From: Octopus sinensis
Lineage: Eukaryota
Assembly (NCBI RefSeq): GCF_006345805.1
Contig: NC_042998.1
Span: forward strand, 196,788,001-196,852,000
DNA length: 64,000 nucleotides
Direction of reading: 5' to 3'
The translations under genes were made by a program, and so were the position numbers. A model generated the notes under the pieces. The model was not told where the DNA came from and did no database searches. It worked only from the letters and a program-made list of their open reading frames with translations. Shown here one piece after another: positions 1 through 64,000 of the stretch (the stretch's first letter is position 1; the number at the start of each line of letters is the position of its first letter).

Positions 1-261
1 GAAAAATGGCAACACAGCAGTCAAAAAATCGTAAAAAATAGGGATTTTCATAGAAAAAAAAAGCACCTTTTTGATGTAAATAATTTTTGGTGTTAACATG
101 TTCCGATTTAAATTTCATCTTCTACGGAAGGAAGAGGAAGCCTTCTTCTATCATACTCTCAATTTTGGTCAACTTGCGCCGCAGGGTCTCGGAGGAGATA
201 GTGTTAGATGAAGGCTACCAAACCTGCCATACACAAACAACGTCAGCTTTATATATAGAGA
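1..261 (-). mobile_element. Non-autonomous Helitron, internal type H2, cut by the window edge
   Basis: Reverse complement of the 5' part of 32325-32716; 5' end TCTCTATATATAAAGCTG on the minus strand. Confidence 0.75.
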
Positions 262-523
262 TATATATTCCAATAACGTCACAGCTTATGAATGGCGTCT
301 GCATGAGGTAAGGAAAGAGGATTATGGATTTTAAGCTTCGAACAATATTTCTTCCCAGGGATTAGCAAGTATAAAGTTTTCCAATCTTTGTTGCTATACG
401 TACACTTTACCAAGGGATATACGCCCTCTTCATATATTGTTTTTTTAAAACCTATTATCTTAATCAAATTTAAACTTAATATCGCATCCAGCAATATGCT
501 TTTCTTTATAAAAAAAGAAAAAC

Positions 524-908
524 GGCGCAGGAGTGGCTATGTGGTAAATAGCTTGCCTACCAACCACATGGTTTTGGGTTCAGTCCGACTGCGTGGCATC
601 TTGGGCAAGTGTCTTCTGTTATAGCCTCGGGCCAACCAATGCCTTGTGAGTGGATTTGGTAGACGGAAACTGAAAGAAGCCTGTCGTATATATGTATATG
701 TATGTATGTGTATGTATGTGTTTGTGTGTCTGTGTTTGTCCCTCTAGCATTGCTTGACAACCGATGCGGTTCGGCAAAAGAGACCGATAGAATAAGTACT
801 GGGCTTACAAAGAATAAGTCCCGGGGTCGATTTGCTCGACTAAATGGCGGTTCTCCAGCATGGCCGCAGTCAAATGACTGAAACAAGTAAAAGAGTAAAA
901 GAGAGAGT
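524..908 (+). mobile_element. tRNA-derived SINE family A (octopus OK-like; name from memory)
   Basis: tRNA-like head GGCGCAGGAGTGGCT...GGTTCAGTCC, central microsatellite, tail CAGCATGGCCGCAGTCAAATGACTGAAACAAG(TAAAAGAG)n; 4 full and 2 partial copies in window. Confidence 0.85.
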
Positions 909-1440
909 AAAAAAAAGAGAAAAATGGGTTATTTATGTAGATTAGTGCCCCCTATATTAAATTGTTATGGGAATTACTAAAGAAAGCAAGGTTTTATTTA
1001 ATGAAATTATACAGGACCTTGGCAGGTCATCAATCATGTTTCTGCCCGCTGATGTCCTATTTCATGTCCTATTCCTATTCTAGACCCAACAAAGATTTCA
1101 AAAAAAAATTGTTTATAAAATATAAGTCTCCTGTCTGATTTATGTATTTACATTTCAAAGTAAACTACGAACCCACTAAACATCCAGCACCTCTCATAGT
1201 GCCCTCCTGCACTTAAGGTTTTTCACGACCTTGTGTGATCACAAGGTGTGCAGTTGGTTGTCTAGATGAAAAAAACTATTGTATTAAACGAACGTAAATG
1301 TAAGCAAGAGATATTATTTAACCCTAGGAAAATCTCTGGCGCGAAAAACCTCGTTTCTATTTATTGCCTTTAATGTGACACACATCACAAATTCTGGCAG
1401 CGGTTTCAGGAAAATATCCTTCACTGCATGAGTCATTTGT

Positions 1441-1492
<52 letters not shown>

Positions 1493-1705
1493 TGTTTGTG
1501 TTTGCGTGTGTGTGTGTGTGTGTGGTGCGTGTGTGTGTGTGAGTGTGTGTGTGTGCGCTTTTCTGGTCAGTGACTGTAGTTGCTCACACTAATTGCGTAT
1601 TTGAAATTAATATCTATATATATATGTCTATATATGTTTATATACACTGCATATATATATATTTGTTTATATACGAATATATATGTGTGTGTATATATAT
1701 ATATA

Positions 1706-1826
1706 TTGGCCTGCTCGCTTAGCCAGCGGGGTGGCATCATTCGAAGGCTAAAAAACAATGCGAACGCATTGTGACCAGCGATGTGTAACTACATCTGATG
1801 GACTGGTCGGTCACGTGATCACGTGA
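1706..1826 (+). mobile_element. Solo SINE tail module E (B3 tail) inside (TA)n
   Basis: Near-identical to 21258-21375 and to the tail of 61405-61713; ends GTCACGTGATCACGTGA. Confidence 0.8.
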
Positions 1827-2156
1827 TATATATATATATATATACACACACACATACACACACATTACACATATATGTGTGTGTATATATATATACATGC
1901 TAATATAAAAAGTTTACTTCGTACCTTTTGTAGAATATGTATGTACAGGATGTGCCAAAAGTTGGTTTACAGTTATTCAATTATCTCTTTCGCATCCATA
2001 TATCAACAGTTTAGATCTTAATTATAAAAAAATATGAAACCATTATTCTATGCTAATTTAGTTAATTGTAAGATAGAAATTTAAATGTAATAAAATGTTT
2101 TAAAAGAAATTTAATGCGCCTACATGATAACTGTGAACCTACTTTTGGGTGACGCT

Positions 2157-4085
2157 GTATGTAAGTATGTATGTATGTATGTATGTATGTATGTTTGTAT
2201 GTATGTATGTTTGTATGTATATATGTTTGTATGTATGTATGTATGTATGTATGTATATATGTTTGTATGTATGTATGTATGTATATATGTATGTATGTAT
2301 GTATGTTTGTGTGTATGTATGTATGTATGTATGTATGTATGTTTGTATGTATGTATGTATGTATATATGTATGTATGTATGTATGTTGTATGTTGTATGT
2401 ATGTATGTATGTATGTATGTTTGTATGTATGTGTGTATGTATGTATGTATGTATGTATGTATGTATGTGTGTATGTATGTTTGTATGTATGTATGTATGT
2501 ATGTATGTATGTATGTATGTATGCATGTATGTATGTATGTATGTATGTATGTATGTATGTTTGTATGTATGTATGTATATATGTTTGTATGTATGTATGT
2601 ATGTATGTTTGTGTGTATGTATGTATGTATGTATGTATGTATGTATGTATGTATGTTTGTATGTACGTATGTATGTATGTATGCATGTATGTTTGTATGT
2701 TTGTATGTATGTATGTATGTATGTATGTATGTATGTATGTATGTATGTTGTATGTACGTATGTATGTATGTATGTATGTATGTATGTATGTATGTATGTA
2801 TGTTGTATGTATATATGTATGTATGTGTATGTATGTATGTATGTATGTATGTATGTTGTATGTATGTATGTATGTATGTATGTATGTTGTATGTTTGTAT
2901 GTATGTATGTTGTATGTTTGTATGTATGTATGTATGTATGTATGTATGTATGTATGTATATGTTTGTATGTATGTATGTATGTATGTATGTATGTATGTA
3001 TGTAGTATGTATGTTGTATGTATGTATTATGTATGTATGTATGTATGTATGTATGTATGTATGTTGTATGTATGTATGTATGTATGTTGTATGTATGTAT
3101 GTATGTATTATGTATGTATGTATCTATGTATGTATGTATTTATGTTTGTATGTTTGTATGTATGTATGTTTGTATGTATGTATGTATGTATGTATGTATG
3201 TATGTTTGTATGTATGTATGTATGTATGTATGTATGTATGTATCTATGTATGTATGTATTTATGTTTGTATGTTTGTATGTATATATGTTTGTATGTATG
3301 TATGTATGTATGTATGTTTGTATGTATGTATGTATGTATGTATGTATGTATGTATCTATGTATGTATGTATTTATGTTTGTATGTTTGTATGTATGTATG
3401 TTTGTATGTATGTATGTATGTATGTATGTATGTATGTATGTGTGTGTGTATGTATGTATGTCTGTATGTATGTATATATGTTTGTATGTATGTATGTATG
3501 TATGTATGTATGTATCTATGTATGTATGTTTTATGTATGTATGTTTGTATTATGTATGTTGTATGTATGTATGTATGTAGTATGTATGTATGTTGTATGT
3601 ATATATGTTTTATGTATGTATGTATTTATGTTTGTATGTATGTATGTATTATGTATGTATGTATGTATGTATGTTGTATGTATGTATATATGTTTGTATG
3701 TATGTATGTAATGTATGTATGTATGGTATGTATGTATGTATGTATGTTGTATGTACGTATGTATGTATGTATGTATGTATGTATGTGTGTATGTATGTAT
3801 GTATGTTTGTATTATGTATGTATGTATGTATATATGTTTGTATGTAGTATGTATGTATGTATTGTATGTATGTATGTGATGTATGTATGTTGTATGTATA
3901 TATGTTTGTATGTATGTATGTATGTATGTATGTATGTATGTATGTATGTATGTATGTATGTATGTATGAATGTATGTATGTATGTATGTATGTATGTATG
4001 TATGTATGTATGTATGTATGTATGTATGAAGTATGTATGTATGTGTTGTATGTATGTATGTATGTATGTATGTATGATGTATGCA
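2157..4085. repeat. About 1.9-kb (TATG)n microsatellite with variant units
   Basis: Direct reading; source of all the VCMY/YIHT ORFs. Confidence 0.98.
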
Positions 4086-4096
4086 TACGTACACAC

Positions 4097-4141
<45 letters not shown>

Positions 4142-4147
4142 AATATA

Positions 4148-4372
4148 TGCACAAAGTAGATGTAGGAGTTTTTAAATCAAAGCTCGACCTCTTCCTGTCG
4201 AGAGTCCCAGATGAACCTATCTCACGGCAAGCGGTGCAAATGAAAGTAGCTATATCAAACTCCATGCTTCACCAAGTGCCACATATTAGAGGAGGCTCTT
4301 AGTAATAAAAGTGTAGCAAAACGGCGATGCATCAGCAATGACCACAGCTCTGAGCTGAAACAAGAAAAACGA
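4148..4372 (+). mobile_element. CR1-type LINE 3' end (family L-a)
   Basis: HKVDVGVFKSKLDLFLSRVPDEP...GGS* plus 3' UTR; longer copy at 63400-63720 on the minus strand. Confidence 0.8.
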
Positions 4373-4741
4373 AAATATATATATATGCTGTAGTTGTTGA
4401 GGATAATGGTGAGGATAATGTTAAGTCCCAGATCAAACGTGATCAAACTGGTCTCTGACCAAAAGCATTCTGGTCGTTAGAGCCATTTATTCAATGTATC
4501 CTGTCGTTGATTCTTGGGTGTTATACGAGGGAGATCTGGTTGTAATTTCTCGCATGTCAAGTGGCCATCTAGTGGCTCTTGTTGCAGTTTCTGTAGTTGT
4601 TCTAGTTGTCATGCTTGGTTAGCTTAGTTGCTAGGGATAGTATAATGTGTGTGTGTGTGTGTGTATGTATGTATTTAAAAAAAACTTCGATTAACAGAGA
4701 TTATTTCTGCATTTAATAGATAGACGCTGTATTCTCTAGAG

Positions 4742-4860
4742 CAGCTGTCCCCAATTTTTTTTGGCACCAACACGGACCGGTTTCACACCAGACAATTTTC
4801 CATGGATCTGAGGATTATGCTTATAACAAAACACAATGAAGTGCATAGTATTTAATGTAA
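4742..4860 (+). mobile_element. hAT-Charlie (MER1-like) left-end fragment
   Basis: CAGCTGTCCCCAATTTTTTTTGGCACC..GGACCGGTTTC..AGACAATTTTCCATGGA resembles MER1/Charlie3 termini; preceded by CTCTAGAG (4734-4741), matching the nTCTAGAn Charlie target. Confidence 0.6.
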
Positions 4861-4992
4861 TTATTACATAGGTAATCAAACATAGGTGCGTTGTGCTCTT
4901 GAGCAAAACACTTCATCTCACCTCATCGATACCTGACACCTGTTCAAGCAATGTCGATTTGATGGAAATAGTGAAGTTATGTACAACACAAA

Positions 4993-5266
4993 TGACTGAC
5001 CATGGGATTGCACCTAGAAAGTTACCCTCCCAGGCACAAGTCCGGGCAAGGTTGTTTATGGAAGACCAGCAGTCACCCATGCATACCGGCCTCCCCTGAT
5101 GTTATCCAAGGGAAAGGCAAAGGGGCCGATACAGCTCGGCACCTGTGACGTCGCAACTCATTTCTACAGCTGAGTGAACTGGAGCAACGTGAAATAAAGT
5201 GTCTTGCTCAAGAACACAACACGCAGCCCGGTCCGGGATTCGAACTCACAACCTCACGATCGTAAG
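4993..5266 (-). mobile_element. SINE with C-type head and a distinct tail (possibly Meta-like domain)
   Basis: Minus strand GTGAGTTCGAATCCCGG..TTGAGCAAGACACTTTATTTCACGTTGCTCCAG, then a tail seen nowhere else in the window. Confidence 0.65.
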
Positions 5267-5317
5267 GTATATAATATTTATATATTATATATATTACATG
5301 TATAATACTTACATCAT

Positions 5318-5420
5318 CCATGGCCCAATGGTTAGGATGTTACGCTCACGATCGCGAGATCGTATTTCTATTCCTAGACCGGGTGGTGCGTTGTGCTCTT
5401 GAGCAAAACACTTCATCTCA
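5318..5420 (+). mobile_element. Diverged C-type SINE head
   Basis: TGGCCCAATGGTTAGG...TTGAGCAAAACACTTCATCTCAC. Confidence 0.6.
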
Positions 5421-5492
5421 CCTCATCGATACCTGACACCTGTTCAAGCAATGTCGATTTGATGGAAATAGTGAAGTTATGTACAACACAAA

Positions 5493-5887
5493 TTTGTCCT
5501 ATGAAGAAAGGCTGAGGACGCTCGACCATTATTCTCTAGAAAAACGCCGCCGCCGTGGTGATCTCATTCTCGCCCACAACATCATAAGCGGAAAGTGTAA
5601 CCTCTCGAAAGAGCTGTTCTTCACTCTTGCTCCAGAGCGTCGGCTGCGGGGTCATTCCGAAAAGCTCTACCTGCGACGATTTCATCTCAATCGAAGGAGA
5701 GGAGCTTTCTCCGTCCGGGTTGCGGATCCGTGGAACAAGCTGCCAGACGAGATGGTGAAGATGCCGACGACCGCTTTGTTCAAAGCCTCCCTTGACCTCA
5801 AGTGGCCTGAACTCTTTACATGAACACCACCCTGTACTTAACTCCATGTCCCCCTACATGGCTTTGCTATTTGCTTTTGAGCCAAAT

Positions 5888-5922
<35 letters not shown>
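5493..5922 (+). mobile_element. 5'-truncated CR1-clade LINE (family L-b) with intact ORF2 C-terminus
   Basis: LSYEERLRTLDHYSLEKRRRRGDLI...RGHSEKL...PWNKLP...FKASLD, then 3' UTR and (AACT)n tail. Confidence 0.9.
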
Positions 5923-5923
<1 letters not shown>

Positions 5924-6345
5924 ATACATTTGATCGCTATAAAGAAATCATTGTAGGTCGTTCGGTAAAAGCTGAAGACTCCATGCGTTGTCTTCGACAG
6001 GGGAGTCAATCATCGCGCAAAACGATCCTGCAGACTACGGTAGTCAATAAAATGGAACTAAAATTTTAAAATTTATTCGTTTTTCTGTGGCCTGATACCA
6101 AATGGTTCACGGTCTGGTGGTTGGGAACCTCCTGCTTTGAAATCTGAAAATAATAAGCAAGAGAGATAAAAAAAACTCATTGAATTTTTGGAAAATAAAG
6201 GAAGTACGAGTGAATCTTCTCTTTTAAATTTAATTTGTGAATGCAACGGACACATTTCGATCTTGTTGGACCTCCTTAGCGAAGTATGTTCATCTCTCTT
6301 GCTAAGACTTAGAAGTGATCAGCATAAGTATGTATGTAGATAAAT

Positions 6346-6350
<5 letters not shown>

Positions 6351-6410
<60 letters not shown>

Positions 6411-6540
6411 GAGAGAGAAAGAGACAGAGAGGGGAGAGACAGACAGACAGAAACAGAGAGAGAGAGGGGAGAGAGAGACATACAGACAGACAGACAGACA
6501 GAAACAGAGAGAGAGAGGAGAGAGAGAGAGAGAGAAAGAG
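6351..6540. repeat. (GA)n/(GACA)n compound microsatellite
   Basis: Direct reading. Confidence 0.95.
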
Positions 6541-7196
6541 TTGTGTCAGGCTCAGGAAAAAAGCTAAGCGTTCTGCATACTAAATACTTTTCTTTCAGAG
6601 TTGATTTTCTTTCAGTTTAATTCAGTTTCGTTTATTCGTTTATTTTGTTGGACTTGTAAAAACATACACGTTCTAGTTACAATGACAATAGATTCAACAA
6701 TACACTTACAATAACAATCGTGAAACTGTGGAATCCGAGGGAACCAGTGATGGTATTCATACTTTGGCAAATAGTGAATACTTAAAGGTTAATGTTTACA
6801 ACGTGACCCGGAAACGAAAATCGGAAACAAATAGTGCAACAGGTGTAAAAAAATGTGTAGGAAACGAATAGGAAATAAAAAAAATGCGCGGAAACATCGG
6901 AAGAAGGGGAGAGGACCTCGGAAAATTCACAAGATCCGAGTTTTTCCCTCATAATTTTTAGGGAAATGGGGTTTTTTCGATGAAATTTCATACAAATACC
7001 ATTCACACTGCATATGTCCTTTGCATGTGTTCTATATTCCAACTAGAACCTCAATAATTTTTGCATCACCATAATATCCTTGGGATCACAAGCACGTACG
7101 TGATTGCGTATATTAGATGCTGGTTTGATTTTTGAAGGAGAGTAAATCTCGATTCATCGTCCTCCTTTTCATAGTCTTCGTTGTTACTCTGAGGAG

Positions 7197-7615
7197 TTGG
7201 GCGGCCAGCTGGCAGAATCGTTATTATGCCAAGCAAAACGCCTAGCGGCATTTCGTCCGCCTTTACGTTCTGAGTTCAAATTCCGCCGAGGTCGACTTTG
7301 CCTTTCATCCTTTCGGGGTCGATAAATTAAGGACCAGTTACGCACTGGGGTCGATATAATCGACTTAATCCGTTTGTCTGTCCTTGTTTGTCCTCTCTAT
7401 GTTTAGCCCCTTGTGGGTAGTAAAGAAATAGGTATTTCGTCCGCCTTTACGTTCTGAGTTCAAATTCCGCCGAGGTCGATTTTGCCATTCATCCTTTACA
7501 AGGTCGAGCAAGTAACTACCAGTTAATAAATACTGGGGTCGATATAATCAACTTACCTCCTCCCCCGAAATTTCTGGTTTTGTTTCAAAGCTTTGAAACC
7601 ATTATTACCCTGAAG
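7197..7615 (+). mobile_element. SINE family D (tRNA head, CORE-like domain): head + unit + unit with alternative D' tail
   Basis: GTCGACTTTGCCTTTCATCCTTTCGGGGTCGATAAA core twice; junction AAGAAATA|GGTATTTC. Confidence 0.85.
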
Positions 7616-7619
7616 AGGG

Positions 7620-8650
7620 GAATTCATTTTTTGTTTGTTTGTTTTGAAGATGTTGTTTCTCCTTTCCTGTTTTTGTTCTTTTCTTTTGCTGTTCACTATT
7701 TTTGTGTGTAACTTCTGTCTCTTTCTTCCTTTTGCATTCCTCACAATTTCGGATACTTTCATTTTAAACCATTATTTCTTCCACATCACACAATTGGTTG
7801 CTACAATTAGGGGGACACTTGTTTTCAGGATTGGGCCGAGATGATCTCCTCCGCCATTCTCGTTGCTGTGACTCATGGTACTTTAGAAACTGGAGTTTAA
7901 GCCGATGTTGATGTTGAGCGGTCCGAAACGTGGTCCTTTGCTATTCGTAAGACCCGCAGAAGAGAAAGCAGCTCAACCCCCGACACCGAGAGCATCGACG
8001 GGTGGATGAATGCGCATCCAGGCTCAACGGTTGCGTAGGAAGTCGGGGAAAGGAAACAGAAAGAAAGAGTGAGAGAAAGTTGGAGCGAAAGAGTACAACA
8101 GGGGTCGCCACCAACTCCTGCCGGAGCCTCGTAGAGCTTTAGGTGTTTTTGCTCAATAAACACACACAACGCCCTGTCTGGGAATCGAAACCACGATCCT
8201 CCGACCACGAGTCCGCTGCCCTAACTACTGGGCCATTGCGCCTCCACACGGAGTTTGCTGCTCCTATTGCTGACTCAACTGGTCTCCGCTGCTCTTCTTT
8301 CTCACTTTCTTTTCTGTTTTCTTTTATTTCCAGCTCTTCATGTTCAAAAGTCTCTCAATTAACTCCTACTGCCACATGTATAGCAACTTGGCCTTTTGCA
8401 TTGTGTACGAAATTCCCTGTACTGTTTTTAAAAATTGTTTTTTCGTCCATATTTGGGCAATTACTGCGGTAATTTTTTAAGGCACAGATATGCTGTTTTT
8501 GTCTTAGCGCTCTTTTGGTACAAATCCTATGACAAAGTGACACTTTCTGGTTTACCAAATTTTTTTTTCTCTGGTTATTTTTCTTAAGTCTAAAAATTGT
8601 TTGTAACGATGGAAACAAAGTTAATCTAATACTACTGCAATTACTATAAT
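7620..8650 (-). pseudogene. Degenerate gag/ORF1-like sequence (zinc knuckle plus K/E-rich tail) interrupted by a B2 SINE
   Basis: Minus strand near 8340-8395 reads PSCYTCGSRS*LRDF*, a decayed CCHC; K/E-rich sequence follows; same layout as 52262-54280. Confidence 0.4.
7903..8245 (-). mobile_element. SINE family B, tail B2 (OR-like)
   Basis: Head GGAGGCGCAATGGCCCAGT..GGTTTCGATTCCC; probable TSD AAACTCC. Confidence 0.85.
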
Positions 8651-9219
8651 TTGTAGCGTCTACTAATATTTGTGTACGAGTGCTGTTGTTGTTGTTACTT
8701 AAAGAGATTATTCTTTAAAATATTTTGAGTATTATCTTTCTTTTTAAATATTAATCTTTATCTGTTGTGTTCATTCTGGTGCAATTTGATTTTGTTTGTG
8801 TCTCGTGTTTTTGCGAACTGATATATCATTTTTGGTTACTCACTGAATATTTTTATAGCGGTGTTTAATAGACGTGAAATGTGGTCAAAATATGTAAGCA
8901 AATAAGATGGAGTCTGCATTGAGAGTAGAATGTCATTTAACCCAAATCCTTATTGGCAGAGTACTCCGAAGAAAGAATTCATTTTGAAATAGTAACGATT
9001 TCAAAGTTTCGGCACAAAACTAGCAATTTGTGGGGAGAAGTAAGTTGATTACATTGACCCCAGTAACGCGAGTAAAATTACTAATAGAGAAACGAAAATT
9101 AACTTAGAAACAGCAACGCCACCGTAGGTTACGTTGAAACGACGAACGTTTTCAAGGGAGATAATCAAAGAACGTAACATTGTAATACTTCATGTAAAGT
9201 AAATATAACAAATGAAAAA

Positions 9220-9405
9220 TCCTTCAGGAATCCATAAAAATTCCCGGATCACTACCAAAATTTCATCATCTGTTCCTTGTATCATTACCAACTTTTCCTA
9301 CATCATATACCGTTCACAACCTTCTGAGTTATTTCGCACACAGACGGACAGACAGAGAAACCAACGCCGATAAAACATATTCTCCTTCCTTGGCGGAGAT
9401 AATGA
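9220..9405 (-). mobile_element. Helentron-associated (DINE-1/HINE-like) element, 5' part
   Basis: Minus strand TCATTATCTCCGCCAAGGAAGGAG..(CTGT)n..GAAATAACTCAGAAGG; related to 51565-51790. Confidence 0.55.
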
Positions 9406-9539
9406 AAAATAGTTATATAAGGAAAATCTTATAAGCCGATTGCGCTTTCAGATTTTCAGAACTTTCGTAACTCATATTGGCAATCGTTGATATTCAATAC
9501 TGAACTGCCGATAGTGTTATAGCATCGATGATGGCAATG

Positions 9540-9917
9540 GGAAGTACTCCGTCGGTTACGACGATGAGGGTTCCGGTTGATCCGAATCAACGGAACAGCC
9601 TGCTCGTGAAATTAACGCGTAAGTGGCTGAGCACTCCACAGACACGTACACCCTTAACGTAGTTCTCGGGGATATTCAGCGTGACACAGAGAGTGACAAG
9701 GCCGGCCCCTTGAAATACAGGTACAACAGAAACAGGAAGTAAGAGTGAGAGAAAGTTGTGGTGAAAGAGTACAACAGGGATCACCACTATCCCCTGCCGG
9801 AGCCTCGTGGAGCTTTAGGTGTTTTCGCTCAATAAACACAACGCCCGGTCTGGGAATCGAAACCGCGATCCTATGACCGCGAGTCCGCTGCCCTAACCAC
9901 TGGGCCATTGCGCCTCC
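9540..9917 (-). mobile_element. SINE family B, tail B1 (Nin-like domain, RTE-like 3' hairpin)
   Basis: Full copy; TSD CGATGATGGCAAT at 9526-9538 and 9920-9932. Confidence 0.88.
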
Positions 9918-10679
9918 ACCGATGATGGCAATAGCTTTTGGGGTTGTCGATACTGTAAAGTATTGTCAGTTGTCCCATATGAATATTAAAGATTATTAAT
10001 AAGAGTTACACAATCTCTGAAGATTAGACAGTAGAAAGACTCAAAAGGTTTCTATGATATAACTGGAATTTTAACAATTTCGAACATGAAACGAGCGTAA
10101 AATGGTGAAGCTAAAGCTTTATGAACAGACTTTCCAGTTTTGTTTTGCTTTCTGTATGCACTCTGTGACCTATATGACTTGTAGAGTTCAAGTAAATGGA
10201 ATTCGGATTATAATACGACGACTCCTCACATATTGAATATGCACAGAGTTCTAAATAAATATTTGTTACTTGTCATGCAGTTTGAATTGAAATCGAACTA
10301 TAGAACTATATATATATGCATGCATGCATATATGTATGTATAGGGAGTGAGTGAGTGAGTGAGAGAGAGAGGGAGGGAGAGAATGTGTGTGAGACGGTAG
10401 AAATATTTCACCTGAACAATTTAGGTAACCACACCTGATAGTATGTAGTCCACATAATTGTTGGTATGTAGTATTGCACACAGACAAGTGGTGGTGGCTG
10501 TGGTAGTGATGGTTGCGGAGGCAGCGGTAGTGTTGCATAGAATTAAGGTGGTGGTGGTGGTGGGTTTGATGGTAGGCGATGTATATGCTATGAATGTATG
10601 TTGGTAGAGGTGAGCTCGTAGTGGTGGTCGTATGATATAGTACTGACAGCAGCGACTATTATAACTACTACCATAGTGG

Positions 10680-11790
10680 GTCACAAGTCAGCCACATCAT
10701 AGTTCGCTATGTCGTGGCCAGTTGGGTCATAATCAATTGTGTCGAGGCCTGCAATGTCATAGTGAGTTACATTATAGCCAACTATGTCATAGTCAACTGT
10801 CTCATGGTCAGTTGTGTCATAGCTGTGGTTGTGGCCAGCTATGTCATAGTCAGTCGTGTCATAGTCAGTTGTATCGTGACCAAGTTATGTCATAGTCAGC
10901 TGTGTCATAGACAACTATGTTATAGTCAGTTGCCGGTTGTGTATCGGTCAGTGGTGTCGTAGTTAAATGTATCATATGTCAAAGTCAGTTGTGTCATAGT
11001 TGGCTTTGTTATGACCAGCTGTGTCGTGGTCAGCTGCATCAAGGTCAACTGTGTCATAGCCAATTATAATGGGTAGTTACGGTCATTTGAAAGATGTTCG
11101 ATTGTCACATTTTTCTCAATTATGTAATGACCAAAATATGTAATGGTAAGTAGTCAGGGGTCAACTGTGTCATGACATAATCAACAACATTGTGTTTAAC
11201 TGTGACGGTCATGGCAAACTGTAAAGCGGCGAGCTGGCAGAAACGTTAGCACGCCGGGCGAAATGCGTAGCCGTATTTCGTCTGCCGTTACGTTCTGAGT
11301 TCAAATTCCGCCGAGGTCGACTTTGCCTTTCATCCTTTCGGGGTCGATAAATTAAGTACCAATTACGCACTGGGGTCGATGTAGTCGACTTAATCCGTTT
11401 GTCTGTCCTTGTTTGTCCCCTCTGTGAGCCCCTTGTGGGAGTGAAGAAATAGGTATTTCGTCTGCCGCTATGTTCTGAGTTCAAATTCCGCCGAGGTCGA
11501 CTTTGCCTTTCATCCTTTCGGGGTCGATAAATTAAGTACCAGTTACGCACTGGGGTCGATGTAATCAACTTAATCCCTTTGTCTGTCCTTGTTTGTCCCC
11601 TCTGTGTTCAGCCCCTTGCGGGTAGTAAAGAAATAGGTCATGGCAAACTGTGATATGAAAACTGTGATATGACAAACTTTGGTCAAGTCAACCAAGTGTG
11701 TTGTGGCTAGCTATAATGGTCGACTACAGACTGGTCAGTTTTCTCATAGTCACCTGTGTTATAACCATAGGCTTTATAACACGGTCGGTC
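10680..11790. repeat. Degenerate ~15-bp tandem repeat (consensus about GTCATAGTCAGTTGT), split by a D dimer
   Basis: Recurrent GTCATAG/CAGTTGT/CAACTGT at ~15-bp spacing. Confidence 0.7.
11223..11635 (+). mobile_element. SINE D dimer (head + 2 units)
   Basis: One TSD GGTCATGGCAAACTGT at 11207-11222 and 11636-11651 flanks both units. Confidence 0.9.
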
Positions 11791-11921
11791 TTATCGGTTT
11801 GTTGACTGCAGGATGACATTGTCAATATCACATTGGATGTGTTATCACTATCATATTAGGTGTTTTCATATATCACCAATCTCACACTGTTATGTGGTTA
11901 TATCTATCAATCTCACATTGT

Positions 11922-12339
11922 TAAGGCGGCGAGCTGGCAGAAACGTTAGTGCGCCGGGCGAAATGCTTAGCGGTATTTCGTCTGTCGTTACGTTCTGAGT
12001 TCAAATTCTGCCGATGTCGACTTTGCCTTTCATCCTTTCTGGGTCGATAAATAAAGTACCAGTTTTGCACTGGGGTCGATGTAATCGGCTTAATCCCTTT
12101 GTCTGTCCTTGTTTGTCCCCTCTGTGTTTAGCCCCTTGTGGGTAATAAAGAAATAGGTATTTCGTCTGCCGCTACGTTCTGAGTTCAAATTCCGCCGAGG
12201 TCGACTTTGCCTTTCATCCTTTCGGGGTCGATAAATAAAGTACCAGTTTCGCACTGGGGTCGATGCAATCGTTTTAATCCCTTTGTCTGTCCTTGTTTGT
12301 CCGTTCTGTGTTTAGCCCCTTGTGGGTAGTAAAGAAATA
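11922..12339 (+). mobile_element. SINE D dimer
   Basis: TSD ATATCTATC(A/G)ATCTCACATTGT at 11900-11921 and 12341-12362. Confidence 0.9.
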
Positions 12340-12566
12340 TATATCTATCGATCTCACATTGTGAGGTGGTTAAAACCTATAGGTTTATTGTGTCTGATTG
12401 ATTATATTTTTCCTTTTCACGTTGGATGTGCCACGTGTTTATCAATATTACATTATCTGTCATTATAGCTATTAATAATCCATCGATGTAACTTGTGTGA
12501 GTGGTTTATATCTGTTCGATATCACATTGTCTAGGTTTGTGTCTATCAGTGTGTCATCTGTATTGA

Positions 12567-12790
12567 AGGCAGTGTGCTGGCAAAATCGTTAACACGCCGG
12601 GCAGAATGCTTAGCGGCATATCGTCTGTCTTTACGTTTTGGGTTCAAATTCCGCCGGGATCGACTTTGCCTTTCATCCTTTCGGGGGTGGGATGTCGATA
12701 AAATAAGTACCAGCTGAGCACTGGGTCGATGTAATTGACTTTCCCCGCTCCCTGTAAATTGCTGGCCTTGTGCCAAAGATTTGAAACTAA
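12567..12790 (+). mobile_element. Older SINE D' monomer
   Basis: Diverged head and core, D' tail CCTTGTGCCAAAGATTTGAAAC. Confidence 0.75.
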
Positions 12791-12944
12791 TATGTCACCT
12801 GTATCGATCATTTTAGTTTCCACTAAGGTCGCCGTTTCACTCCACACTCTGCAATGTTCAGGAATCTAGCAAGGACGCTATTCAAAGTAGATTTCTTAGC
12901 ATTTTCTCAATTCGGCAATATATTGTTATTTAGAACAAATATAC

Positions 12945-13358
12945 GGATCTTTTCGGTTTGACCGGCAGTTTTTTCTAGCGGCGTCATATGAAATTGTCAC
13001 CCATAATTATGACCCTAGTATCGATCTATTGCATTTCAATCTCTTTTAGGGTTAGGGTTAGGGGTGGGGGGAAGGGTATCTTTTTTTCTTCAGAAATGTA
13101 AATAAACCCAATCTGTTTCTTAAACGAGTGACATATTCATACGGCACAGTGTTTTCACCTCAATAGACGTCATTGATTGGTTGAAATTGCAGAAATTGAA
13201 GAAAAAAACAACAAATATCTTACAAACTATAGAATTTTCTCAATAAAGCCAAGAGAAAAAGATGTTTTATAAACACATTCTACCAGTATACGAAGTTTAA
13301 AAGTGTTTAGTTACGTGGAAATTATTTTTAAAAACTGCCGGTCAAACCGAAAAGATCC
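12945..13358. mobile_element. MITE with 29-bp perfect TIRs and 8-bp TSD (Merlin-like)
   Basis: TIR GGATCTTTTCGGTTTGACCGGCAGTTTTT; TSD AAATATAC at 12937-12944 and 13359-13366; GG termini with an 8-bp TSD fit Merlin, though hAT or P cannot be excluded. Confidence 0.8.
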
Positions 13359-13581
13359 AAATATACAACTCCAAAACAACAACAACAGTAACAACATCAA
13401 CAACAACGTACATTAAATTCTACGAAATAAACCAGAAATAAAGTCAAGAGAATTTAAGAGAGGACAACAAAGACAATCCTAAACAAATTCTTTTTTTTTT
13501 GTGTAGTAACCACAAACACCATTTAAATATTGTTGTTATTGTTGTAACGTTTTGTGAAGGGGATTATTTAGCTACTATTAT

Positions 13582-13595
13582 GTTGTTATAGCAAC
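13582..13595. promoter_or_regulatory. RFX X-box match
   Basis: GTTGTTATAGCAAC fits GTHNYYATRRNAAC; motif match only. Confidence 0.3.
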
Positions 13596-14364
13596 AGAAT
13601 AATTTCATGTACAAAAGAAGTAGTGACCTAGAATAAAAAGGGTTGAAATGAAAAGACTCGTTAAGTTGAAGATTTCAGCTGCATTGGACGTGAATATATA
13701 GTTTATCTTATAGCCTGCTGCCTTCCAGTAACCGCCAACTACCTGGCCGCCTGCTTTTCATGCGTAGCTGTGTTACATTGACACAGAGAGAACCCACCAC
13801 ATACCACCACCGCCACAACTATGTTTGACGTGTGGTGGCGTGTGGTAGCCTGTGGTGGCGTGTGGTGGCGTATGGTGTAGTTTTCTAGTCTACGTGTCGT
13901 TAAATCAAAAATCCACCCGTACAGGTATTGACTCTAACCCCTCAAATGCCGTCCTTTCATGATGTACTACCTGATAATTTTGGTGTGTTTCATCTTCCAC
14001 TCCTTCGTTCCAGTGTTTATCGCATTAAAATCTGACCAACATCGCTTCGAATTCCTTTATTCCTTACATTGGATACAGCACGCAGGATGTAGTAAACTTT
14101 GAACTTAGCAACTCATACCTATTTTACAACTGTATAATCATTGCCCCTTCATCGCTACCCCACTTTATATGTATGTATGTGTGTATGTATGTACGTCCGT
14201 ATCTATGTATTTATGTATGTATGTATGTATGTATGTATGTATGTATGTATGTTGTATGTATGTATGTATGTATGTATCTCTCTCTCACACATACACATGT
14301 TGAACCGTTTAATCTCTACACATTTTTTCTCTTTCCATTTTTTTTCATTCTCCATTTTTTTATC

Positions 14365-14495
14365 GCTTAATCCTTTCTGTCAAAGAGCGTAGGCTCGAAA
14401 CATAAAATACTTTTCTATTCTTCCCGAGCAGAATGGAACAAATACACCTGCTTGTTGTTCTTTCTACACCTGTATTCGTCTTTTGTTTTCTGTAA
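14365..14495 (+). mobile_element. Penelope-like terminal fragment with a decayed hammerhead
   Basis: CTTT-CTGTCAA-AGAGCGTAGGCTC-GAAAC-ATA-AAAT at 14373-14408; homologous to 43534-43725 and 46776-46928. Confidence 0.55.
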
Positions 14496-14573
14496 ATTTG
14501 AACTCGATATATATATAAAATAGGGAGAATGAGGAATTTGAACTTCCAAATTTTAAGTTTATTTCCAGTTAGT

Positions 14574-14760
14574 ATATTTCTTTACTACCCACAAGGGGCT
14601 AAACACAGAGGGGACAAGCAAGGACAGAAAAAGGATTATGTCGATTACATCTACCCCAGTGCGAAACTGGTACTTAATTTATCGATCTCGAAAGGATGAA
14701 AGGCAAAGTCGACCTCGGCGGAATTTGAACTCAGAATGCAACGACAGACGAGTTACCGCA
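14574..14760 (-). mobile_element. SINE D unit, 5'-truncated
   Basis: Reverse complement of the D unit. Confidence 0.8.
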
Positions 14761-15511
14761 AGAAACTTGTCTTTATATACAATATTTTCGTAAATAGAAA
14801 AAAATAAAAGGCGATCAGCTGATCTAGTTTCAATCCTATTTTGGGATTTCATCTGTAACAGACTACATTGTTTAATTGCCCACAGAAATAACACTGCTTG
14901 TAAACTCACTATTACTAACAACTTACGTAAATCGGATAATCCAATTTGCATACCATAGCGCATTCGTGACAGCTAATTCAATGTGTGTGTGTGTGTGTGA
15001 GAGACTATGTGTCATAGGTAAGTAAACCTATTGGATATGAGCAATACTTTTCAGTGTGTTTTATAGTCAATGTCTTTATATTTAGAATTCAATTATTGAA
15101 ATATTTCAGAGTTGAATTACTATTTTTTTTTTCCAGGAGAAAAGAATTTAACTTTTGTCAAAGTAAACAATGAGTGGACATAATGAAAGCTAGGTGTGGT
15201 TGGGAGCGGAGGATTAACGTGTCTGTGTGTTTATACCTGTTTAATATACTTCTTTATGAGCGTTATGCATGAACAGTCACGCACCAATATACATACGTAC
15301 ATACATTCATACATATGTATGTATGTATGCATATATATTATATGTATATATGCATACATATATTGCATGCTTTTTATTTATGTATGTAAATAAAAAAACA
15401 GTGCCATAATAAAGAACTCAATACTTGGTGTTCAGCTGAATATTTTCGTTTTAAAAGATAACAGTGTTCACGATGTTTCGCTAAATTTGGCTTTTTTTAA
15501 AAACTGACTGC

Positions 15512-15525
15512 GTTACTATAGCAAC
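15512..15525. promoter_or_regulatory. RFX X-box match inside a 20-bp near-palindrome
   Basis: TGC-GTTACTATAGCAAC-GCA; YY1-like AAGATGGCGG on the minus strand ~115 bp away. Confidence 0.4.
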
Positions 15526-16039
15526 GCATCGATTGTCCACTTGAACAACAATGACAACATACCATCATTTGATCGAATGTTTTTTTTTTCTTCCACTCTT
15601 TAATTTAAGAAATATTTTAGGAAGCCGAGAATCACCGCCATCTTCATAACATTGTCATTTGTAAACAGTCGGTAAATTTCTTCCCCAAACCATTCTTTAT
15701 ACTCCAGGCTCACAAACATACACTCGTACACAAACAAGTGCGGAAAGCATGCTTGGTCGGTTCAAACCACGAAAGCTGACATGTTCCTTCCATCGCCTTG
15801 AAACAATCTACTCCAGAGTTAAATCCTTATCTCACTAAGTCTCTCTCCATCGACCGCGTCCTCCGCTTCATTTTTTGTAAATCACTCATTCTCATTTAAT
15901 TGTATATATTTTGTTTGTTAATTCATACGTTTCGTCTCATTCGATACCCTAACCCCAATGTTTGTTTTGTCTGTCCTCGTATCGTCCCCTCTTTTTCTTA
16001 ACCTCGTGGTTAATAAAGAAATTCTCTCTCTCTCTCTCA

Positions 16040-16071
<32 letters not shown>

Positions 16072-16119
16072 TGCAGAAAAGAGTTACAATATGTCTCATT
16101 CTCTAAAAGAGCAACCTCT

Positions 16120-17190
16120 CTGCTCCTGCCAATTACCTTCCTATCACATCTTTAAAATGATGAAGACAGCTATCAACAACAGCCTTCCCCGTCACTTTCT
16201 CTATTTCTCTCATCACCACCATCATGGTTTTCGGAAAGCCAGATCTGTCGTGTCACCCACCAGTGGGATCTGATTCTAAAGAAATTTGGTGAAAGCAATA
16301 TCGTTGGTCTCGACATCAGCAAGGCTTTCGTCTGTGTCTGGTTCGCTAATTACGTGGTAAAACTACTCATGTATGGTACCCAGCCTTCTTTCATCTCTTG
16401 ACTCGGTAGTTTTCTGTCAGATCGAACCGTATGCTGTATGTTGAAGGAACTTCCTCTAGCCATCAATTCTAGAATCCTCTCTAGCTTTCGGTTTATTCTC
16501 CACACCTTTCTCTGCATCAAATGTCTACTTATTGCCATCTACAACAACGCCTCCTTCCGTTAAGGATACCTATTTCTTTATTACCCACAAGGGGCTAAAC
16601 ATAGAGGGGACAAACAAAGACAGACATAGGTATTAAGTCGATTACATCGACCCCAGTGCGTAACTGGTACTTATCTAATCGACCCCGAAAGGATGAAAGG
16701 CAAAGTCGACCTCGGCGGAATTTGAACTCAGAACGCGGCGACGGACGAAATACCACAAAGCATTTCGCCCGGCGCGCTAACGTTTCTGCCAGTTCGCCGC
16801 CTTCCGTTAAGGATACCATCCTCGATTCCTTCTTAGTCTTCCGCACCCAAACGTTCAACTGAGATACCCAACACAAAATTTGTCATGACATCACGACAAA
16901 GGATTGCCATTCGTTCTTCCTGAACAACCCCGAACGTACATCTCCCATGAGCGATCTATGCACCACACCCCCAAAGCTGATTTCACAAACGATGAGATTG
17001 AGAGCAGTCTTTTATGCACCAATACCAATCTCATTATCTTTCAACAGCAAAAGACAAACGTCACTCAAGTGAAGAATATAAACCAGTGCGTTCGCTCGCC
17101 TACGCAGAGTGGCATTCAGCCAGAACCGACACGGTCGCACCAAATGCTCGCCCTTACGAATAGTGAGGATTTCATCGGACGAAAACCTCT
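16120..17190 (+). pseudogene. Decayed LINE reverse transcriptase (Jockey/CR1-like)
   Basis: HGFRKARS, VGLDISKAFVCVW (canonical LDISKAFDRVW), YGTQPSFIS*LGSFLSDRTV; has stops and frameshifts; split by a D SINE. Confidence 0.7.
16571..16801 (-). mobile_element. SINE D monomer
   Basis: TSD CCTTCCGTTAAGGATACC at 16553-16570 and 16800-16817. Confidence 0.92.
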
Positions 17191-17812
17191 CCTTTACCGC
17201 ATCCCAAAGACTGGCACTTCTCTTTATAAACACACACACACACACACACACACAACACACACACACACACATACACATATATATAGACACATATCTACAC
17301 CCACACACACACTTGCGTATATATATATAATCAAAATAAGCAACAAGGATATCCAAGGTAGTGTAGTACAATCGGTTCATGCTACTTCATTTAAATGAAG
17401 TAGCATGAAACGATTGTACTACACTACCTTTAAATATCCTTGTTGCTTATTTTGATTATAATCACCCTATTTGATTTATATGGATAATACCATACCAAAT
17501 TCTGGTGCCTTTAACTTAAGTACCATATTCATCTGAATCTAAATTTTTGCTGAACTTATATATATATAATATATACATGCCACACATATATATACATACA
17601 TATGTGTGTGTATGTATTTAAAACAGTTTTATTCTGCTTCGTGCGACTTAAAGTCTTGCAGGCCCCTGGCAGAACCCCGTCTCTTTCAGGCTTCTGTTAG
17701 AGATCCGCGGATCTGTAGGTCGCATGAAGCAGAATAAAACTGTTTTAAACGATACATATAACTCCTACTAAATGTGTGTTGAGTGCCTTTTCCCTCGTTT
17801 GTCCACTCATGC

Positions 17813-17847
<35 letters not shown>

Positions 17848-17850
<3 letters not shown>

Positions 17851-18244
17851 TTATATATAGAAGTAAGGTTGTGTGTCTGTCTCCTACGATTTAGATTCCT
17901 AACTACTCCCACATTTTGCAGTGCAGTTTAACCAAAACCGGGTATCTTATAGTCGTGATTCATATCGAGCCCTTCTGGGTATTAGCGCGCGTCTACGATG
18001 AGTCTACGATTAAAAAAAAATTTACCATAATTTTTTTCCATTTTAATGCATTTTTTCGCTATTAAATAAGGGAAGTAACTCTCTAAAAAATGTTTACGGT
18101 GAGTCAACGATTTAAAAAAAAATTACCATAATTTTTTTTCCATTTTTAATGCATTTTTTTGCTATTTTTTGGCTATAACTCTCTAAAAATGCTTATATAG
18201 TTATTTCTCTTACAAACCCGAGCAACGCCGGGCGATACTGCTAG
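17848..18244 (+). mobile_element. Complete non-autonomous Helitron, internal type H1
   Basis: 5' TCTTTATATATAG after (AT)n; 3' hairpin CCCGAGCAACGCCGGG then CTAG|T; second copy at 50702-51099 on the minus strand. Confidence 0.85.
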
Positions 18245-18339
18245 TTAATTTATATTTACGAATTAGTAACTCTCTGTATTTAATTTTTTTTACGGTTCAT
18301 AGGATCATGTTCAAGGTGGCTTCGTCATTCATGTGTGCC

Positions 18340-18455
18340 AAATATTATCCAAACTCACAAAAGCGGGTATGCTTCCGTTCCGCTGCCAGTTGCAGAACAA
18401 CGCTGCCAAGACGTCTCCAAACAAGTCTGGCATACAATTGCAAAGCGAGACGCTG
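18340..18455 (-). pseudogene. Tx1/L1-like ORF2 fragment
   Basis: Minus frame CMPDLFGDVLAALFCNWQRNGSIPAFVS resembles the segment after the SPGxDG motif of L1/Tx1 ORF2 (from memory). Confidence 0.45.
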
Positions 18456-18517
18456 TGGTGGTGATCGTGGTGGTGGTGACGGTGGTGGTGGTGGTGGTGG
18501 TGACGGTGTTCGTGGCA

Positions 18518-19020
18518 GGCAGAACCATATCCCCAACAAAGATGTCCTCAGGCAAGCAGGAATACCAAGCATGTTTGCACTCCTCACGCAAAGACGTATG
18601 AGATGGCTTGGGCATGTTAGCCGTATGAAAGATGGCAGAATCCCGGGTAGACCGATCTTACGTTACAAGGATGTTTGCAAAAGGGACATGAAGGCCTGCA
18701 ACATCAATATTAGCGGTTGGGAGGCAGTTGCCGGCAACCGTGGAGATTGGCGACGTACCGTAAGAGAGGGAATACAAAGGAGTGACAGAGAGAGAGAGGA
18801 GAAATGGAAAGAAAAGAAGAGACGTCAACAAGAAACTATGGCACTACAACCAGCCAGGAACAGTCTTCGCTGCATTTGCGGTACCTGCCAGAGGGAGTGT
18901 TTGTCCAGGATAGGACTACACAGCCACAGCAGATGTATTAGGACGTGAAATGTAAAAGCCGGACTAGACTACTTTATGCGCAACTCCATTGTCTCCCGAG
19001 ACAAAAAGGATGCCAACAAT
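18518..19020 (+). mobile_element. 5'-truncated RTE-clade LINE
   Basis: NHIPNKDVLRQAGIPSM..QRRMRWLGHVSRM..GRPILRYKDVCKRDMK..CGTCQRECLSRIGLHSH; 3' hairpin TTGTCTC-CC-GAGACAA at 18989-19004. Confidence 0.9.
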
Positions 19021-19022
19021 GT

Positions 19023-20123
19023 CCTTTGACTGTGAAGCTGTCGTCTGGGTTCTTCCAATTTTTGTCGGTGGTGGAGTTGGCGTCCATGCTCGCACCTGCA
19101 CCTGTGTCGCTCCTCCCCTTCCTCCCTCCTTCATGAAGCTGTGGGGAAGGCAGGGTAAGGAAATCAACGTCGTAAGCGTTGTCAAGGAGACCCGCCTTCT
19201 TTTAGAACGACGACTTCATGGCTTTGAAGTCGCCAAAACAGAAATGGCTAAGAAAGCCGAAAGCAAATTCTACAAAATGGGGAAACACGCCACACAGGGA
19301 AGGTTTCCCGTGCGAAGAATTTGCACAAACCGAATGCTTTAGTTGTTGAACAACTTTTACATAAAAGATGTTATCCGAACACAAACTTTTGAAGGCAATA
19401 AAAAGGCAAACTTGAAGACAATATTGTATGGCGATGGTACTTGTGAAATATAGTAATGGATTTAGTAGCCAAAAGGAGAGAGAGCAGAGGCATAGTATGG
19501 TGGCGGCGGTGATGGTGGTGGTGGCGGTGGAGATAGCGACGGCGGACGTGGTAGTGGCAGCGGCAGCAGCGGCGGCGGCGGTGGTGGTGGTGGTGGTCAT
19601 GGTGGTAGTGGTAGTTGTGGTGGTGGTAGTGGTGGTGGTGGTGGTCATGGTGGTAGTGGTGGTGGTGGTGGTCATGGTGGTAGTGGTAGTTGTGGTGGTG
19701 GTAGTGGTGGTGGTGGTGGTCATGGTGGTGGTGGTGTTTGTGGCAGAGTTGGCCTTTGACTGTGAAGCTGTCGTCTGGGTTCTTCCAATTTTTGTCGGTG
19801 GCGGAGTTGGCGTCCATGCTCGCACCTGCACCTGTGTCGCTCCTCCCCTCCTTCCCTCCTTCATGAAGCTGTGGGGAAGGCAGGGTAAGGAAATCAACGT
19901 CGTAAGCGTTGTCAAGGAGACCCGCCTTCTTTTAGAACGACGACTTCATGGCTTTGAAGTCGCCAAAACAGAAATGGCTAAGAAAGCCGAAAGCAAATTC
20001 TACAAAATGGGGAAACACGCCACACAGGGAAGGTTTCCCGTGCAAAGAATTTGCACAAACCGAATCTTTTAATTGTTGCACAACTTTTACATAAAAAATA
20101 TTATCCAAACACAAACTTTTGAA
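19023..20123. repeat. Direct duplication of a ~370-bp unit (19023-19392 and 19754-20123)
   Basis: Near-identical copies separated by unique sequence and a (GGT)n-rich tract. Confidence 0.9.
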
Positions 20124-20330
20124 GTTTAGTATTGTCTTTTTTATTTTTAACGCTTGTGCAAAATTGGATTTGTTTTTGGTGGTAGTGTTGGTGGTAGTGT
20201 TGGTGGTAGTGTTGGTGGTAGTGTTGGTGGTAGTGTTGGTGTCACGGTGTCACTTGTAGTGGTTGAGGTCGTAGTAGTGGTGTTGTTGTTGGCAGTTAGG
20301 GTAAACGGAGAAACGACGATGTCGTTGTTG

Positions 20331-20362
<32 letters not shown>

Positions 20363-20457
20363 GACGGTGGTGGTGGTGGTGGCGGCGGCGGCGGCGGTGT
20401 TGGTGACGGTGGTGGTGGTGGCGGCGGCGGCGGCGGTGGTGGTGTTGGTGGTGGTGG

Positions 20458-20924
20458 TGGAATTTCTCAATTCACTGGAGCCTCCTGGACTACCTCCACA
20501 CATATTAGCACTTAAAGTTGGAACTCCTGTAATGCTACTCCGCAATCTGGAACCACCAAGACTTTGCAATGGAACACGACTGGTGATAAAGAAAATGATG
20601 TCACACGTTATCGAGGCGATCATTCTTTCTGGATGTGGAAAAGCTGATGACGTCTTTATTCCAAGATTTCCTCTTACTCCATCAGGAGTAGAAATTCCAT
20701 TTACATTCAGAAGACTGCAATTCCCCCTTCGTGTCAGCTTTGCCATGTCCATTAACAAATCTCAGGGTCAAACCCTCTCTGTAGCTGGTCTTCTCTTGGA
20801 AGAGCCCTGCTTCTCGCATGGGCAACTGTATGTTGGCTGCTCAAGAGTAGGAACCAAAAGAAACCTTTTTGTATATGCTCCACAAGGAAAAACAAGGAAC
20901 ATTGTTTACAATGAGGTGTTATAA
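20458..20924 (+). CDS. Helitron RepHel C-terminal PIF1-type helicase fragment (uninterrupted, 5'-truncated)
   Basis: [84 protein letters not shown]. Confidence 0.93.
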
Positions 20925-21107
20925 TCTCAACAGCCAGGAGGTATATACATGATCCCCTTTTTTTAAAAAAACTTCATGTACTTTCATGTATTTATATTAA
21001 TATACATATATATATGTGTGTGTGTGTGTGTGTTCATATATATATATAACAGAAAAATATAATTCTTCAATTGAATGTAACCGGGCAACGCCGGGTATCT
21101 CTGCTAG
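20925..21107 (+). mobile_element. Helitron 3' terminus
   Basis: Imperfect hairpin ACCGGGCAACGCCGGGT, then CTAG at 21104-21107, then T. Confidence 0.85.
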
Positions 21108-21204
21108 TATATATATATATATATATATATATATAATCAGCCGAAATTGCGTCCTTTTTGTATCACCTAGTTGTCCTGATGTTTTGCGTTCTTGTCCCAT
21201 TTTG

Positions 21205-21257
<53 letters not shown>

Positions 21258-21261
<4 letters not shown>

Positions 21262-21368
21262 CCTGCTCGCTTAGCCGGCGGGGTGGCGTCATTCGAAGGC
21301 TAAAACAATGCGAACGCATTGTGACCAGCGATGTGAACAACATCTGATGGTCTGGTCGGTCACGTGAT

Positions 21369-21375
<7 letters not shown>
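21258..21375 (+). mobile_element. Solo tail module E inside (TA)n
   Basis: Copy of 1706-1826, with (TA)n on both sides. Confidence 0.8.
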
Positions 21376-21412
<37 letters not shown>

Positions 21413-21416
21413 TAAA

Positions 21417-21734
21417 GACTCCGCCGGTTACGACGACGAGGGTCCCAGCTGATACGATCACGGAACAGCTTGCTCGTGAAATTAACGTGCAAATGGCTGA
21501 GCATTCCACAGACACGTGTACCCTTAACGTAGTTCTCGGGGATAATCAGCGTGACACAGAGAGTGACAAGGCTGACCCTTTGAAATACAAGTACAACTCA
21601 TTTTTGCCAGCTGAGTGGACTGGAGCAACGTGAAATAAAGTGTCTTGCTCAAGGACACAACGCGTCGCCGGGAATCGAACTCACAACCTTACGATCATGA
21701 GCCGAATGCCCTAACCACTAAGCCACGCGCCCTC
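21417..21734 (-). mobile_element. SINE with C head and B1 (Nin-like) tail
   Basis: Head GGCGCGTGGCTTAGTGGTTAGGG..TTGAGCAAGACAC; tail shared with B1 from GTTGTAC onward. Confidence 0.85.
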
Positions 21735-21780
21735 ACATATATATATATACATACACACACACACACACATATATACATAC

Positions 21781-21816
<36 letters not shown>

Positions 21817-22314
21817 TTCAGCATGACCACGTTATATAAGCATGACCAAGTTATATAAGCCACAGGGCCTCCGTCTAATTTGATCTCTGTCGCAGTCCCT
21901 ATACGTCTTATAGTTTGGTTTATACAGTGGAATTTAGGTGTGATTTTGTAATCGAAATAAATATCAGACCTCGCTTATCCTGTCAGGGCGAGCGTTGAGC
22001 GAATAAACAGTCCTGATCGTAAACAAAGGAAAGTAAACTGATCGGAATTTCAGAATCTTGAGAACGTGTTAAAAATCCGAAATTCGGACAAGGAATGTTT
22101 AGATACCCGACGAATGACTGCTACAAATAAATTGATTCCAGTGGCAGCACAGACATTTGGTGACTGAATGACATCACAGAAGTTGCTGCAATAGGATCTT
22201 CTCTTTCAACAAGTACAAGTACAGGTGGTGCTACGAGGATGATTGACTATAGGCGGTGGAAGTGTTTGTAGTGAAGATAGTAATGGTGTTGTTGTTGTTG
22301 TTGGTGGTGGTGGT

Positions 22315-22683
22315 TTGTTTGTTGAGCGAAGCGGTCTTCGTCCCATTAGTGGGAGAAGTCCGAAACGTAGTCCTTTGCTATTCGTAAGACCCGCAGAAGA
22401 GAAAGCAGGTCAAACCCCCGACACCGAGAGCATCGACGAATGGATGAATGCGCATCCAGGCTCAGCGGTTGCGTAGGAAGTCGAGGACAAGAAACAGGAA
22501 GAAAGAGTGAGAAAAAGTTGGGGTGAAAAAATACAACAGGGGTCGCCACCACCCCCTGCCGGAGCCTCGTGGAGCTTTAGGTGTTTTCGCTCAATAAACA
22601 CACACAACGCCCGGTCTGGTAATCGAAACCGCGATCCTCCGACCGCGAGTCCGCTGCCCTAACCACTGGGCCATTGCGCCTCC
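22315..22683 (-). mobile_element. SINE B2
   Basis: Full copy. Confidence 0.85.
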
Positions 22684-23296
22684 ACGTTGTTGTTGGTGGT
22701 GGTGGTGGCGGTAATAGGGCCAGTGGTGGGTGAATAAGAGGTAAGTTTTAATATTCATATATAAGTTTACCACATATTTATTGGTGTCGTATGAAACGCG
22801 CAGCCATGCGTGATGCTGGAAGAGAAGATTGGTGACGCCTGTGTCCCAGACAAACGACTGCTGATCACATTCTTATGTCTATTGATCTGCCTGTTGTTGT
22901 CTTCTGAAACTACATTATCCAATGTGCTCTTTGCGTGATTTGAGATAGATTTGGCTGCTCTTGCTAGCAGCTCTAGTTACCACATACACTTCTTTTTGGT
23001 TGCGTGCGTGCGTACATACGTACGTATGTAAGTATCACTCAGGTTAAATATACCACCATAGGTGACAATTCCTTTTGAAGTTAATGTCTGCAAGGAGAAT
23101 CCCATTGAACTACAGATTAATGGAATATTTCAAGCCAGATTTAAAGATAGGATGCGTAATGTGTGGAAAAGTAAAAACAGTGCTAAAAAAATATGCACTA
23201 CTCCTGGAGAAAGTGCAGTTGTAAGTTAGTACTTACCTTGTTGTAAGTTGCAGTTATAAGTTACTATCTTACCTTGTAAGTGCAGTTGTAAGTTAC

Positions 23297-23680
23297 AGGA
23301 GGCGCAGTGGCCTAGTGGTTAGGGCAGCGGACTCGCGGTCATAGGATCGCGGTTTCGATTCCCAGACCGGGCGTTGTGAGTGTTTATTGAGTGAAAACAC
23401 CTAAAAGCTCCAGGAGGCTCCGGCAGGGGATGGTGGTGATCCCTGCTGTACTCTTTCACCACAACTTTCTCTCACTCTTACTTCCTGTTTCTGTTGTACC
23501 TGTATTTCAAATGGCCGGCCTTGTCACTCTCTGTGTCACACTGAATATCCCCGAGAACTACGTTAAGGGTACACGTGTCTGTGGAGTGCTCAGCCACTTA
23601 CACGTTAATTTCACGAGCAGGCTGTTCCGTTGATTCGGATCAACCGGAACCCTCGTCGTCGTAACCGACGGAGTGCTTCC
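23297..23680 (+). mobile_element. SINE B1
   Basis: Full copy; TSD TGTAAGTTAC. Confidence 0.88.
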
Positions 23681-23821
23681 ATCCATGTAAGTTACTGTCT
23701 TACCTGGTTGAACCTAGTTTCAGCTGCGTCTCAAACTTGATATCAAAAGCTCTTAACCGATTCGACATTGTACAAAGTGGTGATCTTCGATTATCATTGA
23801 CAACGTTAGAACTGAATATTC

Positions 23822-24250
23822 CTTTCTAGTCTAGGCACAAGGTCCAAACTTTTGGGGGAAGGGCCAGTCGATTAGATCAACCCCAGTACGCTACTGGTAC
23901 TTAATTTATCGATCCCGAAAGGAGGAAAGGCAAAGTCGACTTCGGCGGAATTCGAACTCAGAACGTAAAGACAGAGGAAATACCTATTTCTTTACTACCC
24001 ACAAGGGGGTAAATACAGAGAGGACAAACAAGGACAGACAAACGGATTAAGTCGATTATATCGACCTCAGTGCGTAACTGGTACTTATTTAATCGACCCC
24101 GAAAGGATGAAAGGCAAAGTCGACCTCGGCGGAATTCGAACTCAGAACGTAGCGGCAGACGAAATACCACTAAGCATTTCGCCCGGCATGCTAACGTTTC
24201 TTATTTCTTTATTGCCCACAAGGAGCTAAACATAGAGGGGACAAACTAGG
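23822..24250 (-). mobile_element. SINE D multimer (head-unit-D') with an extra partial unit joined into the head
   Basis: Junction GAAATAC|CTATTTC on the plus strand; second junction CGTTTCT|TATTTC near 24201. Confidence 0.8.
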
Positions 24251-24829
24251 ACAGTTGTGTACTGGAGTCGATCTAATCGATTGGACCCATCCCCCTAAAT
24301 TTTGGGCCTTGAGCTTAGAGTAGATAAGAATATAAAAGGATATTGCTGTAGATATCCCGGAAGTCCCGTAGAAGATCTTTGAACATATTTCCCTTGTTGA
24401 GGGAAATTTGGTTATCTCAGTGATGTCATCATGTATAACTCACTAGTGTAGTTGGAGTGGGGGAGCGGAAGGGGCGATCCGCCCCGGGTGGCATTTTTGA
24501 AGGGGGCGGCACTTTTAGGTCTGCTGCAGGCAGTATGTGTTTTTTGTGGGGTCCGTGGGTGGCAAACGGAAGGGCCGCCCCGGGTGGCATACACTACTTG
24601 GAAATCCTTTTATTCGATTGTGCTGTGGTTCTGAATTTTGAAGAAGGTAGGGAGTCCGTCGAGAGATTAGATTGTTGTAATGTGGTCGCTATATTAAGAG
24701 ACATATTTCGTTACTACATTGAGCCGTGGCCTCGATTTTACTAGGAGCACATGGAATGGCTTGCTGAAAAAAATACCCTAGGATAGTGGGTGGATAGGAT
24801 GAGTGAAAAGGTGAGGTGTAGTGTAGATG

Positions 24830-25190
24830 GCAATGGTTAGTAATAGTAATGGAGTTTGTGATGTTGTTGTTGTCGGTGGTAGTGGTAGCGGCGGTGGAGG
24901 TGTTCGTGGTAGTAGTGGTGGCGGTTGGTAGCGGTGGTAGTGGTGGTAATAGTGGTGTTGATTGTGGTGTTGTTGTCGGTAGTGATAGTGATGATGGTGG
25001 TGGTGGTGTTGGTAGTGTTGTTGACGGTGGTGGTGGTGGTAGTGGCGGTGGTGGTGGTGGTGTTCATGGTAGTAGTGTTGGCGGTTGGTAGCGATGGTAG
25101 TGGTGGTGATAGTGGTGTTGATTGCGGTGTTGTTGTCGGTGGTGGTGGTGATGATGATGATGGAGCTGTTGGTAGTGGTGGCGGTGGCAC
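24830..25190. repeat. (GGT/GTT/AGT)n compound trinucleotide tract with internal duplication
   Basis: Direct reading. Confidence 0.9.
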
Positions 25191-25760
25191 AAACTAAAAC
25201 GGACAAAGGAGCCAGTCTGAAGAAGTGAATGCTATACAATGTTTCTCTGGGTTGACAAATCTAATTTTGATTAGCAAAATAAATTAGAGCAGAACCTCAT
25301 TAGTGTTGTAGTTGTTGTTGCTGTTGTTGTGTCGACTGTTTACCTTCTGAATATGTTTATCGGTGTGCAACCAATTGAAACAAGTCTTGCTCTACGCCCA
25401 TCTACCTAAATAATTAGAAGAATGTCACTAAGTGAAACTGCCTTTTCCGCTCCACCGCCTAAAATATGAGTCTATTCTTTATTTGTTTTGCTACATCATG
25501 GAGATGTTGATTGTGATGATGTATGTGTTGGTTCAGTCTATTACTCCACAGAAAAAAAAATTACGAGCTTACAATAGAATCTTAATATGACGAGCGATTT
25601 GAAGAAATAGCGGCGAAGTCTTCCTCAACGCACGCCGCCTCGACGTCCTGAAAAAGGGAAACATACCTTTGCAAAAACAGAAAAGAAGTGAGGGATAGTG
25701 AGAGGTAGATTCCATTTGATCTTTGGTATTCCTGGCTAAACAACAACAACAGCAACAAGT

Positions 25761-26135
25761 GGAGGTGCAATGGCCCAGTGGTTAGGGCAGCGGACTCGCA
25801 GTCGGAGGATCGCGGTTTCGATTCCCAGACTGGGCGTTGTGTGTGTATATTGAGTGAAAACACCTAAAAGATCCACGAGGCTCCGACAAGGGGTGGTGGC
25901 GACCCCTGTTGTACTTTTTCGCTCCAACTTTCTCTCACTCTTTCTTCCTGTTTCTTGTCCCCGACTTCCTACGCAACCGCTGAGCCTGGATACGCATTCA
26001 TCCATCCGTCGATGCTCTAAGTGTCGGGGGTTGACCTGCTTTCTCCTCTGCGGGTCTTACGAATAGCAAAGGACCACGTTTCGGACTTCTCCCACCTTGC
26101 GAGCTCTGGGACGAAGACCGTTCGCTCAACAGCAG
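25761..26135 (+). mobile_element. SINE B2 with (CAA/CAG)n tail
   Basis: Full copy. Confidence 0.85.
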
Positions 26136-26236
26136 CAACAAGAGCAACAGCTGCAACAACAGCAACAGTAACAGCAATAATGACGATACCGACAACATCG
26201 ACAACGCCAACGACGCTGATAACGCTGACCTAATGA

Positions 26237-26796
26237 CACTGTGGGATGCGAAATTTTTTTTCCCCACGAGAGTTCCGGACCCCAGTTATGAACTCATTTG
26301 CATACAGTCAATCAGCGCTCAACTATGAAACTAATTTATGAGCGCATAACAAGTGATGGGCGATAAGTTCACTTGAGTAAGGAATGACCATGATTCTTTT
26401 CTCTTTTAAGAATGCTTCTTGTTCTTGTTTCAACCATGGCTGCCTCTGCGTAGTTATTTGTGTTGTTGTTTACTTTGTAAAACAGTAAGGGGAGAGGGTT
26501 GTTAGTACATCACCCTCTACCCACATTTTTCCCATCCATATCTTTACCATATGGGGCCCTAACAAAATCCGATAATAGGTTTAGATGCAAATCTATTTAA
26601 TTACTTGTCTCCTTCTAAAATCAAGCTTAACTTGGCGATCAGTCGACTTACAACACCGTTCTTCGTCTTGAGTTTACTTGGTAGAGTGTGTTTGTTATAT
26701 CGACAAGGTAAAGGTGAGCTCTGATTAGCTGTATGCAAATGAGTTCATTGCTGGGGTCCGGAACTCTGGGTAAAAAAATTTCGCCTACGGGACGTG
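26237..26796. mobile_element. Old TIR element with ~70-bp imperfect inverted repeats and CAC...GTG ends
   Basis: GCGAAATTTT..GAGTTCCGGACCCCAG..ATGAACTCATTTGCATACAG mirrored at 26721-26785; no TSD found. Confidence 0.65.
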
Positions 26797-27156
26797 CAAC
26801 CGTTTGGCTGTTGGGTACCCTGGTAGAGTGCTTATGTTGTTATCTGTCGCAAATCAGCCCTCATGTATCAGACCTGTTATCAAAGCCATTGTAGCAATGG
26901 CAATTCTGAACTAATTTCATACTGTGTGTACCTGTTAGAACGATTGCAAATTGCAAGATAGAATTTAGCCATTTAGAAACACACAAACACCATCTTTTAT
27001 TGTTTGTAATATGGTGTCAAAATTTCCGTGGCTTGAAACTGCAACCGAGTCACTGACAAATGTGTGCAGCATTTAGAATGCAGTAATCCCCAGACTATCG
27101 CGTGGGTTATGTTCCAAAACCTCCCACAGAAATAATAAAAATCTAAAAAATATATA

Positions 27157-27593
27157 GGCGCAGGAGTGGCTGTGTGGAAAGTAGCTTGCTTACCAACCAT
27201 ATGGTTCCGGGTTCAGTCCCACTGCGTGGCACCTTGGGCAAGTGTCTTCTTCTATAGCGTTGGGCCAACCAAAGCCTTGTGAGTGGATTTGGTAGACGGA
27301 AACTGAAAGAAGCTCGTCGTATATATATATATATATACATAAGTATGTGTGTGTGTGTGTGTGTGTGTGTATTTGTGTGTCTGTGTTCATCCCCCCAACA
27401 TCGCTTGACAACCGATGCTGGTGTGTTTACATCTCCGTAACTTAGCGGTTCGGCAAAAATGAAACCGATAGAATAAGTACTAGGCTTACAAAGAATAAGT
27501 CCTGGGGGCGATTTGCTCGGCTAAAGGTGGTGCTCCAGCATGACCGCTGTCAAATGACTGAAACAAGTAAAAGAGTAAAAAAGTAAGAGTAAA
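27157..27593 (+). mobile_element. SINE A
   Basis: Full copy. Confidence 0.88.
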
Positions 27594-27857
27594 TACCTAT
27601 CGGCCGCGATGTACTGAGAGCGCGATAGGTGAACCGCAATGTGGCGAGGGGTTACTGTGTATTCTACGAATCTTTATTTTCAAGATGGCTGGTTGCCATT
27701 TAAAGCAGAGTTGACTCTTACTTTTAGCAGGGCTTGTGACCACACAGAGATTTTCTAGATTTTTTTGTTGTTGTCGTTGTTGTTGTTGATCCATTAGAAC
27801 TATAAGCTATGGAAAGCAATCTAGCTGTGACCATCGTCTTTTTTTCTGACATTCTAT

Positions 27858-28118
27858 GGCTGCGGGGTCATTCCGAAAAGTTCTATCTGCGACGATTTCA
27901 TCTCAATCGAAGGAGAGGGGCTTTCTTCGTCCGGGTTGCGGATCCGTGGAATAAGCTGCCGGACGAGATGGTGAAGATGCCGACGACCGCTCGGTTCAGA
28001 GTCTCCCTTGACCTCAAGTGGCCTGAACTCTTTACATGAACACCACCCTGTACTTAACTCCATGTCCCCCTACATGGCCTTGCTATTTGCTTTTGAGCCA
28101 AATTAACTAACTAACTGA
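27858..28118 (+). mobile_element. CR1 L-b 3' end
   Basis: Highly similar to 5640-5900; LRGHSEKFYLRRF..WPELFT*, (AACT)n tail. Confidence 0.88.
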
Positions 28119-28516
28119 CTATTCAAAGCTGTTGGAGCTGTTTAAACATTTGTATTGTGTGCGTAAAATACACACAATATAGATAATAACGTATTAATTC
28201 ATATGGTACCAAATGGTAAATATTTATTTAATAACGAACCATGTAATCCACGTTCTCGAAAACGTATTTCTGTAAAATGTTGGTGGTGGGGTGGGGTCGT
28301 GGTGAAATTTCCCAAGGTTCCAGCCCACCCCACTCCCCGTTTTCCGGACCTCAAAAAGTGTTTTGTGGCATATTAGGAGGTCATCGTAATTCATTCAACG
28401 AAAAAAAAAGAAGAAATTCAAATGATTCTAGGATAGGGAGGGCGGGAGATACCCCCTTCTCTTTTTCCAGAACAAAAATAAGGGGTTTGCGGCATATTAA
28501 GAGGTACTTGATTCCA

Positions 28517-28800
28517 AAAGGCGGCGAGCTGGCAGAAACGTTAGCGCGCCGGGCGAAATGCTTAGCGGTATTTCGTCTGCCGCTATGTTCTGAGTTCAAA
28601 TTCCGCCGAGGTCGACTTTGCCCTTCATCCTTTCGGGGTCGACTAAATAATTCCGCCGAGGTCGACTTTGCCTTTCATCCTTTCGGGGTCGATTAAATAA
28701 GTACAAGTTACGCACTGGGGTCGATATAATCGACTTAATCTGTTTGTCTGTCCTTGTTTTCCCCCTCTGTGTTTAGCCCCTTGTGGGTAGTAAAGAAATA
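28517..28800 (+). mobile_element. SINE D with an internal partial duplication
   Basis: TSD GGTACTTGATTCCA at 28503-28516 and 28801-28814. Confidence 0.9.
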
Positions 28801-29181
28801 GGTACTTGATTCCACGCAAAAAACCAAGGTTTTATATTCTTAGTGAAACGCTTACGGGTGTACTTATCAAAATTTACCTAATCCAGTGTGGCCCTTCTTT
28901 TTTAGGACAGTAGAAGAGTGATCGGGAAAAGACTTTAGCTATTATTTCTAGCTGGTCGAGTGACCACATAAAGACTCTGTGGTTGTTGGTGTACTTGTTA
29001 TTGTGGTCGTCATTGGTAGTGTTAATAATGATAATGTTAGTGTTGCTTTGTTGTTGAAGGTGCTGTTGATGGTATATTATTACGAATAAGATAGTTTCTA
29101 TGTAACTTAAATATATATTACTGTTTCGAATGCATTTCATTTACTTTGGTAATTAATCCCTTATGGGAGGTAATGAATACC

Positions 29182-29387
29182 ATGTAACACGCTCACCGGT
29201 AAAATTTCCTCTTTTTTTTTCTTCTTATTTGTATTTTCCTAAAATTTTCGTTGAGTCTTGCAACCTTTTCAAGAGTCTTGACTCAGAGTCAAAACTATTG
29301 AAAAGGTTGCAAGACACAACAGAAATTTTAGGACAATAAAAATAATATAAAAAAAAAGTGGAAATTTTAGCGGTGAGTGTGTTACAT
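29182..29387. mobile_element. Fully palindromic ~206-bp MITE-like element
   Basis: ATGTAACACGCTCACCGGTAAAATTTCC / GGAAATTTTAGCGGTGAGTGTGTTACAT; inner arms pair up to the centre GACTC-A-GAGTC. Confidence 0.75.
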
Positions 29388-29810
29388 TATAAAGCACAAA
29401 AAGAAAATGACTCTCCCCCAGACACAACAGAATATGCTTCAACACATGAACTCATATAAAGAATCTTACAAACCAAATCCCAAAACGAAATAAATACCAT
29501 GTTTTTTCATATAACTTGCTTTTATGACATAACTCTTATGAATCTCTTAAAATCACTTTTAAAAAATTTCATTCAACTTCCTTATGCAAAAAGAGGGCGT
29601 GAGTTTGTGTTTGACTGCACTCTGTATTTTATATGCATTCGTGCTTTTGTATGTGTGTATACAACTCGTCTTTTAAAACTTGCACGCCGAAACCTCTCTT
29701 CACCTTCAGTCTAGACACCTCACATAAAATCTCATATTCAGTGAACAGATATGTCGAAAACAACCGTCAATGAAATCATTCAAGTCTTGTTTTCTTGAAC
29801 AGTAAACGGA

Positions 29811-30125
29811 GGAGGCGCAATGGCCCAGTGGTTAGGGGCAGCGGACTCGCGGTCGGAGGATCGCGGTTTCGATTCCCAGATTGGGCGTTGTGTGTGTTTA
29901 TTGAGCGAAAACACCTAAAGCTCCACGATGCTCCGACAGGGGGTGGTGGTGACCCCTGTTGTACTCTTTCGCTCCAACTTTCTCTCACTCTTTCTTCCTG
30001 TTTCTTGTCCCCGACTTCCTACGCAACCTGCTTTCTCTTCTGCGGGTCTTACGAATAGCAAAGGACCACGTTTCGGACTTCTCCCACTACAGAGGCGCGA
30101 TCTTGCGAGCTCTGGGACAAAAACC
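29811..30125 (+). mobile_element. SINE B2 with an internal deletion
   Basis: Head and tail present; lacks the CCGCTGAGCC..GGTTGA segment. Confidence 0.8.
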
Positions 30126-30744
30126 GCTGCGCTCTACAGCAACAGCAAAAGGACGCAAACACCACACAGAGCAAGAAAGCATTATCACATTTCATAATCA
30201 GCATGAAAGTAGAACCTTTTCAGATCGCTACAAATGCCAGACCTCTCTCCCAATCACTGAGGGTTTCGCCTGTGGAGGAAAACGTATACTCAGTACAGTA
30301 AATACAGATGCAAGAAAATACATCTTCCTCTATCAATTATCAGCATTCTGCAAAGCTCAGATGAAACTCAGACACAGACCTCCTGGACTACCCATAAAGA
30401 AAGGACACCCAACTGATTGGCATAAATTCGCTGACCAACACACTGACATCTTGCTCTTCACGCTGCCTTTTCCGGTGCTACCAGTGGTTACTCATCTTTG
30501 GAGTTTGCTAATCTTAAGCCATCTCCACTCAAATATTCCCAATTCATTCGTCTCAGCCATGTTGATTATCCACTGTACATGAGAATTTAGCTGTTCCTAG
30601 GCGAGACTTTACTGAATGGATATCACGGATGGACAGCGCAATGTTTTGTGGGTTATATTATTTTTTTATCAAAGATTATTATGTAATATCTGTCCTGGTT
30701 AAGCTGATGTTCTACAGAAGTTTAACTTGTGATGGATTATAACA

Positions 30745-31060
30745 TCTCTCTATATATAAACGGCAAAATGTCTGTCTGTGTGTGTCTCCTTTATACAAAT
30801 CCACAATTTTTCAGTTAGAGGGCTCGCACTTTCTATGGTCATTCAAAACCATCCAAGGGTGGTCGTGCACATCTTTACATTTCCCCAGTCACCCCGCAAA
30901 GCCATTGAAAAATCAATAGAAGTGACTTTTTAAAAAATTTTCTATCCAAAACCCAATCAAAATGCCCGAAACTTGATACGCCAATTGAATGCCAGCTAGC
31001 TGTATGTGATTGGTCGGATAGTTGGACAGTACTCGCGTGTATGTGCGCACGCACGCAGCT
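30745..31060 (+). mobile_element. Probable Helitron 5' portion, third internal type
   Basis: TCTCTCTATATATAAACGGCAAAATGTCTGTCTGTGTG resembles the H1/H2 5' ends; no 3' CTAG hairpin seen. Confidence 0.45.
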
Positions 31061-31347
31061 GTATATGCATGTATAACCAAATAAAATGAACCAACATTAC
31101 GAATAACAACAAGTTTAATATTACATCTACCAACACCATCAACAGGAAGAACGTTAGCAATATTACCAACATAGCAGTAACAACAGTAATTATTATAATA
31201 AACTATAACATCACCACTAACAGTAATAAGAATAACATGAATTGTACAGTAACTTGACGTACTTGAATTAATAACTAAATGTACCTCAAATCACACTCCA
31301 ATATATTGCATATTGTAGACTTATATATACGATCTATGAAAAAAAAA

Positions 31348-31709
31348 GGATCTTTTAACTTTGACCGGCAGATTTTTAAAATAATTTCTTTGTAACTAAA
31401 CACTTTTAAACTTCGTATACTGGTAGAATGTGTCACATAAAACAGCTTTTTCTCTTGGCTTTCTTGAGAAAATTCTGTAGTTTGTAAGCTATTTGTTGTT
31501 TAATTTCTCGTATTTCGGCTATTTCAACCAATCAATGACGTCTATTGAGGTGAATACAATTTCTGCGGTTCTTTGTCAACAACAGAATTTTCTCGAGAAG
31601 GCCAAGAGAAAAATATGTTTTATGTAACACACTACCAGTATACAAAGTTTAAAAGTGTTTAGTTACAAAGAATTTATTTTAAAAATCTGCCGGTCAAACC
31701 GAAAAGCTC
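31348..31709. mobile_element. Foldback derivative of the Merlin-like MITE
   Basis: Both ends carry the right-hand arm of 12945-13358 as ~130-bp inverted repeats. Confidence 0.8.
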
Positions 31710-31878
31710 CCTCTCCAAAACGCAGGAAAGTCGTTGCTGGAACACTGCTCAAAACAAGGCAAATTTGGAGAGGTTGAGTATTCAATAAAAAACTCACCAG
31801 GAAAAACATTGTAGAACCGGGAGTATCTTGATACAAAATTCTCTAAAAAAACTGGAAGGGGAGTAATCTATGGGGACG

Positions 31879-32313
31879 TAAAGGATGTGGACCGCACCAA
31901 CTTTACTCTTTTTTTTTTATTCTTTTTACAGAATCCCCCATTTTCGAGTACGGAGATTCCGATTCTGCAAGAAGAAAAAAAGACATTTAAAAATTTTAAT
32001 TCCCCCCACCCCCACCCCCACCCACTTTCTACAATTTTCACTTTTTTCAGAATTGAAAAAATTTTTTTGGCAAATACGTAGAAAAATACGGAGATTATGA
32101 TTCTGGGGAAAAAAAATTGTAAAGTTTCAATTTTTAAGAAAAAAAAGTGAAAATTGAAGAATTTTTTATTGGAGGGGGAGTTAAAATTTTAAAATGGCGG
32201 CTTTTTAAAGCAGAATCCGAATCTCTGTACTCGAAAATGGGGGTTTCTGTATAAATATAAATAATTAATAAAAAAGAAAAAGAAAAAAGAAGGGGGCGGT
32301 CCACATTCTTTAT
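31879..32313. mobile_element. Foldback MITE, separate family
   Basis: TAAAGGATGTGGACCGC / GCGGTCCACATTCTTTA ends, plus inner IR TACAGAATCCCCCATTTTCGAGTACGGAGATTCCGATTCTGC. Confidence 0.75.
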
Positions 32314-32324
32314 GTCCGCCGTAA

Positions 32325-32716
32325 TCTCTCTCTATATAAAGCTGAAGTTGTCTGTGTATGGCAGGTTTGGTAGCCTTCAACTAATATTATCTCCTCCGAG
32401 ACCCTGCAGCGCAAGTTGACCAAAATTGAGAGTATGATAGAAGAAGACTTGCTCTTCCTTCCGTAGAAGAAAAAATTCAAATCGGACCATGTTAACACCA
32501 AAAATTATTTACATCAAAAAGGTGCTTTTTTTCTATGTAAATCCCTATTTTTTACGATTTTTTGACTGCGTTGTCGCCATTTTTCGGTGTATTTCAACCA
32601 GAAAAATGTTCACTTAAAGAGAATAACAAGCTACATAATGCAGAATTTTTACTTTTCAAAAATTCCAATTCTAAAGGGTGGAGACAAACCCGAGCAACAC
32701 CGGGCGATACTGCTAG
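32325..32716 (+). mobile_element. Complete non-autonomous Helitron H2
   Basis: 5' TC(TC)nTATATAAAG; 3' ACAAACCCGAGCAACACCGGGCGATACTGCTAG|T, same end as H1. Confidence 0.85.
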
Positions 32717-32929
32717 TATACAAATAAGCCAAAAGAAAAGGAAGAACCTATCCATGGCCTTTCGACCTATTAGAAACAACAGCCAAATCTGTCTTAACTT
32801 ACATCCTATTGTCTTAAGAAATGACATCCGGTAACTAGGATTAGACGTTGTCTTTTATAATAGCAGCAGGAGCTGTTGTTGTTGTTTAAGAAAGTCAAAT
32901 ATAAAAATCTTAACAACCACGAACCATGG

Positions 32930-33158
32930 CGACGGCAGCAGCAGCAGCAGCCGTCCAAGGATTTGGACCTGGAGATCTCCATTTCCAGCGACTTCGAGGG
33001 CCACCTCCCAGTGGTGTCGGGTGTCAACGAAGAGCCCTCGACTACAACAAGACGACCAAAGTTTTTTTTTTTTCCCAAGGTCTGGGGTCTCCAGCCCCTA
33101 AGCCCTAGACCATCACCTAATCACCCTTACCCGTCTTGTTGCTTAACAACAACAACAA

Positions 33159-33175
<17 letters not shown>
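32930..33175 (+). mobile_element. Repeat module F with (AAC)n tail
   Basis: Also at 48375-48590, fused to a B2 SINE. Confidence 0.7.
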
Positions 33176-33189
<14 letters not shown>

Positions 33190-33514
33190 GATAACGGCAG
33201 TAGAAGCTACAGCAGCATTCTCGAATTCCTCAAATTGCACACTGGCAGGATTGAACAAGACTTGTAATAGACACGACACTTAACAACGATAATAACAACG
33301 ACAAGAACAACAACAACACTATTCTTAAAAAATCATAGACAGACTTCTTCCAAACACCCCCAGCTCACAATCTTTGTTTCTGCTTCACAATTCACCAATC
33401 TTTCACAAAAGTTACGCCACTTCAACAACTGCAATAACACTAACATGAACAAAACCAACCTACCTACTGTCGACATCTGCACAATATTTGTCTCAAGAAT
33501 AGCAGTACACCACC

Positions 33515-33546
<32 letters not shown>

Positions 33547-33839
33547 CAACAACTGCAGCAGCAGCATTTACCACAACCAATACTAAAAGGGAAGCTTTTA
33601 CGTAATCGTTTCGTTTGCTAGATATAGCAGCCAAGTCAACCTTAAATGTTATCTTGCTGTCTTACTGAAAAAAAAATGGTCACTTTAGATAATGTAGTTA
33701 CAACGTCTCCTTTGTAAGAGACAGGATGTTCACGTCTGGAATGTCATTTATAATAGGTCAACTCAGTGACTACTGACCTAAATTTAAACAACAATAAGTA
33801 CGACTAAGCAAAAAATATGTCTACCCGAATATATTTTCA

Positions 33840-34215
33840 GTAATATGGAGAATATACTGCCAACTTTGCCCAAACGACCTGAACATTAGTTTCAAGGTTC
33901 ATCCAAGGCTGGGTCACGGGCCATACGTCCCCTGCCCAATTCAGGATCACAGCATATAGGTACACTGTCCTGTTTAACATTGTCCCGAAAGAGATCAAAG
34001 AGGAAAAGGATCCCATCAACTTTAAACGGAGTCTGGACAGATTTCTTCAAGGAATACCGGATAAGCCACCCATACCTGGATACAACTCACTCAACAAGAA
34101 CTCACTACTTGAATGGACCATAAACAAAACTTGACTTAAACAGGATTTAGATAATCCTATCAGGTGGTGCTATTAAGTTAGACATGGCTTGGACCAATCT
34201 TTGGTCGAAACATAT
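33840..34215 (+). mobile_element. CR1-like LINE 3' end (family L-c)
   Basis: LFNIVPKEIKEEKDPINFKRSLDRFLQGIPDKPPIPGY..KNSLLEWT, then 3' UTR. Confidence 0.75.
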
Positions 34216-34640
34216 CTAAGTTCATTTAAGTTTATATATATAATATTATATATATGCGCACATTATTTAATAAAAGTTTGATTCAGCTCTGTGCAACTTA
34301 AAATTTCGTTGGCTCGTAAGATTACACAATACTTTGGCGAAAATTGCGCAATCTTATCGATTCGTCACGTCATGTGAAATTTTCGCCGAACGACTGTGTA
34401 ATCTTGCCAGCTGATTTCATGAAACACGTGTACAGTTTTCCAAGCACTAGCCTATACTGAGGCTCCATGCAGTTTATCTAACTGCACTGGATGCAGGAGT
34501 GGAACCTGGAATTCACTGTCGTGATTTATGGAGCCCCCTCCCATGCACGCATACATATATACGCATTCATGCACATATGTACCACATACATACATACATA
34601 CATACAACTTATATATATGTAAATATGAATATGTTATATA

Positions 34641-34757
34641 TGTGCAGGTGTGGCTGAGTGGTAAGAAGCTAGCTTCCCAACCACATGGTTCCGCGTTCAA
34701 CTCCACTGCGTGGCACTTTTGGCCAAATACCCTTGTGAGTGGATTTGGTAGACGGCA
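34641..34757 (+). mobile_element. SINE A 5' fragment
   Basis: Head only. Confidence 0.7.
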
Positions 34758-35370
34758 TAAATCATAAATCATATATATATATATATAATCTTAAGTCCAC
34801 CATTTCGTCAATCGCAGCAGCTTCCAAGCTTCAGCACTAATTCAGTTCTCAACTAAATTGCAAACTGTTAATAGTTTTAAAGAAGACACCTCCTCAGCTA
34901 CACTTTGGCATAAATAGTTTGAGATTTGGTTCAGTAGAAAAAAGGTTACATCAAAATATCTGCGACCTCAAAGGGGCGGGGGGAGTAAAGAAGATATTCA
35001 CCTTTATTTAGCATAGATTTTAAAATTTGCTGAAGGCTGGAATGTCTTTGATGAAACGTTTGCAGTATCAGGGTTGAATTGTGGCTAAACGACAACAACA
35101 TTATGGTCAATTTCTATATTAACACCCGCACAATTTTCACTAAGAAAAAAAAAATCGATTTTTTTGCGTGGAATCAAGTGGCGCAGAAGAAGTAAGAGAG
35201 AAGATTAATTCCTGTTCACGGCGAAAGCGGGAGTTCGGATGTCCTCTGTGCAGAGACCGTCCGATCACAGACTGATGTTGTAGCGAATGACCGGTAGAGC
35301 GGAAATGGCGCGTGGCCGGGGTGTCATTGCCGAGCCTGATATCTCGGGGACACACACACAGACAGAGACA

Positions 35371-35419
<49 letters not shown>

Positions 35420-35426
<7 letters not shown>

Positions 35427-35645
35427 TACATGTCTTTGTGCCTGTTTGTCCCACCACCACCACCGCTTAACAACCGGTGTTGGTGTGTTTAAGTCCCTGT
35501 AACTTAGCGGTTCGGCAAAGAGATCAATACAGTAAGTACCAGGTTATAAAAAAAGTACTAGGGTAAATTTGATTCTACCAAAAGTTCTTCAAGGCGGTGT
35601 CCCGCCTCCCATGGTGGCAGTCTTATGACTGAAACAAGTAAAAGA
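35420..35645 (+). mobile_element. SINE A-related 3' fragment
   Basis: CAACCGGTGTTGGTGTGTTT..TAACTTAGCGGTTCGGCAAA..GACTGAAACAAGTAAAAGA. Confidence 0.65.
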
Positions 35646-36424
35646 TTTTAGATAAAATATATGTGTATAAATGCGTGTGTATTCTGTGATGTGTGTGAGC
35701 TTGTGAAATATGGGTGTACCTGACATGTGTGTCACAGTATTTTCATTCAGTAATCCTTCTCTCTCTGACGACAGCAAATAACAAGGTTACAGTAGTATCA
35801 GTAGAAGGTGAGGTCAAGCTGAATAAATGTAACGTGTGTGTGTGCATGCGTGTGTGCGTGCGTGTGTGTGTGCATGCGTGTGTGCGTGCGTGTGTGTGTA
35901 CCTGCGTGCGTGTGTTTGTTTGTGTGTTGAGAGCAATGTATTTTAAATATAAAAATGAACTGTTCTGGACTTCGACATTTTAACCCAAGTATTATGTAAC
36001 GGATGTTTTTGGTTGCTATAGTGTACCGCAATAGGTCTTCGGTCGCTTTCGATAATGACAGGTGTTTTAGTTTATGCAAATGACGTCACAATAATGGTAT
36101 CAGACACCACAGAGGTCGAGGGAGTCAGTACCATTCTCATGAAATAAGCGCGGTGAAAGGAACAAAGATTCCGCCAGATAAATTAGTGGGTTTTCAACCC
36201 GACACTTGAAGAGTCATTTCCATGCTGCCAGAGAGCATCATCACCATCCGGCGCTCCATGATGCTGTGGCTGAATGGTCGAGCAGAGCCGCTGAACACAT
36301 ATATCACCTCTATAATATATTACTGTCTGGCTGTCGCTCCTGCCAAAATTTTCTTCCGATAAAATTGGAACGTCTGCTCGTTCACTTCTTGTTCAACTGG
36401 TCAGGTAGTCCTCAAAACGATATT

Positions 36425-36925
36425 AATCCTTTCTACTGTAGGAACAAGGTCTGACATTTTGGGTGAGGGACTAGTCGATTACATCGTCCCCCAATGCTCA
36501 GCTAGTGCTTATTTTATCGACCTCCCAGTACCAAGCTGGTACTTATTTTATTGACTTCGGGCGGCGAGCTGGCAGAATCGTTAGCACGCCGGGCGCAATG
36601 CTTAGCGGTATTTCTGCCGTTACGTTCTGAGTTCAAATTCCGCCGAGGTCGACTTTGCCTTTCATCCTTTCGGGGTCGATAAATTAAGTACCAGTTACGC
36701 ACTGGGGTCGATGTAATCGACTTAATTCGTTTGTCTGTCCTTGTTTGTCCTCTCTGTGTTTAGCCTCTTGTGGGTAGTAAAGAAATAGGTACTTATTTTA
36801 TTGACTTCGACAGAACGAAAGCAAAGTCTACACCGGCGGCATTTGAACTCAAAACATAAAGTCGGAAGAAAAGCAGCTAAGCATTTTGTCCGGCACGGTA
36901 ACGATTCTGTCAGCTCGCCGTCTTA
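36425..36925 (-). mobile_element. Old SINE D' interrupted by a younger D copy in the opposite orientation
   Basis: D' halves at 36425-36559 and 36788-36925. Confidence 0.7.
36560..36787 (+). mobile_element. SINE D monomer
   Basis: TSD GGTACTTATTTTATTGACTTCG at 36538-36559 and 36788-36809. Confidence 0.92.
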
Positions 36926-36928
36926 GAA

Positions 36929-36967
<39 letters not shown>

Positions 36968-37039
36968 AATAATGATGATGATAGTCCTTTGTGAGACCTT
37001 TGACACCAGGTTCCTCTCTACACTCAGAATTAACCAGAT

Positions 37040-37385
37040 AAAGTAAGATCGGGTGCTCTGAGAAGTAAAGCATAATAAGGCCTAATTTAGTAGTGGTAGG
37101 CAAAGAAAATAGAGCCCCAAATGATGAGCAAGTCAATATGAGCGGTTTAAAGAGAATAGCACGGTACCAGGAGCTGACCATTGTGTTAAAGAGGCTATAA
37201 AAAATGCGGGTAAAATGTATTCCTGGAATTATAGGGATATTAGGAACTATTCCCACAGATTTGAACAGGGGGATAGAGGAAAGGCATAAAACTTAGTTTA
37301 GCGCAGCTCCAGGAACAGCTAGGATACATAGGAAGAAGGTTCTTGGCATCTAAGGTTACTTGTTGTAGCCCGATGTTAGGAAGTT
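37040..37385 (+). pseudogene. R4/Dong-like restriction-like endonuclease (RLE) LINE C-terminus, decayed
   Basis: With frameshift: HNRPNLVVVGKEN..RYQELTIVLKRL*KMRVKCIPGIIGILGTIP. Confidence 0.7.
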
Positions 37386-37484
37386 TTCTCTTCCAACATT
37401 TTAATCCGTGGTGCGTATATGTAACAACAACAACAACGATTTCCTCAATGTTTTTGAATTCTTGTGGCCATTAAAGATATTATA

Positions 37485-37864
37485 GGAGGCGCAATGGCCC
37501 AGTGGTTAGGGTAGCGGACTCGCGGTCATAGGATCGCAGTTTCGATTCCCAGACCGGGCGTTGTGAGTGTTTATTGAGCGAAAACACCTAAAAGCTCCAC
37601 GAGGCTCCGGCAGGGGATGCTGGTGATCCCTGCTGTACTCTTTCACCACAACTTTCTCTCACTCTTACTTCCTGTTTCTGTTGTACCTGTATTTCAAAGG
37701 GCCGGCCTTGTCACTCTCTGTGTCACGCTGAATATCCCCGAGAACTACGTTAAGGGTGCACGTGTCTGTGGAGTGCTCAGCCACTTACACGTTAATTTCA
37801 CGAGCAGGCTGTTCCGTTGATTCGGATCAACCGGAACCCTCGTCGTAACCGACGGAGTGCTTCC
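37485..37864 (+). mobile_element. SINE B1
   Basis: TSD AAAGATATTATA at 37473-37484 and 37865-37876. Confidence 0.9.
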
Positions 37865-38101
37865 AAAGATATTATATCCGTGGGATTCCTTGATTGGCCT
37901 TAGTTGGAGGCTCACGTGCATCAGAAGGACTGTATCATACGGTCATTTACATATTTTGTTAATTTCGTAAATTTTTTTTTGTCCCATTTTCCCCACCGCT
38001 TCATACAAATTGTCCACCATCTTTGTAATGTGGCCCCTCAGCTGACGCTCCTGTAGCAAATTAAGAAAACGTATTGTTGTTATTTTATTATTATCATTAT
38101 T

Positions 38102-38132
<31 letters not shown>

Positions 38133-38267
38133 TATTATTATTATTATTATTATTATTATGTTTTTTCCTTCTTTCTTCAAATTTTCTTCCGTTTCTCGCC
38201 GAGTGTTTTCCATACACCTAGGGCAGAGAAGGGCATTGTATGCATTCCCAGATTATTATTATTATTA

Positions 38268-38303
<36 letters not shown>

Positions 38304-38857
38304 GAGTGAGCGAGCAGAGCATGCCATCAAAGTGACACTGGGGTAAAATATACGAAGCCCAGTATACCCATCATGACTACCCGTCTGATAAGGGTACACC
38401 AGGCACATGCATCACAACCATATGTGCCCGACATGGTGATCTCATATCAAGATAAACAGCACATGACCTTGCAGGTGGAGCCCAGTTAGAATTTTCTTCA
38501 GATCGAGTAACCCATTCCGCTCAAAAGGTCCCTGAATAAGGGTTGTTTAAGGACGTTGAACGAAACACCCATGTTTCCAGAGGTGAATTATTCAAACCCC
38601 AAAGAATCCTTCTCAACACATGGCTATGATGCTCCCCCACTACTTCTGCTCGTGATCAGAGATGCACATATCGTCAGCCACTAAGGGACATGCTCAACTG
38701 GTTAAGGTCAAACAACTGACAAGCAAATCTGTGGTATTGAGCAGAATATTTGCTGTAGCCCATCTTTTATACCAAGACAAAACAATGTACATGATAACAC
38801 TTCCAATCAGTTAAGATCAGAAGCCATGAGAGCCACTGCCTGGTACTGCATCCGGGC

Positions 38858-38858
<1 letters not shown>
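38304..38858 (-). mobile_element. 555-bp non-coding element inside (TAA)n
   Basis: Unique-complexity block bounded on both sides by long (TTA)n; no ORF; orientation inferred from the (AAT)n tail convention. Confidence 0.55.
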
Positions 38859-38902
<44 letters not shown>

Positions 38903-39710
38903 CATTATTATTATTATTAGTTTGTGGAAATAGTTTTCTTAATTTGGCAATTATCTCAGGTCCGTAATTTGATATTACTACTCACCAGCAAAAAACTATT
39001 TTTCAAAGAAGTCAGGTATTTAATTTATTCCGTCTTGACCTTCTGTGTTGACATTCTTACTACCACCCTCAGCTAGCAGTTCAAGTTTTACATAAGATTT
39101 GAGCCTCTAAAGAAAATCAAATTATTCCAAGAAGCTAATACTTGAAGCAACACGAAGATGATGATGATGATGGCTTGTGGTGGTGCTGGTGGTGGAGGAG
39201 ATGGAGGGTGTTAAAGAGAGACACGAGTACGCAGGAATTGTTATGTTTATTGAGGTGTATTTTATGCGGAGACTTAAGAAAGCAAAGTTTACATACTAAA
39301 GCCTGCAACATGGGTGTTATTGGTTAATAAAAGTGCCGTGTGTCAAATACATTGTTGGTTTGAGAAGTAATGATAATACAGTGTTTATGACTAACGTTTT
39401 ATATTTTAAACTGTTCTTCAGTTTGTGAGAGTCCTTTGACTTAATCTTTATGTTTTTCCTTATCTAAAGAGTAGCTGCTTCAAATGTACAGACGTTATTT
39501 ATGATTTTTCATGACAATAAATGCATGAAAATCAAATCCGACACATTCCAGGACATGTCACCACTCAGGTAAATGATAGCACCTTTCGGCTGTGTTTGTT
39601 TTCTGTTAGGTAAACTTTATTAAAATAGAATTCTACAATCTGTTCACCGTCATATGCCAACCCCTGTTATTGATTGCTACTCGCTACACTTTTGCTATTT
39701 CTTGTCGCAT

Positions 39711-40107
39711 TTACTCTTTTTACTTGTTTCAGTCAGTTGACTGCGGCCATGTTGGAGCACCGCCTTTAGTCGAGCAAATCGACCCCGGGACTTATTCTTT
39801 GTAAGCCCAGTACTTATTCTATCGGTCTCTTTTGCCGAACCGCCAAGTGACGGGGACGTAAACACGCCAGCATCGGTTGTCAAGCAATGCTAGGGGGACA
39901 AACACAGACACACAAACACACACACGCAAATATATACATATATACGACGGGCTTCTTTCAGTTTCCGTCTTCCAAATCTACTCACAAGGCATTGGTCGGC
40001 CCGGGGTTATAGCAGAAGACACTTGCCCAAGATGCCACGCAGTGGGACTGAACCCGGAACCATGTGGCTGGTTAGAAAGCTACTTACCACACAGCCACTC
40101 CTGCGCC
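39711..40107 (-). mobile_element. SINE A
   Basis: Full copy. Confidence 0.88.
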
Positions 40108-40444
40108 ACTATTGCATTTCAATCTGTTTTAAGGTTAGGGTTAGAGGTGGAGGAAGGGTATCTTTTTTTCTTCAGAAATGTAAATAAACCCAATCTGTTT
40201 CTTAAACGAGGGACATATTCATACGGCACAGAATGTTTTTTTTACCTCAATAGACGTCAGTGATTGGTTGAAATTGCAGAAATTGAAGAAAAAAACAACA
40301 AATATCTTACAAACGATAGAATTTTCTCAATAAAGGCAAGCGAAAAAAATGTTTTATAAACACATTCTACCAGTATACGAAGTTTAAAATTTTTTAGTTA
40401 TCTAGAAATTATGTTAAAAACTGTCGTTCAAACCGAAAAGATCC
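40108..40444. mobile_element. Merlin-like MITE missing its left end
   Basis: Matches 13025-13358, ends AAACCGAAAAGATCC. Confidence 0.8.
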
Positions 40445-40631
40445 CAGAGTAAAGTGTAAAGTGGCTTGCTGATTGATGCAAAGTCATTTTTTTCTTCTTT
40501 TTCTCAAAATTTTCATTAACTAATCGAAGGGGTATCTGCATTCATGACAGGCCCGGGTCGACTAGCCAGATCAGCACGATTGGTGTTAAGTTTCAACATC
40601 TATAGGTTGGTGTCCACAAGAAACAAAAGTA

Positions 40632-40698
40632 TGGCGGCGAGCTGCCAGAATCGTTAGCACAGCGGGCGAAATGCTTAGCAGTATTTCGTCTGTCGCTA
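40632..40698 (+). mobile_element. SINE D head running directly into the 20-bp array
   Basis: GGCGGCGAGCTGCCAGAATCGTTAGC..GTATTTCGTCTGTCGCTA. Confidence 0.85.
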
Positions 40699-41294
40699 TA
40701 AAGAAATGGGAAAGGCAATAAAGAAATAGGAAAGGCAATAAAGAAATAGGAAAGGCAATAAAGAAATAGGAAAGGCAATAAAGAAATGGGAAAGGCAATA
40801 AAGAAATAGGAAAGGCAATAAAGAAATAGGAAAGGCAATAAAGAAATAGGAAAGGCAATAAAGAAATGGGAAAGGCAATAAAGAAATAGGAAAGGCAATA
40901 AAGAAATGGGAAAGGCAATAAAGAAATAGGAAAGGCAATAAAGAAATGGGAAAGGCAATAAAGAAATGGGAAAGGCAATAAAGAAATGGGAAAGGCAATA
41001 AAGAAATAGGAAAGGCAATAAAGAAATAGGAAAGGCAATAAAGAAATGGGAAAGGCAATAAAGAAATAGGAAAGGCAATAAAGAAATAGGAAAGCAATAA
41101 AAGAAATAGGAAAGGCAATAAAGAAATGGGAAAGGCAATAAGAAATAGGAAAGCAATAAAAGAAATAGGAAAGGCAATAAAGAAATGGGAAAGGCAATAA
41201 AGAAATAGGAAAGGCAATAAAGAAATAGGAAAGGCAATAAAGAAATAGGAAAGGCAATAAAGAAATGGGAAAGGCAATAAAGAAATGGGAAAGG
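40699..41294. repeat. 20-bp minisatellite, 30 units of AAAGAAAT(A/G)GGAAAGGCAAT
   Basis: Direct count; two or three units carry 1-bp indels. Confidence 0.97.
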
Positions 41295-41337
41295 TGCACC
41301 CACATTCAAGTTTTCATAACTGTAGCTTTAAGTTAGT

Positions 41338-41729
41338 GGAGGCGCAATGGCCCAGTGGTTAGGGCAGCGGACTCGCGGTCATACGATCGTGGTTTCGATT
41401 CCCAGACCGGGCGTTGTGAGTGTTTATTGAGCGAAAACACCTAAAAAAGCTCCACGAGGCTCCGGCAGGGGATGCTGGTGATCCCTGCTGTACTCTTTCA
41501 CCACAACTTTCTCTCACTCTTACTTCCTGTTTCTATTGTACCTGTATTTCAAGGGGCCGGCCTTGTCACTCTCTGTGTCACACTGAATATCTCCGAGAAC
41601 TACGTTAAGGGTACACGTGTCTGTGGAGTGCTCAGCCACTTACACGTTAATTTCACGAGCAGGCTGTTCCGTTGATTCGGATCAACCGGAACCCTCGTCG
41701 TCGTAACCGACGGAGTGCTTCCATCCATC
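41338..41729 (+). mobile_element. SINE B1
   Basis: TSD AGCTTTAAGTT. Confidence 0.9.
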
Positions 41730-41987
41730 CAGCTTTAAGTTTGCATTATGGTTGGGTAGTTCACTGTATTGTATCCCTGATCATGATATACTAAATGTTC
41801 AGTCAACATAGCTCTAAGCATCACAGTCGTTATATAGTTTCATAATTGAAAGTAGCAGTAACACTGTAAAATTGACGAGTGTTTTGGTAGCCGTATTGTG
41901 TAATTTGATCTGAGTTGAAGTGGTTTTGAGGCTTTTATGAGAAAATCTCGTCTTTGCGATGTAATTATAGTTATGTTACATAACTAT

Positions 41988-42588
41988 AAGGCGGCGAGCT
42001 GGCAGAAACGTTAGCGCGCCGGACGAAATACTTAGCGGTATTTCGTCTGTCGTTACGTTCTGAGTTCAATTTCCGCCGGGGTCGACTTTGCCTTTCATCC
42101 TCTCGGGGTCGATAAATAAAGTACCAGTTACGCACTGGGGTCGATGTAATCGACTTAATACCTATGTCTGTCATTGTTTGTCCCCTCTGTGTGTAGCCCC
42201 TTGTGGGTAATAAAGAAATAGGTATTTCGTCTGCCGTTACGTTCTGAGTTCAAATTCCACTGAGGTCGACTTTGCCTTTCGTCCTTTCGGGGTCGATAAA
42301 TAAAGTACCAGTTACGCACTGGAGTCGATGTAATCGACTTTATCCGTTTGTCTGTCCTTGTTTGTCCCCTCTGTGTTTAGTCCCTTGTGGGTAGTAAAGA
42401 AATAGGTATTTCGTCTGCCGTTACGTTCTGAGTTCAAATTCCGCCGAGGTCGACTTTGCCTTTCATCCTTTCGGGGTCGATAAATTAAGTACCAGTTACG
42501 CACTGGGGTCGATGTAATCGACTTAATCCGTTTGTCTGTCCTTGTTTGTCCCCTCTATGTTTAGCCCCTTGTGGGCAATAAAGAAATA
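41988..42588 (+). mobile_element. SINE D trimer
   Basis: Head + 3 units; TSD ATAGTTAT(G/A)TTACATA at 41967-41982 and 42590-42605. Confidence 0.9.
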
Positions 42589-43484
42589 CATAGTTATATT
42601 ACATATGTGGGATCGCTAAAGAAAGTTTATCAGGCACTGCAAGGGATAGCATTTGTAACGACTTGGATACTTCTCTCTTCATGTTGTCCTAGGCAGGATA
42701 CGAACTTGTGTCTTTGATACGAATCGCAAGCGTGTCTTCTTTTGGTCTGCAGCAAAATACAAAGATAAATTAATTGTCTTATCTTCATTAACAATGCTCT
42801 TAAGATCTCTGTTTACAGAGATAGGGTACATTCCTAGAGATACACTTCACTTCTAAATTCTGCAAGACAGACACCACCTACGGTTATTCTCTGTCAAGTT
42901 TCACAGTAAATTCATGTTTCCTTGTATTTCGTGTCTTCCGTACTTTGTGGTCATCTTCATCTTCGCCGCTGCTAATATCTGTTTGTTCGTCATCAACCCT
43001 GCGATTGAACGGCCTGCTAAAAATAGCAGTCAGATTTTCCTCCTCGATTCACACTATTTGCTGTTCTAAAAGTGGAACGGCAGCACTTTCTACAATGTAG
43101 TCGTAGTATACAAAAAGACGGGATGGTCGCATCTTCTCTCCCTCCCACACCCTTGTCTGTCTGTCTGTCTGTCTGCCTGTCTGTCTCTGTCTCTCTGTCT
43201 CTCTGTCTCTCTGTCTCCCTTCTTCCCCTCCCCTTCCATGCAAGCGCGACGTTTGGTATTACTCAAGCATCGGTTTCCACTTGGACGAACGACGCGACGA
43301 AGTACGACCAAATAATTTGGGTGTCTTAATTGCTGTTCTTATTGTTGTGGTTATCATTGCTGTTATGGCAATATCCAGTTTCTCCTTCAACTACGACAGG
43401 CTTTTACACAAACAGCCTTATACGTAGACACAAACACAAGCGCGCGCACACACACTTGCATGCATAAACATATCTCATTGTATC

Positions 43485-43533
<49 letters not shown>

Positions 43534-43537
<4 letters not shown>

Positions 43538-43725
43538 AGGGTTTACGAAAGAAAACAAAAGACGAAGACAGGTGGTGTACAAAACAAACAGATGTAATTA
43601 GTATAACGCTCAGGAATTGATAAAGTCTTTTACGTTTCGAGCCTACGCTCTTCTACAGAAAGGGATACAGAAAAAAACAAGGAGAGAAAAAAAAATGTGT
43701 GTAGTGGCTAATGATCCATCATGGC
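43534..43725 (-). mobile_element. Penelope-like terminal fragment with a minimal hammerhead
   Basis: Minus strand CTTT-CTGTAGA-AGAGCGTAGGCTC-GAAAC-GTA-AAAG at 43627-43662. Confidence 0.65.
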
Positions 43726-43730
43726 GACTG

Positions 43731-43771
<41 letters not shown>

Positions 43772-43901
43772 CTATATAAATTCATATATACATACAAATA
43801 TACATATATGCATATAAGATATACATGTGCATCTATATTCACGCGCATACACACACACACATCTCTGTGCATGTATACACATATATAATATATATGAATA
43901 T

Positions 43902-43933
<32 letters not shown>

Positions 43934-44297
43934 GTGGGTGAATGAGTGTATTATGATGACTGACAAATAATCAGACAGAATTAGTTTAGAGAGAGAGATA
44001 GCTTGTTTGACACTGGAGAACATTTTGTATTGCAATTAAGGATTTTTGGGGATTGTGAGAGTGGTTTGCATCAAATAATTAACAGTTGTTTCTGCTGTTG
44101 TTCCAGATAGAAAGTTCAGACCTTTCATCGTGAAGTTAAATAATGTAAATTATTCAGTTATTGAAAATATTGCTGTAACAGTATTTTGAAACATAGGACA
44201 ATTCTTTTTATGTAGTAATAGTAATTTTGGCAATACTTCGCCGGCTACAAAGCAAAGTTTAATGACGAAGGATAAAGAAAATGAAATATTAACAGGT

Positions 44298-44705
44298 TAA
44301 GGCGGCGAGCAGGCAGAAACGTTAGCAGGCAGAAAAGGGCGCAATACTTTTGCAGTATTTCGTCTGCCGTTACGTTGTGAGTTCAAATTCCGCCGAGGTC
44401 GACTTTGCCTTTCACCCTTTCGGGGTCGATAAATTAAGTACCAGTTACGCACTGGGGTCGATGAATTCGACTTAATCCGTTTGTCTGTCCTTGTTTGTCC
44501 TCTCTGTGTTTAGCCCCTTGTGGGTAGTAAAGAAATAGGTATTTCGTCTGCCACTACGTTCTGAGTTCAAATTCCGCCGAGGTCGACTTTGCCTTTCATC
44601 CTTCGGAGTCGATAAATTAAGTACCAGTTGCGTACTGCGGTTGATCTAATTGACTGCCTCCCTCCATCCAAATTTCGGACCTTGTGTCTAAAGTAGAAAA
44701 GATTA
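44298..44705 (+). mobile_element. SINE D head-unit-D' composite
   Basis: Junction AAGAAATA|GGTATTTC; D' tail CCTTGTGTCTAAAGTAGAAAAG. Confidence 0.85.
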
Positions 44706-45039
44706 TGTTGTGAGTTTAAATTCCGCCGAGCTCGACTTGACCTTTCATCTTTTCGGGGTCAATAAAATAAGTACCAGTTGAACATTAGGGTCGAAGCAAT
44801 CGATTAACCACCCCACCCGAATTTCTGACTATGTGCCAAAATTTGAAAGCAATATTAAAAGGATGGTCGTTAAGGGTATTGACTACTTTTGCCACCAAAT
44901 AGTATATATTTCCTTATATGCAATTGTTCCTTTCTGTGCGCGCGCGCAATTTTGCCCTTACATTGTGTATAGTGTGTTTGTAGGAATTTACAAGTCTTCA
45001 TTGACATCAAACACTTCCAATAGATCAAAACAGACTTCG

Positions 45040-45382
45040 AATCTTTTCTCCTTGACCGGCAGATTTTTAAAATAATTTCTTTGTAACTAAACACTTTTAA
45101 ACTTCGTATACTGGTAGAATGTGTTACATAAAACATCTTTTTCTCTTGGCGTTCTTGAGAAAATTCTGTAGTTTGTAAGCTATTTGTTGTTAAATTTCTC
45201 GTATTTCGGCAATTTCAACCAATCAATGATGTCACATAGCTTACAAACTACAGAATTTTCTCAAGAACGCCAAGAGAAAAAGATGTTTTATGTGACACAT
45301 TCTACCAGTATACGAAGTTTAAAAGTGTTTAGTTACAAAGAAATTATTTTTTAAATCTGCCGGTTAAAGTGAAAAAAATCTC
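45040..45382. mobile_element. Foldback derivative of the Merlin-like MITE
   Basis: ~140-bp inverted arms, as at 31348-31709. Confidence 0.8.
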
Positions 45383-45438
45383 AGACTTCCACCTTTTTCT
45401 CCTTCAAATCGGGTGTTAGCTACCGAGGTACCCACATA

Positions 45439-45755
45439 GAAGGCGCGTAGTTTAATGACTAGGGGATTGGGGTCACGATCGTAAGGTCGTGAGTTCGATT
45501 CCCGGCAGCGCCTTGTGTCCGTGAGCAAGACACTTTATTTCTCGTTGCTCCAGTCCACTCGGCTAGCAAAAATTGAATAGTACCCGTAATTCAAAGAGCC
45601 AGCGTTGTCACATTCTGTGTTATGCTGATCCTCCCTGTGAACTACTTTAAGGGTATGCGTGTCTTTGGAGTACTCAACCACTTGCACGTTAATTTTACGA
45701 GCAAGTTCTTCCATTGGTCGAATCAACTGGAACACTCATCGTCGTAACCGCCGGA
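45439..45755 (+). mobile_element. Diverged SINE with C head and B1 tail
   Basis: Same layout as 21417-21734. Confidence 0.75.
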
Positions 45756-45833
45756 AAACCTGGTACCCACTTTGCACATTCTCCGATACTCAATGTCTTC
45801 CACCACCACCACCTGGAATACATTGTCATCATA

Positions 45834-46250
45834 TATTTCTTTACTGCCCACAAGGGGCTAAACACAGAGGAGACAAACAAGGACAGACAAACGGATTAAG
45901 TTGATTATATCGACCCCAGTGCGTAACTGGTACTTAATTTATCGACCCCGAAAGGATGAAAGGCAAAGTCGACCTCAGCGGAATTTGAACTCAGAACGTA
46001 ACGGCAGACGAAATACCTATTTTTTTACTACCCACATGGGGCTAAACACAGAGAGGACAAACAAGGACAGACAAACGGATTAAGTCGATTACATCGACCC
46101 CAGTGCGTAACTGGTACTTATTTAATCGATCCCGAAAGGATGAAAGGCAAAGTCGACCTCGGCAGAATTTGAACTCAGAACGTAGCGGCAGACGAAATAC
46201 CGCTAAGCATTTCGCCCAGCGTGCTAACGATTCTGCCAGCTCGCCACCTT
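45834..46250 (-). mobile_element. SINE D dimer
   Basis: TSD ATACATTGTCAT(C/T)ATA at 45818-45833 and 46251-46266. Confidence 0.9.
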
Positions 46251-46775
46251 ATACATTGTCATTATAGCCGAATTCTACAGCAAGCTCACAGATTGTGACA
46301 CGTTTGTTCATGCGAATCAGTTCGGCCATCCTTTCGGGGTCGATTTATGTCAGTGGTCGTAGCTGATGGCCTACCATTGCGTAGTCTGTTTTCAATGCTG
46401 TTTTTTTCTTCTTCCTTATATTTCATTCCTCTATGCATGTTTCCCTCGTCTCTTGTCATCTCCTTAGACAACCTGTAACCTTCTGTGGATGTCGGAGAAG
46501 CTACACCTCCCCATCAAGGACTTAATGATGGCTCATTGCATCCCGCTTGGAACCCATTGTTTGCCTGCAATAAAGAAAAGCAGAAGAGTTACTAGAGAGG
46601 ATGTTGTACTCTCCCAACGACCAATGTCAGTTCAACTCTCGTACGCACACACATATACACATGTCTGCCTGCCTGCCTGTCTGTCTGTCTGTCAGTCTGT
46701 CTGTATGTATGTATGTGTGTATGTGTGTATGTGTGTGTGTTTGTGTATGTGTGTGTATGTATGTATGTATGTATG

Positions 46776-46928
46776 TAGGGAGAGTTTACGAAAAAAACAA
46801 AAGACGAAGACATGTGGTGTACAAAACAAACAGATGTATTAGTATAACGCTCAGGAATTGAAAGTCTTTTACGTTTCGAGCCTACGCTCTTCTGTAGAAA
46901 GGGACACAGAAAAAAAACAAGGAGAGAA
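46776..46928 (-). mobile_element. Penelope-like terminal fragment with a mutated hammerhead
   Basis: Copy of 43534-43690; core reads CTACAGA at 46866-46901. Confidence 0.65.
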
Positions 46929-47921
46929 TGTATGTAAACTTATGTGTGTGCGGATGGTAGATCCACGCACACACGGCAGCACATCGAAAAAAAAACGTAT
47001 TTAGTTGCAATTATTTACGTTTGAAGTAAGCTCAAATCGGAGATCAACTTTATCATTCAACCTACCGGAGTTGATAAAATAAAGTCCTAGTTATGTGGTA
47101 GGTTGATCTAATCGGCTGTTTCCACCCACAGCATTTTGCCTTCTGCATGAATTAGCTCAAAGCCACCAATATTAGCAGTGAAGTGAACACTTGATTAACT
47201 CGACTTTCCTTACCTATTCAGTCAAGCACGGAGAGATGAAAGACAGGTTGAGTTTGGTAGAATTTGAACTACCAACGTGTAACTAAATACAAAGCATTGT
47301 GTCCGACTTCGTGTCGTCGTCTCCTGTCACTCACCAGCCTTGTAACGATAATATTTGGTAACTGATGTCTTTTTTGCATGACTCGTGCGTTTTTCAAAGC
47401 AATTTAATGGAAGAAGCGAGGTAATACGGACTCTTTTCTGTAATAATGAGATGTTTTATAGGAAACCGACATATTTTCAGGTGATGAAATGTTTTAAAGA
47501 CAAGTGTATCATTACTTCAATATTTATTCAACAGTTGTAAAGTTCACATTTATCAATGCCTTGTGAAAAACCAGCGTTTTCGCTTGATAATCTCCTAAGC
47601 ATCAGAACGTCAAGAAAACATAAATATATATAAATAAAAGTACTCTTGGTCTTCGATATTAAAGCTAGGAGGTTGCGTTCACGTGATATTATGAATAAGG
47701 TTAAAAACCACTAAAAGGAATAAATTTACAAACAAAAAAGGAGTTAAACAGAATAGTCGTCTATTGGTGAAAGAGTTTATTAGTTTGCTTTATGTTTAGT
47801 TTCGTACTTTTTGGTTAGTTATACCTTGTATAACTATTTTTAGACCCTGTCGTCTGTTGCATTTTAATGAATTTTGGTTTTGCAGTCTTTCGTATTATCT
47901 CGAGCTTCAAGAAGAAGAAGA

Positions 47922-48022
<101 letters not shown>

Positions 48023-48061
48023 CAGCAGCAGCAGCAGCGGCAGTGGCGGGCAGCAGCAACA

Positions 48062-48600
48062 GGAGGCGTATGGCCCAGTGGTTAGGGCAGCGGATTCACG
48101 GTTTCGATTCCCAGACCGTGCGTTGTGTGTGTTTATTGAGTGAAAACACCTAAAGCTCCACGAGGCTCCAGCTTTCTCTCACTCTTTCTTCCTGTTTCTT
48201 GTCCCAGACTTCCTACGCAACCGCTGAGACTGGATGCGCATTCATCCATCCGTCGATGCTCTCGGTTGACCATCTTTCTCTACTGCGGGTCTTACGAATA
48301 GCAAAGCACCACGTTTCGGACTTCTCCCATCTTGCGAGTTCTGGGACGAAGACCGTTTGCTCAACAGCATCAACAGCAGCTGTCCAAGAATTTGGACCTG
48401 GAGATCACCATTTCCAGCGACTTCGAGGGCCACCTCCCAGTAGTGTCGGGTGTCAACAAAGAGCCCTCAACTACAACAAGACGACCAAAGTCCCCCCCCC
48501 AAAGTCTGGGGCTCTCCCGCCCCTAAGCCATAGACCATCACCTAATCACCCTTACCCGTCTTGTTGCTTAACAACAACAACAACAGCAGCAGCAGCAGCA
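48062..48600 (+). mobile_element. Composite of a deleted SINE B2 and module F
   Basis: B2 to ~48365, then the same sequence as 32930-33175. Confidence 0.75.
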
Positions 48601-48807
48601 ATAGTAGTAATAGTAGCGGCAGTCCTTAGCCAGCAGGGTTATGATCAAAGACATTCCAGCTGTTACCATCCAGTATTTAATTTAAAACAGTTTGCATTCA
48701 AGATCTCATTATGCAATCTATTCCTTTCCAGACGATGAGGTGTGAGGGAGATTTTACTGCTATTTCTAGCAGGGCTAGTGAGTTACTGGAAGTAAAAATC
48801 GAATAGC

Positions 48808-49221
48808 TTACTCTTTACTCTTTTAATTGTTTCAGTCATTTGACTGTGGCCATGCTGGAGCACCGCCTTTAGCCGAGCAAATCGACCCCAGGACTTATTC
48901 TTTGTAAGCCTAGTACTTATTCTATCGGTCTCTTTTGCCGAACTGCTAAGTTACGGGGACGTAAACACACCAGCATCGGTTGTCAAGCGATTTTTGGGAG
49001 GGGGGCAAACAGACACAGAAACACACATACATATATATATATATATACATACATACATATATACGACGGGTTTCTTTCAGTTTCCGTCTACCAAATCCAC
49101 TCACAAGGCTTTGGTCGGCCCGAGGCTATAGCAGAAGACACTTGCCCAAGGTGCCACGTAGTGAGACTGAACCCGGAACAATGTGGTTCGTAAGCACGCT
49201 ACTTACCACACAGCCACTCCT
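48808..49221 (-). mobile_element. SINE A
   Basis: Full copy. Confidence 0.88.
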
Positions 49222-49716
49222 AGCTTGTGGAACTGAAAAAATTTTCCAAAGAATATTAGTTCTGTCAACATGTCTGCTAATACGCTGTGCTGTGTACGTT
49301 TCCACTATAACATTTCAGTGGGGACACCGAATCATCGAAGAGAAATAACGGGAGGCAAAGTAATTTTAATGATTTTTGTCTGTAAACTTTTGTGTTCTCC
49401 TGGTCGTCTTTGAACAAATTCTCTGAATCAAACTTCTTGTAGAGATGCTTTAATCGGATCTTTTCGGTTTGAACGGCAGTTTTTAACATAATTTCTAGAT
49501 AACTAAAACATTTTAAACTTGTAGAGTTGTAGAGTGTCAACAACTCTACAACATTTATTGAGCACTCCTCACGCTCGTTCGTTATATAATAAATATTGTG
49601 TAAATATATATATATATATATAAATGGAGAGAAAGAGAAGAGTATATTATGTATGTATGTATAATCTGAATTTGACACACACACTCAAATGCTCATAGAT
49701 ATATACATAGTCATAC

Positions 49717-49788
<72 letters not shown>

Positions 49789-49916
49789 ATGTATGTTATA
49801 TATGTACATATTGAAAAGGAGCAATCGCAGAGTAAAACGTGAAGTAATTTGGCATATTTTCTTTCTGTAAATACTACCTTTTATGCCTGATAGGAATTTA
49901 TCACACACATACACAC

Positions 49917-49962
<46 letters not shown>

Positions 49963-50481
49963 ATGTGTTATCTTTCCATTGTTGAAATAAGTATGTGATG
50001 GACTGGCCTGATGATGTGATATGAAGTAATACACGTCGTTTGGGTAGTTACGGAGGTGGAGTGGTTTGTGTGTTTGGCGGGGTTGGAAACGTACTCAACG
50101 AAGACCGCAGCGGTGGAGGCGTTTACGAGTTGTGACAAAGGCAATGCTAGCAGTGATGTTAGTTTTCGATGTCGTGGTGTACCTCTGTCATAAATCAAGT
50201 GTTGAGTAAGTTGGACGGGTGGGTGAGGCTGTTTCGAGTATGTTTGAAGGGTTGGGGAAGATTTTTTATTGCGTTTAAAGAAAGGCCTATAAGGAGGAGC
50301 TGTAGACATAGGAGGTCAAAGGATAAATGAATAGCTGGCTAGGCGGGCTGTCTGTTAGATACACATGTTGAAAGGTAAGCGGATAGGTATACACAATCAC
50401 ACAGTTACTAGACGTGTGTGTGTGTGTGTGTTTTTGTGTGGTGTGCACAATCACACACACACACATATATATACATATATA

Positions 50482-50690
50482 TATTTCTTTACTACCCACA
50501 AGGGGCTAAACACATAGGGGACAAACAAGGGCAGACAAAGGGATTAAGTCGATTCCATCGGCCCCATTGCACAACTGGTACTTAATTTGTCGACCTCGGC
50601 GGAATTTGAACTCGGAACGTAACGACAGACGAAATACTGCTACGAATTTCGCCCGGCGTGCTAACGTTTCTACCAGCTCGCCGCCTGTAT
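50482..50690 (-). mobile_element. SINE D with a core deletion
   Basis: Lacks the segment between the two GTCGA motifs. Confidence 0.8.
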
Positions 50691-50701
50691 ATATATGTAT
50701 A

Positions 50702-51099
50702 CAAGCAGTATCGCCCGGTGTTGCTCGGGTTTGTAAGGGAAATAACTATATAAGCATTTTTAGAGAGTTATAGCCAAAAAATAACAAAAAATGCATTAAA
50801 AATGGAAAAAAAATTATAGTAAATTTTTTTTAAAAACCTTTGACTCATCGTAGACATTTTTAGAGAGTTACTTCCCTTATATAATAGCGAAAAAATGCAT
50901 TAAAAATACGGAAAAATGATGGTAAATTTTTTAAAATCGTAGACTCATCGTAGACGCGCGCTAATACCCAGAAGGGCTCGATATGAATCACGACTATAAG
51001 ATACCCGGTTTTGGTTAAACTGCACCGCAAAATGTGGGAGTAGTTAGGAATCTAAATCGTAGGAGACAGACACACAACCTTACTTTTATATATAAAGAT
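50702..51099 (-). mobile_element. Non-autonomous Helitron H1
   Basis: Reverse complement of 17848-18244; 3' end CTTG instead of CTAG. Confidence 0.85.
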
Positions 51100-51198
51100 A
51101 TATATATAAATATAAGGTAAATTGAAGACCAGACTGACATGGCGGTTCACAGAAAGCAGGAAGCAGAACATGACTCTAGGTATCTCAGCTATAACACG

Positions 51199-51398
51199 CC
51201 TACGCCGGACGAAATGCTTAGCGGTATTTCGTCTGTCGTTACGTTGTGAGTTCAAATTCCGCCGAGGTCGACTTTGCCTTTCATCCTTTCGGGGTCGATA
51301 AATTAAGTACCAGTACCAGTTATATAATCGACTTAATCCGTTTGTCTGTCCTTGTTTGTCCCCTCTGTGTTTAGCCCCTTGTGGGTAGTAAAGAAATA
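51199..51398 (+). mobile_element. SINE D, 5'-truncated
   Basis: D unit. Confidence 0.8.
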
Positions 51399-51564
51399 TA
51401 TATACAACTGCGACGTATAGTTATGGCTTATTTCGTAGGGGCCATAGAATTGCGTATTAAGATTACATAGGATTATGCACACCCATACATTACACACACA
51501 TGGCTATCTTTCGATAACCGTCTACGAAAAATGAAACTTTTCGGTAATTTCCATAAATCGTTTT

Positions 51565-51790
51565 TTCATTACCTCCGCCTTCGCTAATGCGGAGGTATTG
51601 TTTCCAGTCGTGTTTGTTTGTCCGTGGACAAGATATCTCAAGAACCACTGGATGGATTCGGATGAAACTTCCAGGGATGTTTGGCCTCGCGACTGGCATG
51701 AACTGATTAGATTTTGGAATCAATCCGATACCGGACAAGGATTCCTGTATTATTTGTTATATTTACTTTACATGAAGTATTGCGATCTTA
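51565..51790 (+). mobile_element. Helentron-associated (DINE-1/HINE-like) 5' part
   Basis: TCATTACCTCCGCC-TTCGCTAAT-GCGGAGGTA subterminal hairpin, then GTTTGTTTGTCCG..GATATCTCAAGAAC..GGATGAAACTT. Confidence 0.6.
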
Positions 51791-52039
51791 CGTTCACTTT
51801 CAAGACTTTCTCTGATTATCTCCCTTGAAAGCACACTTGTGGTTTCTACGTAAGTTATGGCAGCGTTGCTGTTTCCAAAGTTTTATTTTCGTTTCCCTAT
51901 TATTAATTTTACTCGCGTCTCTAAGTAGAAACTGATGGATAAAGAAATCAAACTACATAAACAAACAGCAGCAAAACTGATCAGAAATTAAATAACAATC
52001 CCCGACAATTTCCAGTTTTATCAATTTTGAATATATCGC

Positions 52040-52257
52040 TCCTTTTTAAAACCTCTTACCAGCTTGACAATTGCATTTCCAGCTCTTCTTGGACTCACGT
52101 TTTTGTGCGCAACGGTGTTGATAAACCTCCATTAACAGCACTATATGCAGGCCCTTTCCGTTTTCTTTCACGCACGGATAAATTTTTCACTATAGACCTT
52201 AATGGTCGTAAAGACACTATATAAGTAGATAGACTAAAAAAGGCCTTCATAGAAAGT
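52040..52257 (+). pseudogene. Gypsy LTR-retrotransposon integrase C-terminal fragment
   Basis: THVFVRNGVDKPPLTALYAGPFRFLSRTDKFFTIDLNGRKDTI*VDRLKKAF matches the YxGPY..R..K...V.IDRLK motif. Confidence 0.75.
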
Positions 52258-52261
52258 CAAC

Positions 52262-54280
52262 CAGTTACGCTGCAGTGACTGGGAAAAGTCTAACGGCAGA
52301 TATCCTGCAAGTAAGAGAAATTCGACTGAACGACACAAATTTTAAGAAATATAATGAATTGTTACGAAAGGAGGGAGGGAGCCTGAGGCTGACGCCGCCC
52401 AAGGAAATTATGGAAAAAACAGAAAAAGGACAGTAATATACAGAACATTGTCTATCGCTACAAAAATAGTTGAAATGCTTGAAAGAAACCAAAAGCCTAA
52501 CTACGTATTACACCAGAGGCAAGAAATATGGCACAGTGGAGGTACGTTTCGCGAGTGAAAAAGAAGCGATAAAATACTCCACGGTGCCTTTGAGATCAAC
52601 TGAGTGGGTACTATTACCAACCTACTGTGGCAAACGTGCGGCCAGATGGGGATTGGTAGAGTGCCCCCAGAAGCTGGTGGCAGCCATCCTCTATAATACA
52701 GAAGAGGAAACCAAAATACTTAAAATCACAAGAACTACGGAGGTAAACTGCTGGGGATACGGCCTTGAGGTGACGGCCCACATCAGTTTACCAGACCTCC
52801 ACAAAATTTCAGAGGAATTAGTGTTACCGGACGAGACGGAGCTAAGAGTTGTAGTGGAGGGAAGACCTTTCATAGGCTTTCAGTGTGGAGTACGGGGACA
52901 CATGAAAGCTAAGTGTCCCCCCAAAACACGAAGAGGAGGTGACGGAGATGGAACAGCAAGGAGGGATACGGGTGCAAGGCGTAGAGGAGCAGAGGCCAGT
53001 GGAAAATATGGAAGAAAGATACACAGTGGTGAAGAGGAAGAAAAGACAAGAAAACGTGGACTCATCGCCAAAGGGTCCCATGAAGAAAAGAAAAGGAAGT
53101 GTAGAGGAGAGACAAAGGTTACCAAAAGGAGGAAAAGCGAACGAGCAGAAAAGAAACGAGATGTCGGCAAAATTAAGCGAGAAAGACGAAGAGAGAAAAC
53201 AGAGAGCGATACCAGTAATTAGCACGGAGGAGAAAGTAAAAGGACAGGAAAAAAGGATAGAAGAGAAATGACAGCAACATCGAGTGAGAGACAAGCAGAG
53301 AAGGAAGAGATGGAAACACCAGCAAGAGCGTGGAAGCGCAATGGCCCAATGGTTAGGGCAGCGGACTCGCGGTCGGAGGATCGCGGTTTCGATTCCCAGA
53401 CCAGGCGTTGTGTGTGTTTATTGAGCAAAAACACCTAAAGCTCCATGAGGCTCCGGCAGGGGGTGGTGGCGACCCCTGTTGTACTCTTTCGCTCCAACTT
53501 TCTCTCACTCTTTCTTCCTGTTTCTTGTCCCCGACTTCCTACGCAACCGCTGAGCCTGGATGCACATTCATCCATCCGTCGATGCTCTCGGTGTCGGGGG
53601 TAGACCTGCTTTCTCTTCTGCGGGTCTTACGAATAGCAAAGGACCACGTTTCGGACTTCTCCCATCTTGCGAGTTCTTGGACGAAGACCGTTCGCTCAAC
53701 AGCAACCAGCAACATCAGAAGAGATTAGTGATGGAAATCAGAAACTAACACTGACGGAAAAACAATTAAGAAAAATGATACAGTACAGAAAAAAATGTGG
53801 AGATTGAAAAAAAGGATCACGAAAATGAAAAATGTAATCAGGGTGAAGTTAGCGCCTAAACCGTGCAATGAAGGATTTAAAGCTGTCTTGCTTGTAAAAG
53901 AGAAAGGTGAAAGGTTGAAGGAACTATTCAGGGAAATGATAAAGATATCACCGTTACAGTTTCGATTCAATGAGTTGCCACTGGTGGTGGTGGTATTTGA
54001 GGACAAGTGGAATATCTAATATAAAGGAAAGTTAGTGAAATATTTAAAATTTTGAAATAAGGACTTTTTTTTTAAAATGAGGGAAAAAAGAATAATGAAC
54101 TGTGGGATACATAAACAGTGAAATGGAACTGCCTTCTTGGTGGGGGAGGGCAGGTAAGTCATTTCACCTCATTTATTCGTGATTTCATCCGTTATATGTT
54201 TTGTGTATCCCACTGTATTGTTTTGTCTGTCGTTGTATTGTCCCATCTTTATAAGAGGCCCTGTGCTTAATAAAAGAAAC
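52262..54280 (+). mobile_element. ORF1/gag-only retroelement (HAL1-like), decayed, with a B2 insertion
   Basis: YAAVTGK start, RRM-like GTVEVRFASEKEA, CCHC-like FQCGVRGHMKAKC, K/E-rich tail, 3' UTR ending AATAAAAGAA; no RT or EN motifs. Confidence 0.6.
53332..53704 (+). mobile_element. SINE B2
   Basis: TSD ACCAGCAA at 53318-53325 and 53705-53712; removing it restores EEMETPATSEEISDGNQK. Confidence 0.9.
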
Positions 54281-54824
54281 CAGGACGTTGGTGTTGCCTT
54301 GAACTAAATAAATGTTGATCTGGAACTAAATAAAAAGCAAAAATTGCAATAGATGCATATTCCTTTATCGGTTTCAGTTACTGTATTGTGTCTGTGGCGA
54401 GTTTAATTTGGGTGGTGGACTTAATTCCCCACCCAGTTTATCACCAACCATCTGGTCCTTAAGTACCTTCAACGAAATTCTCTCAGTTGCAAGATAAACT
54501 CTATGTTACTCTCTTTCATCGACCAGTCTTGAGAATCAATATTTTAGCTAGGAAAAGAAAGATGCTGTCATTTTCTTGGCGAAAGTGTTAAATGCTATGA
54601 TTTCTTACGTATCAATCCCTGTACTTATTGATCTCTGAAGGTCGACCTCAACACGCTTTAATTCATTAAAGTATAAACATTTTTCATTTTACTGTTAATT
54701 ACAGCCAATAATTACTTCGTCTTGTATAATGTTCTGTGTCCAGTTTCTTGGGACACGGCAGTTATTGAACTGAGAATGAAAAGGATTGTAATCAATCAAA
54801 GGATTCTAATCAATCAAATATCTG

Positions 54825-55052
54825 TTTCTTTATTGCCCAGAAGGGGCTAAACACGGCGGGGACAAATAAGGACAGACAAACGGATTAAGTCGATTACATC
54901 GACCCCAGTGCGTAACTGGTACTTAATTTATCGACCACGAAAGGATGAAAGGCAAGGTCGGCCTCGGCGGAATTTGAACTCAGAACGCAACGGCAGACGC
55001 AATACCGCCAAGCATTTCGCCCGGTATGCTAACGTTTCTGCCAGCTCGCCGT
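54825..55052 (-). mobile_element. SINE D monomer
   Basis: TSD CAATCAAATATCT. Confidence 0.88.
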
Positions 55053-55226
55053 CTTCAATCAAATATCTACTGAGTTTACATTCAGCACGCCGTTAAAAAA
55101 AAATCTATCAAAACTGAGATTTGAACTCACGTCCACATTCGTGGATCAGAATAGTTCTATTTGTTAGACTTAGATTGGTGCCTTACACCCCTCGACAATT
55201 CTAACTGCTCCTCTTTCTTTCTCTCT

Positions 55227-55260
<34 letters not shown>

Positions 55261-55292
55261 CCTCCCCTCCGTCTCTTACTTTCTTCCCTAGT

Positions 55293-55661
55293 GGAGGCGC
55301 AATGGCCCAGTGGTTAGGGTAGCGGACTCGCGGTTTCGATTCCCAGACCCGGCGTTGTGAGTGTTTATTGAGCGAAAACACCTAAAGCTCCACGAGGCTC
55401 CGGCAGGGGATGGTGGTGATCCCTGCTGTACTCTTTCGCCACAACTTTCTCTCACTCTTACTTCCTGTTTCTGTTGTACCAGCATTTCAAGGGGCCGGCC
55501 TTGTCACTCTCTGTGTCACGCTGAATATCTCCGAGAACTACGTTAAGGGTACACGTGTCTGTGGAGTGCTCAGCCACTTACACGTTAACTTCACGAGCAG
55601 GCTGTTCCGTTGATTCGGATCAACCGGAACCCTCGTCGTCGTAACCGACGGAGTGCTTCCA
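55293..55661 (+). mobile_element. SINE B1
   Basis: Full copy with a small head deletion. Confidence 0.88.
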
Positions 55662-55855
55662 CTTTCTCCCCCCTCCCTCTCTGTGAATATATATTTATAT
55701 ACCACCAGCACCACAGCAACTGCAAACACTTCATTATAATAACTATACCACTACCACCGTGGTTATAACCACCGACACAGTTCAACAGCAAACACTTCTC
55801 CAATGCCACTGCAACAACCATCAATCACCATTGTAAACACCATTAACCACGTTTC

Positions 55856-55887
<32 letters not shown>

Positions 55888-55930
55888 GCTACTACTACTA
55901 CTACTACTACTACTACTGATGCTGCTGCTG

Positions 55931-55967
<37 letters not shown>

Positions 55968-56806
55968 AACAACAAATCTTGCTGTAATTAATACGCCATC
56001 ACCACCACTACTAAGACCACCACAACACTACCATCACGAGTAGTCCGGCCATCCCCTTCACTACAAAACCTATCACCAGAATTTCAACAACCAACACCAG
56101 TAACACCACACCGTCACCTTCGTCCACTCCTACATCCCCAACAATCAACATACAAGTTAGTCAACAAACACAACCACTTCACCGTTATGCGACATTGTAA
56201 AAAATCTCATTAGTTGCGGCCGTTTTCAACTAGTGAGAGAACGGCATGGATAAATAAGGCAATCAGATTTGGGACAAGTTTAAATATAACACTTATTTTT
56301 AATTAGTCCTTTAAACCGAATCTCTTTTAACTATTGTTATTTTTAAGGTAACCTCCTGCATCACACGTGTAGTTGAGGAATTTTTTATAGTTTTGTTCGT
56401 TAATTATTCTTAAATATTCGCCCCCCTTTTCTTCTTGCTTTGGTGTATCTCCTTATCTAAATATGGTGACAGCTTGTATTGAGTCGTGTTACCCCACCTC
56501 CTATCTCCACATGGCGAGTAGCAGTCTTATAGTTTCTTCGCCACGCTGGATGGAAAGTAATATTATTCTACAAGGTAGTAAAAAATATACTTAAACACTT
56601 AGACACAAGAATAATGACGAGGATTATCGTTGTTGATATGTTTTTGTATGTAATCAAGTACTCCATAAATCTCATTTAACCTAGTTTCATGATGGGGTTT
56701 CGGTTGATATTTGCGATCTTCAGAATATCCATGAGCTTCTGAAGATTTTTCTGAAACACTAATACACATTCATTGAATTCGTTACCACCTTTCCACAAAT
56801 ACATGT

Positions 56807-56847
<41 letters not shown>

Positions 56848-57768
56848 TCTCTCTCTTTCACCCGCACATATACAAACAATGACACCCATACACATGTATG
56901 TATACTTGGAAGTGGATGCCTGGCGTTCAATCAAATAATAATATAATAATATATATATATACATCACATGCATATATGGGTATAGGACGTCACCAACAGT
57001 AAACAACATGAAATACGAAAACAAATGAGTTCAATACGCAAACAATGGGAGAAACAAATGGATACCTCGAACATGAAGGCACTCTCTTTTGTGACACACC
57101 TCTTCCATACCTTTTTTTTGCCTAGAGTTGACCAATATCTAGTACCTCTTTTTGGCTCGCAATTCTAGCAAAAGATGCAATGTCACTGGCGACGGTGGTG
57201 GTGTTATTGTCATTTAAAATTTGTGTTTCAGCTACTTTTTTCTTTCCTACTTCTGAAATAGTAATTCTTCCTGCTTCGAAGTGTCTGTTTGTTTAATAAT
57301 TTTAATGTTCCCATGTCTACAATTCTTTTTAGGGAGAGAGAAAGAAAGAGAGAGAGAAGTGTATTCACCACTTCCATCACAGTGGCAAACACTTTTTATT
57401 GCAACTATAGCTGTGGTTATATTGAACATGTAATAAACTAAGCAAAATTAGTGCATAAGAAAGATCAATTTGGACAACCAAACAGATTGAACTATTCTAT
57501 AGACTCATATGAATTAACTACTCTTTAGTTCTATTATTAACTATTATTTTGTCCATTGATTCACCATATTGCTGGTCAGTGGATACGAACTGTCAACACC
57601 TCTCTCCATCTCGACGACCTGAGTCCTATATCGAGTGATTACGTTGTCTTGGTAATGGAAGCGACTAAACCTATACATTCATTATAGATTGAAAACACCT
57701 GTTGAGCATTACTCATACCTGCACGCATACAGTCACACACACGCGCAGATCAAGTGAACACGCACGAT

Positions 57769-58486
<718 letters not shown>

Positions 58487-59488
58487 TATAGGATGAAGTC
58501 CTTACTCTACAGCAAAGGAAATCATCAGGAAGCGTGGGCAGTATATTTAAAAAAACCGTTACGGTTGCAATATACATCATATAATTAAGGGCTAAAGAGG
58601 GTTATTCTAAAGCCAAATACACTGTTTTATCCACTTATAATCCGCTTGCTACAGGAAAATTGAAACTGAAAACGGGCAACTAACCTTTAGAAAATTTAAA
58701 TTTCGTTATCTCTATATTGAATCAATTTCGGACTTAATCTTATAAAAAAAGATATATTCCTTCTTCAGTAGAAATTTCGATGGGATATAAATAAAATACT
58801 CACGTATGATCATGGAAAAAGCACAAGCTAAAAACATAACTACACTTGAGTACATCATTTATATCTAAAAATAAAAATTCTTTGGTCAGCCTCAGAAAAA
58901 CAACGTCCAGACCTTTCGCCGCTACAAATTGTAATGGTTACCAGTCCTCCTGTAGCAAGCATCGAGTTTACTACTAAGCAATATAGGATGAAGTCCCTTA
59001 CTCTACAGCAAAGGAAATCATCAGGAAGCGTGGGCAGTATATTTAAAAAAAACCGTTACGGTTGCAATATACATCATATAATTAAGGGCTAAAGAGGGTT
59101 ATTCTAAAGCCAAATACACTGTTTTATCCACTTATAATCCGCTTGCTACAGGAAAATTGAAACTGAAAACGGGCAACTAACCTTTAGAAAATTTAAATTT
59201 CGTTATCTCTATATTGAATCAATTTCGGACTTAATCTTATAAAAAAAGATATATTCCTTCTTCAGTAGAAATTTCGATGGGATATAAATAAAATACTCAC
59301 GTATGATCATGGAAAAAGCACAAGCTAAAAACATAACTACACTTGAGTACATCATTTATATCTAAAAATAAAAATTCTTTGGTCAGCCTCAGAAAACAAG
59401 GTCAGCCTCCTGTAGCAAGCGGATTATAAGTGGATAAAACAGTGTATTTGGCTTTAGAATAACCCTCTTTAGCCCTTAATTATATGAT
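58487..59488. repeat. 495-bp-period tandem duplication containing a MITE with 81-bp TIRs
   Basis: 58487-58906 repeated at 58982-59399; TIR at 59073-59153 inverted at 59408-59488. Confidence 0.85.
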
Positions 59489-59975
59489 ATATATATATAC
59501 ATATATATATGTATGTATGTATGTATTACATGCGCTATATAAGCATGTCAAGTTTTCGATATAAATCAGTATCAAATGCTACATTACTTATAGTAACAAT
59601 TTTTCACTCGCACACACACACACAGAGACACGAACTCGAGATATCTGTAAGACTTATGTCCATATTTATGCGTGTGCGTATAACTAACTAATAATGTAAA
59701 CCGTTTGATTGGAGCAGGAAATATACATATAGTTATACACGCACACATACACTCATAAATATATTCTTTTTGTATAAATTCAAGTAGGTATACAATCTTG
59801 AGGAATTAGGCTTCTCAAGACCAGAAAGGTGAAAGCTAATTCAAAGACTACAGATCTAATCCATCACTGGAACTGTAAAAATCTGTAAAACTTTATCATT
59901 TAAATATATATGAGCATGTCTACATGTGTAACTATATGCATGATAATACACACACAGAGACACGCACGCACGCAC

Positions 59976-60026
<51 letters not shown>

Positions 60027-60244
60027 TACATACATACATACATATATACATACAAAAATACCCTGTTGTTGATGTTGAATTTCCAATGAAGGAGTCTTGG
60101 ATCTAGGTTAGAAACCGGTTCTTTCTCTATTGACAAGAAATCTTGAAATAAACTGAATAATGACATACATACATACATACATGCATGCATGCATGCATGC
60201 ATGCATGCATACATACATACATAGATACATACATACATATTCAA

Positions 60245-60445
60245 AATGTGACCGCGTGTGTATCGTTGGCGATTTTTTCCCTCCGTCTTCCCTTCCTTGG
60301 ACCTTTCCTTTTCCTATGTTTCTGACGAAGAGCTCCGCTCGAAACGTTAAATCCTCGTTCTTTCTTTCCTTTCCTGAGCGTCCAATAACACTATACTTGT
60401 TCCTCGTCCTCGCGTTGTTATGTTTTCTCTTTGTGTTTTCATGTT
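60245..60445 (+). mobile_element. Penelope-like terminal fragment, second family
   Basis: Contains a hammerhead core; sits between microsatellites. Confidence 0.6.
60318..60352 (+). ncRNA. Minimal type I hammerhead ribozyme with an intact catalytic core
   Basis: GTTT-CTGACGA-A-GAGC(TCC)GCTC-GAAA-CGTT-AAAT: CUGANGA and GAAA boxes, 4-bp stem II, palindromic ACGT stem III. Confidence 0.6.
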
Positions 60446-60794
60446 TGGATTAACTTTACACACACACACACAGTTAGAAAGATGTGATATGAGAGAGCTT
60501 TAGTTGCTATTTCTAGCCACGCCTAGATACCTCTTCATTGATCCATAGTAACAGTGATAGCAGTGTGATTGTGAAAGTGTCACGTTGAAGCCAGGTATCT
60601 CGTCATGCTTGTGTCACTCGTATTATACCTGATAAGATTCAAGTTAAGACATCTAAACTACGCAGTGATCAATGGTGCGTGGAAGACAGCTGCCATACAG
60701 TGTATGAAATAGATGTCACGTGTACACGCGCGCGCCCACGCTCACACACACATACACATACCACACACACACACCATATCTATATGTATATCTA

Positions 60795-60825
<31 letters not shown>

Positions 60826-60856
60826 GTCTGTCTGTCTGTCTGTCTGTCCATCCATC

Positions 60857-60926
<70 letters not shown>

Positions 60927-60930
60927 ATCT

Positions 60931-60988
<58 letters not shown>

Positions 60989-60991
<3 letters not shown>

Positions 60992-61236
60992 AGGCGCGTG
61001 GCTTAGTGGTTAGGGTGTCAGCACCATGATCGTAAGATTGTGGTTTCGATTCCTGGACCGGGCGACGCGTTGTGTTCTTGAGCAAAACACTTCATTTCAC
61101 GTTGCTACAGTCCACTCAGCTGGCAAAAATAAGTAACGCTGCGATGGACTGGCGTCCCATCCACCTGGGGGACACATACGCCGTTGAAACCGGGAAACCG
61201 GGCCCATGAGCCTGGCTAGGCTTTAAAAGGGCGCAT
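60989..61236 (+). mobile_element. SINE with C head and a V-like tail
   Basis: C head, then GCTGCGATGGACTGGCGTCCCATCCA..GAAACCGGGAAACCGGGCCCATGAGCC. Confidence 0.75.
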
Positions 61237-61404
61237 GATGTGAAGCCAAACTGATATTTTGAAATCATTTAGTACGTACGTTTCAGGTTTTTGACTAGAA
61301 TGAAATTTTTTGTACCTTACACCACTACTTAGCGTAACACGAAATAATGTATGTGTGAGCGAGCGTGCGTACACATACATATATCTATGTATGCATATAT
61401 ATCA

Positions 61405-61713
61405 TGATGTGACCACCACCACGTGACCGACCAGACCATCAGATGTTGTTACACATCGCTGGTCACAATGCGTTCGCATTTTTTAGCCTTCGAATGACGC
61501 CACCCCGCTGGCTAAGCGAGCAGGCCAACAGAAGAAAGAGTGGGAGAAAGAGTGGTGAAAGAGTACAGCAGGGATCACCACCCCCTGCCGGAGCCTCGTG
61601 GAGCTTTTTAGGTGTTTTCGCTCAATAAACACTCACAACGCCCGGTCTGGGAATCGAAACCGCGATCCTGCGACCGCGAGTCCGCTGCCCTAACCACTAG
61701 GCCATTGTGCCTC
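61405..61713 (-). mobile_element. SINE B3 (B head + module E tail)
   Basis: B head switches to TTGGCCTGCTCGCTTAGCC at the usual pyrimidine-rich breakpoint. Confidence 0.8.
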
Positions 61714-62059
61714 CACATATACATATATAGGAAATTGAAAATTCATACTTTGTTATTACCCAGTTTTATGGTTCCGATCTTCAAGCGGTTATGAAAAACG
61801 GAACATAATAATAATAATATATACTAGATATTAAAGTGAAGCTGTTTGAGTACTGTAAAAAGCAACAAGTACTGATTTGATAAAACAGAGCAAAAGGACA
61901 CGCACACACACACACACACACATCCATCCATACATACATTCACATACACGTACACAAACACACGCTCGTGCAAACAATATCTTCTATAATCTTCTCATTA
62001 ATTATGATGCAATGGCCTGAACAATCCGGAACAGAATAAGAGGACGGAAATGACCAACA

Positions 62060-62460
62060 GACAATGTTCGTTATATTGAGACTCCAAAGAATATTAGTGG
62101 AACTTAGAAATTAAAACAACGTCCAAGCGAAAACACAACTGGCCTGATATTGACCATAAGAAAAGATATGCTTTGTTGAGAAAATTAGCTCCTGGACACC
62201 AGTGTGGTTAGAAAAATAGAAGAGAAAGAAACGTCTGTGGACCATTAATACAGAGTTTGCAAATCTAGTATCTTGGAGACACTTAGTTTTGTATCTGTTA
62301 TTATTGCAGCAACAGGATACGTACCAACTCGCTTGGTGCAACGTATGGCTGAACTTCGGCTCTAGGGGCAAATAGTACAACTCCTTAATTCATATGCAAC
62401 AAATAATCACGATATCCGGGGCAATAAGAATTTGCAAGAACTTTTGGAGATTTAATGGGT
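62060..62460 (+). pseudogene. Second R4/Dong-like RLE LINE C-terminus, decayed
   Basis: Y*WNLEIKTTSKRKHNWPDI..KIEEKE..SVIIAATGYVPTRL. Confidence 0.65.
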
Positions 62461-62559
62461 GATTTACAAAACAGAAGGCTTTCCTTCCCGACATTGGTAT
62501 CAAGCAAGCAGTCGGTCAAAATTAACTCTAAATTATAGTGAATAAAAGTATGCATGCAT

Positions 62560-63150
62560 GCATGATGGCTGCCCCCTCGTTATCGAGTATGGCCATTGCA
62601 CAAAGCTTAACTGTTACTGGTGCTGTGATCGAATGTGACTTTTTAGCCCGGCTAAAGATCTACAATATCTTGTACAGAATTGGCAGCTAAAACCTTTACC
62701 GGCAATAGCCGGCTGTAGTTGTAACTGGGCTTCATGTACCTTCGCATGTCGTTTAAGTCCTCGCTGCCGAATTACACTCTCTTCCACATGCCTGACAGAT
62801 ATGATTAGTATGATGTGTAACACCACCACCAGTGGCCAGGTTGTCACTCATCTGTCTCGCTTTATGACTACGAAGATGACTCTTGAGTCCAGCTTTACTG
62901 AGGCAGGGTCTTGCACAGACACTGCATGTCAGCATCATAGGAAGACCCTTCCCATTTGGAAGTGTAACAGCGATGCCCTTCCTAACATCCCTCCTTACTC
63001 TCTCATGCGCAACTCGACATTTCTCAAAAGTAGCTGTCCCCTCGTGCACAATCCTTCTCCACCCGCTACGATCAATAGCCATGCCCTCCCATGTGTCAGG
63101 AGAGATGCCAGCATCTCTTAAGGAAGCCTTCAGCAAGTTGTTATACCTCT
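62560..63150 (-). mobile_element. 5'-truncated RTE LINE with three C-terminal C2H2-like fingers
   Basis: LKASLRDAGISPDTWEGMAIDRSGWRR..; flanked by TAAATTATAGTGAATAAAAGTATGCATGCAT at 62529-62559 and 63151-63181. Confidence 0.88.
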
Positions 63151-63399
63151 TAAATTATAGTGAATAAAAGTATGCATGCATACATACATACATACATACA
63201 TACATACATACATACATACATACATACATACATACATACATACATAAATTGTATATATAACTGAGTAAATAGAAAACAGCCTATCTTGCGGTCTTATAAT
63301 TAACAGCCTTATAATTAACGCAGATACTGTTCTAGTTTGATCATTTTTATTAAGGATTTTTCATATTTCCTTATTAACACTTTATTTTTTTTTCTAGTT

Positions 63400-63720
63400 A
63401 CAGCTCAGAGCTGCGGCCATGCTGATGCACCGCCGTTTTGTGCTACACTGTTATTGCGACGAACCTCCTCTAATATGTGGCACTTGGTGAAGAATGGAGT
63501 TTGATACAGCTACTCTCATTTGCACCTCTTGCCGTGAGATAGGTTCATCTGGGACTCTCGACAGGAAGAGGTCCAGCTTTGATTTAAAAACCTCTACATC
63601 TACTTTGTGCAAGTTCCTCAGACTCTTTGGGAGAATATTAAAAAGCCGTGACCCTTGAAACCCAGGCTGTTGCAGTAACTGGTCCTGGAGCGTGATGGCA
63701 TCGCTGGGATCTTTGGCACT
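63400..63720 (-). mobile_element. CR1-type LINE L-a 3' end
   Basis: GSRLFNILPKSLRNLHKVDVEVFKSKLDLFLSRVPDEP..GGSSQ*, then 3' UTR. Confidence 0.82.
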
Positions 63721-64000
63721 ATGCAGTGTTGTCCCGTTCTTTATGTGTAGTTTGAAATAATAGTGTTCCTATTAGCACATTAACATTCACATCATCAGAA
63801 TAACAAGAGGGTAATAATGACACGTTCGTGCGCTTTGCAGTGGGACACAAATGATCATAGGAATACTATTGTAAGTGATACTAAAATTATCAACGCCCGA
63901 TACTAAAGATTATACAACGGTAAATTCGGTAGATGTCATTATTCATTTGACACGCAATATATCTTTGTGTTAGCTTTTAGTTTGAATTTTGCGTTTTGTA

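What the first reader, a model, noticed from the sequence alone, without database searches (positions are those of the whole stretch)
11207..46266. Self-targeting SINE concatemers: family D grows head-to-tail at its own internal GGTA site and the multimers transpose as single units
Seen: D occurs as monomer, dimer (11223, 11922, 45834) and trimer (41988). Every tandem junction of this type is AAGAAATA|GGTATTTC, so added units start ~50 bp inside the element. Each of these four multimers is bounded by one 16-22 bp TSD, so it inserted in a single event. Four TSDs begin with GGT(A/C) right after the 3' end (11636 GGTCA, 16570 minus strand GGTAT, 28801 GGTAC, 36788 GGTAC), and the motif is also in the upstream TSD copy, so it is target-derived. 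That is 4 of about 11 scorable insertions against roughly 1% expected for GGT in AT-rich DNA (my rough estimate); most of the rest start with TA. Known: in target-primed reverse transcription the TSD start is the sequence that pairs with the RNA 3' end. Inference: RNAs from multimers end in ...GAAATA-GGTA(UUU), prime best on GGTA targets including the element's own internal site, and homologous pairing of the cDNA then yields a seamless extra unit. This would be a positive-feedback loop that builds SINE arrays. I do not know of a description of it.
Basis: partly seen in the sequence, partly recalled or inferred. Interest (0 to 1): 0.8.

Follow-up and report, generated by a model that had tools for sequence, protein, structure and literature searches.

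The report
Compound octopus SINEs, fixed internal joint
A 234-bp mobile element of an octopus-type genome is repeatedly found as two or three units fused at exactly the same internal base, most likely stitched together while being copied through RNA. The pattern is real and resembles SINE arrays already described in clams, but this 64-kb window cannot settle how it forms.

Summary
Family D is a 234-bp SINE: hairpin head with a box-B-like motif, conserved core, and a tail ending GTAAAGAAATA.

- **Multimers.** There are three dimers and one trimer.
Three loci carry D fused to a sister family (X1 or X2').
- **Junctions.** Eight of ten SINE-SINE junctions read AAGAAATA|GGTATTTC. Position 51 is the first paired base after the head-hairpin loop. 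The other two junctions lie at positions 18 and 67.
- **TSDs.** Outer TSDs are 15-23 bp with 0-1 mismatch.
- **GGT enrichment.** Four of nine scorable D TSDs start with GGT, against a 1.24% background (p about 3e-6).

Units within one multimer belong to different D subfamilies that also occur as monomers. This excludes both in-situ duplication and clonal descent from one ancestral dimer.

A D RNA running past its tail into GGUA(UUU) is a good common explanation for the GGT targets and the fixed joint. One locus favours each. A single outer TSD does not show that multimers transpose as units.

The closest published architecture is the TSD1-(SINE)n-TSD1 arrays of bivalve SINEs. I call this a new variant of a known kind, of moderate interest.

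The parts
7200..7605 (+). Heterodimer. It consists of a diverged head (7200-7246), a D unit (7247-7430), and an X1 unit starting at position 51 (7431-7605). Junction AAGAAATA|GGTATTTC at 7430/7431. Weak outer TSD of about 13-16 bp with 2-3 mismatches.
11207..11650 (+). D dimer 11222-11635 (junction 11451/11452) with perfect 15-bp TSD GGTCATGGCAAACTG at 11207-11221 and 11636-11650.
11899..12362 (+). D dimer 11922-12339 (junction 12155/12156) with 23-bp TSD TATATCTATCRATCTCACATTGT (1 mismatch). Its two units share three rare variants.
12566..12793 (+). X1 monomer. It is a sister SINE family with the same head and core but a different tail (...TTGAAACTAATAT). Used as the reference for X-type bases.
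14575..14763 (-). 5'-truncated D copy starting at about position 45-49, with no detectable TSD. It is the only copy that ends near the junction site, and it does not start at 51.
16557..16817 (-). D monomer 16571-16803 with perfect TSD GGTATCCTTAACGG. Sister of the first unit of the trimer.
23816..24254 (-). Three-part compound: D 182-234 (24202-24254), then D 18-234 (23985-24201), then X2' 51-tail (23816-23984). The junctions are tail|18 and tail|51. No TSD found.
28503..28814 (+). D monomer 28518-28800 with an internal 50-bp tandem duplication (28599-28700). Perfect TSD GGTACTTGATTCCA.
36420..36925 (-). X2 SINE that hosts the D monomer 36560-36787(+). D sits at the antisense core site GGTACTTATTTTATTGACTTCG with a perfect 22-bp TSD (36538-36559 and 36788-36809).
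40630..41294 (+). D head (positions 1-69) followed directly by 30 copies of a 20-bp unit built from the D tail (ATAAAGAAATAGGAAAGGCA).
41967..42605 (+). D trimer 41987-42588 (junctions 42220/42221 and 42404/42405) with 16-bp TSD ATAGTTATRTTACATA. The three units fall in three different groups of the unit tree.
44285..44862 (+). Three-family compound: D 1-234 (44298-44537), X2' 51-tail (44538-44702), X1 67-tail (44703-44857). It appears to be flanked by one weakly scored 12-nt repeat AATATTAA[C/A]AGG, whose first 7 nt overlap the X1 tail.
45819..46266 (-). D dimer 45834-46251 (junction 46018/46017, tail variant AAAAAATA) with 15-bp TSD TATRATGACAATGTA. Its two units belong to two different subfamilies.
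50482..50686 (-). D monomer with an internal deletion, in TA-rich DNA. The TSD is ambiguous.
51201..51398 (+). D copy 5'-truncated at about position 29-31. The 3' flank starts TATATAC.
54811..55068 (-). D monomer 54823-55055 with 13-bp TSD AGATATTTGATTG. Sister of the last unit of the trimer.

Best explanation
Family D is a 234-bp SINE of the octopus CORE-SINE type. It has a 5' head that folds into a long hairpin and carries a pol III box-B-like motif, a conserved core shared with sister families X1, X2 and X2', and a family-specific tail ending GTAAAGAAATA.

Its multimers are compound retrocopies. A complete D, from head to the last base of the tail, is joined to nucleotide 51 of another unit. 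That unit can be D, X1 or X2'. G51 is the first paired base after the UAGC tetraloop of the head hairpin, and it opens the octamer GGTATTTC.

I think these joins are made repeatedly during reverse transcription, as follows:
1. Some D transcripts run a few bases past the tail into GGUA(UUU). They would come from existing multimers or from copies that sit in front of a GGTA.
2. A DNA 3' end reading ...GAAATACC pairs with that short extension and is extended through the whole D RNA.
3. In the variant I slightly prefer, this DNA end is the cDNA growing on another SINE RNA in the same integration event. That is a microhomology-guided template switch, and it yields a chimera bounded by one TSD.

The same 3'-extended RNAs would explain why ordinary D insertions so often land on GGT(A) targets. 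Multimers, once made, supply more such RNAs.

Shown: the anatomy, the junction constancy, the TSDs, the GGT enrichment, and the mixed-subfamily make-up of multimers.
Inferred: the 3'-extended RNA, the pairing step, and which DNA end primes.
For: 1. Precise joint. There are 8 matches to AAGAAATAGGTATTTC against 0.08 expected, with three kinds of downstream unit. D is the upstream partner in 8 of 8.
2. Hairpin position. G51 is the first base after the tetraloop of a 13-bp hairpin (-16 kcal/mol, z = -3.2). The tail end GAAATA is the reverse complement of 53-58 TATTTC, so a tail followed by GGUAUUUC forms a small hairpin.
3. GGT targets. Four of nine D TSDs start with GGT (background 1.24%, p = 3e-6). 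Three of the four are GGTA (p = 0.04). Two match the junction 16-mer with only 2 mismatches.
4. Not in-situ duplication and not one clonal dimer. Adjacent units differ by 5.0-8.7%, against 8.2% for all pairs, and at sites shared with other loci. The units of the trimer and of dimer 45834 sit in different supported groups together with monomers. All four allele combinations occur across the joint.
5. X-type bases (T64, T66, T67) begin 13-16 nt after the joint in two heterodimers. The exchange therefore happened at the joint, not somewhere in the 120-bp shared core.
6. No free RNA end at 51. No solitary copy starts at 51 among 13 loci.
7. Evidence favouring the RNA-level variant:
   - Compound 44298 (D + X2' + X1) appears to be flanked by one weakly scored 12-nt repeat, and compound 24254 has junctions at 67 and 18. 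Both have the same 'exact 3' end onto truncated unit' architecture.
   - The head of 44298 shares C40 (GCGCAAT) with monomer 36560, which belongs to the subfamily of its own first unit.
   - Inner units do not have fewer private changes than last units.
8. Precedents:
   - Template jumping and RNA-level joining make U6/L1-type chimeras (PMC6789731).
   - TSD starts correlate with 3'-terminal RNA repeats in RTE-mobilised SINEs (PMC6007223).
   - TATTT acts as a pol III terminator in mammalian SINEs (PMC8466645).
Against: - There is no RNA evidence. The 3'-extended transcript is inferred only from TSD starts.
- D contains seven T3 runs and no T4. If TATTT stops pol III at the joint, it should also stop it at position 53-57 of the first unit.
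- Locus 7200 fits the DNA-level rival better. It has an X-like, strongly diverged head (8/36 non-CpG mismatches, 5 of 7 CpG lost) next to a clean D body (6/160, 11/12 CpG kept). Positions 51-66 of its unit 1 equal those of unit 2, with a combination (C61, C64, T66) unique to this locus. My model needs two switches there.
- A cDNA has no obvious reason to leave its template exactly at 51.
- Everything rests on about 14 loci in one 64-kb window. The subfamily groups have only moderate support (87-92% ultrafast bootstrap, no starred branch).
- The link between subfamily and what follows the tail is only a trend (32/500 shuffles; permutation p = 0.12).
Confidence: 0.4

Rival explanations
1. D RNAs ending in ...GAAAUA-GGUA(UUU) prime on the nicked bottom strand of a resident SINE copy at its own GGTA (position 50/51). 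The cDNA then pairs with the homologous upstream part of the resident copy, so a seamless extra unit is added in situ. The head and the last unit belong to the old resident copy.
For: - It shares all the evidence for the 3'-extended RNA: GGT TSDs, the fixed joint, D always upstream, and no solitary copy starting at 51.
- Locus 7200 has exactly the predicted structure: X-like old head plus 51-66, then D 67-234, then X1 51-end. The region 51-66 is duplicated with 1 mismatch and a unique allele combination.
- Monomer 36560 shows that ordinary TPRT does hit a GGTACTT site inside a resident SINE, with a 22-bp TSD.
- GGTATTTC occurs 16 times in the window, and every occurrence is in a SINE. An RNA ending in GGUAUUU would therefore find its best matches there.
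Against: - Positions 51-70 of adjacent units differ at 15/160 sites, against 3/132 in outer TSDs (p = 0.014). This includes 4 differences at 24201 and 3 each at 11222 and 44298. Heteroduplex repair could blur this test.
- Inner units, which should be younger, carry more private changes than last units: 19 in 5 against 8 in 4 (p = 0.09 against equality).
- The head of 44298 carries a marker of the subfamily of its first unit.
- The junctions at positions 18 and 67 and the three-family compound need another mechanism.
Confidence: 0.25
2. One or a few founder multimers. A dimer arose once and multimers are transcribed and retrotransposed as units. Unit number and unit make-up then change through homologous template switching between RNAs or through ectopic recombination or gene conversion. 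No new junction is ever formed. GGT-class monomers come from initiation at the internal tail of a multimer RNA.
For: - A constant joint is what inheritance gives for free.
- Half of the D-bearing loci here are multimers, so multimer RNAs should be common.
- The three GGT-class monomers are the closest relatives of first units of multimers (16570 with 41987_u1; 28518 with 24201_u1 and 45834_u1; 36560 in the same unresolved group as 44298_u1 and 7200_u1), while monomer 54822 groups with a last unit.
- The two units of dimer 11922 share three rare variants.
Against: - Units do not cluster by position in the multimer: 6, 6 and 4 label changes, no better than shuffles.
- Four gametes occur across a 28-nt span around the joint.
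- In heterodimers 7200 and 24201, X-type bases start 13-16 nt after the joint. Crossovers would have to fall in the least homologous 10% of the shared region twice out of three.
- No two multimers in the window are copies of each other.
Confidence: 0.2
3. A free RNA end at G51. SINE RNAs are cut in the apical loop of the head hairpin (between C50 and G51). The 3' fragment is then either copied to its end, after which the reverse transcriptase jumps end-to-end onto the 3' end of a D RNA, or it is first ligated to a D RNA by an RtcB-type ligase and the chimeric RNA is retrotransposed.
For: - The joint sits exactly at the loop/stem boundary of a stable hairpin conserved in D, X1 and X2'.
- It has the same architecture as U6/L1 chimeras, for which RNA ligation by RtcB before retrotransposition was demonstrated (PMC6789731).
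- It explains the heterologous downstream partners and the off-site junctions at 18 and 67 as ordinary jumps.
Against: - If RNAs starting at G51 were common templates, solitary insertions starting at 51 should be common. There are none in 13 loci; the nearest starts at 45-49.
- It does not explain the GGT-start TSDs, or why D is always the upstream partner.
Confidence: 0.08
4. In-situ tandem duplication. Replication slippage or unequal crossing-over inside a single inserted monomer, for example between the GGTA at 51-54 and a GGTA that follows the tail, duplicates the 184-bp unit after insertion.
For: - A single outer TSD is expected.
- Dimer 11222 is followed by GGT, so it has the required short direct repeat.
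- Smaller internal duplications do occur: 50 bp in 28518, and a tail-derived 20-bp array at 40698-41294.
- Recombination has been discussed as a source of bivalve SINE arrays (PMC11481361).
Against: - Units of 45834 and 41987 differ at subfamily-diagnostic sites shared with other loci: 10 of 13 differences in 45834. They group with units elsewhere.
- Heterodimers cannot arise by duplication.
- Three of the four D-D multimers are not followed by GGT.
Confidence: 0.04

Closest known systems
TSD1-(SINE)n-TSD1 tandem-like arrays of tRNA-related conserved-domain SINEs in bivalves (Scapharca broughtonii; PMC11481361)
   Same: The host is a mollusc and the SINE type is the same (tRNA-like head plus conserved domain). 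The first unit has a complete head, later units all have the same head truncation, the last unit has a complete tail, and one TSD bounds the whole array. Some arrays also include units of other families.
   Different: - In the clam, inner units also have truncated tails and arrays reach 4-15 units. Here the tail is complete to its last base at every position-51 joint and arrays are 2-3 units.
- The paper gives no mechanism for this type beyond a general reference to recombination.
- It reports no target motif and no subfamily analysis.
Chimeric retrocopies of the U6/L1 type (template switching by LINE reverse transcriptase, or RtcB ligation of RNAs before retrotransposition; PMC6789731)
   Same: The 5' partner is present up to its exact natural 3' end and is fused to a 5'-truncated 3' partner. 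There is no TSD or tail between them, and one TSD surrounds the chimera.
   Different: In U6/L1 chimeras the truncation point of the 3' partner varies. Here 8 of 10 joints are at one base. Both partners are SINEs, and the product can serve as a source again.
Head-to-tail SINE multimers in mammals (B2, Dip, Ves; PMC8466645)
   Same: A large share of copies sits in head-to-tail di- to octamers, including mixed-family ones. The authors leave open whether they arise by insertion into a neighbour or by retrotransposition of dimeric templates.
   Different: There the units are full-length and are joined through the A-rich tail of the upstream unit. Here the downstream units lack the first 50 bases and the joint is seamless.
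Composite/dimeric SINE families amplified as units (Alu; MD-SINEs of bivalves)
   Same: They have a fixed internal joint, one promoter-bearing first unit, and a single TSD (own knowledge; MD-SINEs are mentioned).
   Different: Such families are clonal, and each half has its own diagnostic bases in all copies. Here first and later units are interleaved with monomers in the tree.
Insertion signature of RTE-related SINEs: TSD start correlates with 3'-terminal repeats of the RNA (PMC6007223)
   Same: The idea is that the first bases of the TSD reflect pairing between the nicked target and the 3' end of the template RNA. This is the logic used here for the GGT and TA classes.
   Different: There the pairing sequence is a microsatellite-like repeat that is part of the element. 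Here it would be sequence beyond the tail: the next unit or the flank.
Octopus CORE-SINEs OR1/OR2 (Ohshima and Okada 1994, cited in PMC4824008 and PMC4758252)
   Same: Octopus SINEs with a pol III head and the CORE central domain. D's core GCCTTTCATCCTTTCGGGGTCGATAAATTAAGTACC resembles the MIR/CORE motif as I recall it.
   Different: I could not obtain the OR1/OR2 sequences, so identity with D is not tested. I found no report of multimers for them in the papers I could read.

Membership tests
SINE (non-autonomous, LINE-mobilised retroposon) | Short, non-coding, dispersed copies bounded by target-site duplications of variable sequence | tested here: met
   The element is 234 bp at 14 loci. Eight TSDs of 13-23 bp have 3 mismatches in 132 nt, and all have different sequences.
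SINE (non-autonomous, LINE-mobilised retroposon) | Internal pol III promoter (boxes A and B) in a head derived from tRNA, 7SL or 5S RNA | tested here: inconclusive
   GAGTTCAAATTCC resembles box B, and TGGCAGAAACG is a weak box A (read from the sequence). ARAGORN finds no tRNA in the window. Rfam finds no tRNA match even at E<=10; the only hit is a chance miRNA-like hairpin. The head folds as one long hairpin.
SINE (non-autonomous, LINE-mobilised retroposon) | 3' tail shared with a partner LINE | not testable with these tools
   No LINE 3' end with this tail lies in the window. One other repeat (15966-16022) shares the last 57 bp at 81% identity. No octopus genome was reachable.
CORE-SINE superfamily | Conserved ~65-bp CORE domain after the head | not tested
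   The resemblance to the MIR/CORE motif is from memory only. The literature says octopus OR1/OR2 are CORE-SINEs. No reference sequence was available to align.
Template-switch / RNA-ligation chimeric retrocopy | Upstream partner complete to its natural 3' end, with no TSD or spacer at the joint | tested here: met
   Nine of 10 joints carry the full tail...AAGAAATA in eight and AAAAAATA in one. The X2' tail at 44702 lacks about 4 nt.
Template-switch / RNA-ligation chimeric retrocopy | One TSD around the whole chimera | tested here: met
   Four D-D multimers have 15-23 bp TSDs with 0-1 mismatch. 44298 has a weakly scored 12-nt repeat with 1 mismatch, and 7200 has a weak TSD. None was found for 24254.
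Template-switch / RNA-ligation chimeric retrocopy | Truncation point of the downstream partner varies from copy to copy | tested here: not met
   Eight of 10 joints are at position 51. The others are at 18 and 67.
Clonal dimeric SINE family (Alu-like) | Each half has its own diagnostic bases shared by all copies | tested here: not met
   First units, later units and monomers are interleaved. Label changes are 6, 4 and 6, no better than shuffles. Four gametes occur across the joint.
In-situ tandem duplication / satellite-like array | Units of one array are each other's closest relatives | tested here: not met
   Within-multimer distance is 5.0-8.7%, against 8.2% overall. Units of 41987 and 45834 group with units at other loci. 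Only 11922 shows locus-specific sharing.
   GGT occurs in 4 of 9 TSDs (p = 3e-6), and 3 of the 4 are GGTA. Two flanks match the 16-mer joint with 2 mismatches.
   Locus 7200 shows it: 1 mismatch in 20 with unique shared alleles. Overall there are 15/160 mismatches against 3/132 in outer TSDs (p = 0.014). For D-D joints alone the figures are 7/100 against 3/69 (p = 0.53). Heteroduplex repair could erase the signal.
   Locus 7200 fits: the head is far more diverged than the D body. Locus 44298 does not: its head shares C40 with the subfamily of its first unit. Private changes number 19 in 5 inner units against 8 in 4 last units.

The most novel reading that the evidence does not exclude
This is a self-reinforcing loop in which what lies just beyond a SINE's tail becomes heritable targeting information. 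Transcripts of D that read into GGUA(UUU) select GGTA-like priming sites, including position 51 of resident D, X1 and X2' copies or of nascent cDNAs. Each success creates a new tail-GGTATTTC joint that emits more such transcripts. SINE arrays, and a target preference, would then spread without any change in the LINE enzyme.
Probability: 0.3. Interest if true: 0.7.

Novelty: new variant of a known kind. Interest (0 to 1): 0.45.

Why it matters
How dimeric and tandem SINEs arise is usually left open; the B2/Dip/Ves and bivalve papers say so themselves. If the joint at G51 and the GGT-start TSDs have one cause, a template RNA that extends past its tail, three things would follow:
- Target choice in target-primed reverse transcription could be set by the source locus rather than by the endonuclease.
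- That choice could be inherited by daughter copies.
- It could drive arrays of SINEs, which are raw material for satellites and for new composite families.

SINEs make up about a tenth of octopus genomes (11.6% in O. vulgaris; PMC13282606). This makes the question directly testable with existing assemblies and long-read RNA data.

If instead the multimers trace to a few founders, this is an ordinary composite SINE family.

Tried and rejected
More copies from elsewhere:
- Exact-pattern scans for the joint and for the core gave one chance bacterial hit (L001) and nothing else. I scanned metagenome, viral and genome collections.
- A protein search with an ORF that crosses the joint found one D-like monomer on a 543-bp metagenome contig (L002).
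- A Helitron ORF of the window hits O. bimaculoides proteins at 87% identity, but no octopus contigs are on record. Two long ENA contigs (L003, L004) hold no D.

Ribozyme, circular-RNA or tRNA-processing explanation: Rfam finds no ribozyme or tRNA, neither at gathering scores over the whole window nor at E<=10 on a D dimer.

Insertion of a truncated D next to the tail of a resident D: rejected, because the resident copy's TSD would then lie between the units. It never does.

Age tests by CpG retention: CpGs are almost all intact in every D unit, so there is no resolution. The apparent CpG loss in heads is confounded by a subfamily marker (GCACGCC versus GCGCGCC).

Partner LINE: no LINE 3' end with the D tail lies in the window. 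Pfam on the transposon ORFs gave only a Pif1 2B domain and a weak zinc finger.

Covariation test of the head hairpin: the variation among copies is mostly single-sided decay, so I did not pursue it.

Ohshima and Okada 1994 (OR1/OR2 sequences) is not held in the library.

Full report
**What the window is**

The 64-kb window is AT-rich eukaryotic DNA full of microsatellites and transposon debris. A Helitron helicase ORF at 20154-20924 is 87% identical to a predicted Octopus bimaculoides protein. Rfam and ARAGORN find no RNA genes.
- a 5' head that folds into one long hairpin and carries a box-B-like GAGTTCAAATTCC;
- a central block shared with other repeat families of the window;
- a tail ending GTAAAGAAATA.

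Octopus SINEs OR1/OR2 are listed in the literature as CORE-SINEs. D looks like that kind of element. I could not get their sequences to test identity.

**Inventory**

blastn and nhmmer give the following D loci:
- Dimers at 11222-11635, 11922-12339 and 45834-46251(-).
- A trimer at 41987-42588.
- Monomers at 16571-16803(-), 28518-28800, 36560-36787, 50482-50686(-) and 54823-55055(-).
- 5'-truncated copies at 14575-14763(-) and 51201-51398.
- A head fragment at 40630-40698.

- D+X1 at 7200-7605.
- D+X2' at 23816-24201(-). This is preceded by a further D tail fragment at 24202-24254.
- D+X2'+X1 at 44298-44857.

**The joint**

AAGAAATAGGTATTTC occurs 7 times exactly and once with one mismatch, against 0.08 expected. 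These are the five D-D joints and the three D-X joints. In all eight, the complete D tail abuts nucleotide 51 of the next unit.

Two other joints exist. One is D tail | position 18 of D at 24202/24201. The other is X2' tail | position 67 of X1 at 44702/44703, with 2-4 nt of microhomology and a slightly shortened tail.

Folding shows that G51 is the first paired base 3' of the UAGC tetraloop of a 13-bp hairpin (-16 kcal/mol, z = -3.2). The last six bases of the tail, GAAATA, are the reverse complement of bases 53-58, TATTTC, so the joint itself forms a small hairpin.

**TSDs and target motif**

The four D-D multimers are bounded by TSDs of 15, 23, 16 and 15 bp with 0, 1, 1 and 1 mismatches. Four monomers have perfect TSDs of 13-22 bp.

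Four TSDs begin with GGT, and both copies carry it, so it comes from the target: GGTCATGG, GGTATCCT, GGTACTTG, GGTACTTA.

- GGT makes up 1.24% of trinucleotides.
- Four of nine scorable TSDs gives p = 3e-6, or 2e-4 after correcting for 64 trinucleotides.
- Three of the four are GGTA (p = 0.04). Two flanks match the 16-mer joint with only two mismatches.
- Five of the other seven flanks start with TA (p = 8e-5).
- The motif was picked after looking at the data, and n is small.

One GGT target (36560) is the antisense core of a resident X2 SINE.

**Is it one ancestral duplication, or duplication in place?**

Neither fits.
- Adjacent units differ by 5.0-8.7% (mean 6.5%), against 8.2% for all pairs of D units. 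Their outer TSDs are almost intact.
- Most differences lie at sites where each allele is shared with copies at other loci, for example 10 of 13 differences in dimer 45834.
- In a maximum-likelihood tree the only supported groups mix loci:
  - 16570 with the first unit of the trimer (87/78);
  - 54822 with the last unit of the trimer (92/77);
  - 28518 with the first units of 24201 and 45834 (92/90).
- Position in the multimer is not clustered: 6, 4 and 6 changes, as in shuffles.
- Across the joint, all four combinations of a tail variant (11 nt upstream) and a unit variant (17 nt downstream) occur.
- In heterodimers 7200 and 24201, X-type bases begin 13-16 nt after the joint. Any exchange was at the joint, not spread over the 120-bp shared core.

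Multimers were therefore assembled repeatedly from different sources. Only dimer 11922 shows locus-specific sharing, with three rare variants in both units.

**What the single TSD does and does not show**

That does not follow. No two multimers in the window share unit-specific mutations, so transposition as a unit is not shown here.

**A common cause for the joint and the GGT targets**

Such RNAs would come from multimers or from copies lying in front of a GGTA. A DNA 3' end ...GAAATACC can pair with that extension and be extended through the D RNA. Partial matches elsewhere in the genome give the GGT-class TSDs.

Known facts fit this:
- TSD starts track the 3'-terminal sequence of the template in RTE-type SINEs.
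- TATTT is a pol III terminator in mammalian SINEs.

Two points from the window:
- D has no T4 run but seven T3 runs, so termination at any one of them must be partial. This counts against a clean stop at the joint.
- X1 also shows microhomology use. The 12-nt repeat flanking 44298 overlaps the X1 tail by 7 nt.

As a hint only, the three supported clades of D units are each uniform for what follows the tail, GGT or not (tree label test 32/500; permutation p = 0.12).

**Which DNA end primes?**

Here the window gives out.

Bases 51-66 of its first unit equal those of the X1 unit, with an allele combination found nowhere else. This is what a D inserted into an old X1 copy with a hidden TSD of about 16 nt would look like. 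Monomer 36560 proves that resident SINEs are hit at GGTA-like sites.

*In favour of a template switch by the growing cDNA within one integration event.*
- Compounds 44298 (three families, apparently flanked by one weakly scored repeat) and 24254 have joints at 67 and 18 with the same architecture.
- The head of 44298 shares a rare base (C40) with monomer 36560, of the same subfamily as its own first unit.
- Bases 51-70 of adjacent units differ at 15/160 sites, against 3/132 in outer TSDs (p = 0.014).
- Inner units have more private changes than last units, not fewer: 19 in 5 against 8 in 4.

None of these is decisive. Heteroduplex repair can erase a hidden TSD, and private changes include source-gene variation.

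**Rivals with little support**

- *A free RNA 5' end at G51*, from cleavage in the loop followed by an end-to-end jump or RtcB-type ligation as for U6/L1 chimeras. This predicts solitary copies starting at 51. There are none in 13 loci; the nearest starts at 45-49. It also leaves the GGT targets unexplained.
- *In-situ duplication.* This is contradicted by the subfamily make-up and by the heterodimers.
- *Insertion of a truncated D beside a resident tail.* This would leave the resident TSD between the units, which is never seen.

**Comparison with what is known**

- **Mammals.** Head-to-tail SINE multimers are common, with 40-49% of B2 and Dip copies in them. Their origin is left open. Those units are full-length and are joined through A-tails.
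- **Bivalves.** The closest published architecture is in Scapharca broughtonii: TSD1-(SINE)n-TSD1 arrays in which the first SINE has a complete head, later units share one head truncation, and the last has a complete tail. In contrast to the window, inner tails are truncated there, arrays are longer, and no mechanism, target motif or subfamily analysis is given.
- **U6/L1-type chimeras.** The octopus case shares the "exact 3' end onto truncated partner, one TSD" design but differs in having a fixed truncation point.

I therefore call this a new variant of a known kind.

**Limits**

All statistics come from about 14 loci in one window. The two most direct tests are typing the heads of D-X heterodimers genome-wide and comparing orthologous loci between octopus genomes (empty versus multimer, or monomer versus dimer with the same TSD).

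Noticed in passing
window 40630-41294: A D head (positions 1-69) runs straight into 30 copies of a 20-bp unit (ATAAAGAAATAGGAAAGGCA). The unit is made of the last 15 nt of the D tail plus GGAAA. In this minisatellite the tail is again followed by GG.
   Followed up: partly
window 28599-28700: A 50-bp tandem duplication (96% identical copies) lies inside D monomer 28518, with boundaries at an AAAT microhomology.
   Followed up: no
window 36420-36925: An X2 SINE is split by D monomer 36560-36787, which inserted at the antisense core site GGTACTTATTTTATTGACTTCG with a perfect 22-bp TSD. The X2 copy also carries a ~35-bp internal duplication of its core.
   Followed up: partly
window 24252-24331: A 5'-truncated X2' copy on the + strand lies head-to-head against compound 23816-24254(-), separated by 4 nt. 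It could be a separate insertion or part of one complex event.
   Followed up: no
window 15760-16022: An unrelated repeat with a box-B-like GGTTCAAACC ends in 57 bp that are 81% identical to the D tail, followed by (TC)n. It may be another SINE family, or a LINE 3' end, that shares the tail and so points to the partner LINE.
   Followed up: partly
window 23985-24168 and 23816-23984: Both units of heterodimer 24201 carry G in GAGTTCGAATTCC, seen in no other unit of the window, although their first 20 nt differ at 4 sites. This may be local gene conversion between adjacent units.
   Followed up: no
window 11207-11650, 16557-16817, 28503-28814, 36538-36809: All four GGT-start TSDs are perfect (0 mismatches in 65 nt). 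The TSDs of the other three multimers each have one mismatch (3 in 54 nt). The GGT class may be younger, but n is too small.
   Followed up: no
window 44298-44353: The head of compound 44298 has a 12-nt direct duplication (AGCAGGCAGAAA twice) that replaces the GCGCGCC stretch, next to an almost consensus D body.
   Followed up: no
window 20154-20924; 5479-5823; 18307-18948; 62753-63136; 52470-53222: Transposon ORF fragments. One is a Helitron Pif1 2B-domain helicase, 87% identical to O. bimaculoides XP_014774982.1. Three look like LINE C-terminal pieces. One is a gag-like ORF with a CCHC motif.
   Followed up: partly
window 2156-4083 and 57770-58483: Very long microsatellites: (TGTA)n of 1.9 kb and (TA)n of 0.7 kb.
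   Followed up: no
L002 1-543: A D-like monomer lies on a 543-bp contig of an ENA metagenome assembly (ERZ23499442). A junction-spanning ORF of the window matched its product at 88% identity over the aligned part. This suggests octopus DNA in that sample.
   Followed up: no
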